This document shows positions 1-64,000 of a stretch of 64,000 bases of DNA, piece after piece. Position numbers and translations under genes: made by a program. The notes under the pieces were generated by a model. The model ran no database searches, had not been told where the DNA came from, and saw only the letters and a list, made by a program, of their open reading frames with translations. Source of the stretch: Scenedesmus sp. PABB004 (taxonomy: Eukaryota); the NCBI GenBank assembly GCA_014905635.1, contig JABVCE010000014.1:620001-684000 (forward strand), read 5' to 3'. Each line of letters starts with the position of its first letter. Position 1 is the first letter of the stretch.

Positions 1-104
1 GGTCGGGGCGGGTCCATTTAACCGCAATCCCGGCACCAACGTTCGCGTGCTGCGGCCCCGCAACTCGGCCGCGCGACTGCAGCCTCGCCTCGCCTCGGCA
101 GGCC

Positions 105-703
105 TCAGTCTGCGGGCGGGGGCGCGGGTCGGTCGGCGCGGCCAGCGCGGCCAGCGCGGCCAGCGCGGCCAGCGCGCGGTGCCCGCAGCCCGCCGCACCC
201 TGCAGCGGGGCGCGCTCCTCCTGGCCCGCGGCCTCCGCCTCGGCGGCGCCGCTGGCGCCACCCGGCGCGCCCTCCTCCTCGCGCCCGCCGCCCGCCTCGG
301 GCGCGGAGCCCTCGGCGTCGCCGCCGGCGCGCGCCAGCTCGGGCGCGCCACCGGCGCTCGCCGGCTCGGGCGCTGAGCCCTCGGCGTCGCCGCCGGCGCT
401 CGCCGGCTCGGGCGCGGCGCGCTCGGCGTCGCCGCCGGCGCTCGGCTCGTCGGGGCGCGGTGTCTTCATCTCCTGCTTGCCCTGGAGGATCTCGCCGCGC
501 TCGCCCACGAGCTGGTCGTCGTTCTCCGCCCCCGTGTCGCTAGAGAGCATCGCGACGCGGCGCCGCGGCGCCGGCCGCGGCGCGGGCGACGGCGCGGGCG
601 CGGCGCCGCTGCGCGGGCGCGGCGCGGGCGCGGGCCGCTGGGCGCGCCCCACGCGCCTGGACGTGCCAGGGCGGGCGGACAGGGCGCGGGAGGAGGCGAG
701 CAT
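105..703 (-). CDS. Hypothetical protein with plastid-transit-peptide-like N-terminus and acidic low-complexity repeats (2 exons)
   Basis: ATG at 703 opens MLASSRALSARPGTSRRVG (R/S/A/P-rich), then MLSSDTGAENDDQLVGERGEILQGKQEMK and PEPASAGGDAE-type repeats. A GT-AG intron at about 198-110 is followed by TGA at 107-105. Confidence 0.55.
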
Positions 704-920
704 CTTTGCGGCGGCGGGCGGCAGCTGCGACGCGTGACCGGGCGGCGGCGTGCGCCTGGCAGCGACGGGCTGCGCGTGCGTGCCGGCCCTCGGCGGCGGC
801 TGGGGGGATGTGTCGTGGGGCGGCCGCCGCGCCGGTGGAGGTGGCGCCGACGCGCGGCGTGCTGAAGAACCGCCCGCCGCCGCGACAACGTTCGCGCGTT
901 GCTGGCGCCCGCGCAGTTGC

Positions 921-1730
921 TCATTCGCCCGCGCCGCCGCCGTCGCGCACGTATCGCGGCAGCATGTGCAGGAGGAGAAATCCAAACAGGTTGAAGGACC
1001 AGAAGGCGGCGTTGGCGGCCGCGAGCGCGGCGTGCCACGGCCCGAGCGCCGCGCCGCGCGCGCACCACGCCGCGAGCGGCGCGAGGCGCCAGGCGTTGAA
1101 GCCGATCGGCACGAGCAGCCGCGGCAGCAGCGCCCAGCGCGTGCTCGTTGCCTCGGCCGCCACCTGCGCAGCATGCGCGGCACGCGGCGCCTCGGTGGAG
1201 GTGCCACGGCGTGCAGGGTGCGCGCGCGCGGGTGCTTTCGCTGCTGCCGCCGCCGCTTCTGCCGCCGCCGCTTCCGCCGCCGCGCCTGGGCGGCAGTGAG
1301 GTAGAGGTGGGGCGCCAGGGCGGCCAGCAGCTCCTGGTCCCCCCGCACCGACGCGGCGGCGGCGAGGCCGCCAGGCAGCAGCAGCGCGAGCACGCCGGCG
1401 ACGGCCGCGTAACTGCGCACCCAGGCCTCCGCCGCGAGCGGCGCGACGCGCGGCGCGCGCCGGGCGGCCGCCGCGGCCGCGGCAAACCGCGTGGCGCTCG
1501 CGGCGGCCAGGTACGCTGGCCAGGCGAGGCTGAACGCGAGGTCGCGCTGCGGCACGTGCCCTGCCGAGCGGCGCGGCGGCGCGAAGTGCGCGCGGGCGGG
1601 CTGCAGGCGGCAGCGGCGCAGCGGCGGCGGCCTCACCTGTCGCCGCCAGCGCCACGCAGCCCGCAGCCAGCACCAGGGCCGCCGGGCTGATGGCCGCAGC
1701 CGCCGGCGCCGCTCGCCGCGGCTGCGACAT
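921..1730 (-). CDS. Conserved plant-type multi-pass membrane protein of unknown function (3 exons)
   Basis: Spliced product MSQPRR...LVLAAGCVALAATG|HVPQRDLAFSLAWPAYL...ALAPHLYLTAAQ|VAAEA...RLLVPIGFNAWRL...LAAANAAFWSFNLFGFLLLHMLPRY. The PHLxL and ANxxFWxFNLFGFL motifs recall an uncharacterised land-plant membrane family. Intron 2 (1285-1164) is GC-AG. Confidence 0.7.
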   Translation of the reverse strand: MSQPRRAAPAAAAISPAALVLAAGCVALAATGEAAAAAPLPPAARPRALRAAAPLGRARAAARPRVQPRLASVPGRRERHAVCRGRGGRPARAARRAARGGGLGAQLRGRRRRARAAAAWRPRRRRVGAGGPGAAGRPGAPPLPHCRPGAAAEAAAAEAAAAAAKAPARAHPARRGTSTEAPRAAHAAQVAAEATSTRWALLPRLLVPIGFNAWRLAPLAAWCARGAALGPWHAALAAANAAFWSFNLFGFLLLHMLPRYVRDGGGAGE

Positions 1731-2169
1731 GCCGCCGCTGCTGCTGCTGCTGCTGCCTCGCCGCGGCGCGGCCCACGCGCCACTGCGCGGCCCAGGCGCT
1801 CGCGAGCGCGGTGTGTTCGTCGGGCAGACCACTCCCGAAACTGCGCCTTGGCTGGCGAGCATCGGCTGCTGCCGTGGCGGCGACAGCGGCCGCTGGCACG
1901 CGCGTGGCCCAGCGCGCTTGGGCGGAGCGTGCGCGGGGGCGAGTTGCTGCCGTGGGAGCGAGTCACGACAGGTCTCCTGCGGCTGAGCGGCGCCTCGTGC
2001 CGCTGAACCGCCGCTGCGCCCTGCTGAGCCCCGGCCGCTGACCCCTGGCCGGTCCTTTACCGCCCGCCGGTCAGGGCCACGGAGCCCCCCGGCGGCACCT
2101 GCGCGCGCCGCGCGCGCGCCCCCCGACCGCCGCCGGCGCTTCCGCAGCGCCTGGCGCGCTGCGGCGGCG

Positions 2170-4290
<2,121 letters not shown>

Positions 4291-4839
4291 AGGGGGCGGC
4301 CGGCGCGCCGCGGCGCTCGAGTTTGCGCGCACGCGCTGCTCTGCGCCGCCGCCGTGCACGCTGGGGCCTGCCGTAGCTGCTGCGGTGACGGCCGAGCGCG
4401 GGACAACTGTGTTCGGCGGAGGGCGGGGAGGCGCCCCAGGGTGTGAGCGGGCGGCGCGGCGCTTCTGCGCCGCGAAGACCGCGCCCCGCCGACCGCCGCC
4501 ACGCCCGTGCGCCACCTCTCCGATGCCACAACGCCCCGCCGGAGCGCCCTGTCCCGCTCGCTGCGCCCTCAGCCGGCTGCACACCCGCCGCCTGAAGCAG
4601 CGGCCCGCGCTGCTCGGCGCCGTCGCCGTGCGGCCGGCTCGCGGCGCAGCCTGATCGGAGGCCATCCGCACCACGCCCATCCTCTTGTTCAGGTGGGGAG
4701 GCGGCCGCCGCCGCCGCCGCCCGCCGTCGACGGCGCGGCAGCAGCGCTCGCCGGGTGCCGGCACCGGCCGCTGCCCGTGCGCAGCGCCCGCGCCCGCGCC
4801 GAGCGCGCGCCCGCGCCGCCCCGCAGCGCCGCCGCCGGG

Positions 4840-6824
4840 ATGCAGCTGGACCTGGCCGCCGTGCGCGCGGCGAGCGCCGCGTGGCCCAAGCCGGAGGGCT
4901 ACCGGCCCTCGTACGGCACGGCGGGCTTCCGCGACCGCGCGGAGCTGCTGCCCTCGACCGTGTTCCGCTGCGGCCTCCTCGTCGGGCTCAAGGCGGCCTC
5001 CAGCGGCCAGGCGCGCCGCGCGGCGCAGCGCCGTCGACTGCGCGCGGCACGCCGCGGCAACCGCTGCAACCGCCGCCGCTGCGAGGCCTGCCGCACCGCG
5101 TGACGGCGCGCCGCCGCCGCCACGCCGCCGCCGCGGAGCAGGCGTGCGGGCTGATGATCACGGCCTCGCACAACGCGGAGCCGGACAACGGCGTCAAGCT
5201 CGTGGAGCCGAGCGGCGAGATGCTCGAGCCCGCGTGGGAGGCCCACGCGAGCGCGCTCGCGGCGGCCGGGAGCGACGCCGAGCTCGCGGAGCTGCTGCGC
5301 GGCGTCGCGGCGGGCCTGCCCGCGGCGCCGCCCGGCGGCAGCGGTCAGGTCATCATCGGCCGCGACACGCGGCCGAGCGGCGAGCGCCTCGCCGCGGCGG
5401 CGGCCGCCGGCGCGCGCGCGGCGGGCGCGGCGCCGCTCGAGCTCGGCGTCGTGACGACGCCGGAGCTGCACTTCACCGTCACGACGTACAACACCTTCCA
5501 CGCGCTTGAAGAGGCGGCGTACTTCACGGCGCTGCTCGAGTCGTTCCGCAGCCTCGCCGCCGGCGGCGCGGCGCCGGGCGGGCCGCTGCGCGTCGACTGC
5601 GCCAACGGCGTCGGCGCGGCCAAGCTGCGCCAGCTCGCGCCGTCGCTCGCGGGCCTGGGGCTCGAGCTGGAGCTGCACAACGCGGGCGAGGGGCGGCTGA
5701 ACCACCTGTGCGGCGCTGACTACGTCCAGAAGGAGCAGACCTTCCCCGCGGGTGTGTGGGTATGGGTGTGTGCGCGCGCGCAGGCGCGTGCAGGGCCGGC
5801 GTCCCGCCGCGCGGCGCGGGGCGCAATCGCCCACGTGCCGCCGCGGCCGCCGCCGCTGCCCGCGCGCGCCGCCACAGGCATGGCGGACGTGCCGGTCGGC
5901 GCGCGCTGCGCGAGCATCGACGGCGACGCCGACCGGGTCGTGTTTTTCACCAAGGCGCCCGACGGCGGCTTTGTGCTGTTTGACGGCGACAAGATCGCCG
6001 CGCTAGCGGCCGTGTTTGTCAAGCAGCTGCTGGCGGCGGCGCCGCCGGGCACGGCCGAGGGCGTGGCCGTGGGCGTCGTGCAGACGGCGTACGCCAACGG
6101 CGCGGCGACCGGCTTCATCGAGCAGACGCTCGGCCTCGCCGTGCGCTGCACCGCGACGGGCGTGAAGCACCTGCACCACGCGGCCAAGGCCTTTGACGTC
6201 GGCATCTACTTCGAGGCCAACGGCCACGGCACGGTGCTCTTCGCGCCTGCGCTGCTGCGGCGCCTGCAGGACATGGACGCGCAGGTCGCGGTCGCGCAGC
6301 TGCTCGCCGTGGCGCGGCTCATGAACCAGACCGTCGGCGACGCGCTGTCGGGGCTGCTGCTCGTCGAGGCCGTCGTGCGGCGCGGCACGAGCCTCGACGA
6401 CTGGCGCGCCCTCTACGCCGACCTGCCCAGCCGGCAGCTCAAGCTGCGCGTCGCCGACCGCGGCGCGATCGGCACGGCCGACGCGGAGCGGCGCTGCACG
6501 AGCCCGCCGGGTGCGCGCGCAGCGCGCGCGGCGTGCCGTGCCGTGCGGCGGCACACAGAGCGCGCGCGCTGCGTGTCAGCACACGCAGCCGCCACCCACA
6601 ACCTGCTGCTGCCGCTGCCACCGGCACCCGCAGGGCTGCAGGCGGCCATCGACGCGGCGGTGTCGCGCTACCCGCAGGGCCGCGCGTTTGCGCGGCCGTC
6701 GGGCACCGAGGACGCCGTGCGCGTCTACGCCGAGGCGTCGGGCCAGGCCGAGGCGGACGCCCTCGCGCGCGACGTCGCGCGCGCGGTGTTCGACCTCGCC
6801 GGCGGCGTCGGCGAGCGGCCGTGA
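4840..6824 (+). CDS. PGM3: Phosphoacetylglucosamine mutase (PGM3/AGM1), 4 exons
   Basis: YGTAGFR, catalytic MITASHN, DGDADR metal loop, YFEANGHGT, RPSGTEDAVRVYAEA. Introns start at 5011 (GC donor), about 5752 and about 6511. Confidence 0.95.
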
Positions 6825-7392
6825 GGCGTGAAGCGTGAGAGAGCGCCTCGCGGGCGCCGCCGCGGACACAGCGGCGCGCTGATGACCGGCGCCCGACTGC
6901 CGCTCGTGTCGCTCTCGCGTGCTCGTCCGTGTGGCTTGAACACGCACACCAGGCGCCGGCGCGGGGCGTGCTGTCACGGCGCTGCGCGGGGCAGCTGCCG
7001 ATGCACGACCCCGACGCCCGAGCTCAGCACACGGCGGTGCACCGCGGCGGCGCGCCGATCCGGTGCGTACAGGCTGTGCCAAGCTTCCGCGCAGGCGGCG
7101 AGGCCGTTTGCTGCACATTTATAAACGGACGGGTTCGGCAATGGCGACCGCCGCGCAAAACGCATCCGCATTCTCTCAGGGCAGACGTGGGCAGGCCGCC
7201 CGCCCTCTCGCAGACGCCTCTCTGCCTGAGGCTCCTCTTGCAGCACGCATCTCGACGACACGAGCTGTGCCCGCGGCGCAGTAGCACTGGCAACCGGTGC
7301 TGCCTCGGGGTCGGGCCCGCACAGGCAGCAGTCGCAGCCAGAGCCCTGCCTATGGGAACTGTCGGCATGGACCAGCAACATTAGCGCAGGCG

Positions 7393-10281
7393 ATGCGCAG
7401 CGGCAGACGCTGTGGCGGCGGCGCCGGGGAGGGCGCCGCCGTCGTCGGTGCACAGGCTGGCGCGCGCGCCGCGCAGCCCCGGCGGCGCGGCGGCGCTCCC
7501 GGACGGCAGCTGGCGCTGGTGCTGCTGCTGGCGCTGGGCGGCGCCGCGTGCGCCCGGCCGCTGGCGGCACCGGAGCTGTCGGCGGGTGACGCCTCGCTGC
7601 CGGTGCTGCTGGCGCCGGTCGGCCGAGCGCCCGGCGCCCACGCCCCGGCCTCCCTGAGTGAGCGCGCGCGCGTGCGCCACGCCGCCCCGCCGCGTCCCCG
7701 CCCCCCAAAGGCGCGGCGCTCTGACCGGTGCCGCCCGCCTCTCCAACATGCGCAGGCGCGCCGCTGTTCTTCGCGGCTGACGCGGGCCTGCTGGCGCAGA
7801 CGCCGCCGCCCGAGGCGCTGGTGCTCCAGCTGCCCATGGGCGCGGACGGCGCGCTCGCGCCTGCTGTCGCGGTGCGGCGCGGCGACGTGCCCGCGCCCGA
7901 CGGCGTGTGGGCGGGCGAGCTCGCCAACGCGCGCGGCGCGCTGTCCAGCGTCATGCTGGCGCTGGGCACGGACGCCCAGGGCGGCGCCGTGGTGTGGGGA
8001 AACGCGCTCTACTGGGACGCCGCGGCCGGCGTGGTGCGCACGACGCTGGTGAGCGCGCGGCGGCTGCGCGCGCTGTGCACGCTGCGCCACCTTGGGCGCG
8101 GCGGTCGCGCGCTGCGCTGCGCTGCGCTGCGCTGCTCACGCCCGCCTGCTCCCCCTGCCGCCGCCGCCGCCGCCGCGCGCGCAGATCGAGCCGGTGGCGC
8201 CCAGCGACCCCGCCGCCGCGCCACAGGGCGCCAGCGCGGGCGCGCTGCACCGCGTCGTGGCGCACGACGAGCCCCAGCGCGCGCACGCGCTCTGGCACGA
8301 CCCGACCGTGGCCGGCGCGGCCGCGGGCGCCAACGCGAGCGACGCCGCGCGGGCGCGGCGGCGGCGCCGGCTGGCGCAGGACGGCGGCGAGGCGCCCGCG
8401 CAGCCGGCGCCGGAGCCGCCACCAGCGGCGCCGGAGGCGCCTCCAGCGGCGCCGGAGGCGCCTCCAGCGGCGGCGCCGGCGGGCCCGTGGCAGCACGACG
8501 TGCTGGTGCTTTACACGCCCGCGGCGGCCGCGGACGCGGGCTCGGCCGAGGTGGTGCGCGCAGCGGCGGTGATTGAGGTCGGCAAGACCAACAAGGCGTA
8601 CGTCGACAGCGGCATCCCACTGCGCATCAACCTGCTCGCCGTGCAGCAGGCGCGCACCGCGGCGGCGTGCGCCGCGCCGCGCCGCGCAGGCCGCGCCCCC
8701 GCCCCGGTGCCCGGTGCTCTCCCTGTCTCACGCCGCTGCCGCGCCCTCCGCTCTGCTCCGCTCGCGCGCGTAGGTGGAGTACATCGAGCCGCCGCCCGGC
8801 CCCGGCGCCGCGCTGCCCGGCATCCTCAGCGCCGCGCTGCGCGGCGACGTGCCCGGCGCGCACGCGGCACGCGACGCGGCCGGCGCCGACCTGGTCGTGC
8901 TTTTCGCGGTCGACACCGGCGACGCGCCGTCGTGCGGCGTCGCGGCGGGCTACAACTGGGCGAGCCACGTGACGGCAAACATGGACTCTGCGAGCTGGGC
9001 GGCGATCGGCGGCGTCGGCTGCGCGCACCGCCTCGTCTTCACGCACGAGCTCGGCCACCTCCAGGGCTGCGGGCACCTCTCGGCGACAGAGTTCATGTAT
9101 GGAGACCTGCCGCGCTTCGCGTTTGGCTTCGAACGGTGCGCGCTGTTTTTGATTTTCTGTCACTTTCAGCGCGCCGCACGCGCGCCCGCCGCCGCCGGCC
9201 CGGGAGCCCCAACGGCCGCTCTGCCCGCCGCCGGCCTCCTTGGCCCTTCAGGTGCGACCAGGGGCCCCTGAACTTCCAAGACATCATGGGCACCAGCATG
9301 AACCACTGCGGCGCCGGGCGCACGCCGCCCGCGCAGCTCGCCGCGTTTGCGTCGCCGGGCCTGGTCGGCCTGTCCGGCCTGCCCCTCGGCGACGCGTCGA
9401 CGGCCGACTGCGCGCGCCAGATCGCCGAGCTCGCGCCGGTCGTGGCAAACTACCGCGACCGCGGCTGCCCGCCTGGGGAGTATGCATGCGCCGCCGCGGG
9501 GGGCTGCATCGCGATTGACGCCTGCTGCTCCGACGCCGACTGCGCCGACCTGCGCGGCGGCGCGCTGCACTGCCCCGCGCCCGGCGGCGCGTGCGTCGCG
9601 TGCCCTGCCGGCACCAAGCGCTGCGGGCGCGCGTGCATCCCGCGCACCGCGTGCTGCGCGACGCCGGACGACTGCGGCGGCGGCATGGCCTGCCCCGCCA
9701 GCGGCGGCGAGTGCGCCGTGCAGGCGCAGGACCTGGCCAGCAAGCCGGTGGCGCCCGGCGCGCGCGCCTGCCCGGCGGGCCAGCGGCCGTGCGGCGCCAG
9801 CACCGCGGCGGCATGCATCCCTGTGGGGAGCTGCTGCGCGGCCGACGCGCCCGCCTGCCCGCCGCCGCTGGTCTGCCCGGGCAGCGGCGGCGCGTGCCGC
9901 TGCCCCGCCGGCCAGCGTGCGTGCGGGGGGCGCGGCGGCAACGGCACGACCTGCATCCCGGCGGGCACCTGCTGCGCCTCGGACGCGCAGCCCTGCCCCT
10001 CGCGGCTGCGCTGCTTCGCCGACGGCGAGGCCTGCCGCGCCTGCGCGGCTGGGTTGAAGGTTTGCGGCCTCGACGGCGCCTGCGTCTCAGAAGCTGCGTG
10101 CTGCACGCACGCTGATTGCCTCGGCAGGCCAGACAACTTTTGCGTCAAGCCCCGGAGCGGCGCCGGCGGCGGCGGAAAGTGCGGCTGCCGCCCGGGCACA
10201 CGTCTGTGCGGCGACGGGCGGTGCACGGCGACCAAGCGCCGGTGCGGCACCGCGCCGGCGAGGCGCCCGAAGCTTTTTTAG
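7393..10281 (+). CDS. Secreted metzincin (M12/reprolysin-like) zinc metalloprotease with C-terminal Cys-rich repeats, about 5 exons
   Basis: Hydrophobic LALVLLLALGG leader, DVLVLYTPAA, GADLVVL, zinc motif HELGHLQGCGH (9044-9076), Met-turn FQDIMG, APVVANYR, then about six CPxGxxxCG..CI..xxCC repeats. Confidence 0.85.
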
Positions 10282-10638
10282 CAACACCGTTGGGGGCGGG
10301 GGGGGGGGGGCGGGGAGAGGTGCCGGCTGTGGGGTACGGTTTAGGGCACCTCTGTCAGAAGTCTCGTTGGGTTGCTGGCTGGCTGCACCAGTCTGCCACA
10401 TGCCTCATCGCCTTGCCACCACCTCTGGCGCACAAGTGCGTCGAGCGCGCCGCTGCTCGCCGCGCGCCAGGCACCAACATCGCATCGTCACTGTGGAGGG
10501 AGAGAGAGAGCGTGAGAGACGCACAAACAAACTCGCACACACACGCACACTGCGCTGCATGACACTGCGCTGCACACTGGCGCTTGACGCCCTGTCGATC
10601 GTGGCACGGCTGCGTGGCCACTGCCTGTGAGCACTGGA

Positions 10639-10684
10639 CTGGAGGCCTTGATCGGCGGCACTGGAGGCCTTGATCGGCGGCACT
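10639..10684. repeat. 22-bp direct tandem repeat (GGAGGCCTTGATCGGCGGCACT x2)
   Basis: Two adjacent identical copies in intergenic DNA. Confidence 0.8.
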
Positions 10685-11295
10685 GTTGGAACGCTGGGCA
10701 GGGTCGGGCAAACGGTGAGGGGGGGAGGGGGGCACGGGCACGCGACGCTTGCGTCTGACGTGGCCTCTGCAACACGAGGCCGGCGAGCTGGGCGGCGGGC
10801 ATCATCGGCCTGGTGAGCTGACGGGTGATCCAAGTCTGAAACGGAGGCGCGCCATTTTCACTGCCGCAGCGTGGTGCGGCGCTCATAGCAATGCACACAG
10901 ACTCACGCGCGCACACTCGTCAGCCCTAGGGGGGAATGGGAGGCCTCCCAGTCCCCCTGGCCCCAGCCCATGCCTCCTTGGACCCAGTTCATGCCACTGC
11001 CAGCAACACCAGGTCAGCACCCGGTCAGCAACCGCGGTGCGGCGGAGCAGCCAAGGCCACAGCATGCCCCTCCCCCCCCCCCCCACGATCGGGGGTCAAG
11101 GCCACAGCATGTGCCCCGTAATGAAGCAGAGTGGCAGCGTGCACATGCAGTGTGCAAACGCTGCACACGCACCAGCGCATACGGCGCATTCAGATGCGCC
11201 AGCAGCCGCGTTTGAATCGGGGCACATGCGAAGCCCCGCCCCTTCCCCAACCTGCCACGCGCACGCGCACGCGCGCGCGCACGCACGCACGCGCG

Positions 11296-12340
<1,045 letters not shown>

Positions 12341-12360
<20 letters not shown>

Positions 12361-15300
12361 CGATGATGTCCGCGCACGTGGGCGGCAGGTCGGGCAGCGC
12401 GAGGCTCACGAGGTACGCGTTGCAGCGCTCGCGGTGGGCGGCGCAGTCGATGGGGAACACCAGGCTCGCCGTGTAGGCCTCGTAGGTGTGCTGCCTGCGA
12501 CCCTCGGTGTCGGCGGCGCGCCGCAACGACTCGTAGGTCTTAAGCATGCGCGGGTAGCCGTACACCGGCGTCTCCCAGTACTTGCGCGGCACCGAGCGGC
12601 ACTTGCCAAACGCGACCTGCTCCCAGTCCTTGACGCTCTCTCCCTTCCAGCACACGAGCTGGCCGCGCCTGCGGGGCGTGCGGCGCGGGCGCCGCCGCTC
12701 GGCGGCCAGCGGCCGGCGGGGCGCACGGGCGGTGCGCGCGTGCGCGGGCGCGCGTCCGGCACGGCGGCGCCGCCCGCGCACCAGATGCCGACGGCGACGG
12801 CAAACGCGCTGGGGTTCTTGGACGTCACCGCGCCCTCAACGTTGCGCAGCGCGAGCTTGTCCGAGGTGAAGCGCGAGAGCAGCTGGGCGCGAATGTCTGC
12901 GATGAGCTGGTCCAGGTTGATGAAGGTGAGCTCCGGCAGCTGCGGCGGGGGCGGGGCCGGGGGCCGAGCGCGAGGGCGCGGGGCGGGGGCGGGGCCGTGG
13001 GCGCGGGAGGGCAAGCAGGCCGCGGAGCGGGAGGGCAAGGAGGCTGCGGCGCGTGAAAGCAAGCCATCGGCGGCGGCGCGGCGGCGCACCGACGGCAGGC
13101 GCGCCCAGTCGGGGAGCTTGAGGTCGGGGACGAGCGCGTCGACGAGGCGCGCGATCCACTCCTCCACCGGCCGCCACAGCGGCTCCAGCAGGCTGTTAAG
13201 CAGCTCCTCGGCCCACCCGAGCGCCCACTTGAAGAGGCGCGACACGCCCTCGAGCACGTCCAGGAGGCTGATGCACTTCTTCCTGCGGAGCAAGAAGAGA
13301 GCGGGGCGGCGCGGTGGGCGAGCGCGTGCGGTGCGTGCGCGGGGCACGGGTGCGCGACGCGGGACCCGCACGTGCGCAGGGCGCGCGGCGCGGTGCGGCG
13401 CGGCGCGGCGCGCCGCGCACCAGCCAAACACGTTGATGCACAGCGCGCGGCGCAGCAGGTCGAGCAGCGGGTCGATGATTGAGTCAACGAAGCCGCCGAT
13501 GATGTTGGCCAGCAGCGTGATCACGTCCTCCAGCGGCTGCAGCACCTGCACGCGCGCGTGCGGCGCGCGGTGCAGCCCCGGCGCGTGTGCGCGCGCACCG
13601 CAGCGCGCGCGCTGGGCAGCCGCCGCTGGGCAGCCGGCCGCCGCGCCGCGCAACCGCCCACCTTGATGTCAGGCAGGAAGTCCTCCAGCACCTCGACAAC
13701 CAGCAGCTGCGCGTCCACCGCCTGCAGCGCGGCGACGGCGGTGCCGAAGGCGCGCGCAGCTCGGCGGGCCGCGCGCCGCACGCCGCGCGCAGGGAGGGCC
13801 ACGCAGCGGCGGCGGCGCCCCACGCGCGCACCAGCTCGGTGGCGTAGAGGCTCGCCATGTAGGCCTGCGCCTGCGGGGTCGCGTCGATGCCCTGGAGCAG
13901 CGCGTCGCTGTCCTTGCGGCCGCGCACGGTGTCGATGATGCACAGGAGCGCGCGGCCCGTGCCGAGCTGCGCCTCCAGAATGATCATCTGCTTCTTGAGC
14001 AGCTTGCCCAGCTTCTGCGCCTTGAGCGAGGCGTCGAGCAGGCGCTGGGCCACCTGTGCGGCGCCGCGTGGCGTCAGGCGAGCACGCGGCCGGCCGGCCC
14101 AGCCACAACGCCCTGCCTCGGCGGGTGCCCCAGCAGCAGCAGCAGCAGCAGCAGGCGCAGCAGCAACCACCAGCAGCGCGCGTGCCTTGACGGTGCTCTT
14201 GGCGTTTGCCTCCGTCACTTTCAGCACCTTGACCAGGATCTGCACAACGCGCTTGACCAGGGCTGACGAGATGCGCTGCGGCGCGGCGCGGTGCCGCGCG
14301 GCGCGAGGCCCGGAGTCAGGCGTGAACGCACGGCGCGGGCGGCGCTGCTGCAGCCGCAGCCCCAGCGCGTTGACGTCTGGCGCGGCGTCGCACCTCCATC
14401 ACTTTTGCGAACTGCTCCGCCTTGTCGAGGTGCTCAGCGAGCTTCTTGGCGTACTTGTGGATTGTCTGCACGCGGCTGACAAAGGTGGTGATGCTGCGGC
14501 GCAGGGGGCGGGGGGAGGGTGAGCCGCAACCGCAAGCGCCGCGCTGTCAGCGCGTCGGGGCCGGCGCGCGGGAGTCGGCCGCCGGCGCGGCACGCGGCCG
14601 GCGCGCCGCCGTTGAGTGCCGCAGCGCCGTGCCGCACGTGTTGTCGATCGAGCTTTTCTTCAGCGCCTCGCGCAGCTTGGCCACGCGCGCCTCCAGCGCG
14701 TTCAGGCGCTCTGGCTTGAGCCCGCTCACGCGGTTCTCGGGCAGCACCGTGAGTATGGTCACCACGCCGCTGACCGGGCTGAACGTGATTTGGGGCACAT
14801 CGTCGCCGTCCGCTGTGAGGGCCAGCAGCTCCGCCGCGACCAGCAGACTGTACGCGGCGCGAGTGGTGTTGGCGTCGGGCGCCCACATGTCGCCGCCGGT
14901 CGCGGCCGCGAGGTCGCTGTCCGGCCAACGCAGCACGCGCGGCCCGCCGGCGGGCGCCGGCGCGAGCAGGTCTCCGCCGAGCGGCGGCCGCACGAACGAC
15001 GCGGCCAGCGGCGGGTTGAGCAGCGGCGCCCAGCTCGAGTTGGCGGCGACGGCCGCGGCGAGCTTCGCGCGCGCCGCGGCGGCGGCCGCGAGGTCGCCGT
15101 CGGCGGTCGCCAGCGCCGCCGCGCAGGCGGTGTCGTTGTCGCGCGCGCAGCCGGCGACGATCTCCGCCTCCGCGTCGGCGGTCACGGTCGCGTTGTCGAC
15201 CGTGTGGTTGGCGTAGCGTTTCGGGTCGAACGTGACGTTGAAGTCACCCTCCACGAGCCCGATGGGCCGCCCCTTGACGCCAAGGTCGAGGTCGCCCGGC

Positions 15301-16645
15301 AGCGCCGTGCCGTTGTACGCGGGCACCGTCAAAGTGCTCGGCACGAGGCTCGCGTTCATGGGCGGCAGCGCGACGCCCGAGAGGCCCTCGGTGGTCGGAT
15401 AGCCCGACGTCCCCGGCGGCGGCGCGTCGGCGGCGGCGGCGCCGCCTGCGCGGGGCCGTCCCACCACGCAGCACTGCACCGCCGTGAGGCCCGCGTCCTC
15501 CCACGTTTTGAAGTTGAACGGCCGCACGGTGCACTGGAAGGTCTGGCGGGCGGCGGGCGGCGGGCGGCGGGCGGCGGGCGGCGGCGCGCGGCGTGTGGGC
15601 TGCTGGGCGCTGGGGAGGGCAGCGAGCAGGGCGCCTCGAGCGCGCGCGCCGCTCCGGTCACCTCGCCGTTGTAGGGATACTTCAGTGCCTCGATGCACGC
15701 GTGGCGCTCTGCAAAGCTCAGCAGCTTGGCCAGCGACGGCGCGCAGCCCGACAGCGGCCAGTTCTCGAGCAGCGCGTCGGCGTCGGGCGCGCACTCCGGC
15801 TTGGCGTCGGCGCTCGTGCCGAGGCTGCAGCTGTAGCCGCCATACGTGGCCCGCTCGGCGCCGCGCTTCACCGCGACCCACACGCACGGCTGGTAGGAGG
15901 TCGACGCGAGCGCGTCGCCGAGCGCCTCTGCGTCGAGCACGTCGGCCGCGATGTCGGCGCCGCGCTTGGGCGGCGGGAGGCAGCCGGCGAGCTCGATGGG
16001 GCCGCCACCGTTTGAGACGGTGCCTGCGGCGCGCGCGGCGCGTGCGGGGGGAAACGACGTCAACGGCCTGCGCCAGCCGCGTCTGCCTCGGCAGCCGCCG
16101 CGTTGTGCGCCGTGCGCCGCACCCTTGGGGCAGGCCCTGCAGGTGCAGTTGCGAATGGCGCGCCTTGTCTCGCCATAGTTGAAGGGAAGGTCGCAGGAGG
16201 TCGGCGGCGTCGGCAGCCAGCGCTTGCATTCGCTGCCGAGCGCGCACACGGCGTAGCTCCCGTACCCGGGCGCGCACTCTGCGAGCGGCGGCAGCCCACA
16301 CACCGGTTCAGATCGACAGCACACCTGCACTTCCAGTCCTGCTGGCTCAGGAGCTTCGGCAAGCGCTCGCCGAGCGACGCGGCGAGAGCGACCAGCGCAG
16401 CGGTGAGGCGCGAGCAGCGCTCAGGCACGCCCGCTCACCGCAAGCGCCGTCACGCAGCGTGTAGCCCTGCGCGCAGGCGGAGCAGACGCGCTGCCGGCAA
16501 GCGAGGCAGCCCGGGATGATGCAGGCCGGGTACCTCTGCTCCGTCGGCTTCGCTGAGCTCTCTGGGGTTCCGCCGACACCGTGATCAGCGGCACGGCCAG
16601 GAGCGCGACCGCCAGGCCCAGCGCGGCAGCGGCGCGCGGGCGCAT
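12341..16645 (-). CDS. Large secreted glycoprotein of unknown function (Cys-rich N-terminus, long amphipathic helical C-terminal half), about 11 exons, apparent frameshift near 16565
   Basis: Signal peptide MRPRAAAALGLAVALLAVPLITVSA, CIIPGCLACRQRVCSACAQGY|ECAPGYG, CRACPKG|TVSNGG, many N-X-S/T sequons, helical segments such as LEDVITLLANIIGGFVDSIIDPLLDLL, ending IDRVIRP-stop. Exons join in frame at GT/GC-AG sites apart from the shift. Confidence 0.7.
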
Positions 16646-17077
16646 CGTCACGGTCGCACTGGGGGCCGCGCGCTGCTCTGCTGACGGTGATTCGGAGACC
16701 TGGCGCGGCAAGAGTCGCGCCGTAGGGGTGGGGTGGCGCGGGGGGAGTTCTGCATCGACTTCTCACCACGCTTCGCCGCCGCGGCGGAAGTGTTAATGGT
16801 GCCAGACGCTTTTTGAGACCGCCCGGCGCGGCCAGGAGCCGGTAGGCTCTCTTGGCGTTCCAACGCGCGCCGCGACCGGCTCTGTTTCGCGCCCAGGGCG
16901 GCGGGACCAGCTTTTCCGACGGCGACGTGCGGCGCAGGTCGGTGCGGCCTCGAGCGGCTGGCTGAGCTTGGGGAGCTGGTGCGTGTGAGACGCCTGGTTG
17001 AACCAACTCACCCCCGCACGCGCGGCTGACCGCGCCCACGCACCAGCCCCCAGAGCGCGCGAGCCTCGGTCACCGGC

Positions 17078-20000
17078 TCACCAGCGGCTGAGATCTCGAC
17101 CGAACAAGATTGTGACGGTCCAATCGAACGCGACCTGCGCGGCGCGCGGCGGCGACGGTCAGCCGCGCGGCGCCGGTCAGCCACGGGGGGCCGCCGCGCC
17201 AGCGCGCGCCGCGCCGCGCGGCGCCAGCACCTGCATGCGCGCGCGCAGCGTGCCGAGGCGCGTGAGGTAGGCGCTGCGCCAGGCGACCCAGGAGATGAAC
17301 CCCGCCACGCTCAGCCGCCGCCCCGCGAGCGTGAAGGTGCCGTCGCCGCTGCCGCCGCCAAACTGCAGCACCGCGTTGGTCCCCCCCACGGTCGCCATGC
17401 TGCCAAGCTGCTTGTAGCGGAACGGCTTGAGCTCAAACGCCGCCGCCGCGGCGCCCTGGCCCTGCAACAACGCGCGGACGCCGGGCGTGCGCGGGTTTGG
17501 GCGCGGCGGGCGCGCCGCGCGGCACGGCGCCATCCCCACGCCCGCCGCGGGCGCGCGCGCCGCACAGACCTGCGTGGGGTTGAGGTTGCGCGCCTCGCCG
17601 TTGAGCACCGCGGCAAGGTACTTGCCCTGCTGCTCCGCCACCTGCGGCCGGTGTCGCGCCAGGCGCGCCGCCGCGCGTCACAGGCCGCCACGCGCCCACC
17701 GGCCCCCAGCGCTTGCCTCAACGCTGCGCCGCCGCCGCCGCCGCCGCGGACCGCGCGGCGCCGCGCGCGGCGCGCTGCGCTGCTGCGGACCTGCGCGAGC
17801 GGCGGCAGCGGGCTGTCCACGTTGGCGCAGCAGTCGCCGAGCGCGTATACGCCATCCACGGGCGCCAGCCCCGCGCTGCTGCCGGCCTCGCCGCCGCCGC
17901 TCGCGGGCTGGCCGCCGCCTGGCGCCGCCGCCGCCGCTGCCGCGGCCTTGGCCGGGTTGAACAGGTCAGCCACCTCGCTGCTGTGCTCCCGCGTGAGCTG
18001 CGTGATCTGGCGGCGGGCCGGCGGCGCGGGAGCGCGTGGGCGGGCCGGCGGCGCGGGAGCGCGTGGGCGGGCCGGTGGTGCGCGGGCGCGCGCGCACGGG
18101 TGATCCCCCCTCCCCACGCGCGCACCTGGCCCTTGACGCCCACCGCCTCGCCCTCGGCGCGCACGGGGCCCGCGCCGCCGGGCTGCAGCGGCGGCGCGAG
18201 CACACGCAGGTAGGGGTCGACGGCGACGCGGCCAACCTGTGCGCGCGTGGCGCGGCATGGGGGAGCAGCGTGGAGCGGGTGAAGCGGCGGGTGGGCGGGC
18301 GGGACACCCGCAGACTCGCTGCGTGGGCAAGAGCTGTGCGGCGGCGCGCGGCGTGCGGCGTGCGGCGTGCGCGCGCGCCTTGGTCTTGGCAAACGGCAGC
18401 GAGAGCGTGAAGGGCGTGGGGCCGACGCCGGTGCTCCATATGCAGAGGCCAAAGGGGATCACCGTGCCGTCGGTGAGCGTGAGGCTCTGCGCCTCCACGC
18501 AGCGCACCACGCCCTGACGCGCGGCACGGCGGCGTGCGGCGCGGGGCGCGCGCGGCCGCTGGCGTCGCCCTCGCACGGTGCTGCGCTGCGCACGTGGCCC
18601 GGCTGCGCCGGGCACTGCCGCCGGCCCCGGCGGCCGCACCTTGCGCAGCTTCACGCCCTGCGCGACGAGCTTGCGCGCCGCGTACTCGCGCAGGCTGCCG
18701 TCAAAGCTGCCCAGCAGCTCCTTGGCCTCAATCACGGTCACGCTGCCGCGGCGGTGCGTCGTGTGCGTGCGGGCGCTGAGCGAGAGTGCGCGAGCGCGCG
18801 CGCGCGCGGGTGGAGCGGGGCCGCCGCCGACCGGCCGGCGCGCGCGGCCGCAGGTGTGCCGCCCGGCGCCCCGCCCCCGCACCGCATGGCTTTGGCCCGG
18901 TCGGGGTAGACGTGCCGTAGGTCGCGGTTGATGAGGTTGCTCAGCTCGCCTGCTCAGCGGCGCCCGGCGGGCGGGCCGCGGGCTCGGGCCGGCAACGCGC
19001 CGCCGCGCGCTGCGCGCGGCGCGGGACGCGGCGCGGGAAGCGGCGGCGGGGGACGCGGCGGGGGACGCGCCGCGCGCACCCGCGACCTCGACGCCGGTCG
19101 GGCCGCCGCCGACGATGACGACGTGCAGCAGGCGGTTGTAGTCGTCCAGGGGCCGGCCTGCGCCGCGGCGGGCGGCGGGGCGCGCTCCACACGCGCTCCA
19201 CGCCGCCCTGCCCCGCCGCGCCCCGCCTCGCGGGCCGGCGGGGCCGCCGGCCGCCCTGCGCGGGCGCCCACCCCGCGCGCGCGCGCTGCCGCCGCTGAGG
19301 GCCCTGCTGCCGCGCCGCACCCGGCACGCCCGCGAGCGCAATGTTCTGGATGAGCGCCGACCGGATCGCCTCGGCGTGCCGCACGTCGCGCAGGAAGTGC
19401 GCGTGCTCCTCGACGCCCGGGATGCCAAACGTGCTGCCCTGCGCGCCGCGCGCCGCGCGCCACGCGCCACGCGGCGTGTGCTGAGCGCCAGCCGCCGGCC
19501 GCGCCGGCCGCCCGGCGGCGGCGCGCCGTCCCCCGCAGCCCCGCGGCCCCGCGGCGCGCGCCGCCGCGCCTGGCTGCCGGTGCAGATGGCGAGCTTGTCG
19601 TACGGGACGAAGAACTTCACGCCGTCGTCGCTCTCCGCCTCAATCAGCCGGCGGTCGGGGAACACAGCGGTTGCCTTGGCCTGTCCCGACGCGCGGCGCG
19701 GCGTGCGGCGCGCGCGGTCGCCGGCGGCGCGCGGGACTCGCCGCCGCCGCCGCGCCCTGCCGCCCGGCCGCGCCGCGCCGCGCCGCGCCGCGCCGCGCCC
19801 CGCCGCGCCTGGACGTAGCCGTTCTGGGGCTGGTGGAGGGCCTTTTGGATGGTGGTGACGTGCAGCGCGACGCTGCGCGTGCCGACCGTGCCGACCGTCG
19901 TCGACGCGAGCAGCGGCGTGAAGACCATGTGGTTGCGCGGGCTGATCACCTGACCGCGCGCGCGCGCACGTACGCGCGGGGGCACGCGGCCGGCGCGCGG

Positions 20001-20526
20001 TGGTGGCCGCGCGGCCGGTCGAGCGCGCGGCGGCGGGCGCGTTGCGCGTTCAAACCCCGCCAAGCCGCTGCGCGCGGGGGTTGGCAGCGGCGGCGGCAGT
20101 GCTGGTGCGGCCACACATCCACGCGCACGCAACGCACCGTGACGTCGTAGCACTTGGTGTCAATGTCCCGCAGCAGCCGCGCCGCGGCCCAGCCGACGCC
20201 GAGCACGACGAGCCGCGGGCGCCCCGTGTCCAGCGGCAGGCTCTCGGGCGCGTACGCGGTGCGGTCGGTGTGCGCCAGCCGCGCGAGCAGGCCGCCGCCG
20301 CCGGCGCCGGCGCCCGCGCCGCGCCGCGCGGTGCCCTGCGGGCGCGCGGCGCGGCGCGCGTGATGAGGCGGCGCGGCGCGGCGCGGCGCGGCGCGGGCGG
20401 TTGCGCGGCGCGCTGCCGCAGCCGCACCGCGAGCGCGCCGGGCGGCGGCGGCGCGGGGGAGCTGGTGGTCGTCAGGGCGGCCCTGGCCAGCCCCGCCAGC
20501 GCGGGGGCGCGCCGCCGGGCCGCCAT
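17078..20526 (-). CDS. NDA: Type II (alternative) NAD(P)H:quinone oxidoreductase, about 15 exons
   Basis: RLVVLGVGWAA, VISPRNHMVFTPLLASTTVGT, YDKLAICTGS, TFGIPGVEEHAHFLR, VIVGGGPTGVEVAG, WSTGVGP, VYALGDC, LPPLAQVAEQQGKYLA, FRYKQLGSMATVG, WRSAYLT, FGRDLSRW-stop. Confidence 0.95.
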
Positions 20527-20967
20527 CGGCCGGCGCGCGGAGCGTGCGGCGGCAGCAGCGACGGGGCGCGGCGCGTGCGGGGCGCGCGGCGCGTGGGCGT
20601 CGCGACAGCGGCCGGCGCCGAGGGACTGCACATCCCACAGCGATCGGATGAACAGAAGGAGCTGGGGAGCCAGGGCTCAACCTGTTCTGCTGCTGCTGCT
20701 GCTGCTGCTGCTGTCACGCCCCAGCGATCGAGCCCGCCAGACCGCGCGTGGCAAGCCGCAGACGCCGTCGCGATCCGCGCCCGCCCGCCGCGCCCGCCCT
20801 CCGAGCCAGGCGCTCCGCCAGCTGCGCGCTCGCCGCCCGTTGCGCGCGCCCCGGTCCACGAGAGCGCGCCCCAGCGAGGCAGGACAGCTCAGGGCGCGCC
20901 GCAGGCACCCCACGCGCGCCGGCGGCGCGGCGGCCGGCGCGCCGGCGCGCCCCGCGCGGCCGCCGCG

Positions 20968-23330
20968 ATGCAGCAGCTCCGGCGCAGCCCCCTGTCGGTC
21001 ATCTCGGAGCAGGGCTTCGACGCCGGCCAGGGTGCGCTGGCCGGGCGCTGCCGCAGCAGCCGCTGCAGCCGCCGCCGGCAGCAGCGCGGCACCGCCGGCG
21101 CACCCTGCGCGAGCCGCTCCCGCTCGCTGCGGCGCTGGCGCAGGCGTGATGAACGAGAGCGTGGTGCGGGACTTCCATGAGGCGCTCAACAAGTGCGGGC
21201 CGCGGCCGCCCGCGGCGGCTGTGCGCGCGGCCGCGCCAGCGCGAGAGGCAATCGACGGGCTGCCATCCCGGCGGCAGCGCCAGCGCCAGCGGCGGCGGGC
21301 AGTGTGGGAGCCACGCGCCCTGGTCCGCCCGGGCCGCCCCCGCCCGACCCGCTCGCGCCGCCGCCGCCGCCCAGGTCGCCCGACATGGCGGTCGCGGTCG
21401 CCGCGATCCGCGCGCTCACGGGCGTCATCAACAACAGCAGCGCGCAGACGATGATGGGCCTCGAAAAGGAGCTCAAGGACGCGGCCGCCGCGCTGCAGCG
21501 GTGCGCGATCCATCACCCAGCCGCCGCCGCCGCACCACCACCGCCGCACCACCACCACTACCACCACCACCACCGCCGCCGTGCCACGTGCTCGCAGGTG
21601 CAACCCGACCGCCATCAGCCTCAAGGCGGGCTGCGAGCTCTTCCTGCGCTACACCACGCGCACGAGCGCGCTGGAGCTCGAGGACTTTGCGACGGCCAAG
21701 CGCCGACTCATAGAGGCGCGGCCTGCTGCTGCTGCGCGCGGCGCGGGCGCGGCGGCGCCGGGGGCGCAGCGCGGCGGCGCAGCAGGGGCGCGGCGCGGCC
21801 GCGGGCCGCTGGCTGCTGGCCCGCGGCCGCGCCGGCCGCGCGAAACGCCCGCCGCCGCCGCGCCGCCCGCCCTGCCGCGCAGCGCGGCAACCAGTTTGCC
21901 GACACCTCGATCCGTGCGCGCGCGAGCATCGCGGAGCTCGGCGCGCGCTTCATCCGCCCCGGCTGCGTGCTGCTCACGCACGGGCACAGCCGCGTCGTGC
22001 TCGCGCTGCTGCACCGCGCCGTCGCGTCGGTGCGGCGCGCGGCGCGCGCCCGCAGCGCCGCCGCCTGCGCGTTGTCGCCACCTCGCGCGCGCTCCCTCTC
22101 TGTATCTCGTTCTCTCTCCACCAACACTTCACCCACCGCGCCTGCCCCACCTCGCCTGCCCCACCCCGTGCCCTCGCTCCCGCCCTCAAAGGACATCAAC
22201 TTCAGCGTCATCGTCACAGAGGGCCGCCCCGACGGCACCGGCCAGGCGACCGCGCGCGAGCTGTCCGCGCTCGGCGTGCCGGTGACCATGGTCCTCGATA
22301 GCGGCGTCGCGTACGCGCTCGAGCGGTGCGGCGGGGCGCCCCGCGCGCGCCCTCGCCGCGCCCTTCGCCGCGCCCGCCGCGCCGCGCGCCCGCCCTGGTC
22401 GCCGCCGCGCCCTGCCCCGCGCGCCCGCACGCCCTGGTCGCCGGCCGCCGGCTCAGCCCTCCTCAGCCCCGAGCCCCTACCCCGAGCCCTCCTCCAGCCC
22501 TGAACCCCCGCGCCGCTGCGTCCGCCGCCGCGCCCCGCGCCCCGCGCCCCGCGCCCCACGCCCCGCGCCCCGCGCCCCGCGCCCCGCGCCCCGCGCCCCG
22601 CGCCCCGCGCCCCGCGCCCCGCGCGCGCAGCGTGGACCTGGTGCTCGTCGGCGCGGAGGGCGTGGTGGAGAACGGCGGCGTGATCAACAAGCTCGGGACC
22701 TACCAGGTGCGGCTGCCGCGGCGCGCCACAGGCAGCCGGCCGCGGCGGGGGCCCTCGCCCGCGACGGGCGCGCCCGCGCCCTGGGCCGCGCCGCAATGAC
22801 ACGCCGCCGCCCGCCCGCGCGGCATGGAACGACACACACCAGATCGCGCTGTGCGCCAAGGCGCTGAACAAGCCGTTCTACGTCGCCGCCGAGAGCTACA
22901 AGTTTGCGCGCCTCTACCCGCTCAGCCAGCAGGCGCGCGGGCACGCGGGGCCGGGCCGCTGGCTGGCTCTGTCAAACAGGCGGCGGCGGCGGCGGCGGCG
23001 GCGGTTTGGGTCTCAGAGGGGCGCGGCGGCGGCCGAGGGCTGCGGCGGCGGGGCGCAACGAGCCGCGCGCGGCAGGCGGCGTGGCGGCAGCGCGGCGGCG
23101 CGCCCGCCGACGCCCGCGCGCCCCTGGCCGGGTCCCCGCGCGCGCGCTTGCAGGACCTGCCGCTGGAGCACAAGCCCGTGGACGTCGGGCCGCTGCTGCC
23201 GCGCAGCGTCGCGGTCGACAACCCCTCGCGCGACTACACGCCGCCCGCGGCGATCAGCCTGCTCGTCACCGACCTCGGCGTGCTCACGCCCGCCGCGGTC
23301 TCGGACGAGCTCATCCAGCTCTACGTCTGA
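20968..23330 (+). CDS. EIF2B1: Translation initiation factor eIF2B subunit alpha, about 9 exons
   Basis: [96 protein letters not shown]...[19 protein letters not shown]. Confidence 0.95.
22530..22624. repeat. Heptamer minisatellite (CGCCCCG)n in an eIF2B-alpha intron
   Basis: About 13 tandem copies with one variant unit. Confidence 0.9.
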
Positions 23331-23735
23331 CTGAGGCTGCAGTCGGACAGTCCCGACTGTCCAGGCCGAGCAGTCAGTCAGACCAAAGTCGGCGACTCAC
23401 AGGGACTGACTGACCGAGGCCGGTCGCGCGCGACGCGGGCGCGGGGCGGCGGCCGGCGGCCGGCGGCTGCAGCGGCAGCGGCCGGCGCGGCCGCCCTCGC
23501 GGTGCGGCGGCGGTAACGAGTGGTTACCGGCGCGGGCGTCCGCCCGCTGCGAACCGATGATGCGCTCCGCAAGTGCTCGGGCGCGGCCGATGCGGCACGC
23601 ACCAAAACCACAATGCGCTCGGACGAGCTGCCACGCCTGCTGGCTTCGTGCTGGGCTGCTGATGCGCGACCCCCGCTGCCGCTGCCGCTGCTGCTGCTGC
23701 ACAGACCCACGACTCCCTGCGCCCCGCCGAGCCTA

Positions 23736-26700
23736 CTACTGCTGCTGCTGCCGCGCAGGCGCCCGCCGGCGCAGCGCGCGCTCAGCGCCCTCCGGCTGAA
23801 CCACCGCCTCCGCTGCGCCCGCCGCGCCGCCGGTGGCGCCGGCGACGGCCCTCGACAGCGCGGCCGCCGTCTGCTCAAAGGCGCTCGCCAGGCTGCTGCG
23901 CCACGCGCGGTCGGCGCCAAGCACGCCGTCGCCGCTGGCGGGCGCCCCCCGGGCTCGCCGCCGTCCTCCTCGTCCTCCTCCTCCGCCTGGCCCGCCCGCG
24001 CCGCGGCGTCCGCCAGGGCGCGCCCGGCAACGCCGCTGGCGCCGCCGGCGCGCGCGAGCAGGCCCTTGCTGCTGCTCGCCGCCGCGCCGCGCTCGGCGTC
24101 GCCGTCGCCGCCGCCGTCCTGGTCCTCGTCCTCGGTCGACAGCAGCGCCGCCTGGCGCGCGAGCTGGTGCTGCGCGAGGCGGGCGAGGAGCTGGTCAAAG
24201 TGGACCGCCGGCATGGTCAGCAGCATGTTGACCGGCGGCAGCCGCGAGTAGCCCGCCGCGCCGACGTCCGACACGAGCGCGAGCCGGTCCAGCGCGGCGT
24301 CGGAGCAGGTGAGGCAGCGCGCGAGCGCGGCGGGGCTCAGCGCGTCGAGCTGCGCCGCCCAGCGCCGGCTCGCGCGCACGAGCGACTGCAGCCGCTCCAG
24401 CCTGCGGGGCGCGCGGGGAAGGGCGGCGGCGGCGGCGCGCGAGCTCTTTGAGCGGCCGGCAGCGTGGCATGGCGCAGGCGCAGGCGCAGGCGCACGGGCG
24501 CGCCGGCGGGCCCTGCGGCTCGCCGCGCCGCCGCCGCCGCACCTGGCGGCCAGGGTGGCAAAGTTGGTGCTGAGGATGCTCGGCTGGCCCGCCGCCAGCC
24601 GCGCCGCGGCCCAGGACGACAGCCCCAGCGCCTGGCCCAGCTCCAGGATCAGGCGCGCCAGCGCGCGCGGGCTCTTGGCCAGAAGGAACGGGCTGCGCGA
24701 CACGAGGCGCGGCAGCTTGGGCGCAGCCTCGGGCAGCAGCTGCGCGAGCGCGGCGAGGTGCTCCTGCAGCAGGGAAAGGGGGAGGGGGCGGCGGCGGCGG
24801 CGGTGACGCGGGGGCGGCCGCGGGCCGCGCACGCGCTGGCTGGGCCTTGCCCCCTGCGCCGCGCGCGCGCGCGCGCACCTGCACGTGCTCCGGCGTGCGC
24901 ATCAGCAGCGCCGGCTGCGCGAGCGCGAGCTTGGCGGCCGCCGCGGCGTCGCAGCCGACCGCGCGACGCAGCGCGTCGACGCGCTCGCGCAGCTCGGGGC
25001 CGTCCAGGCCGACGAGCGCCGGCGACCGCAGCGCGGCCGCGACGCACTCGTCGTTGGGCACGCCCAGCCCCGAGCTCAGCGCCTCGAGCGTGCGCAGCAG
25101 CACCGCCGGCTCGTGCGCGAGCAGGCTCGGCTCGCGCGCGATGAGCTGCGCCACGTAGCCGGCGCCGCAGCAGGCCACCCAGCGGCGCAGCCGCTCCGCG
25201 ACCGCGCCCGGCGCGAGCGACACGAGCAGCGCGGCGCGCTCGCCGCTCAGCGCGCGCGCCGGCAGCGGCGCGCCGAGCTGCTGCTGCGCCACGCTGCTGA
25301 GCGCCTGCAGCGCCGCCAGCTCGCACTCGCCAGGCTGCCGCGCGCCGCCGGCGGCGGCGCCGTCCTCGCCGCGGCCGGCCGGCGCGGCGCCGCTCCAGCC
25401 GCGCTGCACCGCGACGGGCAGGTGCGACGGCGCGTGCGGCATGTAGAGGCGCTGCGCGGCGCCCTGCCAGGTCAGCATGGCGTCGATGCACGCCTGATAG
25501 TCGCGCACGGTGCGCTCGCGCAGCTGCGGGCGCGCGGCGGGCGGCGGGCGGCGGGCGGCGGGCGTGGGCGCGGCCGGGCGCGGTCAGGCGCGAGCGCCGC
25601 GGCGCGGCCGCTGCGCCGCCGCCCCGGGCAGGCGCGCCGCCGCGCCGGCGGCGGACCACGCCGCCGGCCGGCCTGAGCGCCGCGCGCCGCGCGCACCTTG
25701 CGGACGGCCTCCGCCCGCGCCTGCTCGCGCAGCAGCTGCTGCTGCCGGATGGTCATCAGGCGCAGCGGCTGCCGCTCCGCCGCGCTGGTCGCCGCGCCGG
25801 CCGCCGGCGCAGGGACGTAGATGCGCGTCGTGCCGACCTGCGGCACCGCACTGCCCAACAGCCGGATGGCGCCCTGCTCATGCTGCTGTTCCAGCTGCTG
25901 CTGCTCCTGCTGCTGCTGCTCCTCGCCCGGCTCCGCGCCGGCGCCTGCCGCCGCGCCGTCCTGCTGCTGCTGCTGCTGCCGCCGCGCGGCGCCCTGCTGC
26001 GCCATCAGCCGCTGCGCCAGCCGCTGCGCCGCGGCCTTGGCCTGCGTGGGCTGCGCCGCGAGCGCGTCTGCCGCGCCGCGCGGCATGCGCTTGACCGTCA
26101 CCACGCTGGGCGCGGGCTGCGGCGCCTGCACGCCAAACAGCTCCAGCAGGCGCCCGGTGTCGCGCGGCCGCGCGGCGCGCCGCTGCCGCGGGCCGGCGGC
26201 GCGCGCGCTCTGCCACGCCTCGGCCGCCGCCGCCGCGGCCGCCGCAGACTGCTCGGCCGACTCGCGCGCGGCGGCGGCCGCCGCCTGCTGCGCCGCGAGC
26301 TGCTCAAACGACGCCGCAAAGGGCCGGAACTGCGCGGCCAGGTCTGCGTCGCCGCCGCCTGCCAGCGGCGGCCCCGCCCCCGACGGTTGCGCCTGCTCCT
26401 GCTGCTGCTGCTGCGCCTGCTGCGCCTGCGCCTGCTGCTGCGCCGCCCGGCCGCGGCGCATGCCCAGCTGCGCCGCCTGCAGCGCCGCCCGCGGGTCGGC
26501 CAGCGCGCCGGCGGGCAGCGCCGCCGCGTCGCCGCGCGCCGCACGCACGTGCGCCGCCGGCTGCGGGAACAGCTCGTGCGCCGCCTGTCGCCGCGGCTGC
26601 GCCTGCGCCTGCTGCTGCTCATCCGCCTGCTGCTGCTCCACCTCGCGCTCGCCCACGCCCGGCGCCTGCTCGGGCGGCTGCTGGGCCTGGTCCTGCTGCC

Positions 26701-27021
26701 GCTGCCGCTGCTGCCCCGCCGCCACGGGCCGCCGGCGCCGGCGCTGGCGCTCTCCCGGCGGCAGCGGCGCCGGCGCGGCAGCAGCAGCGGCGGGCTCCGC
26801 CGGCGCCGCCGCGCGGGCCGGCGCGCCGCGCGAGCTGCGCAGGACGCCCGGCGCCGGCGTCGGGCGGGCGCACGCGCCCGGGGGCGCCGCGGACCCTGCA
26901 AAGCGGGCGCGGGCGCGTGAGGGTGCGAGAGCGGGGCGCGGATTGCGTACGCGCGGCACGGCCCCGGTTTCGGCATGCCCTCTGGCTCTCCCTCACCGCT
27001 CGGCCGCGCGGACGGCCGCAT
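23736..27021 (-). CDS. mTERF-like helical-repeat organellar protein with Q/A-rich N-terminus, about 5 exons, probable 1-nt frameshift near 23948
   Basis: Transit-like MRPSARPSG|SAAPP start and repeats LIAREPSLLAHEP, ALRSPALVGLDG, LALAQPALLMRTP, LVSRSPFLLAKSP, LAAGQPSILSTNF (mTERF-type xxPxLL motif). The 3' end is uncertain. Confidence 0.7.
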
Positions 27022-27337
27022 GTGCGCGCGTGTGGGCTGTGCCGGGGCGCGCCCGCGCTCACTGCGCCATGCCGGGCGGTGCGCGCGCGCTTCGATGCGC
27101 CAGCGGTGCGTGGTCGCTCTGGCCGCTCGCTCTGGCGCGGCGGCGCTCGGGCGTGCCCGCCTCGCACACTCGCTGCAAAGACCTGTACCTGCTCAAATTC
27201 GGCTGTCGCGCACCACCCGCCCGCCGCCGCCGTCCCCCGCGCCACTCCCCGCACCCCCGGCCGCGCCCACGCACGTCCCGATCGCCCGCGCCCGCTCCCG
27301 CCCGCCACAGAGGCGCCGCAGCTGCGCGCGCGGCGAG

Positions 27338-28368
27338 ATGGAGAACAAGCACCCCTTCCCCCTGTTCCCCATGAGCCCCGTCATGGGCGCCGGTGGCGAC
27401 GCGGCGTCGGTGTCCTTCACCGGCAAGAGCGGCAAGGGCAGCGCGGCCGCCGCGACGAGCGGCAGCGCGATGTCGACCGACTCTTGCTCGCGCGCGCCGT
27501 TTGGCGAGCTGGTGCGCCCGGCGGCGCGCCGCGGCCCGGCCGCCGCGCCCGCCGCCGCCAGCTGCGCCACACCGCGGCCACACTGCGCTGCGCGCAGGCC
27601 AACAGCGCGCCGGCGCCGCCGCCGGCCGCGTTTGAGTTCTCCCGCCCCGCCGCCGGCGGCGGCGCGGCCAAGGCCAAGGCCGCGGGCGCGCCGTTCTCGC
27701 GCTTCGGCGCCGCCAAGCCGCCGGCCGCCAAGCCCGCGCGCGACCAGGGCACGCCCGAGCCGGGCACGCCGGGCTCGGTCACCGCCGAGTCGTGCGACGC
27801 GGGCGTCAAGACGCCCGCGCCGAGCGCGCCCGGCGCGCCGCCCGCCGCCGACGGCCCCGCCGCGCCGCTCGGCCTGCCCAACCTGCTGACGTGGCGCGAG
27901 CCGCTGACGAGCCTCGTCGCCTTTGTCGGCGGCCTGCTCGCCTTCTGGGGCCTCACGTGGGCCGCTTACGGCGCGCACGGCATGACGCTCGTGTCGGGTG
28001 CGCCGCCCCCTGCACGCGAGCGCCGCGCGCGCCGCCCTGCGTGCGCGCGCGCACGCCGCCCCTCCAAGCCCCCGCCCTTCCCCAGCCCACGGCGCGCGCT
28101 TGCGCCCGCGCCCGCGCCACACACACGCCCCGCCGCGCCACACTCCACGCGCCGGCAGGGCTCTGCTACCTCGCGCTCGCCGACCTGGGGTCCAACTTCT
28201 TCCGCTACTTCATCTCCCAGCCCTGGCACGCCCGGGCCCTCTGGGGCGGCGGCGCGGGCATGCAGCGCGCGCTCACGCGCGTCAACGCCGCGCTGCTGCA
28301 CGCCGCGGCCGCGCACGACCGGCTGCTGGGCGCGGAGAACCCCTACGTCACGCTCAAGGTGACCTGTA

Positions 28369-28407
<39 letters not shown>

Positions 28408-29302
28408 GCGTGTGCGTGTGCGTGTGTGTGTGGACACGCGCGCGCGCGAGCCGAGCCGCCGCACCCGCCGCTGCCCGTCCGCCGCAGGTCGCGGGCGCGC
28501 TGTGGGGCCTCGCGTGGGCGGGGTCGTTCGTGAGGTGCGCGGCGCGCGCGGCGCCGGCCCCTCTGCATGAGCGCGCGCCCGCGCCCGCGCGCCCGCCCGC
28601 TCACCGCCGCCGCCCCGCCGCGCCTGGTGCGGCGGCGCAGCCTGTGGTGGTTTGTGCTGATCGCCTGGGTCGCCGCCTTCACGCTGCCTGGCGTGCACGC
28701 GCTCGTGCGCGAGCCGCTCGCGAACGCGGCCAAGGCGATTCGCAGCGCCACAATCGTGAGCCGCCGCTGGCGCCGCCGCTGCCGCCGCCGCCGCCGCAGC
28801 AGCTGCAGCACCGCCAGCGGCGGGCTGCGCTGACCAAGCCAGCGCCGCGCCGCCGCCGCCGCCACCGCAGGACAAGGCCGACGCGCTGGGCCTGCCCCGC
28901 ACCGTGCGCTTTGCCGGCGCCGCGGCCGCCGTGGGCGTGCTCTTCTTCGTCGCCACGTGGGCGCAGTTTGCCATCGGCTTCTTCGTGGCCGCGACGTACT
29001 GGCGCACGCTGCTCGCGCCGCGCGAGGTGCGCCGCCGCCGCGCCGGCCGCACTGCCGGCCGCACTGCTGGCCGCCGCGCCGCCGCCCGCCCGCCTCCCCT
29101 GCCTTTGTCGCCCACCGCGCGGCCGCCCCCCTCCCGGCGCGCCGCCGTGCAGATCGAGCTCATCCGCGAGGCGGCCGAGCCCTACACGCTCAGCGTGCGC
29201 AAGGTCGGGCGCCGCATCTCGTCGGTCGCGGAGGACGCGCTCGGCCGCCTCTCCACGGGCGGCCCGCTCAGCCGCACGCGGCGCCACTTCCGCGCCGAGT
29301 GA
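27338..29302 (+). CDS. Reticulon-domain membrane protein, about 7 exons
   Basis: Low-complexity N-terminus, then NLLTWREPLTSLVAFVGG, long hydrophobic hairpins, ENPYVTLK|VAGALWGLAWAGSFV, LIAWVAAFTLPGVH. Confidence 0.75.
28374..28431. repeat. (TG)n/(TGCGTG)n intronic microsatellite
   Basis: Seen directly in an intron of the reticulon-like gene. Confidence 0.9.
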
Positions 29303-29767
29303 GCGAGCCGAGTGCGCCCCCGCTGCTTGACCGCGCGCGCGGCCGCGGCACGGGCGGCGGCCGCGGCGGGCGGGTGTCTAGTCTGTAGTCTGTAGAGGCC
29401 GCTCGGCGGCACGCGTTTTGGGGGGGCCGGCAGGCAGGTCGCAGGGTCGGTGTTGCGGGGGGCGGCGGCGGAGAGAGCCGGCGACGCCGTCACCCCGAGC
29501 AGCAGTGACGGCAGCGGCGGCGGCGTAGTGCCGCGCGGGGTGTGTGCGGCCCGCTCGCCTCTCAGCGCCTCGCCAACTTCTCCTGTGTGCTCCGCTTGAC
29601 CCGCACGGCGTCATCGGCCGCTGCGCACAGCCCCCGCGTGCGCCAACGTGCGCGCGGAAAACGCATCGCGCCCGCGACCTGCTCCCGCCGCGCCCGCACG
29701 CCGAGCCGCCTCGCGCGCCAGCGCAGAAGGCACGCGTCCGCGAACCTTGCCTCAGAGAGTCGCAGCC

Positions 29768-32142
29768 ATGGCCCGCCGCGCGGTGCTGCTGCTGGCAGCG
29801 CTGGCGGTCTGCTGCGCGGTCGCCGGCCCGGCGCGCGCGGCCGCGGAGGCTGCCGACGACGAAGTCCTGGTGAGGCCCGTCGCTGTGCCGGACGGCTCGG
29901 CAGCCGCTGCCCGCGTCTGTCAGCAGCAGCGCGGCCGGCGGGCCGGTGCCGACGCTGCCGCCGGCCCCACGCGGCCGCCGCCCCAGGTGTTCACGGAGGA
30001 GTTTCTGAACCGCAAAATCGGCGCCGCGATGCTCAAGCTGCCGGCCGCGGCCCGGCTCGCGCTCAAGGGCGAGGTCAAGAAGGCGCAGGCGACCGAGCCA
30101 AAGTGGGTCAACGTCACCTGCCTCAACAGCGTCGCGCCCGCGCCGCTCAACTGGAAGATGTGGTGCCCCAACAAGTGCGCAGCTGCGCACCCCGCGGGGC
30201 GCTCGAGCCGCAGCGGCGGCGGCGGCGGCGCCCGGGCGCGGGGCGCCGCCGAGCCGCGCGCGCCGCGCCGCGCCGGCCGCAGGCACGCGCACGTCACGCA
30301 GTGGGTCGACGACGTCGGCGCGACGCACCGCAAGATCGTGCTCGCCCCGCAGCCCAACATGACCGCGCAGATGGTGCGGCCGCCGCACCGCGCACCCGCG
30401 CCGCCGCCACCGCGCCGCCATGCCGCCGCGCACCGCTGCCCGCGCAGCGCGCCCGCAAAACCCTGAACCGCACGGCCCGCGCGGCAGGCGGTCTGGTTCA
30501 TGATGCCCAGCTTCCCCAAGACGCTGACCATCAACGGCGAGGCGCGTGCCACGCGGCGCCGCGCGCCCCACGGCCCCCGCCCGCCCGCCCGCGCGCGCTC
30601 TCGCCGACGCGCCCGCCGCCGCCCGCCCGCCCGCCCGCCCGCGCGCGCGCACTCGCCGACGCGCCCGCTGCCGCCACGCTCGTCTACTCGCCCACGCACA
30701 CGCCACCACGCCACCAGGAGTTCACCAAGCACCACCTGTGGCACCCGCTGGACCACATCGCTCACCCCAAGTACAAGCTCGTCCCCGGCAAGGGCCTGAT
30801 GGAGCCGCCGCTGCTCATGAGCAGGTGGGCAGGCCCGGCGGGCGCGCGGCCGGGCGGGCGGGGAGCGGCGGCCCGGGCTGCGGCCGGCTGCGGGCAACCA
30901 CGCCGCGCGGCGAGCTGACGCGCGCCGCCGCGCCCGCGCGCACCACAACGCCCCGGCCGGGCGCAGCCTGAACGAGACGTACCGCACCGCGCCCGGGGCC
31001 GACCCGTCTCGCGTGTACAAGACCGAGATGTGGGTCGGCGCGCACGACGTGAGCGGCGGCCAGGGCTCCAGGGGTCAGGCTCGAGGGGGCCAGGGCTTGA
31101 GGGGTCAGGCTTGAGGGCCAGGGCTGGTTGGGGAGAGCTCGCTGGCTGCCCCGCAGCCCGCGCACGCCCGCGCGCGGGCGGGCTGCAGGCTGCTCGCCGA
31201 GCGCCGCGCACCGCCGCCGCACGCCGCCCCGTGTGCTGCAGCTCGCGTCCAACCTGCCGCGCAACCGCTACGTGCTCGGCATGGACGTCCTGGGGTGAGC
31301 CGGCGAGGGGCGCCCTGGCTGCCGTGGGCGCGGCGCCAGGGGGCCGTCCCGGCGCGCCGGGACGGCCGGCCGCGCGGCCGCCCGGCCGCTCAGCCGACTG
31401 GTCAGCCGCGCAACACCTGGCGGATTGCGGCTGAGCCTGGCCCCTCCCTGCCTCCCTGCCCTGCCCTGCCCCATACTCCGCCCCCCCCCCCTGCAGCTTC
31501 CAGCCTTTCACGCTCATCGTTGAGTTCAGCGACGCCCCGCCCGCCGCGGGGCCGGCGCCCGCCGCGGCCGCGGCGGGCCACGCCGCGGGCGGCGCCGGCG
31601 CGGCCGCGGCGCCCGCCGCGGGCGTGGGCGGCGGGCTGGTCGTGAGCGTGGAGGTCATCGTCGGCGTCGCCGGCGTGGGCTACGACCCCAAGAACCCCAC
31701 CAAGGGCGCGCCCAAGAAGGTGCGTGCGCACGCGCGGCGCGCCCCTGCACCGCGCCGCGCCCCTGCGCCGCGCCGCCCACGCGCTGCCCACGCCGCCCAT
31801 GCGCCGCGCGCGCGCCCGCGCCGCCGCGGCCGCCAGGCGGCGTCGGCGGCCAACGCGCTGCTGTTTGAGAGCGTGATGGCGCCGTACCGCGCCAACGGCG
31901 ACTTCCCGGCCGCGCTCGACGCGGTGACGCGGCACGTGGTGGAGGAGTTTGGCAACCTGCAGCGCTTCGTGCCCATCGCGTGGCACTCGACCGTGCCGGG
32001 GCGCGTGATGAAGCAGCTCGCCGAGGTCAAGGCCGCGCTGATCGACGCGACGAGCGCGCTGAACGTCGACTCCATCGCTGACGCGCTCGAGAGCGTGGGC
32101 GCGGCGACGAAGGAGGTGCTGCAGGAGCAGCTCGCGTCGTGA
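29768..32142 (+). CDS. Secreted PhlG/phloretin-hydrolase-like (DAPG hydrolase family) protein, about 9 exons
   Basis: Signal peptide MARRAVLLLAALAVCCAVAGPARA. Spliced motifs PNMTAQM|AVWFM, HHLWHPLDH (30730-30756), LNETY and RHVVEEFGNLQRFVP (from about 31930) match my recollection of the family's T-x-x-M-x-x-W, WHPxxH, E and HxxxE motifs. Confidence 0.7.
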
Positions 32143-32658
32143 GCGCGCGCAGCGCGTGGGCGCGGCGTGTGCCGGGGGGGACGTGGCGCTCGTGGGAGCC
32201 GCCGCCGCGCGTGCTGGCGGCTGGTGGCAGCGAGAGAAACCACAACGCACTTGCGGCACTGCACGAAGTCGGCAACCGAATCCTCGCGCGCGTGCGATTG
32301 ATTGATTGATTGCGCGCGCGCAGCGGTTACGGCGCAGCCAGCGCGCACCCCAATTTTCCGCGCGCCGCCGCGGCCGTCAGCCAGCAACTGGGGTTTGGGT
32401 CGTCGAGTTCCGTGATGGGCCAGGGCTCGGGACCGGCGACGGCACCAGGCAAAAGCGCCGTCAGCTCGTCGCGCGCGAGCTCGCACCGCCGCCGCCCGCC
32501 AGCCAGCTCGTCGCCCCTGCAGCCGCACTGCCGCAGCGCGATCTGTGTCCGACGCCAACTCTCACGCACACGCGTCTGCAGCCGCGGGATCGTGGCCGCT
32601 GCGGGGCGAGCTCCCGAATAGTGCGCGAGCCTGGCCCCGCCCCGCGCGCGCGCCCACG

Positions 32659-33827
32659 ATGGCGCGCGCTGCGCTGGTGGCGCTCCTGATGCTGCAGCTC
32701 TCCACGAACGTGCTCGGCGATGTCGACGTCGACGCCGGCGCGGGTGCGGCAGCGCGCGCCGCTGCCGCTGCCGCCGCGCGGCACTGCTGCGAGAGCCCGC
32801 CGCCTGCGCTCTGGCCGCACGCAGGCAGCAGCGGCGTGGCAAGGGCGCTGCTGCAGGCGACCGCGCGGCGCGGCGGGCGCTGCGGCCCGCGCGTTGGGCG
32901 GAAGGGCACTCGCTGCGGGTTCGCCCAGTGCTGCAGCGCGGCCGGGCGCTGCGCGGCGAGCAAGGCCGCCTGCGGCGCCGGGTGCCAGGCCGGCTGGGGA
33001 CGCTGTTCGTCCAACCCGGCCACGTCGCCGTCGCCCGGCCCGGTGACGCCGCCGAGCGAAGCGTCCCCGGCCCCGCCGTCGCCATCGCCGTCCCCGCCGC
33101 CCTCGCCGTCGCCCTCGCCCTCGCCCTCGCCGTCGCCGCCTCCCGGCCAGGCCGCCGGTTGCCCTGCGGGCTGGGAGCCGGCCGTGGGCACGCTCTATGA
33201 CAGCTGGCCCAAGGTGCGGGGGCGCGGCGCCGACCGCGCACGCGCGCGCGGCGCCCCAGCCGCAGCAGGCCGACGGCCCGCTGTGCGCCGCGCCCCGCCC
33301 TCTCACGTGCGCAGCCGGGCACGCGGGAGTGTGTGGAGTACTCGGGGTGCCGCTGGGCGGGCATGTTCAAGCAGGTGAACCCCGGCCCATGCGGCGGCCC
33401 CTGCGCGACGGTCGACGGCGCGACCGCTCAGCTCCTCGACGGCGGCAGCGGCCAGGTCTGCTGCCGCTGGCCCGAGGCCGTGGTGCGCGGCTGGGCGATG
33501 GCCGCGACGTGGGAGCGCGACGACGCACTGCTGGGGAAGCGCGTCGACGTCATGGTGCAGGGCGGCGCCTGCACGGCAACGGTCAACGTGCGCGACGTGT
33601 GCGCCGACGGCGACTGCGACGGCTGCTGCAGCCGCAACACGGGCGGCGGCGCGTACAAGCTGATCGACCTGGAGAAGTGGAGCGCGGCGGCGCTGCTCGG
33701 CTTTGACCCCAGCGGCCCCAGCTTTGACATCAACGACGTGATCGACAGCGCCCCCACGGCCACAGGCCTGCGCCCCGGCGCGCCCGAGGGCGACGTCATG
33801 CCCCTGTGCTATCGCGTGACCGGCTGA
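32659..33827 (+). CDS. Secreted protein: hevein/CBM18-like domain, Ser-Pro linker and Cys-rich DPBB/barwin-like domain (2 exons)
   Basis: Signal peptide, CGPRVGRKGTRCGFAQCCSAAGRCAASKAACGAGCQAGWGRC (8-Cys hevein spacing), (SP)n linker, then ECVEYSGCRWAGMF...TVNVRDVCADGDCDGCC...LIDLE. Confidence 0.75.
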
Positions 33828-35867
33828 GCCGCGGCGGCGCAGCTGGGGGACGCAACGGGCGGGTGCGCGGGCGTGCGCGAGCTGCGCTGGCGCTGGGAGC
33901 GGGGCTGGCCGGCGCGCGGGCGCCGCGTACGTAATCGCATGAGGACACGTTGCACGCGCCCCGCACCCAGACCTGCTGCGCGACCGTCTGCGTCTGCTGC
34001 GCGTCAACTCGCTGCCGGGGGCGCCCCCGGCGCGCGGCCGCCCGCTGTGCGTTCTTCTTGTGCGCCACCAGCGCCCTGGACAGCTCCTCGTCGCCGCGGC
34101 ACAGCTCCTCCAGCTGGCGCGCGACCGTGGGCGGGTCCTCCTGCGGCGGCGGCGCGCGAGAGTGCTCAGCGTGGGCGCACGGGCAGGCAGCTGCGCCAGC
34201 AGGCCGCCACGCGGCCGCCTGCAAGCGCTGACACCTCGCATTCGAGGTCGATTTCGTCGTGAGTGCCGCAGAGCTGCCAGACTCGCAGACACGTCAGCCG
34301 CGTGGCGTCCGTCAGGCTGGCCACGCCGCGCATGCCCAGGCGAGGCGCAGAGCTGAGGTCCAGGTTCTGCAGCGCAGTCAGTGCGCGCGCCAGGTACACC
34401 ACGTCGGCGTCGCGCACGCAGTCGCCGGCCAGTCCCAGCGACGTCAGCTCGCTCAGCAGGCCGAGGCGCCCCGTGCGGAGCGCGCCGGGCTTGAAACATG
34501 ACCCAAGCGTCAGATCGCACAGGTCGGGGCAGGCCCCCACCAGGGCGTTGAGCTCAGCCTTCGCCAGCTGCGCGCCTGAGCCATGCTCGCTGCCAAAAAT
34601 GGACAGCCGCCGCAGCGACGGCAGCGCACGCGCAAACAGGCGCGCCGCGGCGCCGGGCGCCAGGCCGCCGCCCGACAGGTCCAGGTGCGACAGCTGCGAC
34701 AGCGACGCGATGCTGCTGGCACAGTCAGCGCAGCCGGCCAGGATCTGGTGGCGCCCAAAGTCAAAGCTCAGCTCCTGCAGCCGGGCCAGGTGCGGCAGCA
34801 CGCGCAGCAGCGCTGACGTGGTGGCGCTGTCGCCGCCCTGCCACAGGCTCAGCCTCAGCGCCGTGAGGCGCGTGAGCGGCGTGAACGCTGCGGCCGGGTC
34901 GACCAACGTGGCCTGACGCAGGCGCAAGCACTCCAGGCCCGTGAGGTGCACGAGGGCGGCGGGGCCCGCCACGCCGCCTTCCAGGTTGTCCATATCCAGG
35001 TGCGTAAGCGTGGACGCCAGCGGCGGGATGGCGACAGCGATCGTGTCATCGTCTTCGGGCGCACAAGTCATCGACAGGTCGCGCAGCCCCGTCACCGCGG
35101 CCGCGATTTCGAGCGCCTCACTGCCGTCGTACGCATCAGACATTCCCAGCATGGTCAGCGCCGGCGCCTGGTGCAGCAGGTCGACAATCGCATCGGCATG
35201 CCCAAACGAGACGTCCAGCTCGAGCAGGTCCGGGCACAGCAGGCCGGGGAGGGCGCAGCAGTCCAGGATGAGGCGGGTGAGCGCCGGCAGGGTGCCGCTG
35301 CCGCCGCCGCGCGCCGCCACGTCCATGCTGTGGCACGTCAAGCTGCGCAGGCCCTGCAGCTCGGAGAGTGGCAGCGCCAGCTGCACCGGCTCTTGCGGAA
35401 ACAAGGGGCCATCTGCCCTGAGGCTCGTCACGCCGCGCCCGCGGCGCGCCAGCCAGCCGCTGAGCGCGGCGGCGCGCTGGGCCGCGCTTCCGTCCTCGCC
35501 AAACTCTACGTGCACCTCGCTGCTGGACGCGGCCGCCGCGTCGGCCCAGGCGCGGCACACGAGCGCGGCGGCGCCCAGGCGCTCGGGCTCGTCCAGCTCC
35601 GCCAGCACGCGCGGCAGCACCTCCGCCGGCAGCCGCGCAAAGGGCGACGCGCCCTGCGGCACGCGCGTTGAGGCGGAGGTGAGAGGAGGAGGCGTTCAGG
35701 CTGGCGGCGGGGGTGCTGGCTCGCGCGCGCGGGCGGCTGCCGCAGGCGGGCGCACAGTGGCGGCAGCAGCGGCAGCAGCGTGCGCTCGTCCGGCCCCCGC
35801 GCCGCCGCCGGCCGCCGGCCGCTGGCGACCGCCCGTGATCACCGCTCACCGCGTCACCGGGCTCCAT
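33796..35867 (-). CDS. F-box/leucine-rich-repeat protein, paralog A (3' end uncertain)
   Basis: Exon 1 MEPGDA|GTGAG, F-box-like FARLPAEVLPRVLAELDEPERLGAAALVCRAW, a dozen or more LxxLxLxx repeats, last exon EDPPTVARQLEELC. The end given is the first in-frame stop. Confidence 0.85.
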
Positions 35868-36477
35868 GGGCGCGGCGCTGCAGGCGGGTCCGGCGCCAGG
35901 CGCGGCCGCGGCGAGCGGCGCTGCCGGCGGGCGCGGCGGGCGCTGCCTCCACGCGGCCGGGCGGGCCGGGCGGGGCTGCGGGGCGGCACCGGTAGGCGAC
36001 TCAGGCCGCGGATCAAGCTGCGCTGCAGCGAACGGGCGGGCGGGGCGACTGAGGGCAGGGGCGGCGCTGCCGCTCCGTCGAGGTGCGAGGCGCGGGCTGG
36101 GCACGCGTGGGCGGGCGGGTGCAGCGTGGGGCTGGCGGGTGTGGACCGGGCGGCGGCGCGCTGTCGGCGATCGCGCGCAGAGCCGCGCTGCGCCCTGGCG
36201 GCGAGCCCTGCGCCGCGGGCAGTCCACGCGCCCGCGCGCCTGCGCGGCTCCCGAGTCGGGGCCGCGGCTCGCGCGGGCAGTTTTCAGCTCAATTCCCAAC
36301 AACACGCGCTCCCGAGTGCAATGCACGCCGAGGAACCCCCCCCCCCCCCCCCCCCCCCACCCCTGCGCCGCCGCGTGCAGGGCCCTCGGCCGCCCGCCTT
36401 GCTGCTGAGGGGCCCAACGCGCCCAACGCCTGCGCCGGACGCCACGGCGCCGCGCCCGTCCGGGGCTCCCGGAGTCC

Positions 36478-36645
36478 CTGAGCTCAGAGGCTCAGGGGCT
36501 TGTTGCTGTGTCGGTGGCAAGCCCTCAACGAGCCCTGAACCTCTCAGAGGCTGAGGAGACTTGGTGATGTCGGCGGCAAGCCTTTACACAAGCCCTACAC
36601 CCTCTCAGAGGCTGAGGGACTTGTTGATGTCAATGACAAATCGAA
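36478..36645. repeat. Three diverged copies of a ~60-bp unit containing the ADH stop-codon region
   Basis: CTCAGAGGCTCAGGGGCTTGTTG (36483), CTCAGAGGCTGAGGAGACTTGGTGATGTC (36543), CTCAGAGGCTGAGGGACTTGTTGATGTC (36604). Confidence 0.8.
36584..36588 (-). promoter_or_regulatory. Putative TGTAA polyadenylation signal of the ADH gene
   Basis: TTACA on the plus strand just downstream of the ADH stop. TGTAA is the known chlorophyte poly(A) signal. Confidence 0.5.
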
Positions 36646-39600
36646 ACTTCACGTCGCCCGCCTCCATGCGCTCCATCGCGGCGTTGACGTAGTCCATGTC
36701 GATGACCTGGCGCGGCGGCGCCCGGCGCGGGGCGCGGTGACCGGCACGGGCGCGGCATGAGCGGGGCGCGGGCGCGGGCGGGGCGTGAGCGGGGCGCGGG
36801 CGAGGGCGGGGCGGGCCGCGGGCGCTGCGTCGTGCCGGGAGCTGCTGCGTGCGGCGGCGGCGCGGCGGCGCAGCGCGGCGGCGCGCGCCTCGACGTCGGC
36901 GGTGATGTTGTGCTTGCCGCAGAAGTCCAGCATCTCCTGCGTCATCACCAGGTTGCCGATCACGCTGCCCGCGACGGTCAGGTTGCTGCGCGGCGCAGCG
37001 CGTGGCGCGGCGCGGCGCGCGTGGCGGGCGCGCGGGCGGGCGTCGGCGCGCGCGCGCAGCAGGGACCGCGCCGCGCCGCGCCCCCGCCCCCCGCGCCGCC
37101 GCTCTCCCTCCCGCAGCTGGCTCGCCCTCCCGCCGCCGCCGCGCGCGCTCCCTCCCGCCGCTGGCACGCCCTCCCGCCGCCGCCGCGCGCGCTCCCTCCC
37201 TCTGCCGCCGCCGCGCCCGCCGCTTGCCCCGCCGCCGCACCGCATGACGAGGGAGAAGTGGTTGATCGTCGGCTGCTCCGGGGGCAGGCCGACGATGACG
37301 AGCTTGCCGCGTGGCGCGAGCAGCTCCATGAGCGCCGCGACGTCGTGCTTGGCCGACACGGTGTCGATGATGCCGTCGAGCGTGCCTGACGGGCGCGCGC
37401 GCGAACAACACGCGGGCGCGGGCGGGCGGCGGGCGGGGCGGCGGTGGGGCAAAGGCGGCGGGGCGTGGGCAGCGAGCGAGCGGCGGTGGGACGGGCGGTC
37501 GGCGGCGGCGGCGGCGGGCGGCGGCGGCGGCGGCGGCGAGCGTGCAGTCGGCGGCGGCGGCGGGCGGGCGGGCGGGCGGGCGGCGGCGCACCCGCGGCGG
37601 CCTTCATCGCCTCCGCGTCGCCCGAGGGGATGACCGCGGTCGCGCCCATGGCCTTGGCCTCGGCCTCCTTGGCGCGCGAGCTGCGGCGCGCGGCGCCGGC
37701 GCGCGGCGTCGCCACGCAGCGCTGCCTTCACCTGCCCCGCACCGCCCCGCCTGCCCCGCCCGCCGCCTGCCGCGCCGCCCTGCTGCTGCCCGTCCGCCCG
37801 CCGCCGCACCGGGAGATGACGTAGACCTCGCAGCCGAACGCGGCGCCAAACTTGACGGCCATGTGCCCGAGGCCGCCCAGGCCCACGACGCCGATCTTGA
37901 GCCCCGGCTTGTCCAGGCCGTTGTCCTGCGCCGCGCCAGGGGTTCAGGGTTCGGGGGTCAGGGGTCAGCGGTTGGGGTTGGAGGCGCGGCAGCGGGGCGG
38001 GCGAGCGGCGAGACGGCCGCGCCCGCTGCGGCGCGCCAGTGCTCCGAGCCCTAAACCCCCGCGGGCCCAACATATTCTTAAACCCCCGCGCGCGCCTTGA
38101 AGGGCGCGTAGGTGGTGATGCCGGCGCAGAGCAGCGGCGCGACGCCGGCGAGCTCGAGGTTGGCGGGGATGGTGTACGTGTGGCTGCGCGCGGCGTGGAG
38201 CAGGGCGGCGTACGCGGGCGGCGCGGGCGTGAGGGCTCGCCCGCGGGCGCCGCGGGGCCCTGACGGAGGCCCGCCCCGGCCGCCAGCCGGGCCAGCGCCG
38301 CCCCGGCCGGCCCCGCCGCGCGGCGCGCAGGGCCCCGGCGCGCGCGCCGCCGCTCACTCCTCTGCCATCACGATGTGGGTCGAGTAGCCGCCCTGCGCGG
38401 GCAGGCCGTCGTAGTGCGTGGAGTTGTAGGTGTAGACCAGCTTGGGGCAGAAGATCTGCTCCCCCGCCTTGCACTGCCCGCACGTGCTGCGCGGCGGCGG
38501 CGCGCGGGCCGACAGGGTCAGCGGCGGGCGGCGGGCCCGGCGGCGCAGGCGGCGGCGGCGGCGGCCGGCGGCGCTGGCGCGCCGGCCGGCCGGCCCCGCG
38601 GCGAGTCCAGCCCAGCCCAGCCCGCGCGCGCACCGGCAGGTGTCGACGAACACGCCCACGCCGGCGCGGTCGCCGGGCTTGAACTTGGTGACCGCGGGGC
38701 CGACCTCGGTGACGATGCCCACGATCTCGTGCCTGCGCAGGTGCGCGGCGGCAGTTTACCCGGGTTTAGGCGACACCAGTCCAGGGTTTAAGGGCGGGCC
38801 CCCCGCCGCGGCCCTAAACCAACCCTGCGCGGCGCGGCGCGGCGGCGGGCGCCACCCGCCCCGCCCGCGCGGCGGCTCACCCGGGCACCACCGGGTACTT
38901 GGCGGGGCCCCAGTCGCCGCGGATGGTGTGCAGGTCGCTGTGGCACATGCCTGCGGCGCGGCGCGGCGCGGCGGCGGAGACCGCGTTGCTCGCGCGCCGC
39001 CGCCGACGCCGCCGCTGCCCCTGCCCCTGCGCCCGCCGCGCCGCCGCCGCTTGCGCCCGCGGCTGCCCCTGCCCCTGCGCCTGCCCTGCGCCTGCCCCTG
39101 CGGTCGCCGCCGCCGCGGCCGCGCACCCGCGTGTGTGATCTTGATCATCACGTCATTCGGCTGCAGCGCGCGGCGGTCAAACTTGTAGGGCGCGAGCGTG
39201 CCGCTCGTGTCGCGCGCGGCCCAGCCGAGCGTGTTGCCCGCGCTGCCCTCGACCGCCTGCGCAGGCGCGGGGGCGCGGGGCGCGCGGGGGCGCGTCGGCG
39301 GCCGCGGCGCGGCGCGCCGCGCGCAGGCTCGCGCTCCGCTGAAGCTGCGGGCGGGGGCGCCCCGCCGCCGCCGCGCGGGCGCCGCTGCCGCCGCCCGTGC
39401 GCGCCTGGCTGGGCTTGGCGAACGCCTTGGCGAAGGCGTCAAACTCCACGCCGTCTGCGGGGCGCGGAACGTGAGGACGCGGCGGCGCGCGGCAGCGGCG
39501 GCAGCGCGCAGCGGCAGCGGCGCGGCCACGCACCGCCGGACGACAGCGCGGCCACGGCGCCGGCGTCGCCGTACTTGGCGCCCGCCGCCTTGAGGGCCTG

Positions 39601-39774
39601 CGGGGCGGGCGCGTGGGCGGCCGGCGGGCGCGCGGCGCGATCGGGGGGGGCCACAACGCGGCGCACCTCGGCGTCGATGCCCCCCGCGTCACCCAGGGTG
39701 TGCAGGAGGCTGAACTCGCGCGGGTGCGCCTTGCCCGCCTCGGGGCCGGCGCCCTTCACGGCGATGCGCGGCAT
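36605..39774 (-). CDS. Zn-dependent alcohol dehydrogenase, cinnamyl-alcohol-dehydrogenase-like, with N-terminal extension, about 13 exons
   Basis: [98 protein letters not shown]. Confidence 0.95.
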
Positions 39775-40136
39775 GGCGGCGCGCGTGGCCGCTGGAGCGA
39801 GGGGGTTTGATGAGCAGCAGCTGCTGCGGCGCTCGTGCTCCGGCGGTCGCGTACGGGAGCGCGGGCGGGAGGACGTTGGCAGACGTGCAGCGGTGTGCGG
39901 GGGGAGCGCTGGAACGTGGTGCGCAGGCGCCGCAGGCGCGGCGGTTGAGCGGCCGCCGTCACGCCGCCGATTTGCTCACCGCCATGCTTCTCAGAAGCAG
40001 CGGTGGGCTCACACTTGCGACGCCACACGCAGGCCACGACTGCAGAAGCATCGCGCCGCCGCCTCCCGCCCCCGTTGACCCCCTGCGCGCGCCGCGCGAG
40101 CAGCGGCGCCCCGCGGCGCGCGCGCACGCGGCGCGC

Positions 40137-40762
40137 ATGGAGCGGGACGACTGGGCCCGCGGCGCCCGCGCGCTGTCCGCCGCGGCGACGCGCGCCGGCG
40201 CCGGTGCGCGGCCGCGCGGCCGCGCGGCCGCTGCCTGCGCGCGCGCCGCCGCTCACAACGCAGCGCGCGCCGCCGCAGAGCTCGCCAAGGCGCTGGCGGC
40301 GCTGGCGGCGCGCCAGGGGCTGGTCATCGGCCCGCCAGCGGCCGAGGCGGCGGCCGCGGCGGCGGCGCTGCTGGGGCGTGCCCGCGAGGCGCGCGCCGCG
40401 CTGGCCGGCCTGCAGCAGCAGGTCGCGGCCGCGTCGGGGCCGGCCGCGCTGGCAGAGCTGGCGTCCCGCGTCGCCGCGCTCACGGAGCTGCTGCGCGCGG
40501 TCAAGGCGAGCCAGCGGACGCAGTACGCGGCGCTGCTGGCCGCGGAGGCGGCGCTGGCCGCGGAGCTGGAGCCGGGCGCGCTGCAGCCGTGCGGGCCGTG
40601 GCCGCCCGGCGCCGGCTGGGCGGCGGGCGACGCGCGCGACGCAGGCGGCGAAGACGACGCGGGGCCGCCCGCGTCGCCGCCGGACCGGCCCGCGCGCCGC
40701 GGCGGCAGGCCGATGCAGCGCGCGCGCCCCGGCGCCGCCGCGCCGCGCGGCGACGGCGGCGA

Positions 40763-40799
<37 letters not shown>

Positions 40800-42079
40800 C
40801 CCCGGCCGGAGCCCGAGCAGTGCGGCGACGGCGAGCCCAGCGAGGCGCCCGGTCACGGCGGCAGCGCGCTGCTCTCCGAGGTGGTCGCACATGACGCCTT
40901 CCTGCAGCGCCACGGCGCCACGGGCGGCTGGCACCCCGACGACCACGCCGCGTTCCTCGCCGCGCTGCGGCAGGCCCGGTACGGCGCGGCGTGCGGCGCT
41001 GCGCGGCGCGCGGCGCGCACGGCCGCCGGCTCGGGGCGCAGGCCCCGCCGCAGCGAGCCGCCCGCGCTGCGGCACGCCGCGCGCGCAGGGGAGACTACAA
41101 CACCGTGCTTGCCACGGCGGGCGAGGCGCTGCCGACGCTGTCGCGCGCCGCCGTGGTCGCGCACTGCAAGTGGCACGCCGACCTGGTCGACCTCGACATG
41201 CGGCGGTGCGCGGCCGTGCGGCCGCGCCGCCGCGCCGCCGCGCCGCCGCGCCGCCGCGCCGCCGCGCCGCCGCCGCTGCCCGCCGCGCGCGCCCCCACGA
41301 GCCACTGCCGCCGCCGCCGCCGTCGCTGGCGGCGTTGCAGGCGCGTGGCGCTGGTCGACTGGCGCGCGGCGCGCGACGCGGCGCGCGCGGCGCGCGCGGC
41401 AGAGGCCGCGGCGTTTGCGGACGCGGCGGGCGCGCGGCCGGGCGGGGCGTCGCCGGACCAGCTGGGCAAGGAGGCGCGGCAGGCGCAGCGGCAGGCCGTC
41501 GCGCGGTGGAAGGCCGAGCGCGCGGCGGCGGCCGAGGCGGCGGCGGCGGCGGAGGCGGCGCGCGACGCGGAGGCGCGCGGCGCGGCGGCCGCAGCGCTGG
41601 CGGCGCGCCGCGCGGCGCTGCGGGGCCAGCTGGAGGCGGCGCAGGCGGCGCGGCAGCGGGCGCTGGCGGCCGCGGAGGCGCCGCCGCCGCTGGCGGCGCA
41701 GCCGTCGGAGCGGGAACTCGCGGCGGCGCGCGCGGCGCGGCAGCGGCTGCGCGAGCGCAGCGCGGCCGCGAGCCAGCGGCGCGGCGCGCTGCTGGCCGCC
41801 AAGCAGGAGCGCGAGGCGGCGCGCGAGCGCGCGCAGGCGCACCTGCTCGCGGCGCTCGAGGGGCGGCCCACCGCGGAGCGCGACGCGGGGCGGCTGCTGG
41901 TGGCCACGGCGGCGGCCGCCGCGCGCGCCGCCGAGGTCGCGGCCGCGCGCGCGGCCGACGCTGCGGCGGCGGGCGCGGGCGGCGACGGGCCGCAGCGCGA
42001 GCGCGGTGCCATCGCGTCGGGCTTTGTGTTGCACCTGGGGCACAAGGCCGTGCCCGCGTGGGCGAGCGGCATGCGGTGA
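40137..42079 (+). CDS. CCDC112: Coiled-coil domain-containing protein 112-like, 4 exons
   Basis: FLQRHGATGGWHPDDHAAFL, VVAHCKWH, a long A/R/E coiled coil and C-terminal HKAVPAWASGM, matching my recollection of CCDC112 motifs. Confidence 0.75.
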
Positions 42080-42255
42080 CGGCGCAAGCGTCGAGCGATC
42101 GCGCAAGGCCGCCAGGGCGCAGGCGCAGGGCTCAGCGCCGCTGCGCCGCCGCTGCACCGTGAGGCAGCATCGCCCGCCAGCTCTCAGACCGGGCAGCGAC
42201 GCCCGCCCGCGCAGCAACCACGCGCGCATGGCGGCGTGAGCAGCGAGCGCGTCTG

Positions 42256-45200
42256 ATGTTGACCCCCTCGTGAGGCCGCACCGGAGCGCACGTGCGGCCC
42301 GCACGCGCGCCCAGAGCTCGGCGCTCACTCCGGCTGCGCGCCACCGCAGGGCCGGCGCCGGCTGGAGCGGCGGCGGCGGAGCGCGGTGGGCGTCGGCGCG
42401 CGAGGCGGCCCGCGCGTGCGGCAACGCGCTCGTGCTGCTCGATGTGGCCGACGGGAGCCAGGTGCGGGGACGGCGGCGTGGCGTGGAGCCAGCTGGGGGC
42501 CCGCAGCTCACGCCGGCGGCCCGCGGCGCCCCGCGCCGCAGCGCGTGCTGCTCGCCGGCGGCGGGGGCGTCGCCGCCTTTGCGGCCAGCGCCGGGGCGGG
42601 CCTCATCGCTGTGGCCGAGCAGGTGGGGTCGCTGGCGCCGCGCCGGGCGACCCGCCGGTGCAGCCAGACGGCTCTGGCCGCTGCTGCGCGCGCCCACGCT
42701 GCGCCGCCGCCGCAGGGCTGCCCGCCGCGCCTGGCGGTGTACGGGACGTCAGACCTGCAGGCGGTGGCGCGCCTGGACGCTGAGGACGGCTGCACCGCGC
42801 TCGCGCTCTCGGGCGACGGCCAGCTGCTCGCCGCAGCGCTGGGCGCGCCGCGGCCGCGGCTGTGCGTGTGGCACTGGCGCGAGGTGCGCGAATCCTCGCC
42901 CCTAGCCTCCGGGCCCCCAGCGGCGCTGCGGCCGCACGATGCTGGCGCGCGCGGCAGCGTGCAAGCGCAGCGGCGGGCAAGGGCGACGCGCGCCGCGCCC
43001 CGCGCAGGGTGCGCTGCTGGCGTCGGCGCCGCTGGCGCGGCCCGCCGCGGCGGTCAGCTTCCACCCTGGTGACGCGTCGTGCCTGCTGACGGTGGCGGCG
43101 CCGGAGCCAGCGGGCGGCGACGGCGGGCGCGACGCGGAGCAGCTGCAGCTCTGGCGGCTGGACCGGCTCTGGCGCCGGCACGAGCTGCACGCGACCCCGC
43201 TGCACCTGCCCGAGGGCTGCACGCCAGCCTACCACGCGTGGGCGCCGGAGGTACGCACACGCTCGCCACGCCACCGGCGCGCCCGCGCCGCGCCGCGCGC
43301 CTGCCCCGAGCCGCCGCCGCCGCCGCGGTTGCCACCGCCGCGCAGGGCGTGTACGTCGGCTGCCCCAACGGCGCGCTGCTCTGCCTGCACCCCGAGACCT
43401 CCGCGCTGCTCGGCGCGGCCGCGCTCGAGGGCGACGCGCCGGTCAGCGCCGTCGCGGTCAACGCGCACGGCGTGGCGGCCGCCAGCAGCGGCGCGGGGAG
43501 CGTGGCCTGGTTCAGCCGCGCGCCGGCACGCGATGTGGACAGCAGCAGGGACGCGCCGCCGGTGGAGCTGCGCCCGCTCGGCTGCGCGCAGACAGGCAGC
43601 AGAGGTGCGCGCCCGGGCGGCTGGCGGCGGCAACGGGGGTGCAGCCGCAGCACGCGCTACCAGGGGCGCGATGGTGCTTCCAGCTGCCGCCCACTGCGCC
43701 GCGGTCCCCGCAGGCTGCAGCGACGTGAGCTACGGCGGTGCGCTGCAGGCAGACCTGCTCATCACCACTGCCGACGGCGCGCTGCTGCTGGCGGCGCCCG
43801 GCGCCGGCGGCGGCCTGGCCGACGTGGCGCTGGAGCCGCTCGCAGACTGCCACGTCGGCGCGGTCACGGGCCTTGCCGCCGCACCCGACGGCGCACACCT
43901 GCTGAGCTGCGGCGTTGACGGCAGCGTGCGCGCCTGGACGGCCGGCGGCGGGCAGCTCGCGGCACGGCGCGACGTGGGCGCGCGGCTGACCTGCTGCGCC
44001 GCCGCGGACGGCGGCGGGGGCGAGCCCGCCAGGCCGCTGCTGGCGGTCGGCTCCGAGGCCGGCGTGCTGAGGCTGCTCGCGCTGTCGGGCCTGCCGCGGC
44101 TGCCGGTGCTGTTCCGCGCGCGCCTCGCGGCGGCGGCGCTGACGCACGTCGCGTTCAGCCCCGGTGGCGCCATCCTCGCCGCCGCCGCCGGCCCCGCGGG
44201 CCGGCTGGCGCTGCTACGCGTGGACGGCTGTGAGCAGGCGAGCCTGCTGGGCTGCCTGGGCACCCCAGGTGGGCCGGGGCTGCGAGCATGGCCGCGTGCG
44301 TGGGCGGCCTCGTCAACGGCCACTGAGGCTGACACCCCTCGCCCGTTCGCGCTGCCTCCCCGCCGCGGCCCCGCAGAGCCCATCCTCAGCCTGTGCTGGA
44401 TCTCCAGCGGCGGCCCGCACGCGCCCGAACAGCTGCTGGTCGGCCTGGCGGGCGGCGGCCTGCTCGCGCTCACGCCCCCGGCGGCGCAGACAGGGGGGCA
44501 TCCGGGCAGCCTGGAGCTGAGCTTGGAGCAGCTGCAGGCGGTCACGACGGCGACCGAGGCGCCGCTGACACACCTTGCAGCCATCCATGTTGGCAGAGCC
44601 GCGAGCAGCGCCAGTGGCGCTGGCGCCGCGCTGCAGCCGGCGAGCATGCACGTGTTTGGCGCTGCCGGCGACGGCACGCTGCACCGGCTGGTGCTGCCGG
44701 CCGACGCCACTGGCTGGGCGGCGCTGCGCGGCAAGGTGCTGCGCAGCGCCGCCCGGGTGGCGCTGCCCTCGCCGCTGGTCGCGCTGGCGGCCAGCCCGAG
44801 CGGGGAGGCGCTGCTGGCGGCGACCGCAGACGGCGGCGTGCTGACGCTGCCAACCGAGGCGGCGGCCATGGCCGCGGCCTCGGCGGCGCTCGCGGCCGAG
44901 GGGGGCAGCCACGCCTGCGCGGTGGCGGCGCACGGCGCGCCCGCCAGCTGCGGCGCCCTCGTGGTGGCGTGGGGCGCGGACGGGCGTCGCGCCGCCAGCG
45001 GCGCGGCGGACGGCAGCCTGCTGCTGCACGCTGCGCCCGCTGAGCGCGCTTGCGAGCTGCCGCGCGTGCTGCCGCTGGATGCTGCCGCGGCGGAGGACCA
45101 GGAGGCGGCGGACGACCCCAGCGCCGCCACGCTGCTGGAGGCCGCCGCCGCGGCCGCGGCCGCCGCGGCGCGAACCGCGGGCGCGAGCGCGCGGCAGGCC

Positions 45201-48200
45201 ACGCTGCAGCGTCTGCAGGCGCTGCAGGCCCGCATGGCCGAGGTGGGGTTGCGCTGTTTGGGATGCAGGAGGGACGCTGCGCCGGGCTTGCCCAGGCGGC
45301 AGGCGGTCCGCAGCCGGCCGCGCGTGGCGCCACCACCGCGGCCACAGCGAGTCAGCGCCGTCCGCGACCGCCCGTGCTGTCGCAGGTGCACGCGGCCAAC
45401 GCCGCCCCGCCGCCCGAGCAGCGCCTCTCCGGCGCGGAGCTGGTCGTAGAGTTGCCCCGCCTCGCGGCGGCGCGCGCGGCCGTGGACGCAGAGGTGGCTG
45501 GGCTGCTGGCGGCCGTGGCACGGGAGACGAGTGCGACCGAGATTCGCGCGGCGCGGCTCAAAGCGCTGTGCTGGGACGGCATGGCGACCAAGCCGGCACT
45601 GGTGACGGGGTTACGGCCCGGCGGCCCGGAGGTGTGGAACTTTCCACTGCCGCCGCAGGACGAGGCGGCCTGGGCCAAGGTGCGCCGCGCAGGCGGCCTC
45701 GGGGGTGGGGCGTCACCAGGGCCGCGCCGCAGGCCGGCGGTGCTGGCTCCAGAGCCAGAGTGCTGCCGTCGCCGCGCTGCTGCCAGGTCGCCAACCTGCG
45801 GCGCGTGGAGATGGCCGAGGCGGCCGCGCAGGGCCTGCTGCCGGGTGACGCGCTGTTTGGCGGCGCCGGCGGCAGCGGCGGCCAGACAGCAAGCGGCGCA
45901 GTGGCGGGCGCCGTCGGCGCCGCGGCGGCGGCTTGCGTCGACGCCGCCGCAAGCGACGCGCATGCCAGCGTGGGCGCGGCAGGCCTGCTGCCCGCCGAGG
46001 CGTCGGCCGCAGGCGCGGCGGCAGCCGACGCGCACACAGGCAGCGGCGCGCCGGAGGCGCAGCGACTGCTGGCCGCGCTGGGCGACGCCCCCGCGGCGGC
46101 TTGCCGCGCGGCCGAGCTCGCGTACGCCGAGGTGGACGTGACGCACCCGGGGCGCAAGCTGGCGCAGGCCCAGATCTACCGCCGCCAGGTGTGGGAGGTC
46201 AAGACGCGGTGAGCGGGCGCGCGCGCGTGCGGGGCGGCCCGAGGGCGGCGGCGTGGCGCGGCCAGCGCGCTGGCACGCACGCTGCCGTCGAGCGCGCGCC
46301 GCCGCCGCGCGCCGTGCCGCCCGCCAGCTTCAACGAGGAGGCGTCGGCGCTCGCGGCCGCCAAGCGCCGCGATGCGGACAAGCTCGCCGACCTCGCTGCC
46401 CGCATGGACGAGCTCATCCGCGAGCTCCTCAAGATTCACGCCGTGCTGCACCCGCAGCAGGCCGCAGCGGGGCAGCCGCCGCCCGCCCGCGAGGCGTCGG
46501 CGACGCTGCTGCCGCTGTCGGGCGGGCCGTCGGCCGCGGACGCCGGGCCGGGGTCCGGCGGCGGCGAGCCGAGCGCGGCCGAGGTTGAGGCGGAGCTGCG
46601 CGCCGGGAGGCTCGTCGCGCACTGGAGCCCGGCGGAGGAGCTGGAGGAGCACCTGCTGTCGGTCGCGCCGGGCGAGGTCAAGGTGTGCGTCGACGCGGCT
46701 GACGCGGCGTGCCCGGCCGCGCCTGCTGGGCGGCGGGCGACCCGGCCGCAGGGCGGACGAGCGCGCCCGGCCGCGCCGCGCACGCAGGCGCCGCGCTACC
46801 TGTCGCCGGCCGAGCGCGCCAGGGCCGCGGCCGAGGACGCGGCGGCTGAGGACGCGCGGCACCGCGCGGCGGCCGACGACGCGGCCGACCGCGCACTCAA
46901 GCAGGTGCGCCGCCGCCCGCGCGGCGCCCCGTCGCCCGCGGCCGCCTTTCCGCGCAGCATCTCGTGCGCGCGCCGCTCACACGCGCCGCTCGCGCGGCGG
47001 CGGCGGCGGCGGCGGCGGCGCCCAGATGATGGGCGGCCGCCTCGAGCGCGCGACGGACGAGGTCGCCGACCTCGTCGCCTGCCGGCCCGCCTGGATGGCG
47101 GGCGACCCAGCGGGCTTCACCGAGGAGCAGCTGCGCCTGTACAAGGAGTGCGCCGCGCACGAGCAGGCGGCGGTCGAGGACCGGCTCAAGCGCAGGGCGC
47201 TCATGGTGCGCGGCGGCTGCCGGGCGCGGCTGCCGGGCGCGGAGCGGCCCCTGCGCAGCAGGCCAGCGCGGCGGCGCGCGGGCGCCACGCTGCCAACGGC
47301 GCGCACGCCGCGCACGCCGCGCACGGCGCACAGGAGACGGAGCTGCGCGCGCTCAAGGCGTCGGCCGAGGACGTGGCGGCGCGCTTTGACGGCGCCGTCG
47401 CAGCGCTCGCGGCGCGGCGGCTGGACGTGCAGATGGAGGTGCGCTGAGCCGGCCCCACCTGCCTGAGGCAGGCGGCTGGTGCCCAGCGCGATCCCGAGAT
47501 GCCGCCGCCGGCCGGCATCTTCCCGGCGCAGTCGCGCCAAGGCACGCCCGGTCTGCACCGCCGCCGCAGGTCGCCGCGCTGCAGCGGCGCGCCCTGAGCC
47601 TGCTGGCGGACTATGAAACCGCCACAGTGACCGCGGGGCGCGGCGCGGAGGCCGCCGCAGTCGTGCGGCTCGCGGCCGCGCAGGAGGCGCTCGCGGGCAC
47701 CGAGGCGGTGCGCTGGCGCCGGCGGCGCTGCGCCCCGCGGCGCTGGCCTGCCCCGCGTGCCGGCCGCACCCGAGCTGCGCCGCGCCCGGCCCGCGCGCTC
47801 GCAGGAGCTGGGCGAGACGCGCGCGCTGCACGACCAGCGGGCGGAGGCGCTCGCGGCGCTGCACGCGCAGGAGCGCGCCGCCGACCGCGGCTTCAAGCGA
47901 GAGTTTGCCGCGGCCGACGGCGCAGCACTGCCGCGCCTGCTCGCCCTGTACCGGGCCCGCCTCCTGCCGCCGGCCGGCGCGGCGGGCGCCGTGCCGCCCG
48001 CCGGCTCGGCGGTGCTGGTCTTCGGGCCGCTCGGCGGCGCGCCAGGCGCGGTCGGCGCGGCCGGCGGCGGCGCGGCCGCCGCCTCGGCAGCGAGCTCCGC
48101 GAGCACCGACCTGCGGGGGCCGCTGGGCCCGCCGCCGGTCGCGCTCGTGCCGCTGAACGACGCGCAGCGGCCGGAGGGCGTCGAGCCCGGCCTCTGGCGG

Positions 48201-49675
48201 CGCTTCGTCGAGTACCGAGCTGTGCGGGCGGAGCTCGAGATGTCCGCGCGCGAGCAGACCGCCCAGGTGCCGCCGCGGGCGTGCGGGCCGGGACGCGCCG
48301 TGCCGTTGCGCGCGGCGTGCCGACGCCGCCGCTGTCGCCACCGCTGCCGTCCGCGCAGCTGCTGAGCCTGCAGCGCCAGCTCGAGCTGCTCGCGGGCCGC
48401 CAGGCGGGACTGCAGGCGGAGGCCGCCGCTGCGGGCGAGGCGGTCGACGCGCTGCGCACGCAGCGTGTCGCGGCGACGTTTGACGTGGAGCTCCAGCTGC
48501 GCCTGACCCAGGGCCAGGCGCGCAACGCCGGCCGCCGCGCTGCTCCGTCGCCTGTGCGCGCACAGCGGCCCGAGCGCCGCGCCCCGCGCCCCGCGCGCCG
48601 CGCAGGTCGAGGTCGCGCCGGCGGGCGTGGGCGGGCCGCCGCCTGGCGCGCTGCTGCTGGGCCGCGCGCGCGTCGACGCGCTCAACGCAGTCATCGCCAC
48701 CAAGGGCGCCGCCAAGCTCGAGGCGCTGCGCGGCATGCGGGCGGTCAAGCGCAGCATCCATCTGGCGGAGTGGGAGAACCGCCGCGCGGACATGGAGGCG
48801 CGGCGCCGGCCAGCGCGCAGCGCGCGGCGCGGGCGCGCGGCGCGGGCGCGCGGCGCGGCGCCGGCCAGCGCGCAGCGCGCGGCGGCCAGCTGACCGCGTT
48901 TGCGGCGCGCCGCGCAGGCCGAGGACGCGGCGGCGCTGACGCAGCAGCTGCAGCTGCTGCACGTCACCAAGGACTTTCAGCAGCTGGTCAAGGCCGGCGC
49001 GAGCGGCGGCGCGAGCGGCGGCGCGCAGCACCAGGAGGTCGCAAACCTGGAGGGCCTGATCAAGGTGCGCGGGGGCCCCGGGGTCGGCGGCGGCGGCATG
49101 TCTGCTGCGAGCGCCGGTTGCCAGAGGCGCGCGCGGTGGGGGGCCAGCCTGGGCGGTGGGGCCGCCGCCCAGCGGCGGCCGGGCGCGCGCGCTCGCAGGT
49201 CCGGCAGGCGCTGCAGGCCAAGGCGGTGGACGTGAAGCGCCACCAGCTGCGGCGCGTGGAGGCGCGCATGGCCGCCACGCGCGCGGACAGCGCGCGCGCC
49301 GCGCAGCACCTCGCGGGCCTCGAGGCGCTGCTCGACGACCAGGAGCGCCTCGCGGGCGCCGCCGCGGGCGGCGACCCCGCGCCCGGCCGCCTCGCGCGGA
49401 GCCTCGCAACGCAGCGCAAGCTGCGCGACATCGCCGACGCGCAGGCCGCGGAGCTCGCGGCCGCGCGGGCGGAGCTCGCCGCGCTGCAGCGGCGCACGTT
49501 TCCGTTCTTTGATCCCGACGGCGGCGGCGGTGCGCGCGCGGGCGACCCCGCCGCGGGGGGCACGACGCTCGCGGCGCGGGCGGGCCGGGCGGCGGGCCCG
49601 GGGGCGCTGGGGCCGGACGCCAAGTCCACGAGCGCGGCGGCGCCGCGCAAGGCCCTGCTGCCAAGCCGGCGCTGA
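42256..49675 (+). CDS. CFAP43: Cilia- and flagella-associated protein 43 (WD40 repeats plus coiled coil), about 18 exons
   Basis: N-terminal WD repeats (LCVWHWRE, VSFHP, HVGAVTGL...LLSCGVDGSVRAW), RLKALCWDGM, ALKQ|MMGGRLE, LTQGQ|VEV, LQLLHVTKDFQ and KLRDIADAQAAEL...LQRRTFP. Start exon MLTPS is inferred from splice sites. Confidence 0.85.
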
Positions 49676-50080
49676 ACCGGCGGCGGCAACGGCGCCTGCC
49701 TCGCTCTGCGGCCGACGGTGGGGCGCGGCGCAGGGCTCGCCGCCAGGGCACAGCGCGGCCCCTCTGCGCGCTCTCGTCAGCCTGGCTGCGCCGCCGCCCG
49801 GTCCACACAGCCGCCAGCCCCACGCTGCACCCGCGCCCCACGCGCGCCCAGCCCGCGCCTCGCGCCTCGACGGAGAAGCAGCGCCGCCTCTGCCCCCAGT
49901 CGCCCCGCCCGCCCGTTCGCTGCAGCGCCGCGTGGTCCGTGGCCTGTGTCGGCTGCCGGTGCTGACCCGCAGCCCCGCCCGGCCCGCCCGGCCGCGTGGA
50001 GGCGGCGCCTGCCGCGCCCGCCGACAGGGCCGCCCGCCGTGGCTGCGCCTGGCCACGGTCCCGCCTGCAGCGCCGCGCCC

Positions 50081-52217
50081 ATGGAGCCCGACGATGCGGT
50101 GAGCGGAGATCACTTGCGGGCGCCAGCGGCCGGCGCCCGGCGGCGGCGCGGGGGCGGGACGAGCGCACGCAGCTGCCGCTGCTGCTGCGCGCCCGCCTGC
50201 GGCAGCCGCCCGCTTGCGCACGCGCGAGCGCCCCTGCTGCCAGCCTGAGCATCTCTCCCTCACCTCCGCCTCAACGCGCGTGCCGCAGGGCGCGTCGCCC
50301 TTTGCGCGGCTGCCGGCGGAGGTGCTGCCGCGTGTGCTGGCGGAGCTGGGCGTGCGCGAGCGCCTGGGCGCCGCCGCGCTTGTGTGCCGCGCCTGGGCCG
50401 ACGCGGCGGCCGCGTCCAGCAGCGAGGTGCACGTGAAGTTCGGCAAGTCCGAAAGCGCGGCCCAGCGCGCCGTCGCGCTCAACGACTGGCTGACGCGCCT
50501 TGGGCGCGGCGTGGCGAGCCTGTACGCTCACGGCCCTGGGGCTCACTCCGTGAAGCTGGAGCTGCCGCTGTCGCTGCCTCAGCTGTGCAGCCTGACGTGC
50601 ACGGGCATGACCATGGCGCTGCGCGGCGACGGCGGCGGCGGTGGTGGCGGCGGCGCCCCGCTGCCAGCGCTCCCGCCTCGACATGAACCGCTGCACCTTC
50701 CCCGCCGGCATGCTGTGCCCGGGCCTGCGCGAGCTGCGCCTGCGCGAGCTGAGCCTGTACAACTGCAAGGGGGCATCGGCCGGCGAGGTGCTGGCGGCGC
50801 TGCAGCGCATGCCGGCGCTCACAGACGTTTTGATCGTCGGCCACCCGCTGGCCAGCGCCGTGCTCTCGGCCGCAGCCGCGCTGACGGGGCTGCAGCGCCT
50901 GTCGCTGTATGTGCACGACGCACCAGGGCCGACGCATGTCCCGCCGCTGGCGCCCGCGCTCATGCACCTGGGTTTGAGTGGCCTGCAAGGCGGCGCGGCG
51001 GGCCCCGCCGCCCTTGCGCACCTGACGGGCCTCGAGTGCTTGCGCCTCTGCGACGTCACGCTGATCGACCCGGCCGCGGCGTTCGCGCCGCTCACGCGCC
51101 TCACGGCGCTGACGCTGCGCCTGTGGGAGGGCGGCGACAGCGCCACCACGTCGGCGCTGCTGCGCGTGCTGCCGCGCCTGGCCCGGCTGCAGGAGCTGTG
51201 CTTTGACTTCGGGGACCAGCAGGTCTTGGCCGGCTGCGCCGAGTCTGCCAGCAGCATCGCGGCGCTCACGGGGCTGTCGCACCTGTGGCTGCGTGGCGAC
51301 GGAGTGGCGCCCGGCGCCGCGGCGCGTCTGTTTGCTCGCGCGCTGCCGTCGCTGCGGGAGCTGACCATTTTTGGCTGCGAGCATGGCTCAGGCGCGCAGC
51401 TGGCGAAGGCTGAGCTGGACGCCCTGGTCGGCGCCTGCCCCGGCCTGCACAAGCTGCGGCTCTCGAGGGCAGTCGAGCCGGGCGTGTCCTGCGCACGCCT
51501 CGGCCTGCTGAGTGAGCTGACGTCGCTGGGACTGGCCGGCCACTGCGTGCGCGACGCCGACGTGGCGCACCTGGCGCGCGCGCTGACCGCGCTGCAGGAC
51601 CTCGACGTCCGCAGTGCGCCGCGGCTGGGCGCAGCCGGCGTGGCCAGCCTGGTGGACGCGACGCGGCTGACCCGTCTGACCCTTGAGCCGTGCGGCTTCA
51701 ACCCAGACGAGGATGATGGCGACGGCGTGGGCGGCGCCATCCTGATCTTGTTGAATGTCAGCGGCGGGCGCTTCCACGCGGCGGCCTGCTGACGCAGCTG
51801 CCTGCCCGTGCGCTCACGCGCTCACGCGTGCCCGTCGCCGCAGGAGGACCCGCCAATGGTCATGCGCGAGCTGGAGGAGCTGTGCCGCACCAACGAGGCG
51901 CTGTACAGGGCACTGCTGGAGCACAAGAGTGCGCAGCTGGCGGCGGCGCGCGGTGAGCGCTGCGAGCGGGAGCGCTGGTCGCGGCTGCGCCCTCTGGCGG
52001 GGGTCGCGCCCAGTCGCGGCGTGTGCGCGGCGTCTCACGTGCTGTGCCGCCACCGCCCCCCTCCCCGGCAGACGCGCAGCAGCAGACGCTGGCAGCCAAG
52101 GACCAGGAGCTGGCGGCCGCGCGCGTGAGGGAGCAGCGGCTGGCTGCGGAGCTGGCGGCCGCGCGCGCGCGGGCTGCGGAGCTGGAGCAGCAGCTGGCGG
52201 GGTGCGGGCGCGGCTGA
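50081..52217 (+). pseudogene. F-box/LRR paralog B with a 2-nt deletion frameshift at about 50672 (pseudogene or sequence error)
   Basis: Same exon layout as paralogs A and C. Reads CTC-CCGCCTC where A and C read CTC-ACCCGCCTC, so the F-box frame (ORF 50214) and the LRR frame (ORF 50641) differ. Confidence 0.65.
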
Positions 52218-52430
52218 GCGAGGCGGGTGGGGCGGCGCAGCGGCACGAGGGAGCAGTTGCGGCAAGGTTTGATGGTTGACACGACGCGGCGGTGCGGCGG
52301 CGACGGCGTGCGGGGCCAGAGGGTGAAGCGCGGCGCCGCCGCCGCGGAGAGGCGGCCGGAGGTGTGAAGCCCTACAGGCCCCCGGTCCCGCCCGCCATTG
52401 CCCGTTCTCACCGCACCGCACTCCTGACGC

Positions 52431-54241
52431 ATGAGCCGCGCCCTTGCGACCGCCGGCTGCCTGCGCGGCACGGTGTCGCAGATCGGTGCCGGCGCGCTGC
52501 TGCGGCGCGCGCCGCGCGGCATGGCCAGCACGGCGGTGGCCGAACGCACGCGCGGCCGAACGCGCGGCGCGGGCGGCGCGGCCCCCCAAAGCGGCGGCGG
52601 CAGCGGCAGCGGCGGCGGCAGCGGCAGCGCGCGGCGCGGCGCGCGCGGTGGTGCCAAGACCGCGCCGCCGCGCCAGCCCGCGCCGGGCGCGGCGGCGGTG
52701 GAGTGCGACGACGGAAAGCGCCGGTGCGGGCGGATGCGCCGGGTTCGAGCGCCGCGCGCCGGCGCAGGAGGCCTGCGCCGCCGCCCACTGCCCGCGCGCC
52801 CGCGTCTCCTCGTTTCGCAGCTGCCCCTGGGGCAAGGCGTTTGTGGGCGCGAACTCAGAGGCCTACGTGCGGTGCGCACGGCGCCAGGGGGCTGTGCGGG
52901 GGCGCGAGTGGCGCGCGCGCCGCGGCGAGGATACGCCCCGCGCAGCAGCCGCGCGCCGTCAACGCATCGCACCCGTCCCACCCCTCCCACCCCGGGAGGT
53001 ACCACGACACCGAGTGGGGGCGCCCCGTGCGCGACGACGCGGCGCTGTTCGAGCTGGTGACGCTGGAGTGCGCGCAGGCGGGGCTGAGCTGGTGCGCGCG
53101 CCCCGACGCCGGCGTGTGCGGCCGTGCGCCACAACACAGCAGCCTGCTGCACGCAACACCACCACGACCCACCCGCGCCGCAGGGCGACGATCCTGGCGA
53201 AGCGTGAGGCCTACCGCGCGGCGTTTGCGGGCTTTGACGCGGCGGCGGTGGCCCTGTTCGGCGACGCGCAGGCGCGGGGCGGCGGGCGGGGGGAGCGGGA
53301 GGCAGGGTGGCTCGTGGCGGGGTGCGCCTGCGGCCGCGGGCGGCGGCGCTGTGCCCCCTTAGACGGGGCACACGCGCGCGCGCGCGAGCGCGGCCGCGCG
53401 GCCGCTTGAGCACACCCCCACACCACACAGGTGGAGGCCCTGCTCGCTGAGGGCAGCGGCATTGTGCGCAACCGAGCCAAAGTCGCCGCGGCCATCCACA
53501 ACGCGGGGTGCGCGCAGGGGAGGAGGAACGGCGGCGCCAGCGCCGCCGTTGGTGGTGCGCCTCCGCCCCGCGCGCGCGCTGGGCCCGCCCGCCGGCGGCG
53601 TCCGTCCGAGCCAGGGCCCTCCCGCCCCCTGCCTGCCTCTGCCCCCAGGTGCTTCCTGCGCGTGCAGCAGCGCCACGGCAGCTTCGCGGCCTGGCTGTGG
53701 GGCCGCATGCCGGGCGGGCGGCAGCTGGACAATGCGTGGACCGACCTGAGCCAAGTGCCGGCACAGTGCGCGCGCCGCGCGCGCCGCGCGCGCCGCGCGC
53801 GCCGCGCGGGGACGCAAGCCGCGGAGCGGCGGCGTCCAAACACCCAGGCACATCTGACGCAGCCACCAAACGCGCCCACAAACGCCACGTCAACCGCCCG
53901 CCAGGACGCGCGAGTCCGAGGCGCTCAGCGCGGCGATGAAGGCGGAAGGGTTTAAGTTTGTTGGCCCCGTCACGTGCTACGCGCTGATGCAGGTGTGTGT
54001 GGGGGCTGGTTGGTCATGGTCATGGTCATGGCGCGCCGCGCGGCTGACGCGGCAGGCCCGCAGCAAGCTTGGCGACCGCCTCGCTAGCTCTCCGCGACAC
54101 CGGCGCGGCTGATGCGGCCGCACGGCTCCCTTTGGACCCCCCCCCCCCCCCCGCCCCGCCCCGCGCGCGCGCCAGGCGGCTGGTCTTGTGAACGACCACC
54201 TCGTGTCGTGCTTCTGCCACGCCGAGTGCCGCGAGCACTAG
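52431..54241 (+). CDS. tag: DNA-3-methyladenine glycosylase I (Tag family), about 8 exons
   Basis: DGKRR|CPW, YHDTEWGRPV, LFELVTLECAQAGLSW|ATILAKREAYRAAF, IVRNRAKV, GFKFVGPVTCYALMQ|AAGLVNDHLVSC. Confidence 0.95.
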
Positions 54242-54311
54242 CGCCGGTGCATGCTCTCAGCAGGAAGGGAACGCATGGATGAGAACCCAATGCTGGCCTG
54301 ACCCTTGCGGC

Positions 54312-54316
54312 TGTAA
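54312..54316 (+). promoter_or_regulatory. Putative TGTAA polyadenylation signal of the glycosylase gene
   Basis: TGTAA about 70 nt after the stop codon. Confidence 0.55.
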
Positions 54317-54715
54317 TCAAACAGCAGGTCCGCGGCGCAGGGCTGCGCCGCTGAAGGAGCGCCGGCGGCGGTTCTGCGCGGACCGCCCTGCCGCGCGCCG
54401 CGGTCGCCGTGATGATGCCGCCGCCACCATTCTGCAACACTCGCCGCAGCCGCCCCGCCGCCACACACGCCGCACCCGTCCCCCCGCGCGCCGCGCACGC
54501 ACACAGTTCGAACTGCGCTGGCCCCGCCCGCGCCCCCCCCCCCCGCCCGCCCGTTCGCTGCAGCGCCGCGTGATCCGCGGCCTGCATCGCCTACCGGCGC
54601 CGCCCCGCAGCCCCGCCCGGCCCGCCCGGCCGCGAGGAGGCGGCGCCCGCCGCGCCCGCCGGCGCCGCCTGCCGCGGCCGCGCCTGGCGCCGGTCCCGCC
54701 TGCAGCGCCGCGCCC

Positions 54716-56637
54716 ATGGAGCCCGGTGACGCGGTGAGCGGTGATCACGGGCGGGCGCCAGCGGCCGGCGGCCGGCGGCGGCGCGGGCCGCGCGAGCGCA
54801 CGCAGGTGCCGCTGCTGCCGCCACTGTGCGCCCGCCTGCGGCAGCCGCCCGCGCGCGCGAGCCAGCACCCCCGCCGCCAGCCTGAACGCCTCTCCCTCCC
54901 GCCTCCCGCCGCCGCGCGTGCCGCAGGGCGCGTCGCCCTTTGCGCGGCTGCCGGCGGAGGTGCTGCCGCGCGTGCTGGCGGAGCTGGGCGTGCGCGAGCG
55001 CCTGGGCGCCGCCGCGCTCGTGTGCCGCGCCTGGGCCGACGCGGCGGCCGCGGCCAGCAGCGAGGTGCACGTGAAGTTCGGCGAGGCGTTCAGAGAGTTT
55101 GGCGAGGTCGAAAGTGTGGACCTGCGCGCCGCCGCGCGCGCCGCCGCACTCAGCGACTGGCTGGCGCGCCACGGGCGCGGTGTGACGAGCCTCAGGGCAG
55201 AAGCAAGTACCGATGTTATTACATTCAACGAGCCCTCCCTCATCTCGCCAGAGCTGCTGCAGCTGGCGCTGCCCTTTTCGGAGCTGCAGGGCCTGCGCAG
55301 CTTGACGTGCACCAGCTTGGGCGTGGTGGCGCGCGGTGGCGTCGGCGCCGCCCTGCCGGCGCTCACCCGCCTCGCGGTCGTCCGCTGCACCCTCCCCGCC
55401 GCCTTGCTGTGCCCAGGCCTGCGCGAGCTGCACGTCACGGCTGTGCATGCAGATGCGATTGTTGAGCTGCTGCGCCAGGCGCCGGAGCTGACCAAGCTGT
55501 GGGGCATTTGGTACGACAGCCCCGGTGTAGCGGCTGCGTTCGCGGCCGCGGCCACGGTGACGGGGCTGCGGCATCTGACGCTGGGGTTTTTCTATAGCAA
55601 GCAAGCTGCAGACCCCGTGGCCGTCCCGCCGCTGGCGTCCATGCTCACGTGCCTGGATCTGGGCGACGACCTGGGCGGCAGCGTGGCGGGCCCCGCCGCC
55701 CTCGCGCACCTGACGGGCCTGGAGTGCTTGCGCCTGCGTCAGGCCACGTTGGTCGACCCGGCCGCGGCGTTCGCGCCGCTCACGCGCCTCACGGAGCTGA
55801 GGCTGCACCTGTGGCAGGGCGGCGACAGCGCCACCACGTCGGCGCTGCTGCGCGTGCTGCCGCGCCTGACCCCGCTGCAGGAGCTGAGCTTTGACTTTGG
55901 GGATCACCACCAGGTCTTGGCCGGCTGCGCCGACTGTGCCAGCAGCATTGCGTCGCTGACGCAGCTGTCGCGCCTGGTGCTGATGGGAGGCGAGTTGGCG
56001 CCCGGCGTGGCGGCGCGTCTGCTTGCTCGCGCGCTGCCGTCGCTGCGAGAGCTGCTCATCAAGTGCAATATTGAGGAGCCTGGCGAGCTGGCGCAGTCCG
56101 AGCTGGACGCCCTGGTCGGCGCCTGCCCCGGCCTGTGTGAGCTGCGGCTGTTGCATGCAGTCAAGCCAGGCGTGTCCTGCGCGCGCCTCGGCCTGCTGAG
56201 CGAGCTGACGTCGCTGGAACTGGCCGGCGACTGCGTGAACGACAACGACCTGGCGCACCTGGCGCGCGCGCTGACCGCGCTGCGGGACCTCGGCGTGCGC
56301 AGAGCGCCGCGGCTGGGCGCGGCCGGCGTGGCCAGCCTGGTGGACGCCACGCGGCTGACCAGTCTGCACCTTGAGAGCAAGCTGGCCAACATCACGCTGT
56401 TCAATGTGAGCGGCGGCAGGCGCTTGCAGGCAGCCGCACGGCGGTCTGCTGGCGCGGCGGCCTGCTGGCGATGCTGCCTGCCTGTGCGCCCACGCTGAGG
56501 GCCCACGCGCGCCGCCGCCGCAGGAGGACCCGCCCACGGTCGCGCAGCAGCTGGAGGAGCTGTGCCACAGGCACAGGCGCAAGGCGCTATCCAGGGCACT
56601 GCTGGCGCACAAGGCCGCGCAGCTGGCGTTGACATGA
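54716..56637 (+). CDS. F-box/LRR paralog C (stop precedes the last coiled-coil exon present in B)
   Basis: MEPGDA|GASPFARLPAEVLPRVLAEL, LRR array, intron from 56406, then EDPPTVAQQLEELC...QLALT-TGA at 56635-56637. A remnant last exon lies at about 56760-56900. Confidence 0.85.
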
Positions 56638-57103
56638 CGTGAGCGCGGCGAGCGCGGGCGCCGCGCGGCTGCGCTCCCTGGCGCGGCTCGTGCTCAGTCG
56701 CGGCGTGTGCGCGGCGTCTCACGTGCTGTGCCGCCACCGCCCCCTCCCCTCCCTGGCAGACGCGCAGCAGCAGGCGGGGGCGCAGCCAAGCAGCAGGCGC
56801 TGACTGCGCGCGACCACGAGCTGGCGGCCGCACAAGCGCGCGTGCGCGGTGGGGCAGGAGCGGCATGCTGCACCGCGCGCGGCGGCGCCCGGGCTGAGGC
56901 TGAGCGGGGCAGGGGAGGGGCGGGTGAGGCGGAAGCGGCGCATGTGTGCAAGTTGCGCCGCGCAGCGGAGTTGAGCAAGTTGAGTGGGAATGACTGCCTG
57001 CCACCGCCACACCGCGCTCCAGGGGCTGCCGCCCGCCGCAGCCGGCCGCCGCAGCGCTGCACGAGGCAGCCCGCGGCCGCCGCCGCGCCCGCGCCCGCGT
57101 CGC

Positions 57104-57970
57104 TCACTGCAGCAGCACCACCTCGCCCACCAGGCCCAGCCCGAGCTCCGCGAGCTCGCTGAGGATCTGGGGCACGTTGGGCACCACCAGCCCGACGTGC
57201 CGCCCGCCGGCGGCGGTGATGCCGAGCTCGCACACGCCGTGCGCGTGCACGGGGCGCAGCGGGCCGGGCAAGAACGCCTCGGCGCGCCACTTGAGCCCGA
57301 CCCCGGGGAAGCCGCCGAGCGGGTCGCCGCAGAGTAGCGCGACGTGCCCGTAGCGCTCCGCCGCGGCGGCGAGGAAGCGGCCGACGGGGTCAAACCCGAC
57401 CAGCAGCTCGCCGCGCAGCTGGTCCACGCGCTTGGTCAGCAGCACCTGGGCGGGCGGCCGGCGGCAGGGGTCGCGGACGCGGCAGCGTGGCGCGCGGCGC
57501 GCAGCGTGGGGCGCGCGGGGCCCGTGGCGTGCGCGGCGCACCTGCTCCGGGATGCTGCGCAGCACGGCGCGCGAGGCCTTGGGCGCATCCACCCGGCCCG
57601 ACCCCGCCAGCAGCGCCTGCAGCGCGCCCGCGGCGCCGCCGGGGCCGCCGCCGCCGCCCGCGCCGCCGCCGTCGCGGTCGCCGTCGCTGTCGACGTCGCC
57701 GCCGCCGGCATCGGGCCGCCGCCGCTTGCGAGCGCCGGCGCCGCCGCCACCCGCGGCCGCCGCGAGCGCGCGGCGCGCGCGGCGCTGCGCCTTGAGCAGC
57801 TGTTCCAGCTGCGCCGTGGCGAGCGGGTCGGCGCGGCCGCCAAAGGGCAGTGCCTCCCGGCGCAGCACGATCCAGGCGTCAAAGCCGCCCAGGCTCGGGC
57901 CCACGGCGGCGCGCCACGCGGCGCCCAGCGCCGCCATCTCGCGGACGCACAGCGCGCGCAGCGCGGCGGC

Positions 57971-58017
<47 letters not shown>

Positions 58018-59711
58018 TCCTGCCGTGCGGCTGCTGCGCCGCCGCGAGGCGCGCGCGCGCGGGCGCCGCGTCCGGGCCCAGCAGCAGCAGCGCGGCGAGC
58101 TGCTCCGCCGCGGCGCGCGCGAGCGCGACCAGGTGGTGCGCCGCCGCCGGGCTCGGGTGGTGCGCGGTCCTGCGGGCACACCGGGGGCACGGGCTCCTTA
58201 GCCGCGGGGCCGCGCAGGGCAGCGCCAGGCCGACAGCGGCGGCGGCCGCCACACAGCGTGTCGCGCGCGCGCACGCGCGTACGCGCACGCACCAGCGGCT
58301 GCTGTGCACGTCATAGGGCGCCGCTAGGAACAGCCCCGACAGCGTGCCGGCGGCGCGGCGCGCCTCAAACTCGACCTGCATGGCGGCGGGGCGGGCAGCG
58401 CGGGCAGCGTGAGCCGTCGGGCAGGGTCGGCCGGCTCTTGTGTTTGCCCCCGGGGGCGGTGGCGGCGTCGGTGTGCGCACCTGCAGCGCGCGGCGCGCGT
58501 CCGGGCCGACCTCGGCCGACGGGTCGACCAGCAGCGGCGCGGCGGACCAGGGGTGGCTGGCCAGGAGCTGCAGGAAGCGCAGCAGCCCTGCGGAGCAGGG
58601 CCGCGCCGGTGCGTGGGGCGTGCGCGCCGCGCGCGCGGTCTGCGCGCAGCGCGGCGCGGCGCCGCGCAAGCCGCGCCGTGGGCCGTCGCGAGCGCGGCGC
58701 CGCGCACCGCTGACGCGCGAGGCCGGCGGCGCCGCGGCGCTGGGGCCCTGGAAGACGGCACCGACGAGCAACTCCACCGCCTCCTCCGTGACCTGGCAGG
58801 GACCCAGCAGCAGCTGCAGCCCGAGCCAGCGCTTGGCGAGGCGCACGGTGGGGCCGTATGCCGCGTGCGCCGCCTCGAGCGCCGCCACGAGCCCGTGGTG
58901 CCGTGACAGCAGCAGCGGCAGCGGCACGTGCGCGCCCGCGGGGCTCCTGCCGCCGCCGCCCGCCGCCCCCGCCGCCGCGGCGAGCATCGGCTGGTCCCTG
59001 TGGGGCGGCGGCCGCGGCCGCGGCGGCGGCGGCGGCGTCGGCGGCACGGACCGCGCCCTGCGTGCAGCAAGGCTCGCCGCGCGCGCAGTGAGACGGGTCG
59101 CATCATGCTTGTGCATCCCTCCCCCCCCCCCCCCCCCCCCGCGCGCCTGTCCATGTAGAGGCGCAGCCGGAAGGCGAAACCCTGCCACAGAACCTCCAGC
59201 GCCTCCTCGCTCGCGGTCACGTGCGCGCCGCACGCCGCGGCGAGCGCGCCCGCGAGCTGCACGCCCAGCGCCGCCTTGGTCTTGGCGAACGCCGCCGCGT
59301 CGGACGGCATGCGGCCTGCGGCGGCGGCGGCGGCGGCGGTAGTGAGCGCCGCGGCGGCGCGCGGCGGCGGCCGCGCCGGCGCGAGCAGCGCGCCGCGGGC
59401 ACGCACCCGAGCCCTCCAGCTGCACCATGACGTCGATCGGCTCCAGCACGCGCGGCACGGCCACGCCCGCCGCGTGCGCGCCGCCGCCGGCGCCCTCCGC
59501 GAGCGGGTGGGGGCGCGGGAAGAAGCACGCGGTATGGCGCGTCACCGCCGAGAGCGGCAGCACTGCGATGACCTTGAGGGCGAGGTCGGCCAGGCCGCGC
59601 AGCTGCTTGCCCAGCGCGTCGAGTGCGGTGTCGGCGGCGCGGCTCGCGGCCGTGTCGGCCGCCGCGCCGCCGCCCGCGCCGCCGCCGAGCGACACGCCCG
59701 CCGACGGCGGC

Positions 59712-59745
<34 letters not shown>

Positions 59746-62740
59746 TGGCCGGGCCGCCCGCCGGCGTCCAGGCCGGCTCGGCGGCGGGGTCGTGCCGCGG
59801 CGCGCTGCTGCCGCCGCCGTCACCGCCGCCGGGCGGCGGGTGCAGCAGCGGGTCGAGCGCGGTGGCGCAGCCCTGCACGACGCTCCCGGGCGGCAGGTGG
59901 CGCAGCAGCAGGTGCTGCACCGCGTGGTCTGGCAGCGCGTGCCGCTTGCCCGGCGGCACGCCCTCCCACACCACGGCCTCGTTGATCTTGCCGTCGGGGA
60001 ACCTGCGGCGGCGGAGGTTCAGCGGCGGAGGTTGAGCGGCGGGCAGGGAGCCCGCCTCGCCGGCGCGGCGGGAGGGGAGGGCCGCGCGGCGGGAGCGCCG
60101 CCTCGCGGCGCGGTGCGGCGCCGCCGCGCCTGCGCAGCTCAGACTTGTCTCCCCAGAGCGCGCGGAAGCGCCCCGCCGCCGCAGCGTCGTCGGCGGGCGG
60201 GCCCACGTCGACGACGCGCAGGCAGGCCACCGGCGCGGCGACGGCGCCCACGACGATGCGCCGCGGCACGGCGGCGCCGCCGCCGGCAAGCGCGCCGCCC
60301 GCGCCGGCGCCCGGCGGCGCGTACCCGGGCGGCCGGCGCAGCGCGCGAACGAGCGTCGCGCGGCTTGTGAGCGCCTGCCGCACCAGGCCCTCCACCTGCG
60401 CCTCGGCGAGCCTGCGGCGGCGCGGCGGCGAGCACGCGGGTCGGCTTGCCGCCGGCGGCGACGCGCGGGGGCGTGGCGCGGCGCGGCCCGCGCGTGCTAC
60501 GCTGCCCCGCGCGCCGCCGCCGCACCGCATCGGGTGCTGGTCGCCCGGCACGCCGCCGGCGGCGTCGGACGGCAGCTCGACGGTCCACCAGTAGTCAAAG
60601 AGGCGCGCCAGCCCGCCCGCCTGCCCAAACACGGCGCCGTACACGGCCTCCGGCTCCAGGTCGGAGCGCGACAGCAGCCCGAGCGCGCGCGCCGCGGACG
60701 CCTGCGCGAGCGCGAGCGCCGAGCGCGACAGCCCCGCCGCGAGGTTGAGGTGCCCGCTGCCGTCGGTCAGCGTCGCGGCAAAGCCCCGCCGGAACGCCGC
60801 CGCCGGCGGCGCCGCCGGCAGCGCCGTCAGCTGCGCCGCGAGCTTCGCCGCGAGCTTGGCCGCGTCGCGCGACACGCTGCCCGCGACGGGCCCGGCCGCC
60901 GCCGCCGGCGCGGGCGCGATGCCGCCGTCGCTGCCGGGGCGCGCGTGCTCCTGCTGCGCGAGCAGGCGCAGCTCCACCGGCACCGCCGCGTCGCGCGGCG
61001 CGCCCAGGCCGCCCTTGGCCCACGCCTGGCGGTCGGCCAGCAGCGTCAGCGCGGCGCGCAGCTGCTGCAGCGGGCTCATCGCCACCGCCGCGCCGGCGCC
61101 GGCCTGCTGCACCGCCGCCGCGAGCACGTGCGCCAGCAGCGCGCCGCTGAAGCCGTCCGCCTGCGCGGCGGCGGCGCTCGCCAGCGCTGCCGCCGCCGCC
61201 GAGCCGCCGCCGCTGTCGCCGCCGCGGGGCGGCCGCTGCGCCTCGTGCGCGCCGCCTCCGCCGCCGCCACCCGGCGCGGGGTAGCACGCCCGCGCGTCGG
61301 GCGGCAGCACGCCGGCGCTCGCGAGCCCGCTCTGCTGCGCCCAGACCTTGAGCAGCAGCAGCGCGTCGACAAACCTCGGCCCCGCGGCGGCCGCGGCGGC
61401 CTGCAGGCGCAGCTGGTTCAGCAGCAGCAGCACGTCCGCCAGCACGCCGGCGTTGTAGTGGGGCGTCGGCGCGAGCTCCGCCGCCGCGGCCGCCGCGCCG
61501 CCGCCCGCCGCCGCGTCGCCGTCAGCCGCGCCGCCCGGCGCCGGCTTGGCCGCGGTCGCCACCCAGCGCACGTTGTTGCGGTGCGGCGCGAGCTTGGGCA
61601 GCTCAAACGCGTCCAGCCCGGCCGCCGGCAGCAGGCGCAGCAGCACGCCGCCGTCGCCGAGCGCCGCCGCGGCGCCGCCGCGCGCGCCGGCGGCCTTGAG
61701 CGCGGCCGCGGCGGCCCGGGGCCCCAGGTGCAGCAGCAGCGCGGGGCGGCAGGGGTCGCCGTGCAGCGGCGCGAGCTGCTGCGTCGCGCCCGCGAACGCT
61801 GGGTGCCGCGCGAGGTGCGCCGAGAGGGCGGTGAGGTACAGCAGGCGCTTGCCGTGGTAGCTGCGGGCGGCGGGCCGGCGGGCGGCGCGGCGTCGGCCGC
61901 GCGCGCCGCGCTGCCACACGCCAGCAAGTGCTGCCGCAGCCGCGGCAGCCCTGGTCGAGCGCCTCACCGATAGTTTAGGATGTCCTTGTGGTGCAGGCAG
62001 CCCGAGGGCAGCTGCACCGCCACGTCCACGCAGCCGCCGGGCAGCGCGGCCGCCGCGCCGAGCGCCCACGACCCCACGAGGCGCACCGCCACGGGCGGCG
62101 CCGCCTGCAGCGTCACCTCCTGCGGCCCCCGGCGCCGCGGCGGCGGTGTGTGGGCGGCCGAGGCGAGGCCCGCGCGCGCCGCGGCGGCACTGCCCCCCCC
62201 CCCCCCCCGTTGCGCCCCCCGCCAGCGCGCCCCTGAGCGCGCACCCGGGGGTTGAGGCCCCAGCTCGTGAGCAGCGCCGCGACGCCGCGGTCCGCCTCGC
62301 CCGCGAGCGTCGCCGCCGGCAGGCGGCCGAGCGCGCTGCCCAGCTCGCCCACCAGCGCCTGCACCGCCGCCGTGCGCCCCGGGACGCGGCAGGCGGCCAC
62401 CTCCGACAGCAGCTCGCCCAGCTGCGGCGCGCGGCGCGGCGTGAGCGGCGCAGGCGGCAGCGGCGGCTCTCGCTGAGAGCCGGCAGCCGCCGCCGGCCCA
62501 GGCGCGCACCTGCAGCTGCATCAGCGCGGCGTTGGCCGACAGTTCGCCGCTCAGCAGCAGCTCCTCCGGCTGCGCCGCGTCGGCGCCGGCTGCGGCCGCC
62601 GGCTGCGGCGCCGCCGGCGGGGGCCCGCCCTCGCCCAGCTCGCCGGGCTCGCTGCCGCCCTCGTCATCGCTGCCACCGACGCTGCCGCTCAGCGCCTCCT
62701 CCTCGTCGGAGGCGGAGACGTCGTCGTCGGACAGCCGCAT
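57104..62740 (-). CDS. NOL6: Nucleolar protein 6 / Nrap / UTP22 (U3 snoRNP component), about 12 exons
   Basis: Acidic N-terminus, RLVGSWALG, VDVAVQLP...KDILNYR|YHGKRLLYL, LAPHRNNVR, TPHYNA, LLKVW, FRALWGDKSELR|RFPDGKINEAVVW, VQLEGSG, YGPTVRLAKRW, GFDPV, GLGLVGEV. Confidence 0.93.
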
Positions 62741-63358
62741 CGCGGCCGCCGCCGCTGCCGCTGCCGCCGCCGGCTGCTGCTGGGCGCTGGCGTCGCGCGA
62801 GCGGTCGCGGCTCTCGGGGATGCCGGTGTGGCGCTGCCGGGGGGCGCGTGACGGCGGCGGCGTGAGCGGGCATAACAGGGCCCGGGGCTGCTGCGCCGCG
62901 ACTACGACCAGCTGGCGGGCGCGCCCGCGCCGCATCAGCCAGGCCAGTCTACGAGAAGCCAGCAGGAGGCCGCGCGCGCCCTGCCGCCGCAGCGCGCATC
63001 TGCACGTAAGCCGGGACGCCCGGCGTCGCGCACGGGCAACGGCAGCTGTGTCATCATGACCCTGCGTGGTGGTCTCGTGGTCGCTGGCGCGGGTGCGGAC
63101 GCGGCGGCAGCGGGCGAGGGCGCGCGAGAGCCCAGCTGCGACCGGCGGCATCGGCCCTCGTGCGCCGCGCCCAGGGCCTGCACCGCCCCACGGCAGCTTC
63201 GAGAGGCTTTGACGCGACTGTATCTCACTAACGGGCCGTGTCCCGTCGCCGCCGCAGAGCGCGCGGCGGCCAAGCTGGCCAAAGTTGAGGGCAGCTCGCC
63301 GCCGCCTGGCCACCCCGAGCTGGCCCACTGCGCGCCGCCGCGCGGGGGGTGCGGCCGG

Positions 63359-64000
63359 ATGTCGCTGACCGCGCTGCTCAGCCCCCGGCGGGGCGGGCCC
63401 AGCCCCGAGCCCGCCCCCGCCGCCGGCGGCGCGCCGCGCGCGGGCTCGCCCGCGATGCTCGCCCGCAGCGCGTCGGTGAGCAGCTCGGTCGCGGACAACG
63501 CCGCCGGCGGCGCCGCGTCGGGCTCGCCGCCGCCGCCGGGCGCGCTGGCGGCGCCGCACTCGCCGCAGCGCCACCAGCACCACCCCGCAGCGGGCCTCGC
63601 GGCGCACCCGCTCGACGACGACGCGGCCATGGACGACGCCGCCGACTCGGACGCCCCCAGCGACGACGGCGACGCGGCGCTCGGCGACAGCAGCGAGGCC
63701 ACCGAGTCGGGCAGCGGCAGCGCGTACAACAGCGAGGACGAGGAGGACGAGAACAACGCCGTGCCCGACGGCGACCTCCCCGACGCGGCGGTGCCGACAG
63801 CGCACACGCCGGCGGCGGCCACCGTGCAGCATCAGCAGCACCATCAGCAGCAGCAGCAGCAGGAGCAACAGCAGCAGCACCACCAGCGGCAGCACCAGCA
63901 GCAGCACCCCTTCAGCAGCGGCGCGGCGGCGCGCGAGCAGCCGCTCGCGCGCGTCCGCGCCGTGCCGGCCACGCCGCCGTCCAGCCCCGCGGCGGGCTGC
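63359..64000 (+). CDS. 5' part of a gene with low-complexity acidic and Gln/His-rich N-terminus (runs off the window)
   Basis: ATG 63359 MSLTALLSPRRGG...SAYNSEDEEDENN...QHQQHHQQQQ is open to the window end with host-like codon usage. Divergent from NOL6. Confidence 0.6.
   Translation, partial: MSLTALLSPRRGGPSPEPAPAAGGAPRAGSPAMLARSASVSSSVADNAAGGAASGSPPPPGALAAPHSPQRHQHHPAAGLAAHPLDDDAAMDDAADSDAPSDDGDAALGDSSEATESGSGSAYNSEDEEDENNAVPDGDLPDAAVPTAHTPAAATVQHQQHHQQQQQQEQQQQHHQRQHQQQHPFSSGAAAREQPLARVRAVPATPPSSPAAGC

What the first reader, a model, noticed from the sequence alone, without database searches (positions are those of the whole stretch)
33796..56637. Three F-box/LRR paralogs with variation concentrated on the exposed LRR beta-strand (immune-receptor-like)
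Seen: scaffolds are near-identical (GPAALxHLTGLECLRL, GGDSATTSALLRVLP, LGLLSELTSL, HL/YLARALTAL) while the x positions of LxxLxLxx differ in A/B/C: ALRLS/ALTLR/ELRLH, HLDLS/HLWLR/RLVLM, RLSIFG/ELTIFG/ELLIKC, DLTLGS/KLRLSR/ELRLLH, NLDLSS/DLDVRS/DLGVRR, CLRVWQ/RLTLEP/SLHLES. Known: these positions form the concave ligand-binding face, and this pattern marks diversifying selection in plant NLRs and in expanded F-box families. Inference: a rapidly evolving SCF substrate-receptor repertoire, possibly targeting viral or parasite proteins for degradation in a green alga.
Basis: partly seen in the sequence, partly recalled or inferred. Interest (0 to 1): 0.75.

Follow-up and report, generated by a model that had tools for sequence, protein, structure and literature searches.

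The report
Fast-evolving algal F-box LRR paralogs
A green alga carries several copies of a protein-tagging adaptor gene whose predicted target-binding surface has changed faster than neutral DNA, a known pattern for such adaptors that has rarely been documented in algae.

Summary
Three paralogs lie in the window: A on the minus strand (34021-36217), B (49724-52217) and C (54541-56812) on the plus strand. Each encodes an N-terminal F-box, which passes the Pfam cut-off in all three, followed by 16 leucine-rich repeats. The AlphaFold model has pLDDT 89, and its best fold matches are COI1, TIR1, D3 and FBXL2.

In repeats 8-16, 25 of 35 concave beta-strand positions (x3, x5, x7, x8) vary among A, B and C, against 49 of 156 other non-core positions (p=1.7e-5). 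A codon model with fixed site classes gives omega 2.0-2.3 on the concave positions (LRT p=0.0003-0.002), 0.44 elsewhere and 0.08 on core leucines. Concave non-synonymous divergence is about three times the divergence of the adjacent intron.

Corrections to the finding:
- Repeats 1-7 diverge broadly, with omega about 1.
- B carries a 2-bp frameshift.
- The near-identical 5' end includes an intron, so it reflects gene conversion rather than protein constraint.
- The copies are mosaics.
- At least three more paralogs sit, by inference, on the same 1-Mb contig, hidden in fused annotation models.

An immune role, SKP1 binding and transcription remain untested. This is a new member of a known kind.

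The parts
34021..36217 (-). Paralog A, whole duplicated unit (upstream block, gene, start of tail)
   Evidence: blastn of the window against itself; three-way DNA alignment
35850..35867 (-). A exon 1 (MEPGDA), ATG at 35867
   Evidence: Conserved ATG and a G|GTGAGC donor in all three copies. Database proteins P0001, P0154, P0155 and P0156 contain MEPGD[A/S]GAS across this junction
35654..35849 (-). A intron 1 (196 nt), 87-93% identical among the copies
34235..35653 (-). A exon 2: F-box (about 35531-35641) and 16 LRRs (34274-35431). The segment with omega>1 on concave sites is LRR8-16 (34274-34960)
   Evidence: Pfam F-box-like 31 bits against a cut-off of 24.3; LRR register; AF2 model; codon models
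34141..34234 (-). A putative intron 2 (94 nt, contains the in-frame TGA at 34166-34168)
   Evidence: Donor and acceptor keep phase 0 in all three copies despite intron lengths of 94, 87 and 118 nt. The model P0156 splices onto the same EDxPTV exon
33796..34140 (-). A tail exon(s), EDPPTVARQLEELC...; open to the stop at 33796-33798 if unspliced; further splicing unknown
49724..52217 (+). Paralog B, whole unit. Exon 1 50081-50098, intron 1 50099-50288, exon 2 50289-51756, intron 2 51757-51843, exon 3 51844-51952, intron 3 51953-52071, exon 4 52072-52217 (stop at 52215)
   Evidence: The exon 3/4 junction ...AAAR|DAQQQTLAAKDQELAA...GCGRG matches the C-terminus of P0155. F-box-like 29.6 bits
50670..50673 (+). 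B frameshift: 2 bases missing relative to A and C (LPA-[CTCC]-RLDMN) inside LRR3
   Evidence: the two overlapping ORFs
54541..56812 (+). Paralog C, whole unit. Exon 1 54716-54733, intron 1 54734-54926, exon 2 54927-56405, intron 2 56406-56523, exon 3 from 56524 with TGA at 56635-56637
   Evidence: Pfam F-box-like 26.9 bits
52100..52200 (+). 42-nt tandem repeat (2.4 copies) inside the B tail, coding the Ala/Glu/Gln-rich helical repeat (KDQELAAAR..EQRLAAELAA)
   Evidence: longer in P0155

Best explanation
A, B and C belong to a small, locally clustered family with at least six close paralogs. They are best read as SCF-type ubiquitin-ligase substrate receptors. Each has a short first exon, an N-terminal F-box that would dock on SKP1, and a 16-repeat LRR solenoid whose concave beta-sheet would hold the substrate. 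In the longer copies an Ala/Glu/Gln-rich helical tail follows.

The family evolves by duplication and by exchange of segments between copies. The promoter-proximal block, intron 1 and the F-box are kept alike by gene conversion. The exposed beta-strand residues of LRR8-16 have been replaced faster than neutral sites, so the copies should differ in what they bind.

Shown here: the domain architecture, the fold, the site-specific excess of replacements with omega>1, purifying selection on the remaining sites of each copy, and the mosaic structure. Inferred: SKP1 binding, ubiquitylation, that the concave face is the binding face, and that different copies bind different substrates.
For: Architecture:
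- Pfam F-box-like (PF12937) is above its curated cut-off in A (31.0), B (29.6) and C (26.9) against 24.3.
- The AF2 model of A has pLDDT 89.2 and pTM 0.88, with a strand at x3-x7 of all 16 motif-defined repeats.
- The top Foldseek PDB hits are SKP1-bound F-box LRR receptors: COI1 3ogl_B (E=9e-12), D3 6brp_B, TIR1 2p1m_B, MAX2, FBXL2 6o60_C and FBXL17 6wcq_B.

Selection:
- In LRR8-16, 25 of 35 concave columns vary against 49 of 156 other columns.
- MG94-F3x4 fixed-site model: omega is 2.02 concave, 0.44 other and 0.085 core. The LRT against omega=1 gives 2dlnL=10.1, p=7.5e-4.
- GY94 gives omega 1.94, p=0.002.
- With segment-specific branch lengths omega is 2.26, p=2.5e-4.
- Shifting the register gives the highest omega at shift 0 among 23 shifts (2.02; the next is 1.58).
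- The concave non-synonymous proportion is 0.36-0.42 against 0.136-0.140 mismatches in the adjacent intron 2 (p=2e-5 to 1e-3).

Constraint:
- Omega on non-concave sites is 0.38 (A), 0.35 (B) and 0.42 (C), each below 1 (p=0.0009, 0.015, 0.015).
- F-box omega is 0.15.

Six paralogs:
- Concave entropy is 1.48 against 0.49 bits in LRR8-16 (p=5e-11) and 1.49 against 0.93 bits in LRR1-7 (p=6e-4).

Mosaic structure:
- The closest pair changes along the unit: A-B upstream, A-C in intron 1 to LRR10, A-B in LRR11-12, and B-C in LRR13 to the tail.
- In LRR1-7, B groups with P0001 and P0156, yet its F-box groups with A and C.
Against: - No evidence of transcription could be obtained.
- B has a frameshift. 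C has a stop 1 nt before the conserved exon-3 donor, and its exon-4-like region is in another frame.
- The codon test rests on three sequences and 35 codons, uses a home-written star-tree model, and uses a partition first suggested by looking at these same sequences. Adding x2 to the concave class weakens it (omega 1.65, p=0.013).
- LRR1-7 shows no concave excess in omega (1.05) and weak constraint overall (0.78).
- At 79% GC an open frame is weak evidence of a gene. 127 ORFs of at least 120 aa overlap 33000-57500 across all six frames.
- LRR Pfam models fall just below cut-off in A and C (LRR_14: 38 and 36.6 against 40).
- No solved structure matches by sequence at E<=0.01.
Confidence: 0.6

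Rival explanations
1. Immune-type repertoire. The paralogs are surveillance receptors that tag proteins of viruses, intracellular parasites or transposons for degradation. The concave-face turnover would then be an arms race, as proposed for nematode FBXA/MATH-BTB families and comparable to plant NLR LRRs. This is a special case of the best explanation with a named class of target.
For: - Omega is about 2 on the concave face.
- Radical replacements occur at single positions across six paralogs, for example LRR11 x5 D/W/V/K/A/V and x7 S/R/M/F/R/F.
- The paralogs appear clustered and exchange blocks, as resistance-gene clusters are known to do (recalled knowledge).
- The literature proposes such a role for expanded F-box families (passages of PMC3030570 citing Thomas 2006).
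Against: - No evidence on targets or induction.
- Only six close copies were found.
- No NB-ARC, TIR or other immune signalling domain.
- Hua et al. found no link between lineage-specific Arabidopsis FBX genes and stress or pathogen responses (passage in PMC3030570).
- Positive selection on a binding surface also follows ordinary neofunctionalisation towards host substrates.
Confidence: 0.12
2. Relaxed constraint, or 'genomic drift'. The copies are redundant or decaying duplicates. Surface residues change because nothing holds them, and the apparent omega>1 is a small-sample or model artefact.
For: - B has a frameshift.
- C has a premature stop relative to the B/P0155 tail.
- Whole-gene NG86 dN/dS is 0.96-1.06.
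- LRR1-7 omega is 0.78, with the concave class at 1.05.
- Hua et al. 2011 argue that most lineage-specific FBX loci drift neutrally (passage).
- Open frames are cheap at 79% GC.
Against: - With composition-aware models, core omega is 0.08 and other sites 0.44.
- Each branch, B included, has omega below 1 on non-concave sites.
- Neutral decay predicts omega about 1 on concave sites, not 2.0-2.3 (p=0.0003-0.002).
- Neutral decay also does not predict divergence three times that of the neighbouring intron.
- The splice phases of intron 2 are kept in all three copies.
Confidence: 0.2
3. The proteins are not degradation adaptors. The F-box-like helices only cap the LRR solenoid, or recruit SKP1 for a non-proteolytic role, and the proteins act as scaffolds, possibly as dimers through the helical tail.
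For: - No sequence-level match to any solved F-box protein.
- The C-terminal helical repeat tail is absent from my recollection of the plant hormone receptors and FBXL proteins among the fold matches.
Against: - The F-box-like model passes its cut-off in three of three copies.
- The F-box evolves under omega 0.15.
- The best fold matches are all SKP1/ASK1-bound receptors.
Confidence: 0.08

Closest known systems
FBXL-type SCF substrate receptors (plant COI1/TIR1/MAX2-D3; animal FBXL2, FBXL17; yeast Dia2)
   Same: N-terminal F-box followed directly by a long LRR solenoid. These are the best structural matches to the AF2 model. The F-box is conserved and under purifying selection (omega 0.15).
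   Different: - No detectable sequence similarity to any solved member at E<=0.01, and TM-scores of only 0.4-0.5.
- Irregular repeat lengths of 18-31 residues.
- A helical Ala/Glu/Gln repeat tail after the LRRs.
- The hormone and InsP pockets of TIR1/COI1 were not examined.
Lineage-specific, rapidly evolving F-box families (nematode FBXA; Arabidopsis FBA/FBK 'unstable' genes)
   Same: A conserved F-box paired with a positively selected substrate-binding domain, in recent local duplicates that include pseudogenes (passages of PMC3719486 and PMC3030570; abstract of PMC8120010).
   Different: Those families use FTH/FBA/kelch modules and number in the hundreds. Here the module is an LRR, the host is a chlorophyte alga, and six close copies were found. 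Among papers holding the four terms F-box, Chlamydomonas, leucine-rich repeat and diversifying selection, only PMC3030570 was returned.
Plant NLR resistance-gene clusters (LRR xxLxLxx hypervariability)
   Same: Replacement excess on solvent-exposed beta-strand residues, paralogs apparently clustered on one contig, and sequence exchange between paralogs.
   Different: No NB-ARC, TIR or CC-NLR domain. The effector end is an F-box, so any output would be ubiquitylation rather than resistosome formation.

Membership tests
F-box protein (SCF substrate receptor) | F-box motif of about 40-50 residues recognised by a curated profile | tested here: met
   PF12937 F-box-like scores A 31.0, C 26.9 and B 29.6 bits against a cut-off of 24.3. 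PF00646 F-box is below its cut-off in all three (16.9, 15.9 and 19.4 against 20.5).
F-box protein (SCF substrate receptor) | Binds SKP1 and assembles with CUL1/RBX1 | not testable with these tools
FBXL (F-box + LRR) class | LRR solenoid C-terminal to the F-box | tested here: met
   - 16 LxxLxLxx units.
- AF2 model with pLDDT 89.2 and a beta-strand in each unit.
- Foldseek top hits are COI1, D3, TIR1 and FBXL2.
- By curated Pfam cut-offs the result is mixed: LRR_14 scores 38 (A) and 36.6 (C) against 40, not met. LRR_At5g56370 scores 28.8 against 27 in B, met.
FBXL (F-box + LRR) class | Sequence homology to characterised FBXL/TIR1/COI1 proteins | tested here: not met
   phmmer against all PDB chains returned 0 hits at E<=0.01. 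The resemblance is at the level of fold and architecture only.
Gene family under diversifying selection on its binding surface | omega>1 at a-priori binding-face sites, and <1 elsewhere | tested here: met
   - LRR8-16: omega is 2.0-2.3 on concave sites (p=2.5e-4 to 2e-3), 0.44 on other sites and 0.08 on core sites.
- Not met in LRR1-7, where concave omega is 1.05.
- Only three sequences with DNA were available.
Plant-type NLR immune receptor | NB-ARC nucleotide-binding domain N-terminal to the LRR | tested here: not met
   No NB-ARC, TIR or RPW8 family appears among Pfam hits at E<=1 for A, B or C.
Immune or surveillance receptor (functional sense) | Recognises non-self molecules; induced by or required in infection | not testable with these tools
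   No expression or interaction data could be obtained.

The most novel reading that the evidence does not exclude
A chromosomal cluster of at least six F-box-LRR-helical-tail genes acts as an SCF-based intracellular surveillance system in a green alga. Gene conversion keeps the promoter and the SKP1-docking end uniform. Block exchange and positive selection diversify the concave LRR face, so that the set can tag fast-evolving viral, parasite or transposon proteins for degradation. This would be an algal counterpart of NLR clusters, but with ubiquitylation as its output.
Probability: 0.12. Interest if true: 0.8.

Novelty: new member of a known kind. Interest (0 to 1): 0.42.

Why it matters
F-box families with conserved SKP1-docking ends and fast-evolving substrate-binding domains are well known in land plants and nematodes. 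Whether that pattern reflects adaptation or drift is still disputed (Hua et al. 2011 against Thomas 2006 and Navarro-Quezada et al. 2013; passages seen).

This locus gives a compact case in a chlorophyte. The binding module is an LRR with an unambiguous structural register, so the sites can be partitioned beforehand, and adjacent introns supply a local neutral yardstick. It also shows conversion of the 5' end together with diversification of the 3' end within the same genes.

If the substrates turn out to be foreign proteins, this would point to a ubiquitin-based innate defence in green algae. If they are host proteins, it is a clean example of neofunctionalisation.

It also flags an annotation problem. 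The paralogs are hidden inside fused gene models named ADH9, roco8 and ileS.

Tried and rejected
- **Whole genome:** none is held for the window, so a genome-wide census with DNA was not possible.
- **RNA evidence:** no RNA holder was listed for window 49700-57000. Expression, the splice models and the B frameshift stay unchecked.
- **Near-length protein searches**: these found only P0001. The 'longer' search was needed to find A's own annotated model and two more paralogs.
- **Metagenome scans:** scans with alignment A1 and with P0001 gave 125 and 592 pattern matches but no relative, so no extra DNA was available for codon analysis.
- **Earlier findings:** look-ups by sequence and by genome returned nothing.
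- **NG86 counting:** it gave whole-gene dN/dS of about 1. I rejected it as a summary because GC3 is 0.90. The composition-aware models give 0.42-0.56 for LRR8-16.
- **Intron rescue of B:** I considered a short intron that could rescue B's frame. The only GT..AG pair spanning the break is about 27 nt by my own reading of the alignment (no tool measured it), which is too short to be a credible intron.
- **Rfam:** no match at gathering thresholds anywhere in the window, so the conserved intron 1 is not a known RNA family.
- **Profile search of window ORFs:** a family profile over all 579 window ORFs of at least 60 aa hit only the four ORF pieces of A, B and C.
- **Not attempted:** a SKP1 complex prediction and a tail dimer prediction. 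No SKP1 sequence was in hand, and the tail claim is peripheral.


Full report
**What is there**

The window is extremely GC-rich: 0.67-0.86 in 2-kb windows, mostly 0.75-0.82. It looks eukaryotic, with short GT..AG introns. blastn of the window against itself finds three copies of a 2.2-2.5 kb unit:
- A on the minus strand (34021-36217)
- B on the plus strand (49724-52123 by homology)
- C on the plus strand (54541-56812)

A family profile run over all 579 stop-to-stop ORFs of at least 60 aa in the window hits only these three loci, as four ORF pieces because B is split. The DNA between the copies holds unrelated genes:
- an alcohol dehydrogenase next to A (seen in the fused model P0154)
- a WD40 protein at 42906-45449
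- a methyladenine glycosylase inside 52280-53362
- an Nrap/NOL6-like gene at 57104-60496 on the minus strand

**Gene models**

All three copies share an ATG followed by 18 nt (MEPG/DDA). Next come a G|GTGAGC donor, an intron of 190-196 nt and a CAG acceptor that opens onto GASPFARLPAEVLPRVLAEL.... The junction is corroborated by database proteins that read MEPGD[A/S]GAS[P/A]FARLP (P0001, P0154, P0155, P0156).

Exon 2 carries the F-box and all the repeats. At its end, each copy has a GT donor and a CCGCAG|GAGGACCC acceptor. These remove 94, 87 and 118 nt, each containing an in-frame stop, and keep phase 0 in all three copies. The next exon (EDPP[T/M]V..QLEELC..ALL.H) is conserved with the C-terminal parts of P0001, P0155 and P0156.

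In B, a further intron (51953-52071) joins to an exon ending at the stop 52215-52217. The joined reading (...AAAR|DAQQQTLAAKDQELAA...AAELEQQLAGCGRG) matches the C-terminus of P0155 almost residue for residue. That tail is an Ala/Glu/Gln-rich helical repeat built on a 42-nt tandem unit.

C has a TGA at 56635-56637, 1 nt before the donor that B uses, and its exon-4-like stretch is in another frame. A diverges from B and C after about 34021. None of these models could be checked against RNA.

**Copy B is broken**

Relative to A and C, B lacks 2 bases at 50670-50673, inside LRR3 (LPA-[CTCC]-RLDMN). That is why one search lists two overlapping ORFs for it. The only GT..AG pair spanning the break is about 27 nt by my own reading of the alignment, which is too short for an intron.

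Branch-specific codon models nevertheless give B the same constraint on non-concave sites as A and C (omega 0.35 against 0.38 and 0.42; each differs from 1 with p=0.015, 0.0009 and 0.015). The break is therefore either recent or an assembly error.

**What the proteins are**

Pfam F-box-like (PF12937) passes its curated cut-off of 24.3 bits in all three copies: A 31.0 and C 26.9, B 29.6. The LRR models are marginal. LRR_14 scores 38.0 and 36.6 against 40 in A and C. LRR_At5g56370 scores 28.8 against 27 in B.

I marked 16 LxxLxLxx units in A, spaced 18-31 residues apart. An AlphaFold2 model of A was built on an alignment of 97 sequences: the three window sequences plus 94 of the 150 listed hits, chosen for lengths of roughly 400-770 aa. 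It has mean pLDDT 89.2 and pTM 0.88, and a DSSP strand begins at x3 of 16 of 16 units.

Foldseek against the PDB ranks SKP1/ASK1-bound F-box LRR receptors first: COI1 3ogl_B (E=8.9e-12), D3 6brp_B, TIR1 2p1m_B, MAX2, FBXL2 6o60_C and FBXL17 6wcq_B. Generic LRR proteins follow (internalins, TLRs, ribonuclease inhibitor). TM-scores are only 0.4-0.5. By sequence, no PDB chain matches at E<=0.01. The assignment is therefore by F-box profile, architecture and fold, not by homology to a characterised receptor.

**Checking the observation**

I took the canonical exposed beta-strand positions x3, x5, x7 and x8 of L1-x2-x3-L4-x5-L6-x7-x8 as the 'concave' class. Counts among A, B and C:

| Region | Concave variable | Other non-core variable | Core variable | Fisher p (concave vs other) |
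|---|---|---|---|---|
| LRR8-16 | 25 of 35 (10 with three different residues) | 49 of 156 (0 with three) | 2 of 27 | 1.7e-5 |
| LRR1-7 | 21 of 26 | 65 of 97 | 6 of 20 | 0.23 |

The per-position profile of LRR8-16:
- L1 and L4: 0 of 9 variable
- x3: 6 of 9; x5: 8 of 9; x7: 7 of 9; x8: 4 of 8
- The three positions after the strand: 6, 6 and 5 of 9
- The helix and loop remainder: mostly 2-4 of 7-9, with extremes of 0 of 4 and 1 of 7

The variation is thus concentrated on the strand and the loop that follows it, but only in the C-terminal nine repeats.

**Is it selection?**

Simple NG86 counting gives whole-gene dN/dS of 0.96-1.06. GC3 is 0.90, which biases that method. I therefore fitted fixed-site codon models in the manner of Yang and Swanson (recalled), with F3x4 frequencies, on the three-taxon star tree.

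Results for LRR8-16 (227 codons):

| Model | omega concave | omega other | omega core | LRT of concave omega = 1 |
|---|---|---|---|---|
| MG94 | 2.02 | 0.44 | 0.085 | 2dlnL=10.1, one-sided p=7.5e-4 |
| GY94 | 1.94 | 0.32 | 0.055 | p=0.002 |
| MG94, separate branch lengths for three sub-segments | 2.26 | 0.44 | 0.08 | p=2.5e-4 |
| MG94, three sub-segments as above, x2 added to the concave class | 1.65 | 0.44 | 0.08 | p=0.013 |

Further checks:
- The four-class model beats a single omega by 2dlnL=69.8.
- The loop positions 9-11 give omega 0.87.
- Sliding the concave label by -8 to +14 residues gives its maximum at shift 0. The next highest, 1.58 at +2, shares two of the four positions. All other shifts are at or below 1.07.
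- As a yardstick free of any codon model, the raw non-synonymous proportion at concave sites (0.36-0.42) is about three times the mismatch proportion in the adjacent intron 2 (0.136-0.140; p=2e-5 to 1.2e-3).
- In LRR1-7, concave omega is 1.05, other 0.84 and core 0.33, so there is no excess over neutrality.
- The F-box has omega 0.15.

Caveats: three sequences, 35 codons, my own implementation, no rate variation among synonymous sites, and a partition that, although canonical, was first pointed out on these very data.

**The 5' identity is conversion, not constraint**

Intron 1 differs by only 0.07-0.14 (JC) and the 250 nt upstream by 0.13-0.24. That is like the synonymous divergence of the F-box (0.04-0.14). 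Synonymous divergence is 0.16-0.23 in LRR8-16 and 0.30-0.40 in the middle of the gene.

The closest pair changes along the unit:
- A-B in the far upstream block (0.92 against 0.69)
- A-C from the 5' UTR to LRR10 (up to 0.97)
- A-B in LRR11-12 (0.86 against 0.74)
- B-C from LRR13 through the tail (0.88-0.91 against 0.5-0.8)

At protein level, B groups with P0001 and P0156 in LRR1-7 (0.62-0.70 against 0.42-0.49 to A and C). Its F-box, however, is 0.97 identical to C and only 0.79 to P0001. The paralogs are mosaics produced by exchange between copies.

**Family size and identity**

- HMMER over 1.84 billion representatives finds 291 proteins at E<=1e-3 but only one below 1e-30 (P0001). The rest are about 30% identical. 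Nine that I looked up (P0003-P0010, P0013) come from unnamed metagenome or Logan assemblies.
- Near-length searches of the 5.8-billion set return only P0001.
- The 'longer' search returns three fused models: P0154, P0155 and P0156.
  - P0154 (928 aa, named ADH9 [Scenedesmus sp. PABB004] by its source) is 100% identical to A and joins it to the neighbouring dehydrogenase.
  - P0155 (1934 aa, 'roco8') contains a further paralog.
  - P0156 (2440 aa, 'ileS') contains a further paralog.
- All four database proteins are recorded on one contig each, of the same length (1,005,304 bp). By inference this is the same contig that the window comes from.
- B and C themselves were not found as annotated proteins in the length classes searched.
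- Adding the three extra paralogs strengthens the pattern. Mean entropy at concave against other positions is 1.48 against 0.49 bits in LRR8-16 (p=5e-11) and 1.49 against 0.93 bits in LRR1-7 (p=6e-4). In LRR8-16, 18 of 34 concave columns hold four or more different residues, against 7 of 143 other columns.

**Interpretation**

The best-supported reading is a small, locally clustered family of SCF-type substrate receptors that diversifies its predicted binding face while exchange between copies keeps the SKP1-docking end uniform.

That the concave face binds the substrate follows from general knowledge of LRR proteins and from the solved receptors among the fold matches. It was not tested here.

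The literature I saw frames the same dispute for plants. [quoted passage not shown] Passages of PMC3030570 argue for drift in most lineage-specific loci, find no link to pathogen responses in Arabidopsis, and note unexplained Ka/Ks above 1.4 in some Chlamydomonas loci. A four-term search (F-box, Chlamydomonas, leucine-rich repeat, diversifying selection) returned only PMC3030570. Within that library I therefore found no description of such an algal F-box LRR cluster. Supplements were not opened.

**Verdict**

This is a new member of a known kind, of moderate interest.

Noticed in passing
window 34169-39700 (minus strand); proteins P0154, P0155, P0156: Public gene models fuse the paralogs with unrelated neighbours: alcohol dehydrogenase + A is named 'ADH9', a kinase/DnaJ-containing model is named 'roco8', and isoleucyl-tRNA synthetase + helicase is named 'ileS'. 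Near-length homology searches therefore miss the family. B and C were not found as annotated proteins.
   Followed up: partly
window 35654-36117, 49831-50288, 54466-54926: The block upstream of the ATG and intron 1 are 80-97% identical among the copies, more alike than synonymous sites in the LRR exons. I read this as gene conversion. A conserved regulatory element is not excluded, and no Rfam family matches.
   Followed up: partly
window 56635-56637 and 56760-56900: Copy C has a TGA 1 nt before the exon-3 donor that B uses. Its counterpart of B's exon 4 reads in a different frame, so C may lack the helical tail.
   Followed up: partly
window 52100-52200; P0155 C-terminus: The helical tail is built on a 42-nt tandem repeat (2.4 copies in B). 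The repeat region is longer in P0155 (AAKDQELAAKDKALAAKDQELAA...), so tail length varies between paralogs.
   Followed up: no
window 33000-57500, all six frames: 127 stop-free frames of at least 120 aa, some over 1000 aa, overlap this span on both strands because of the 79% GC content. Open reading frames alone are poor evidence of genes in this genome.
   Followed up: no
window 11256-11760 and 11856-12360; 2420-2519, 11304-11436, 11780-12036: A 505-bp direct repeat (96.8% identical) is flanked by long (CA)n microsatellites, and a related (CA)50 lies at 2420-2519. This is the least GC-rich part of the window (0.67).
   Followed up: no
window 42906-45449 (+), 52280-53362 (+), 57104-60496 (-): The neighbouring genes are unrelated to the family: a WD40 beta-propeller protein, a methyladenine glycosylase (PF03352, 44.7 bits) and an Nrap/NOL6-like protein (PF17406, PF17405).
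   Followed up: partly
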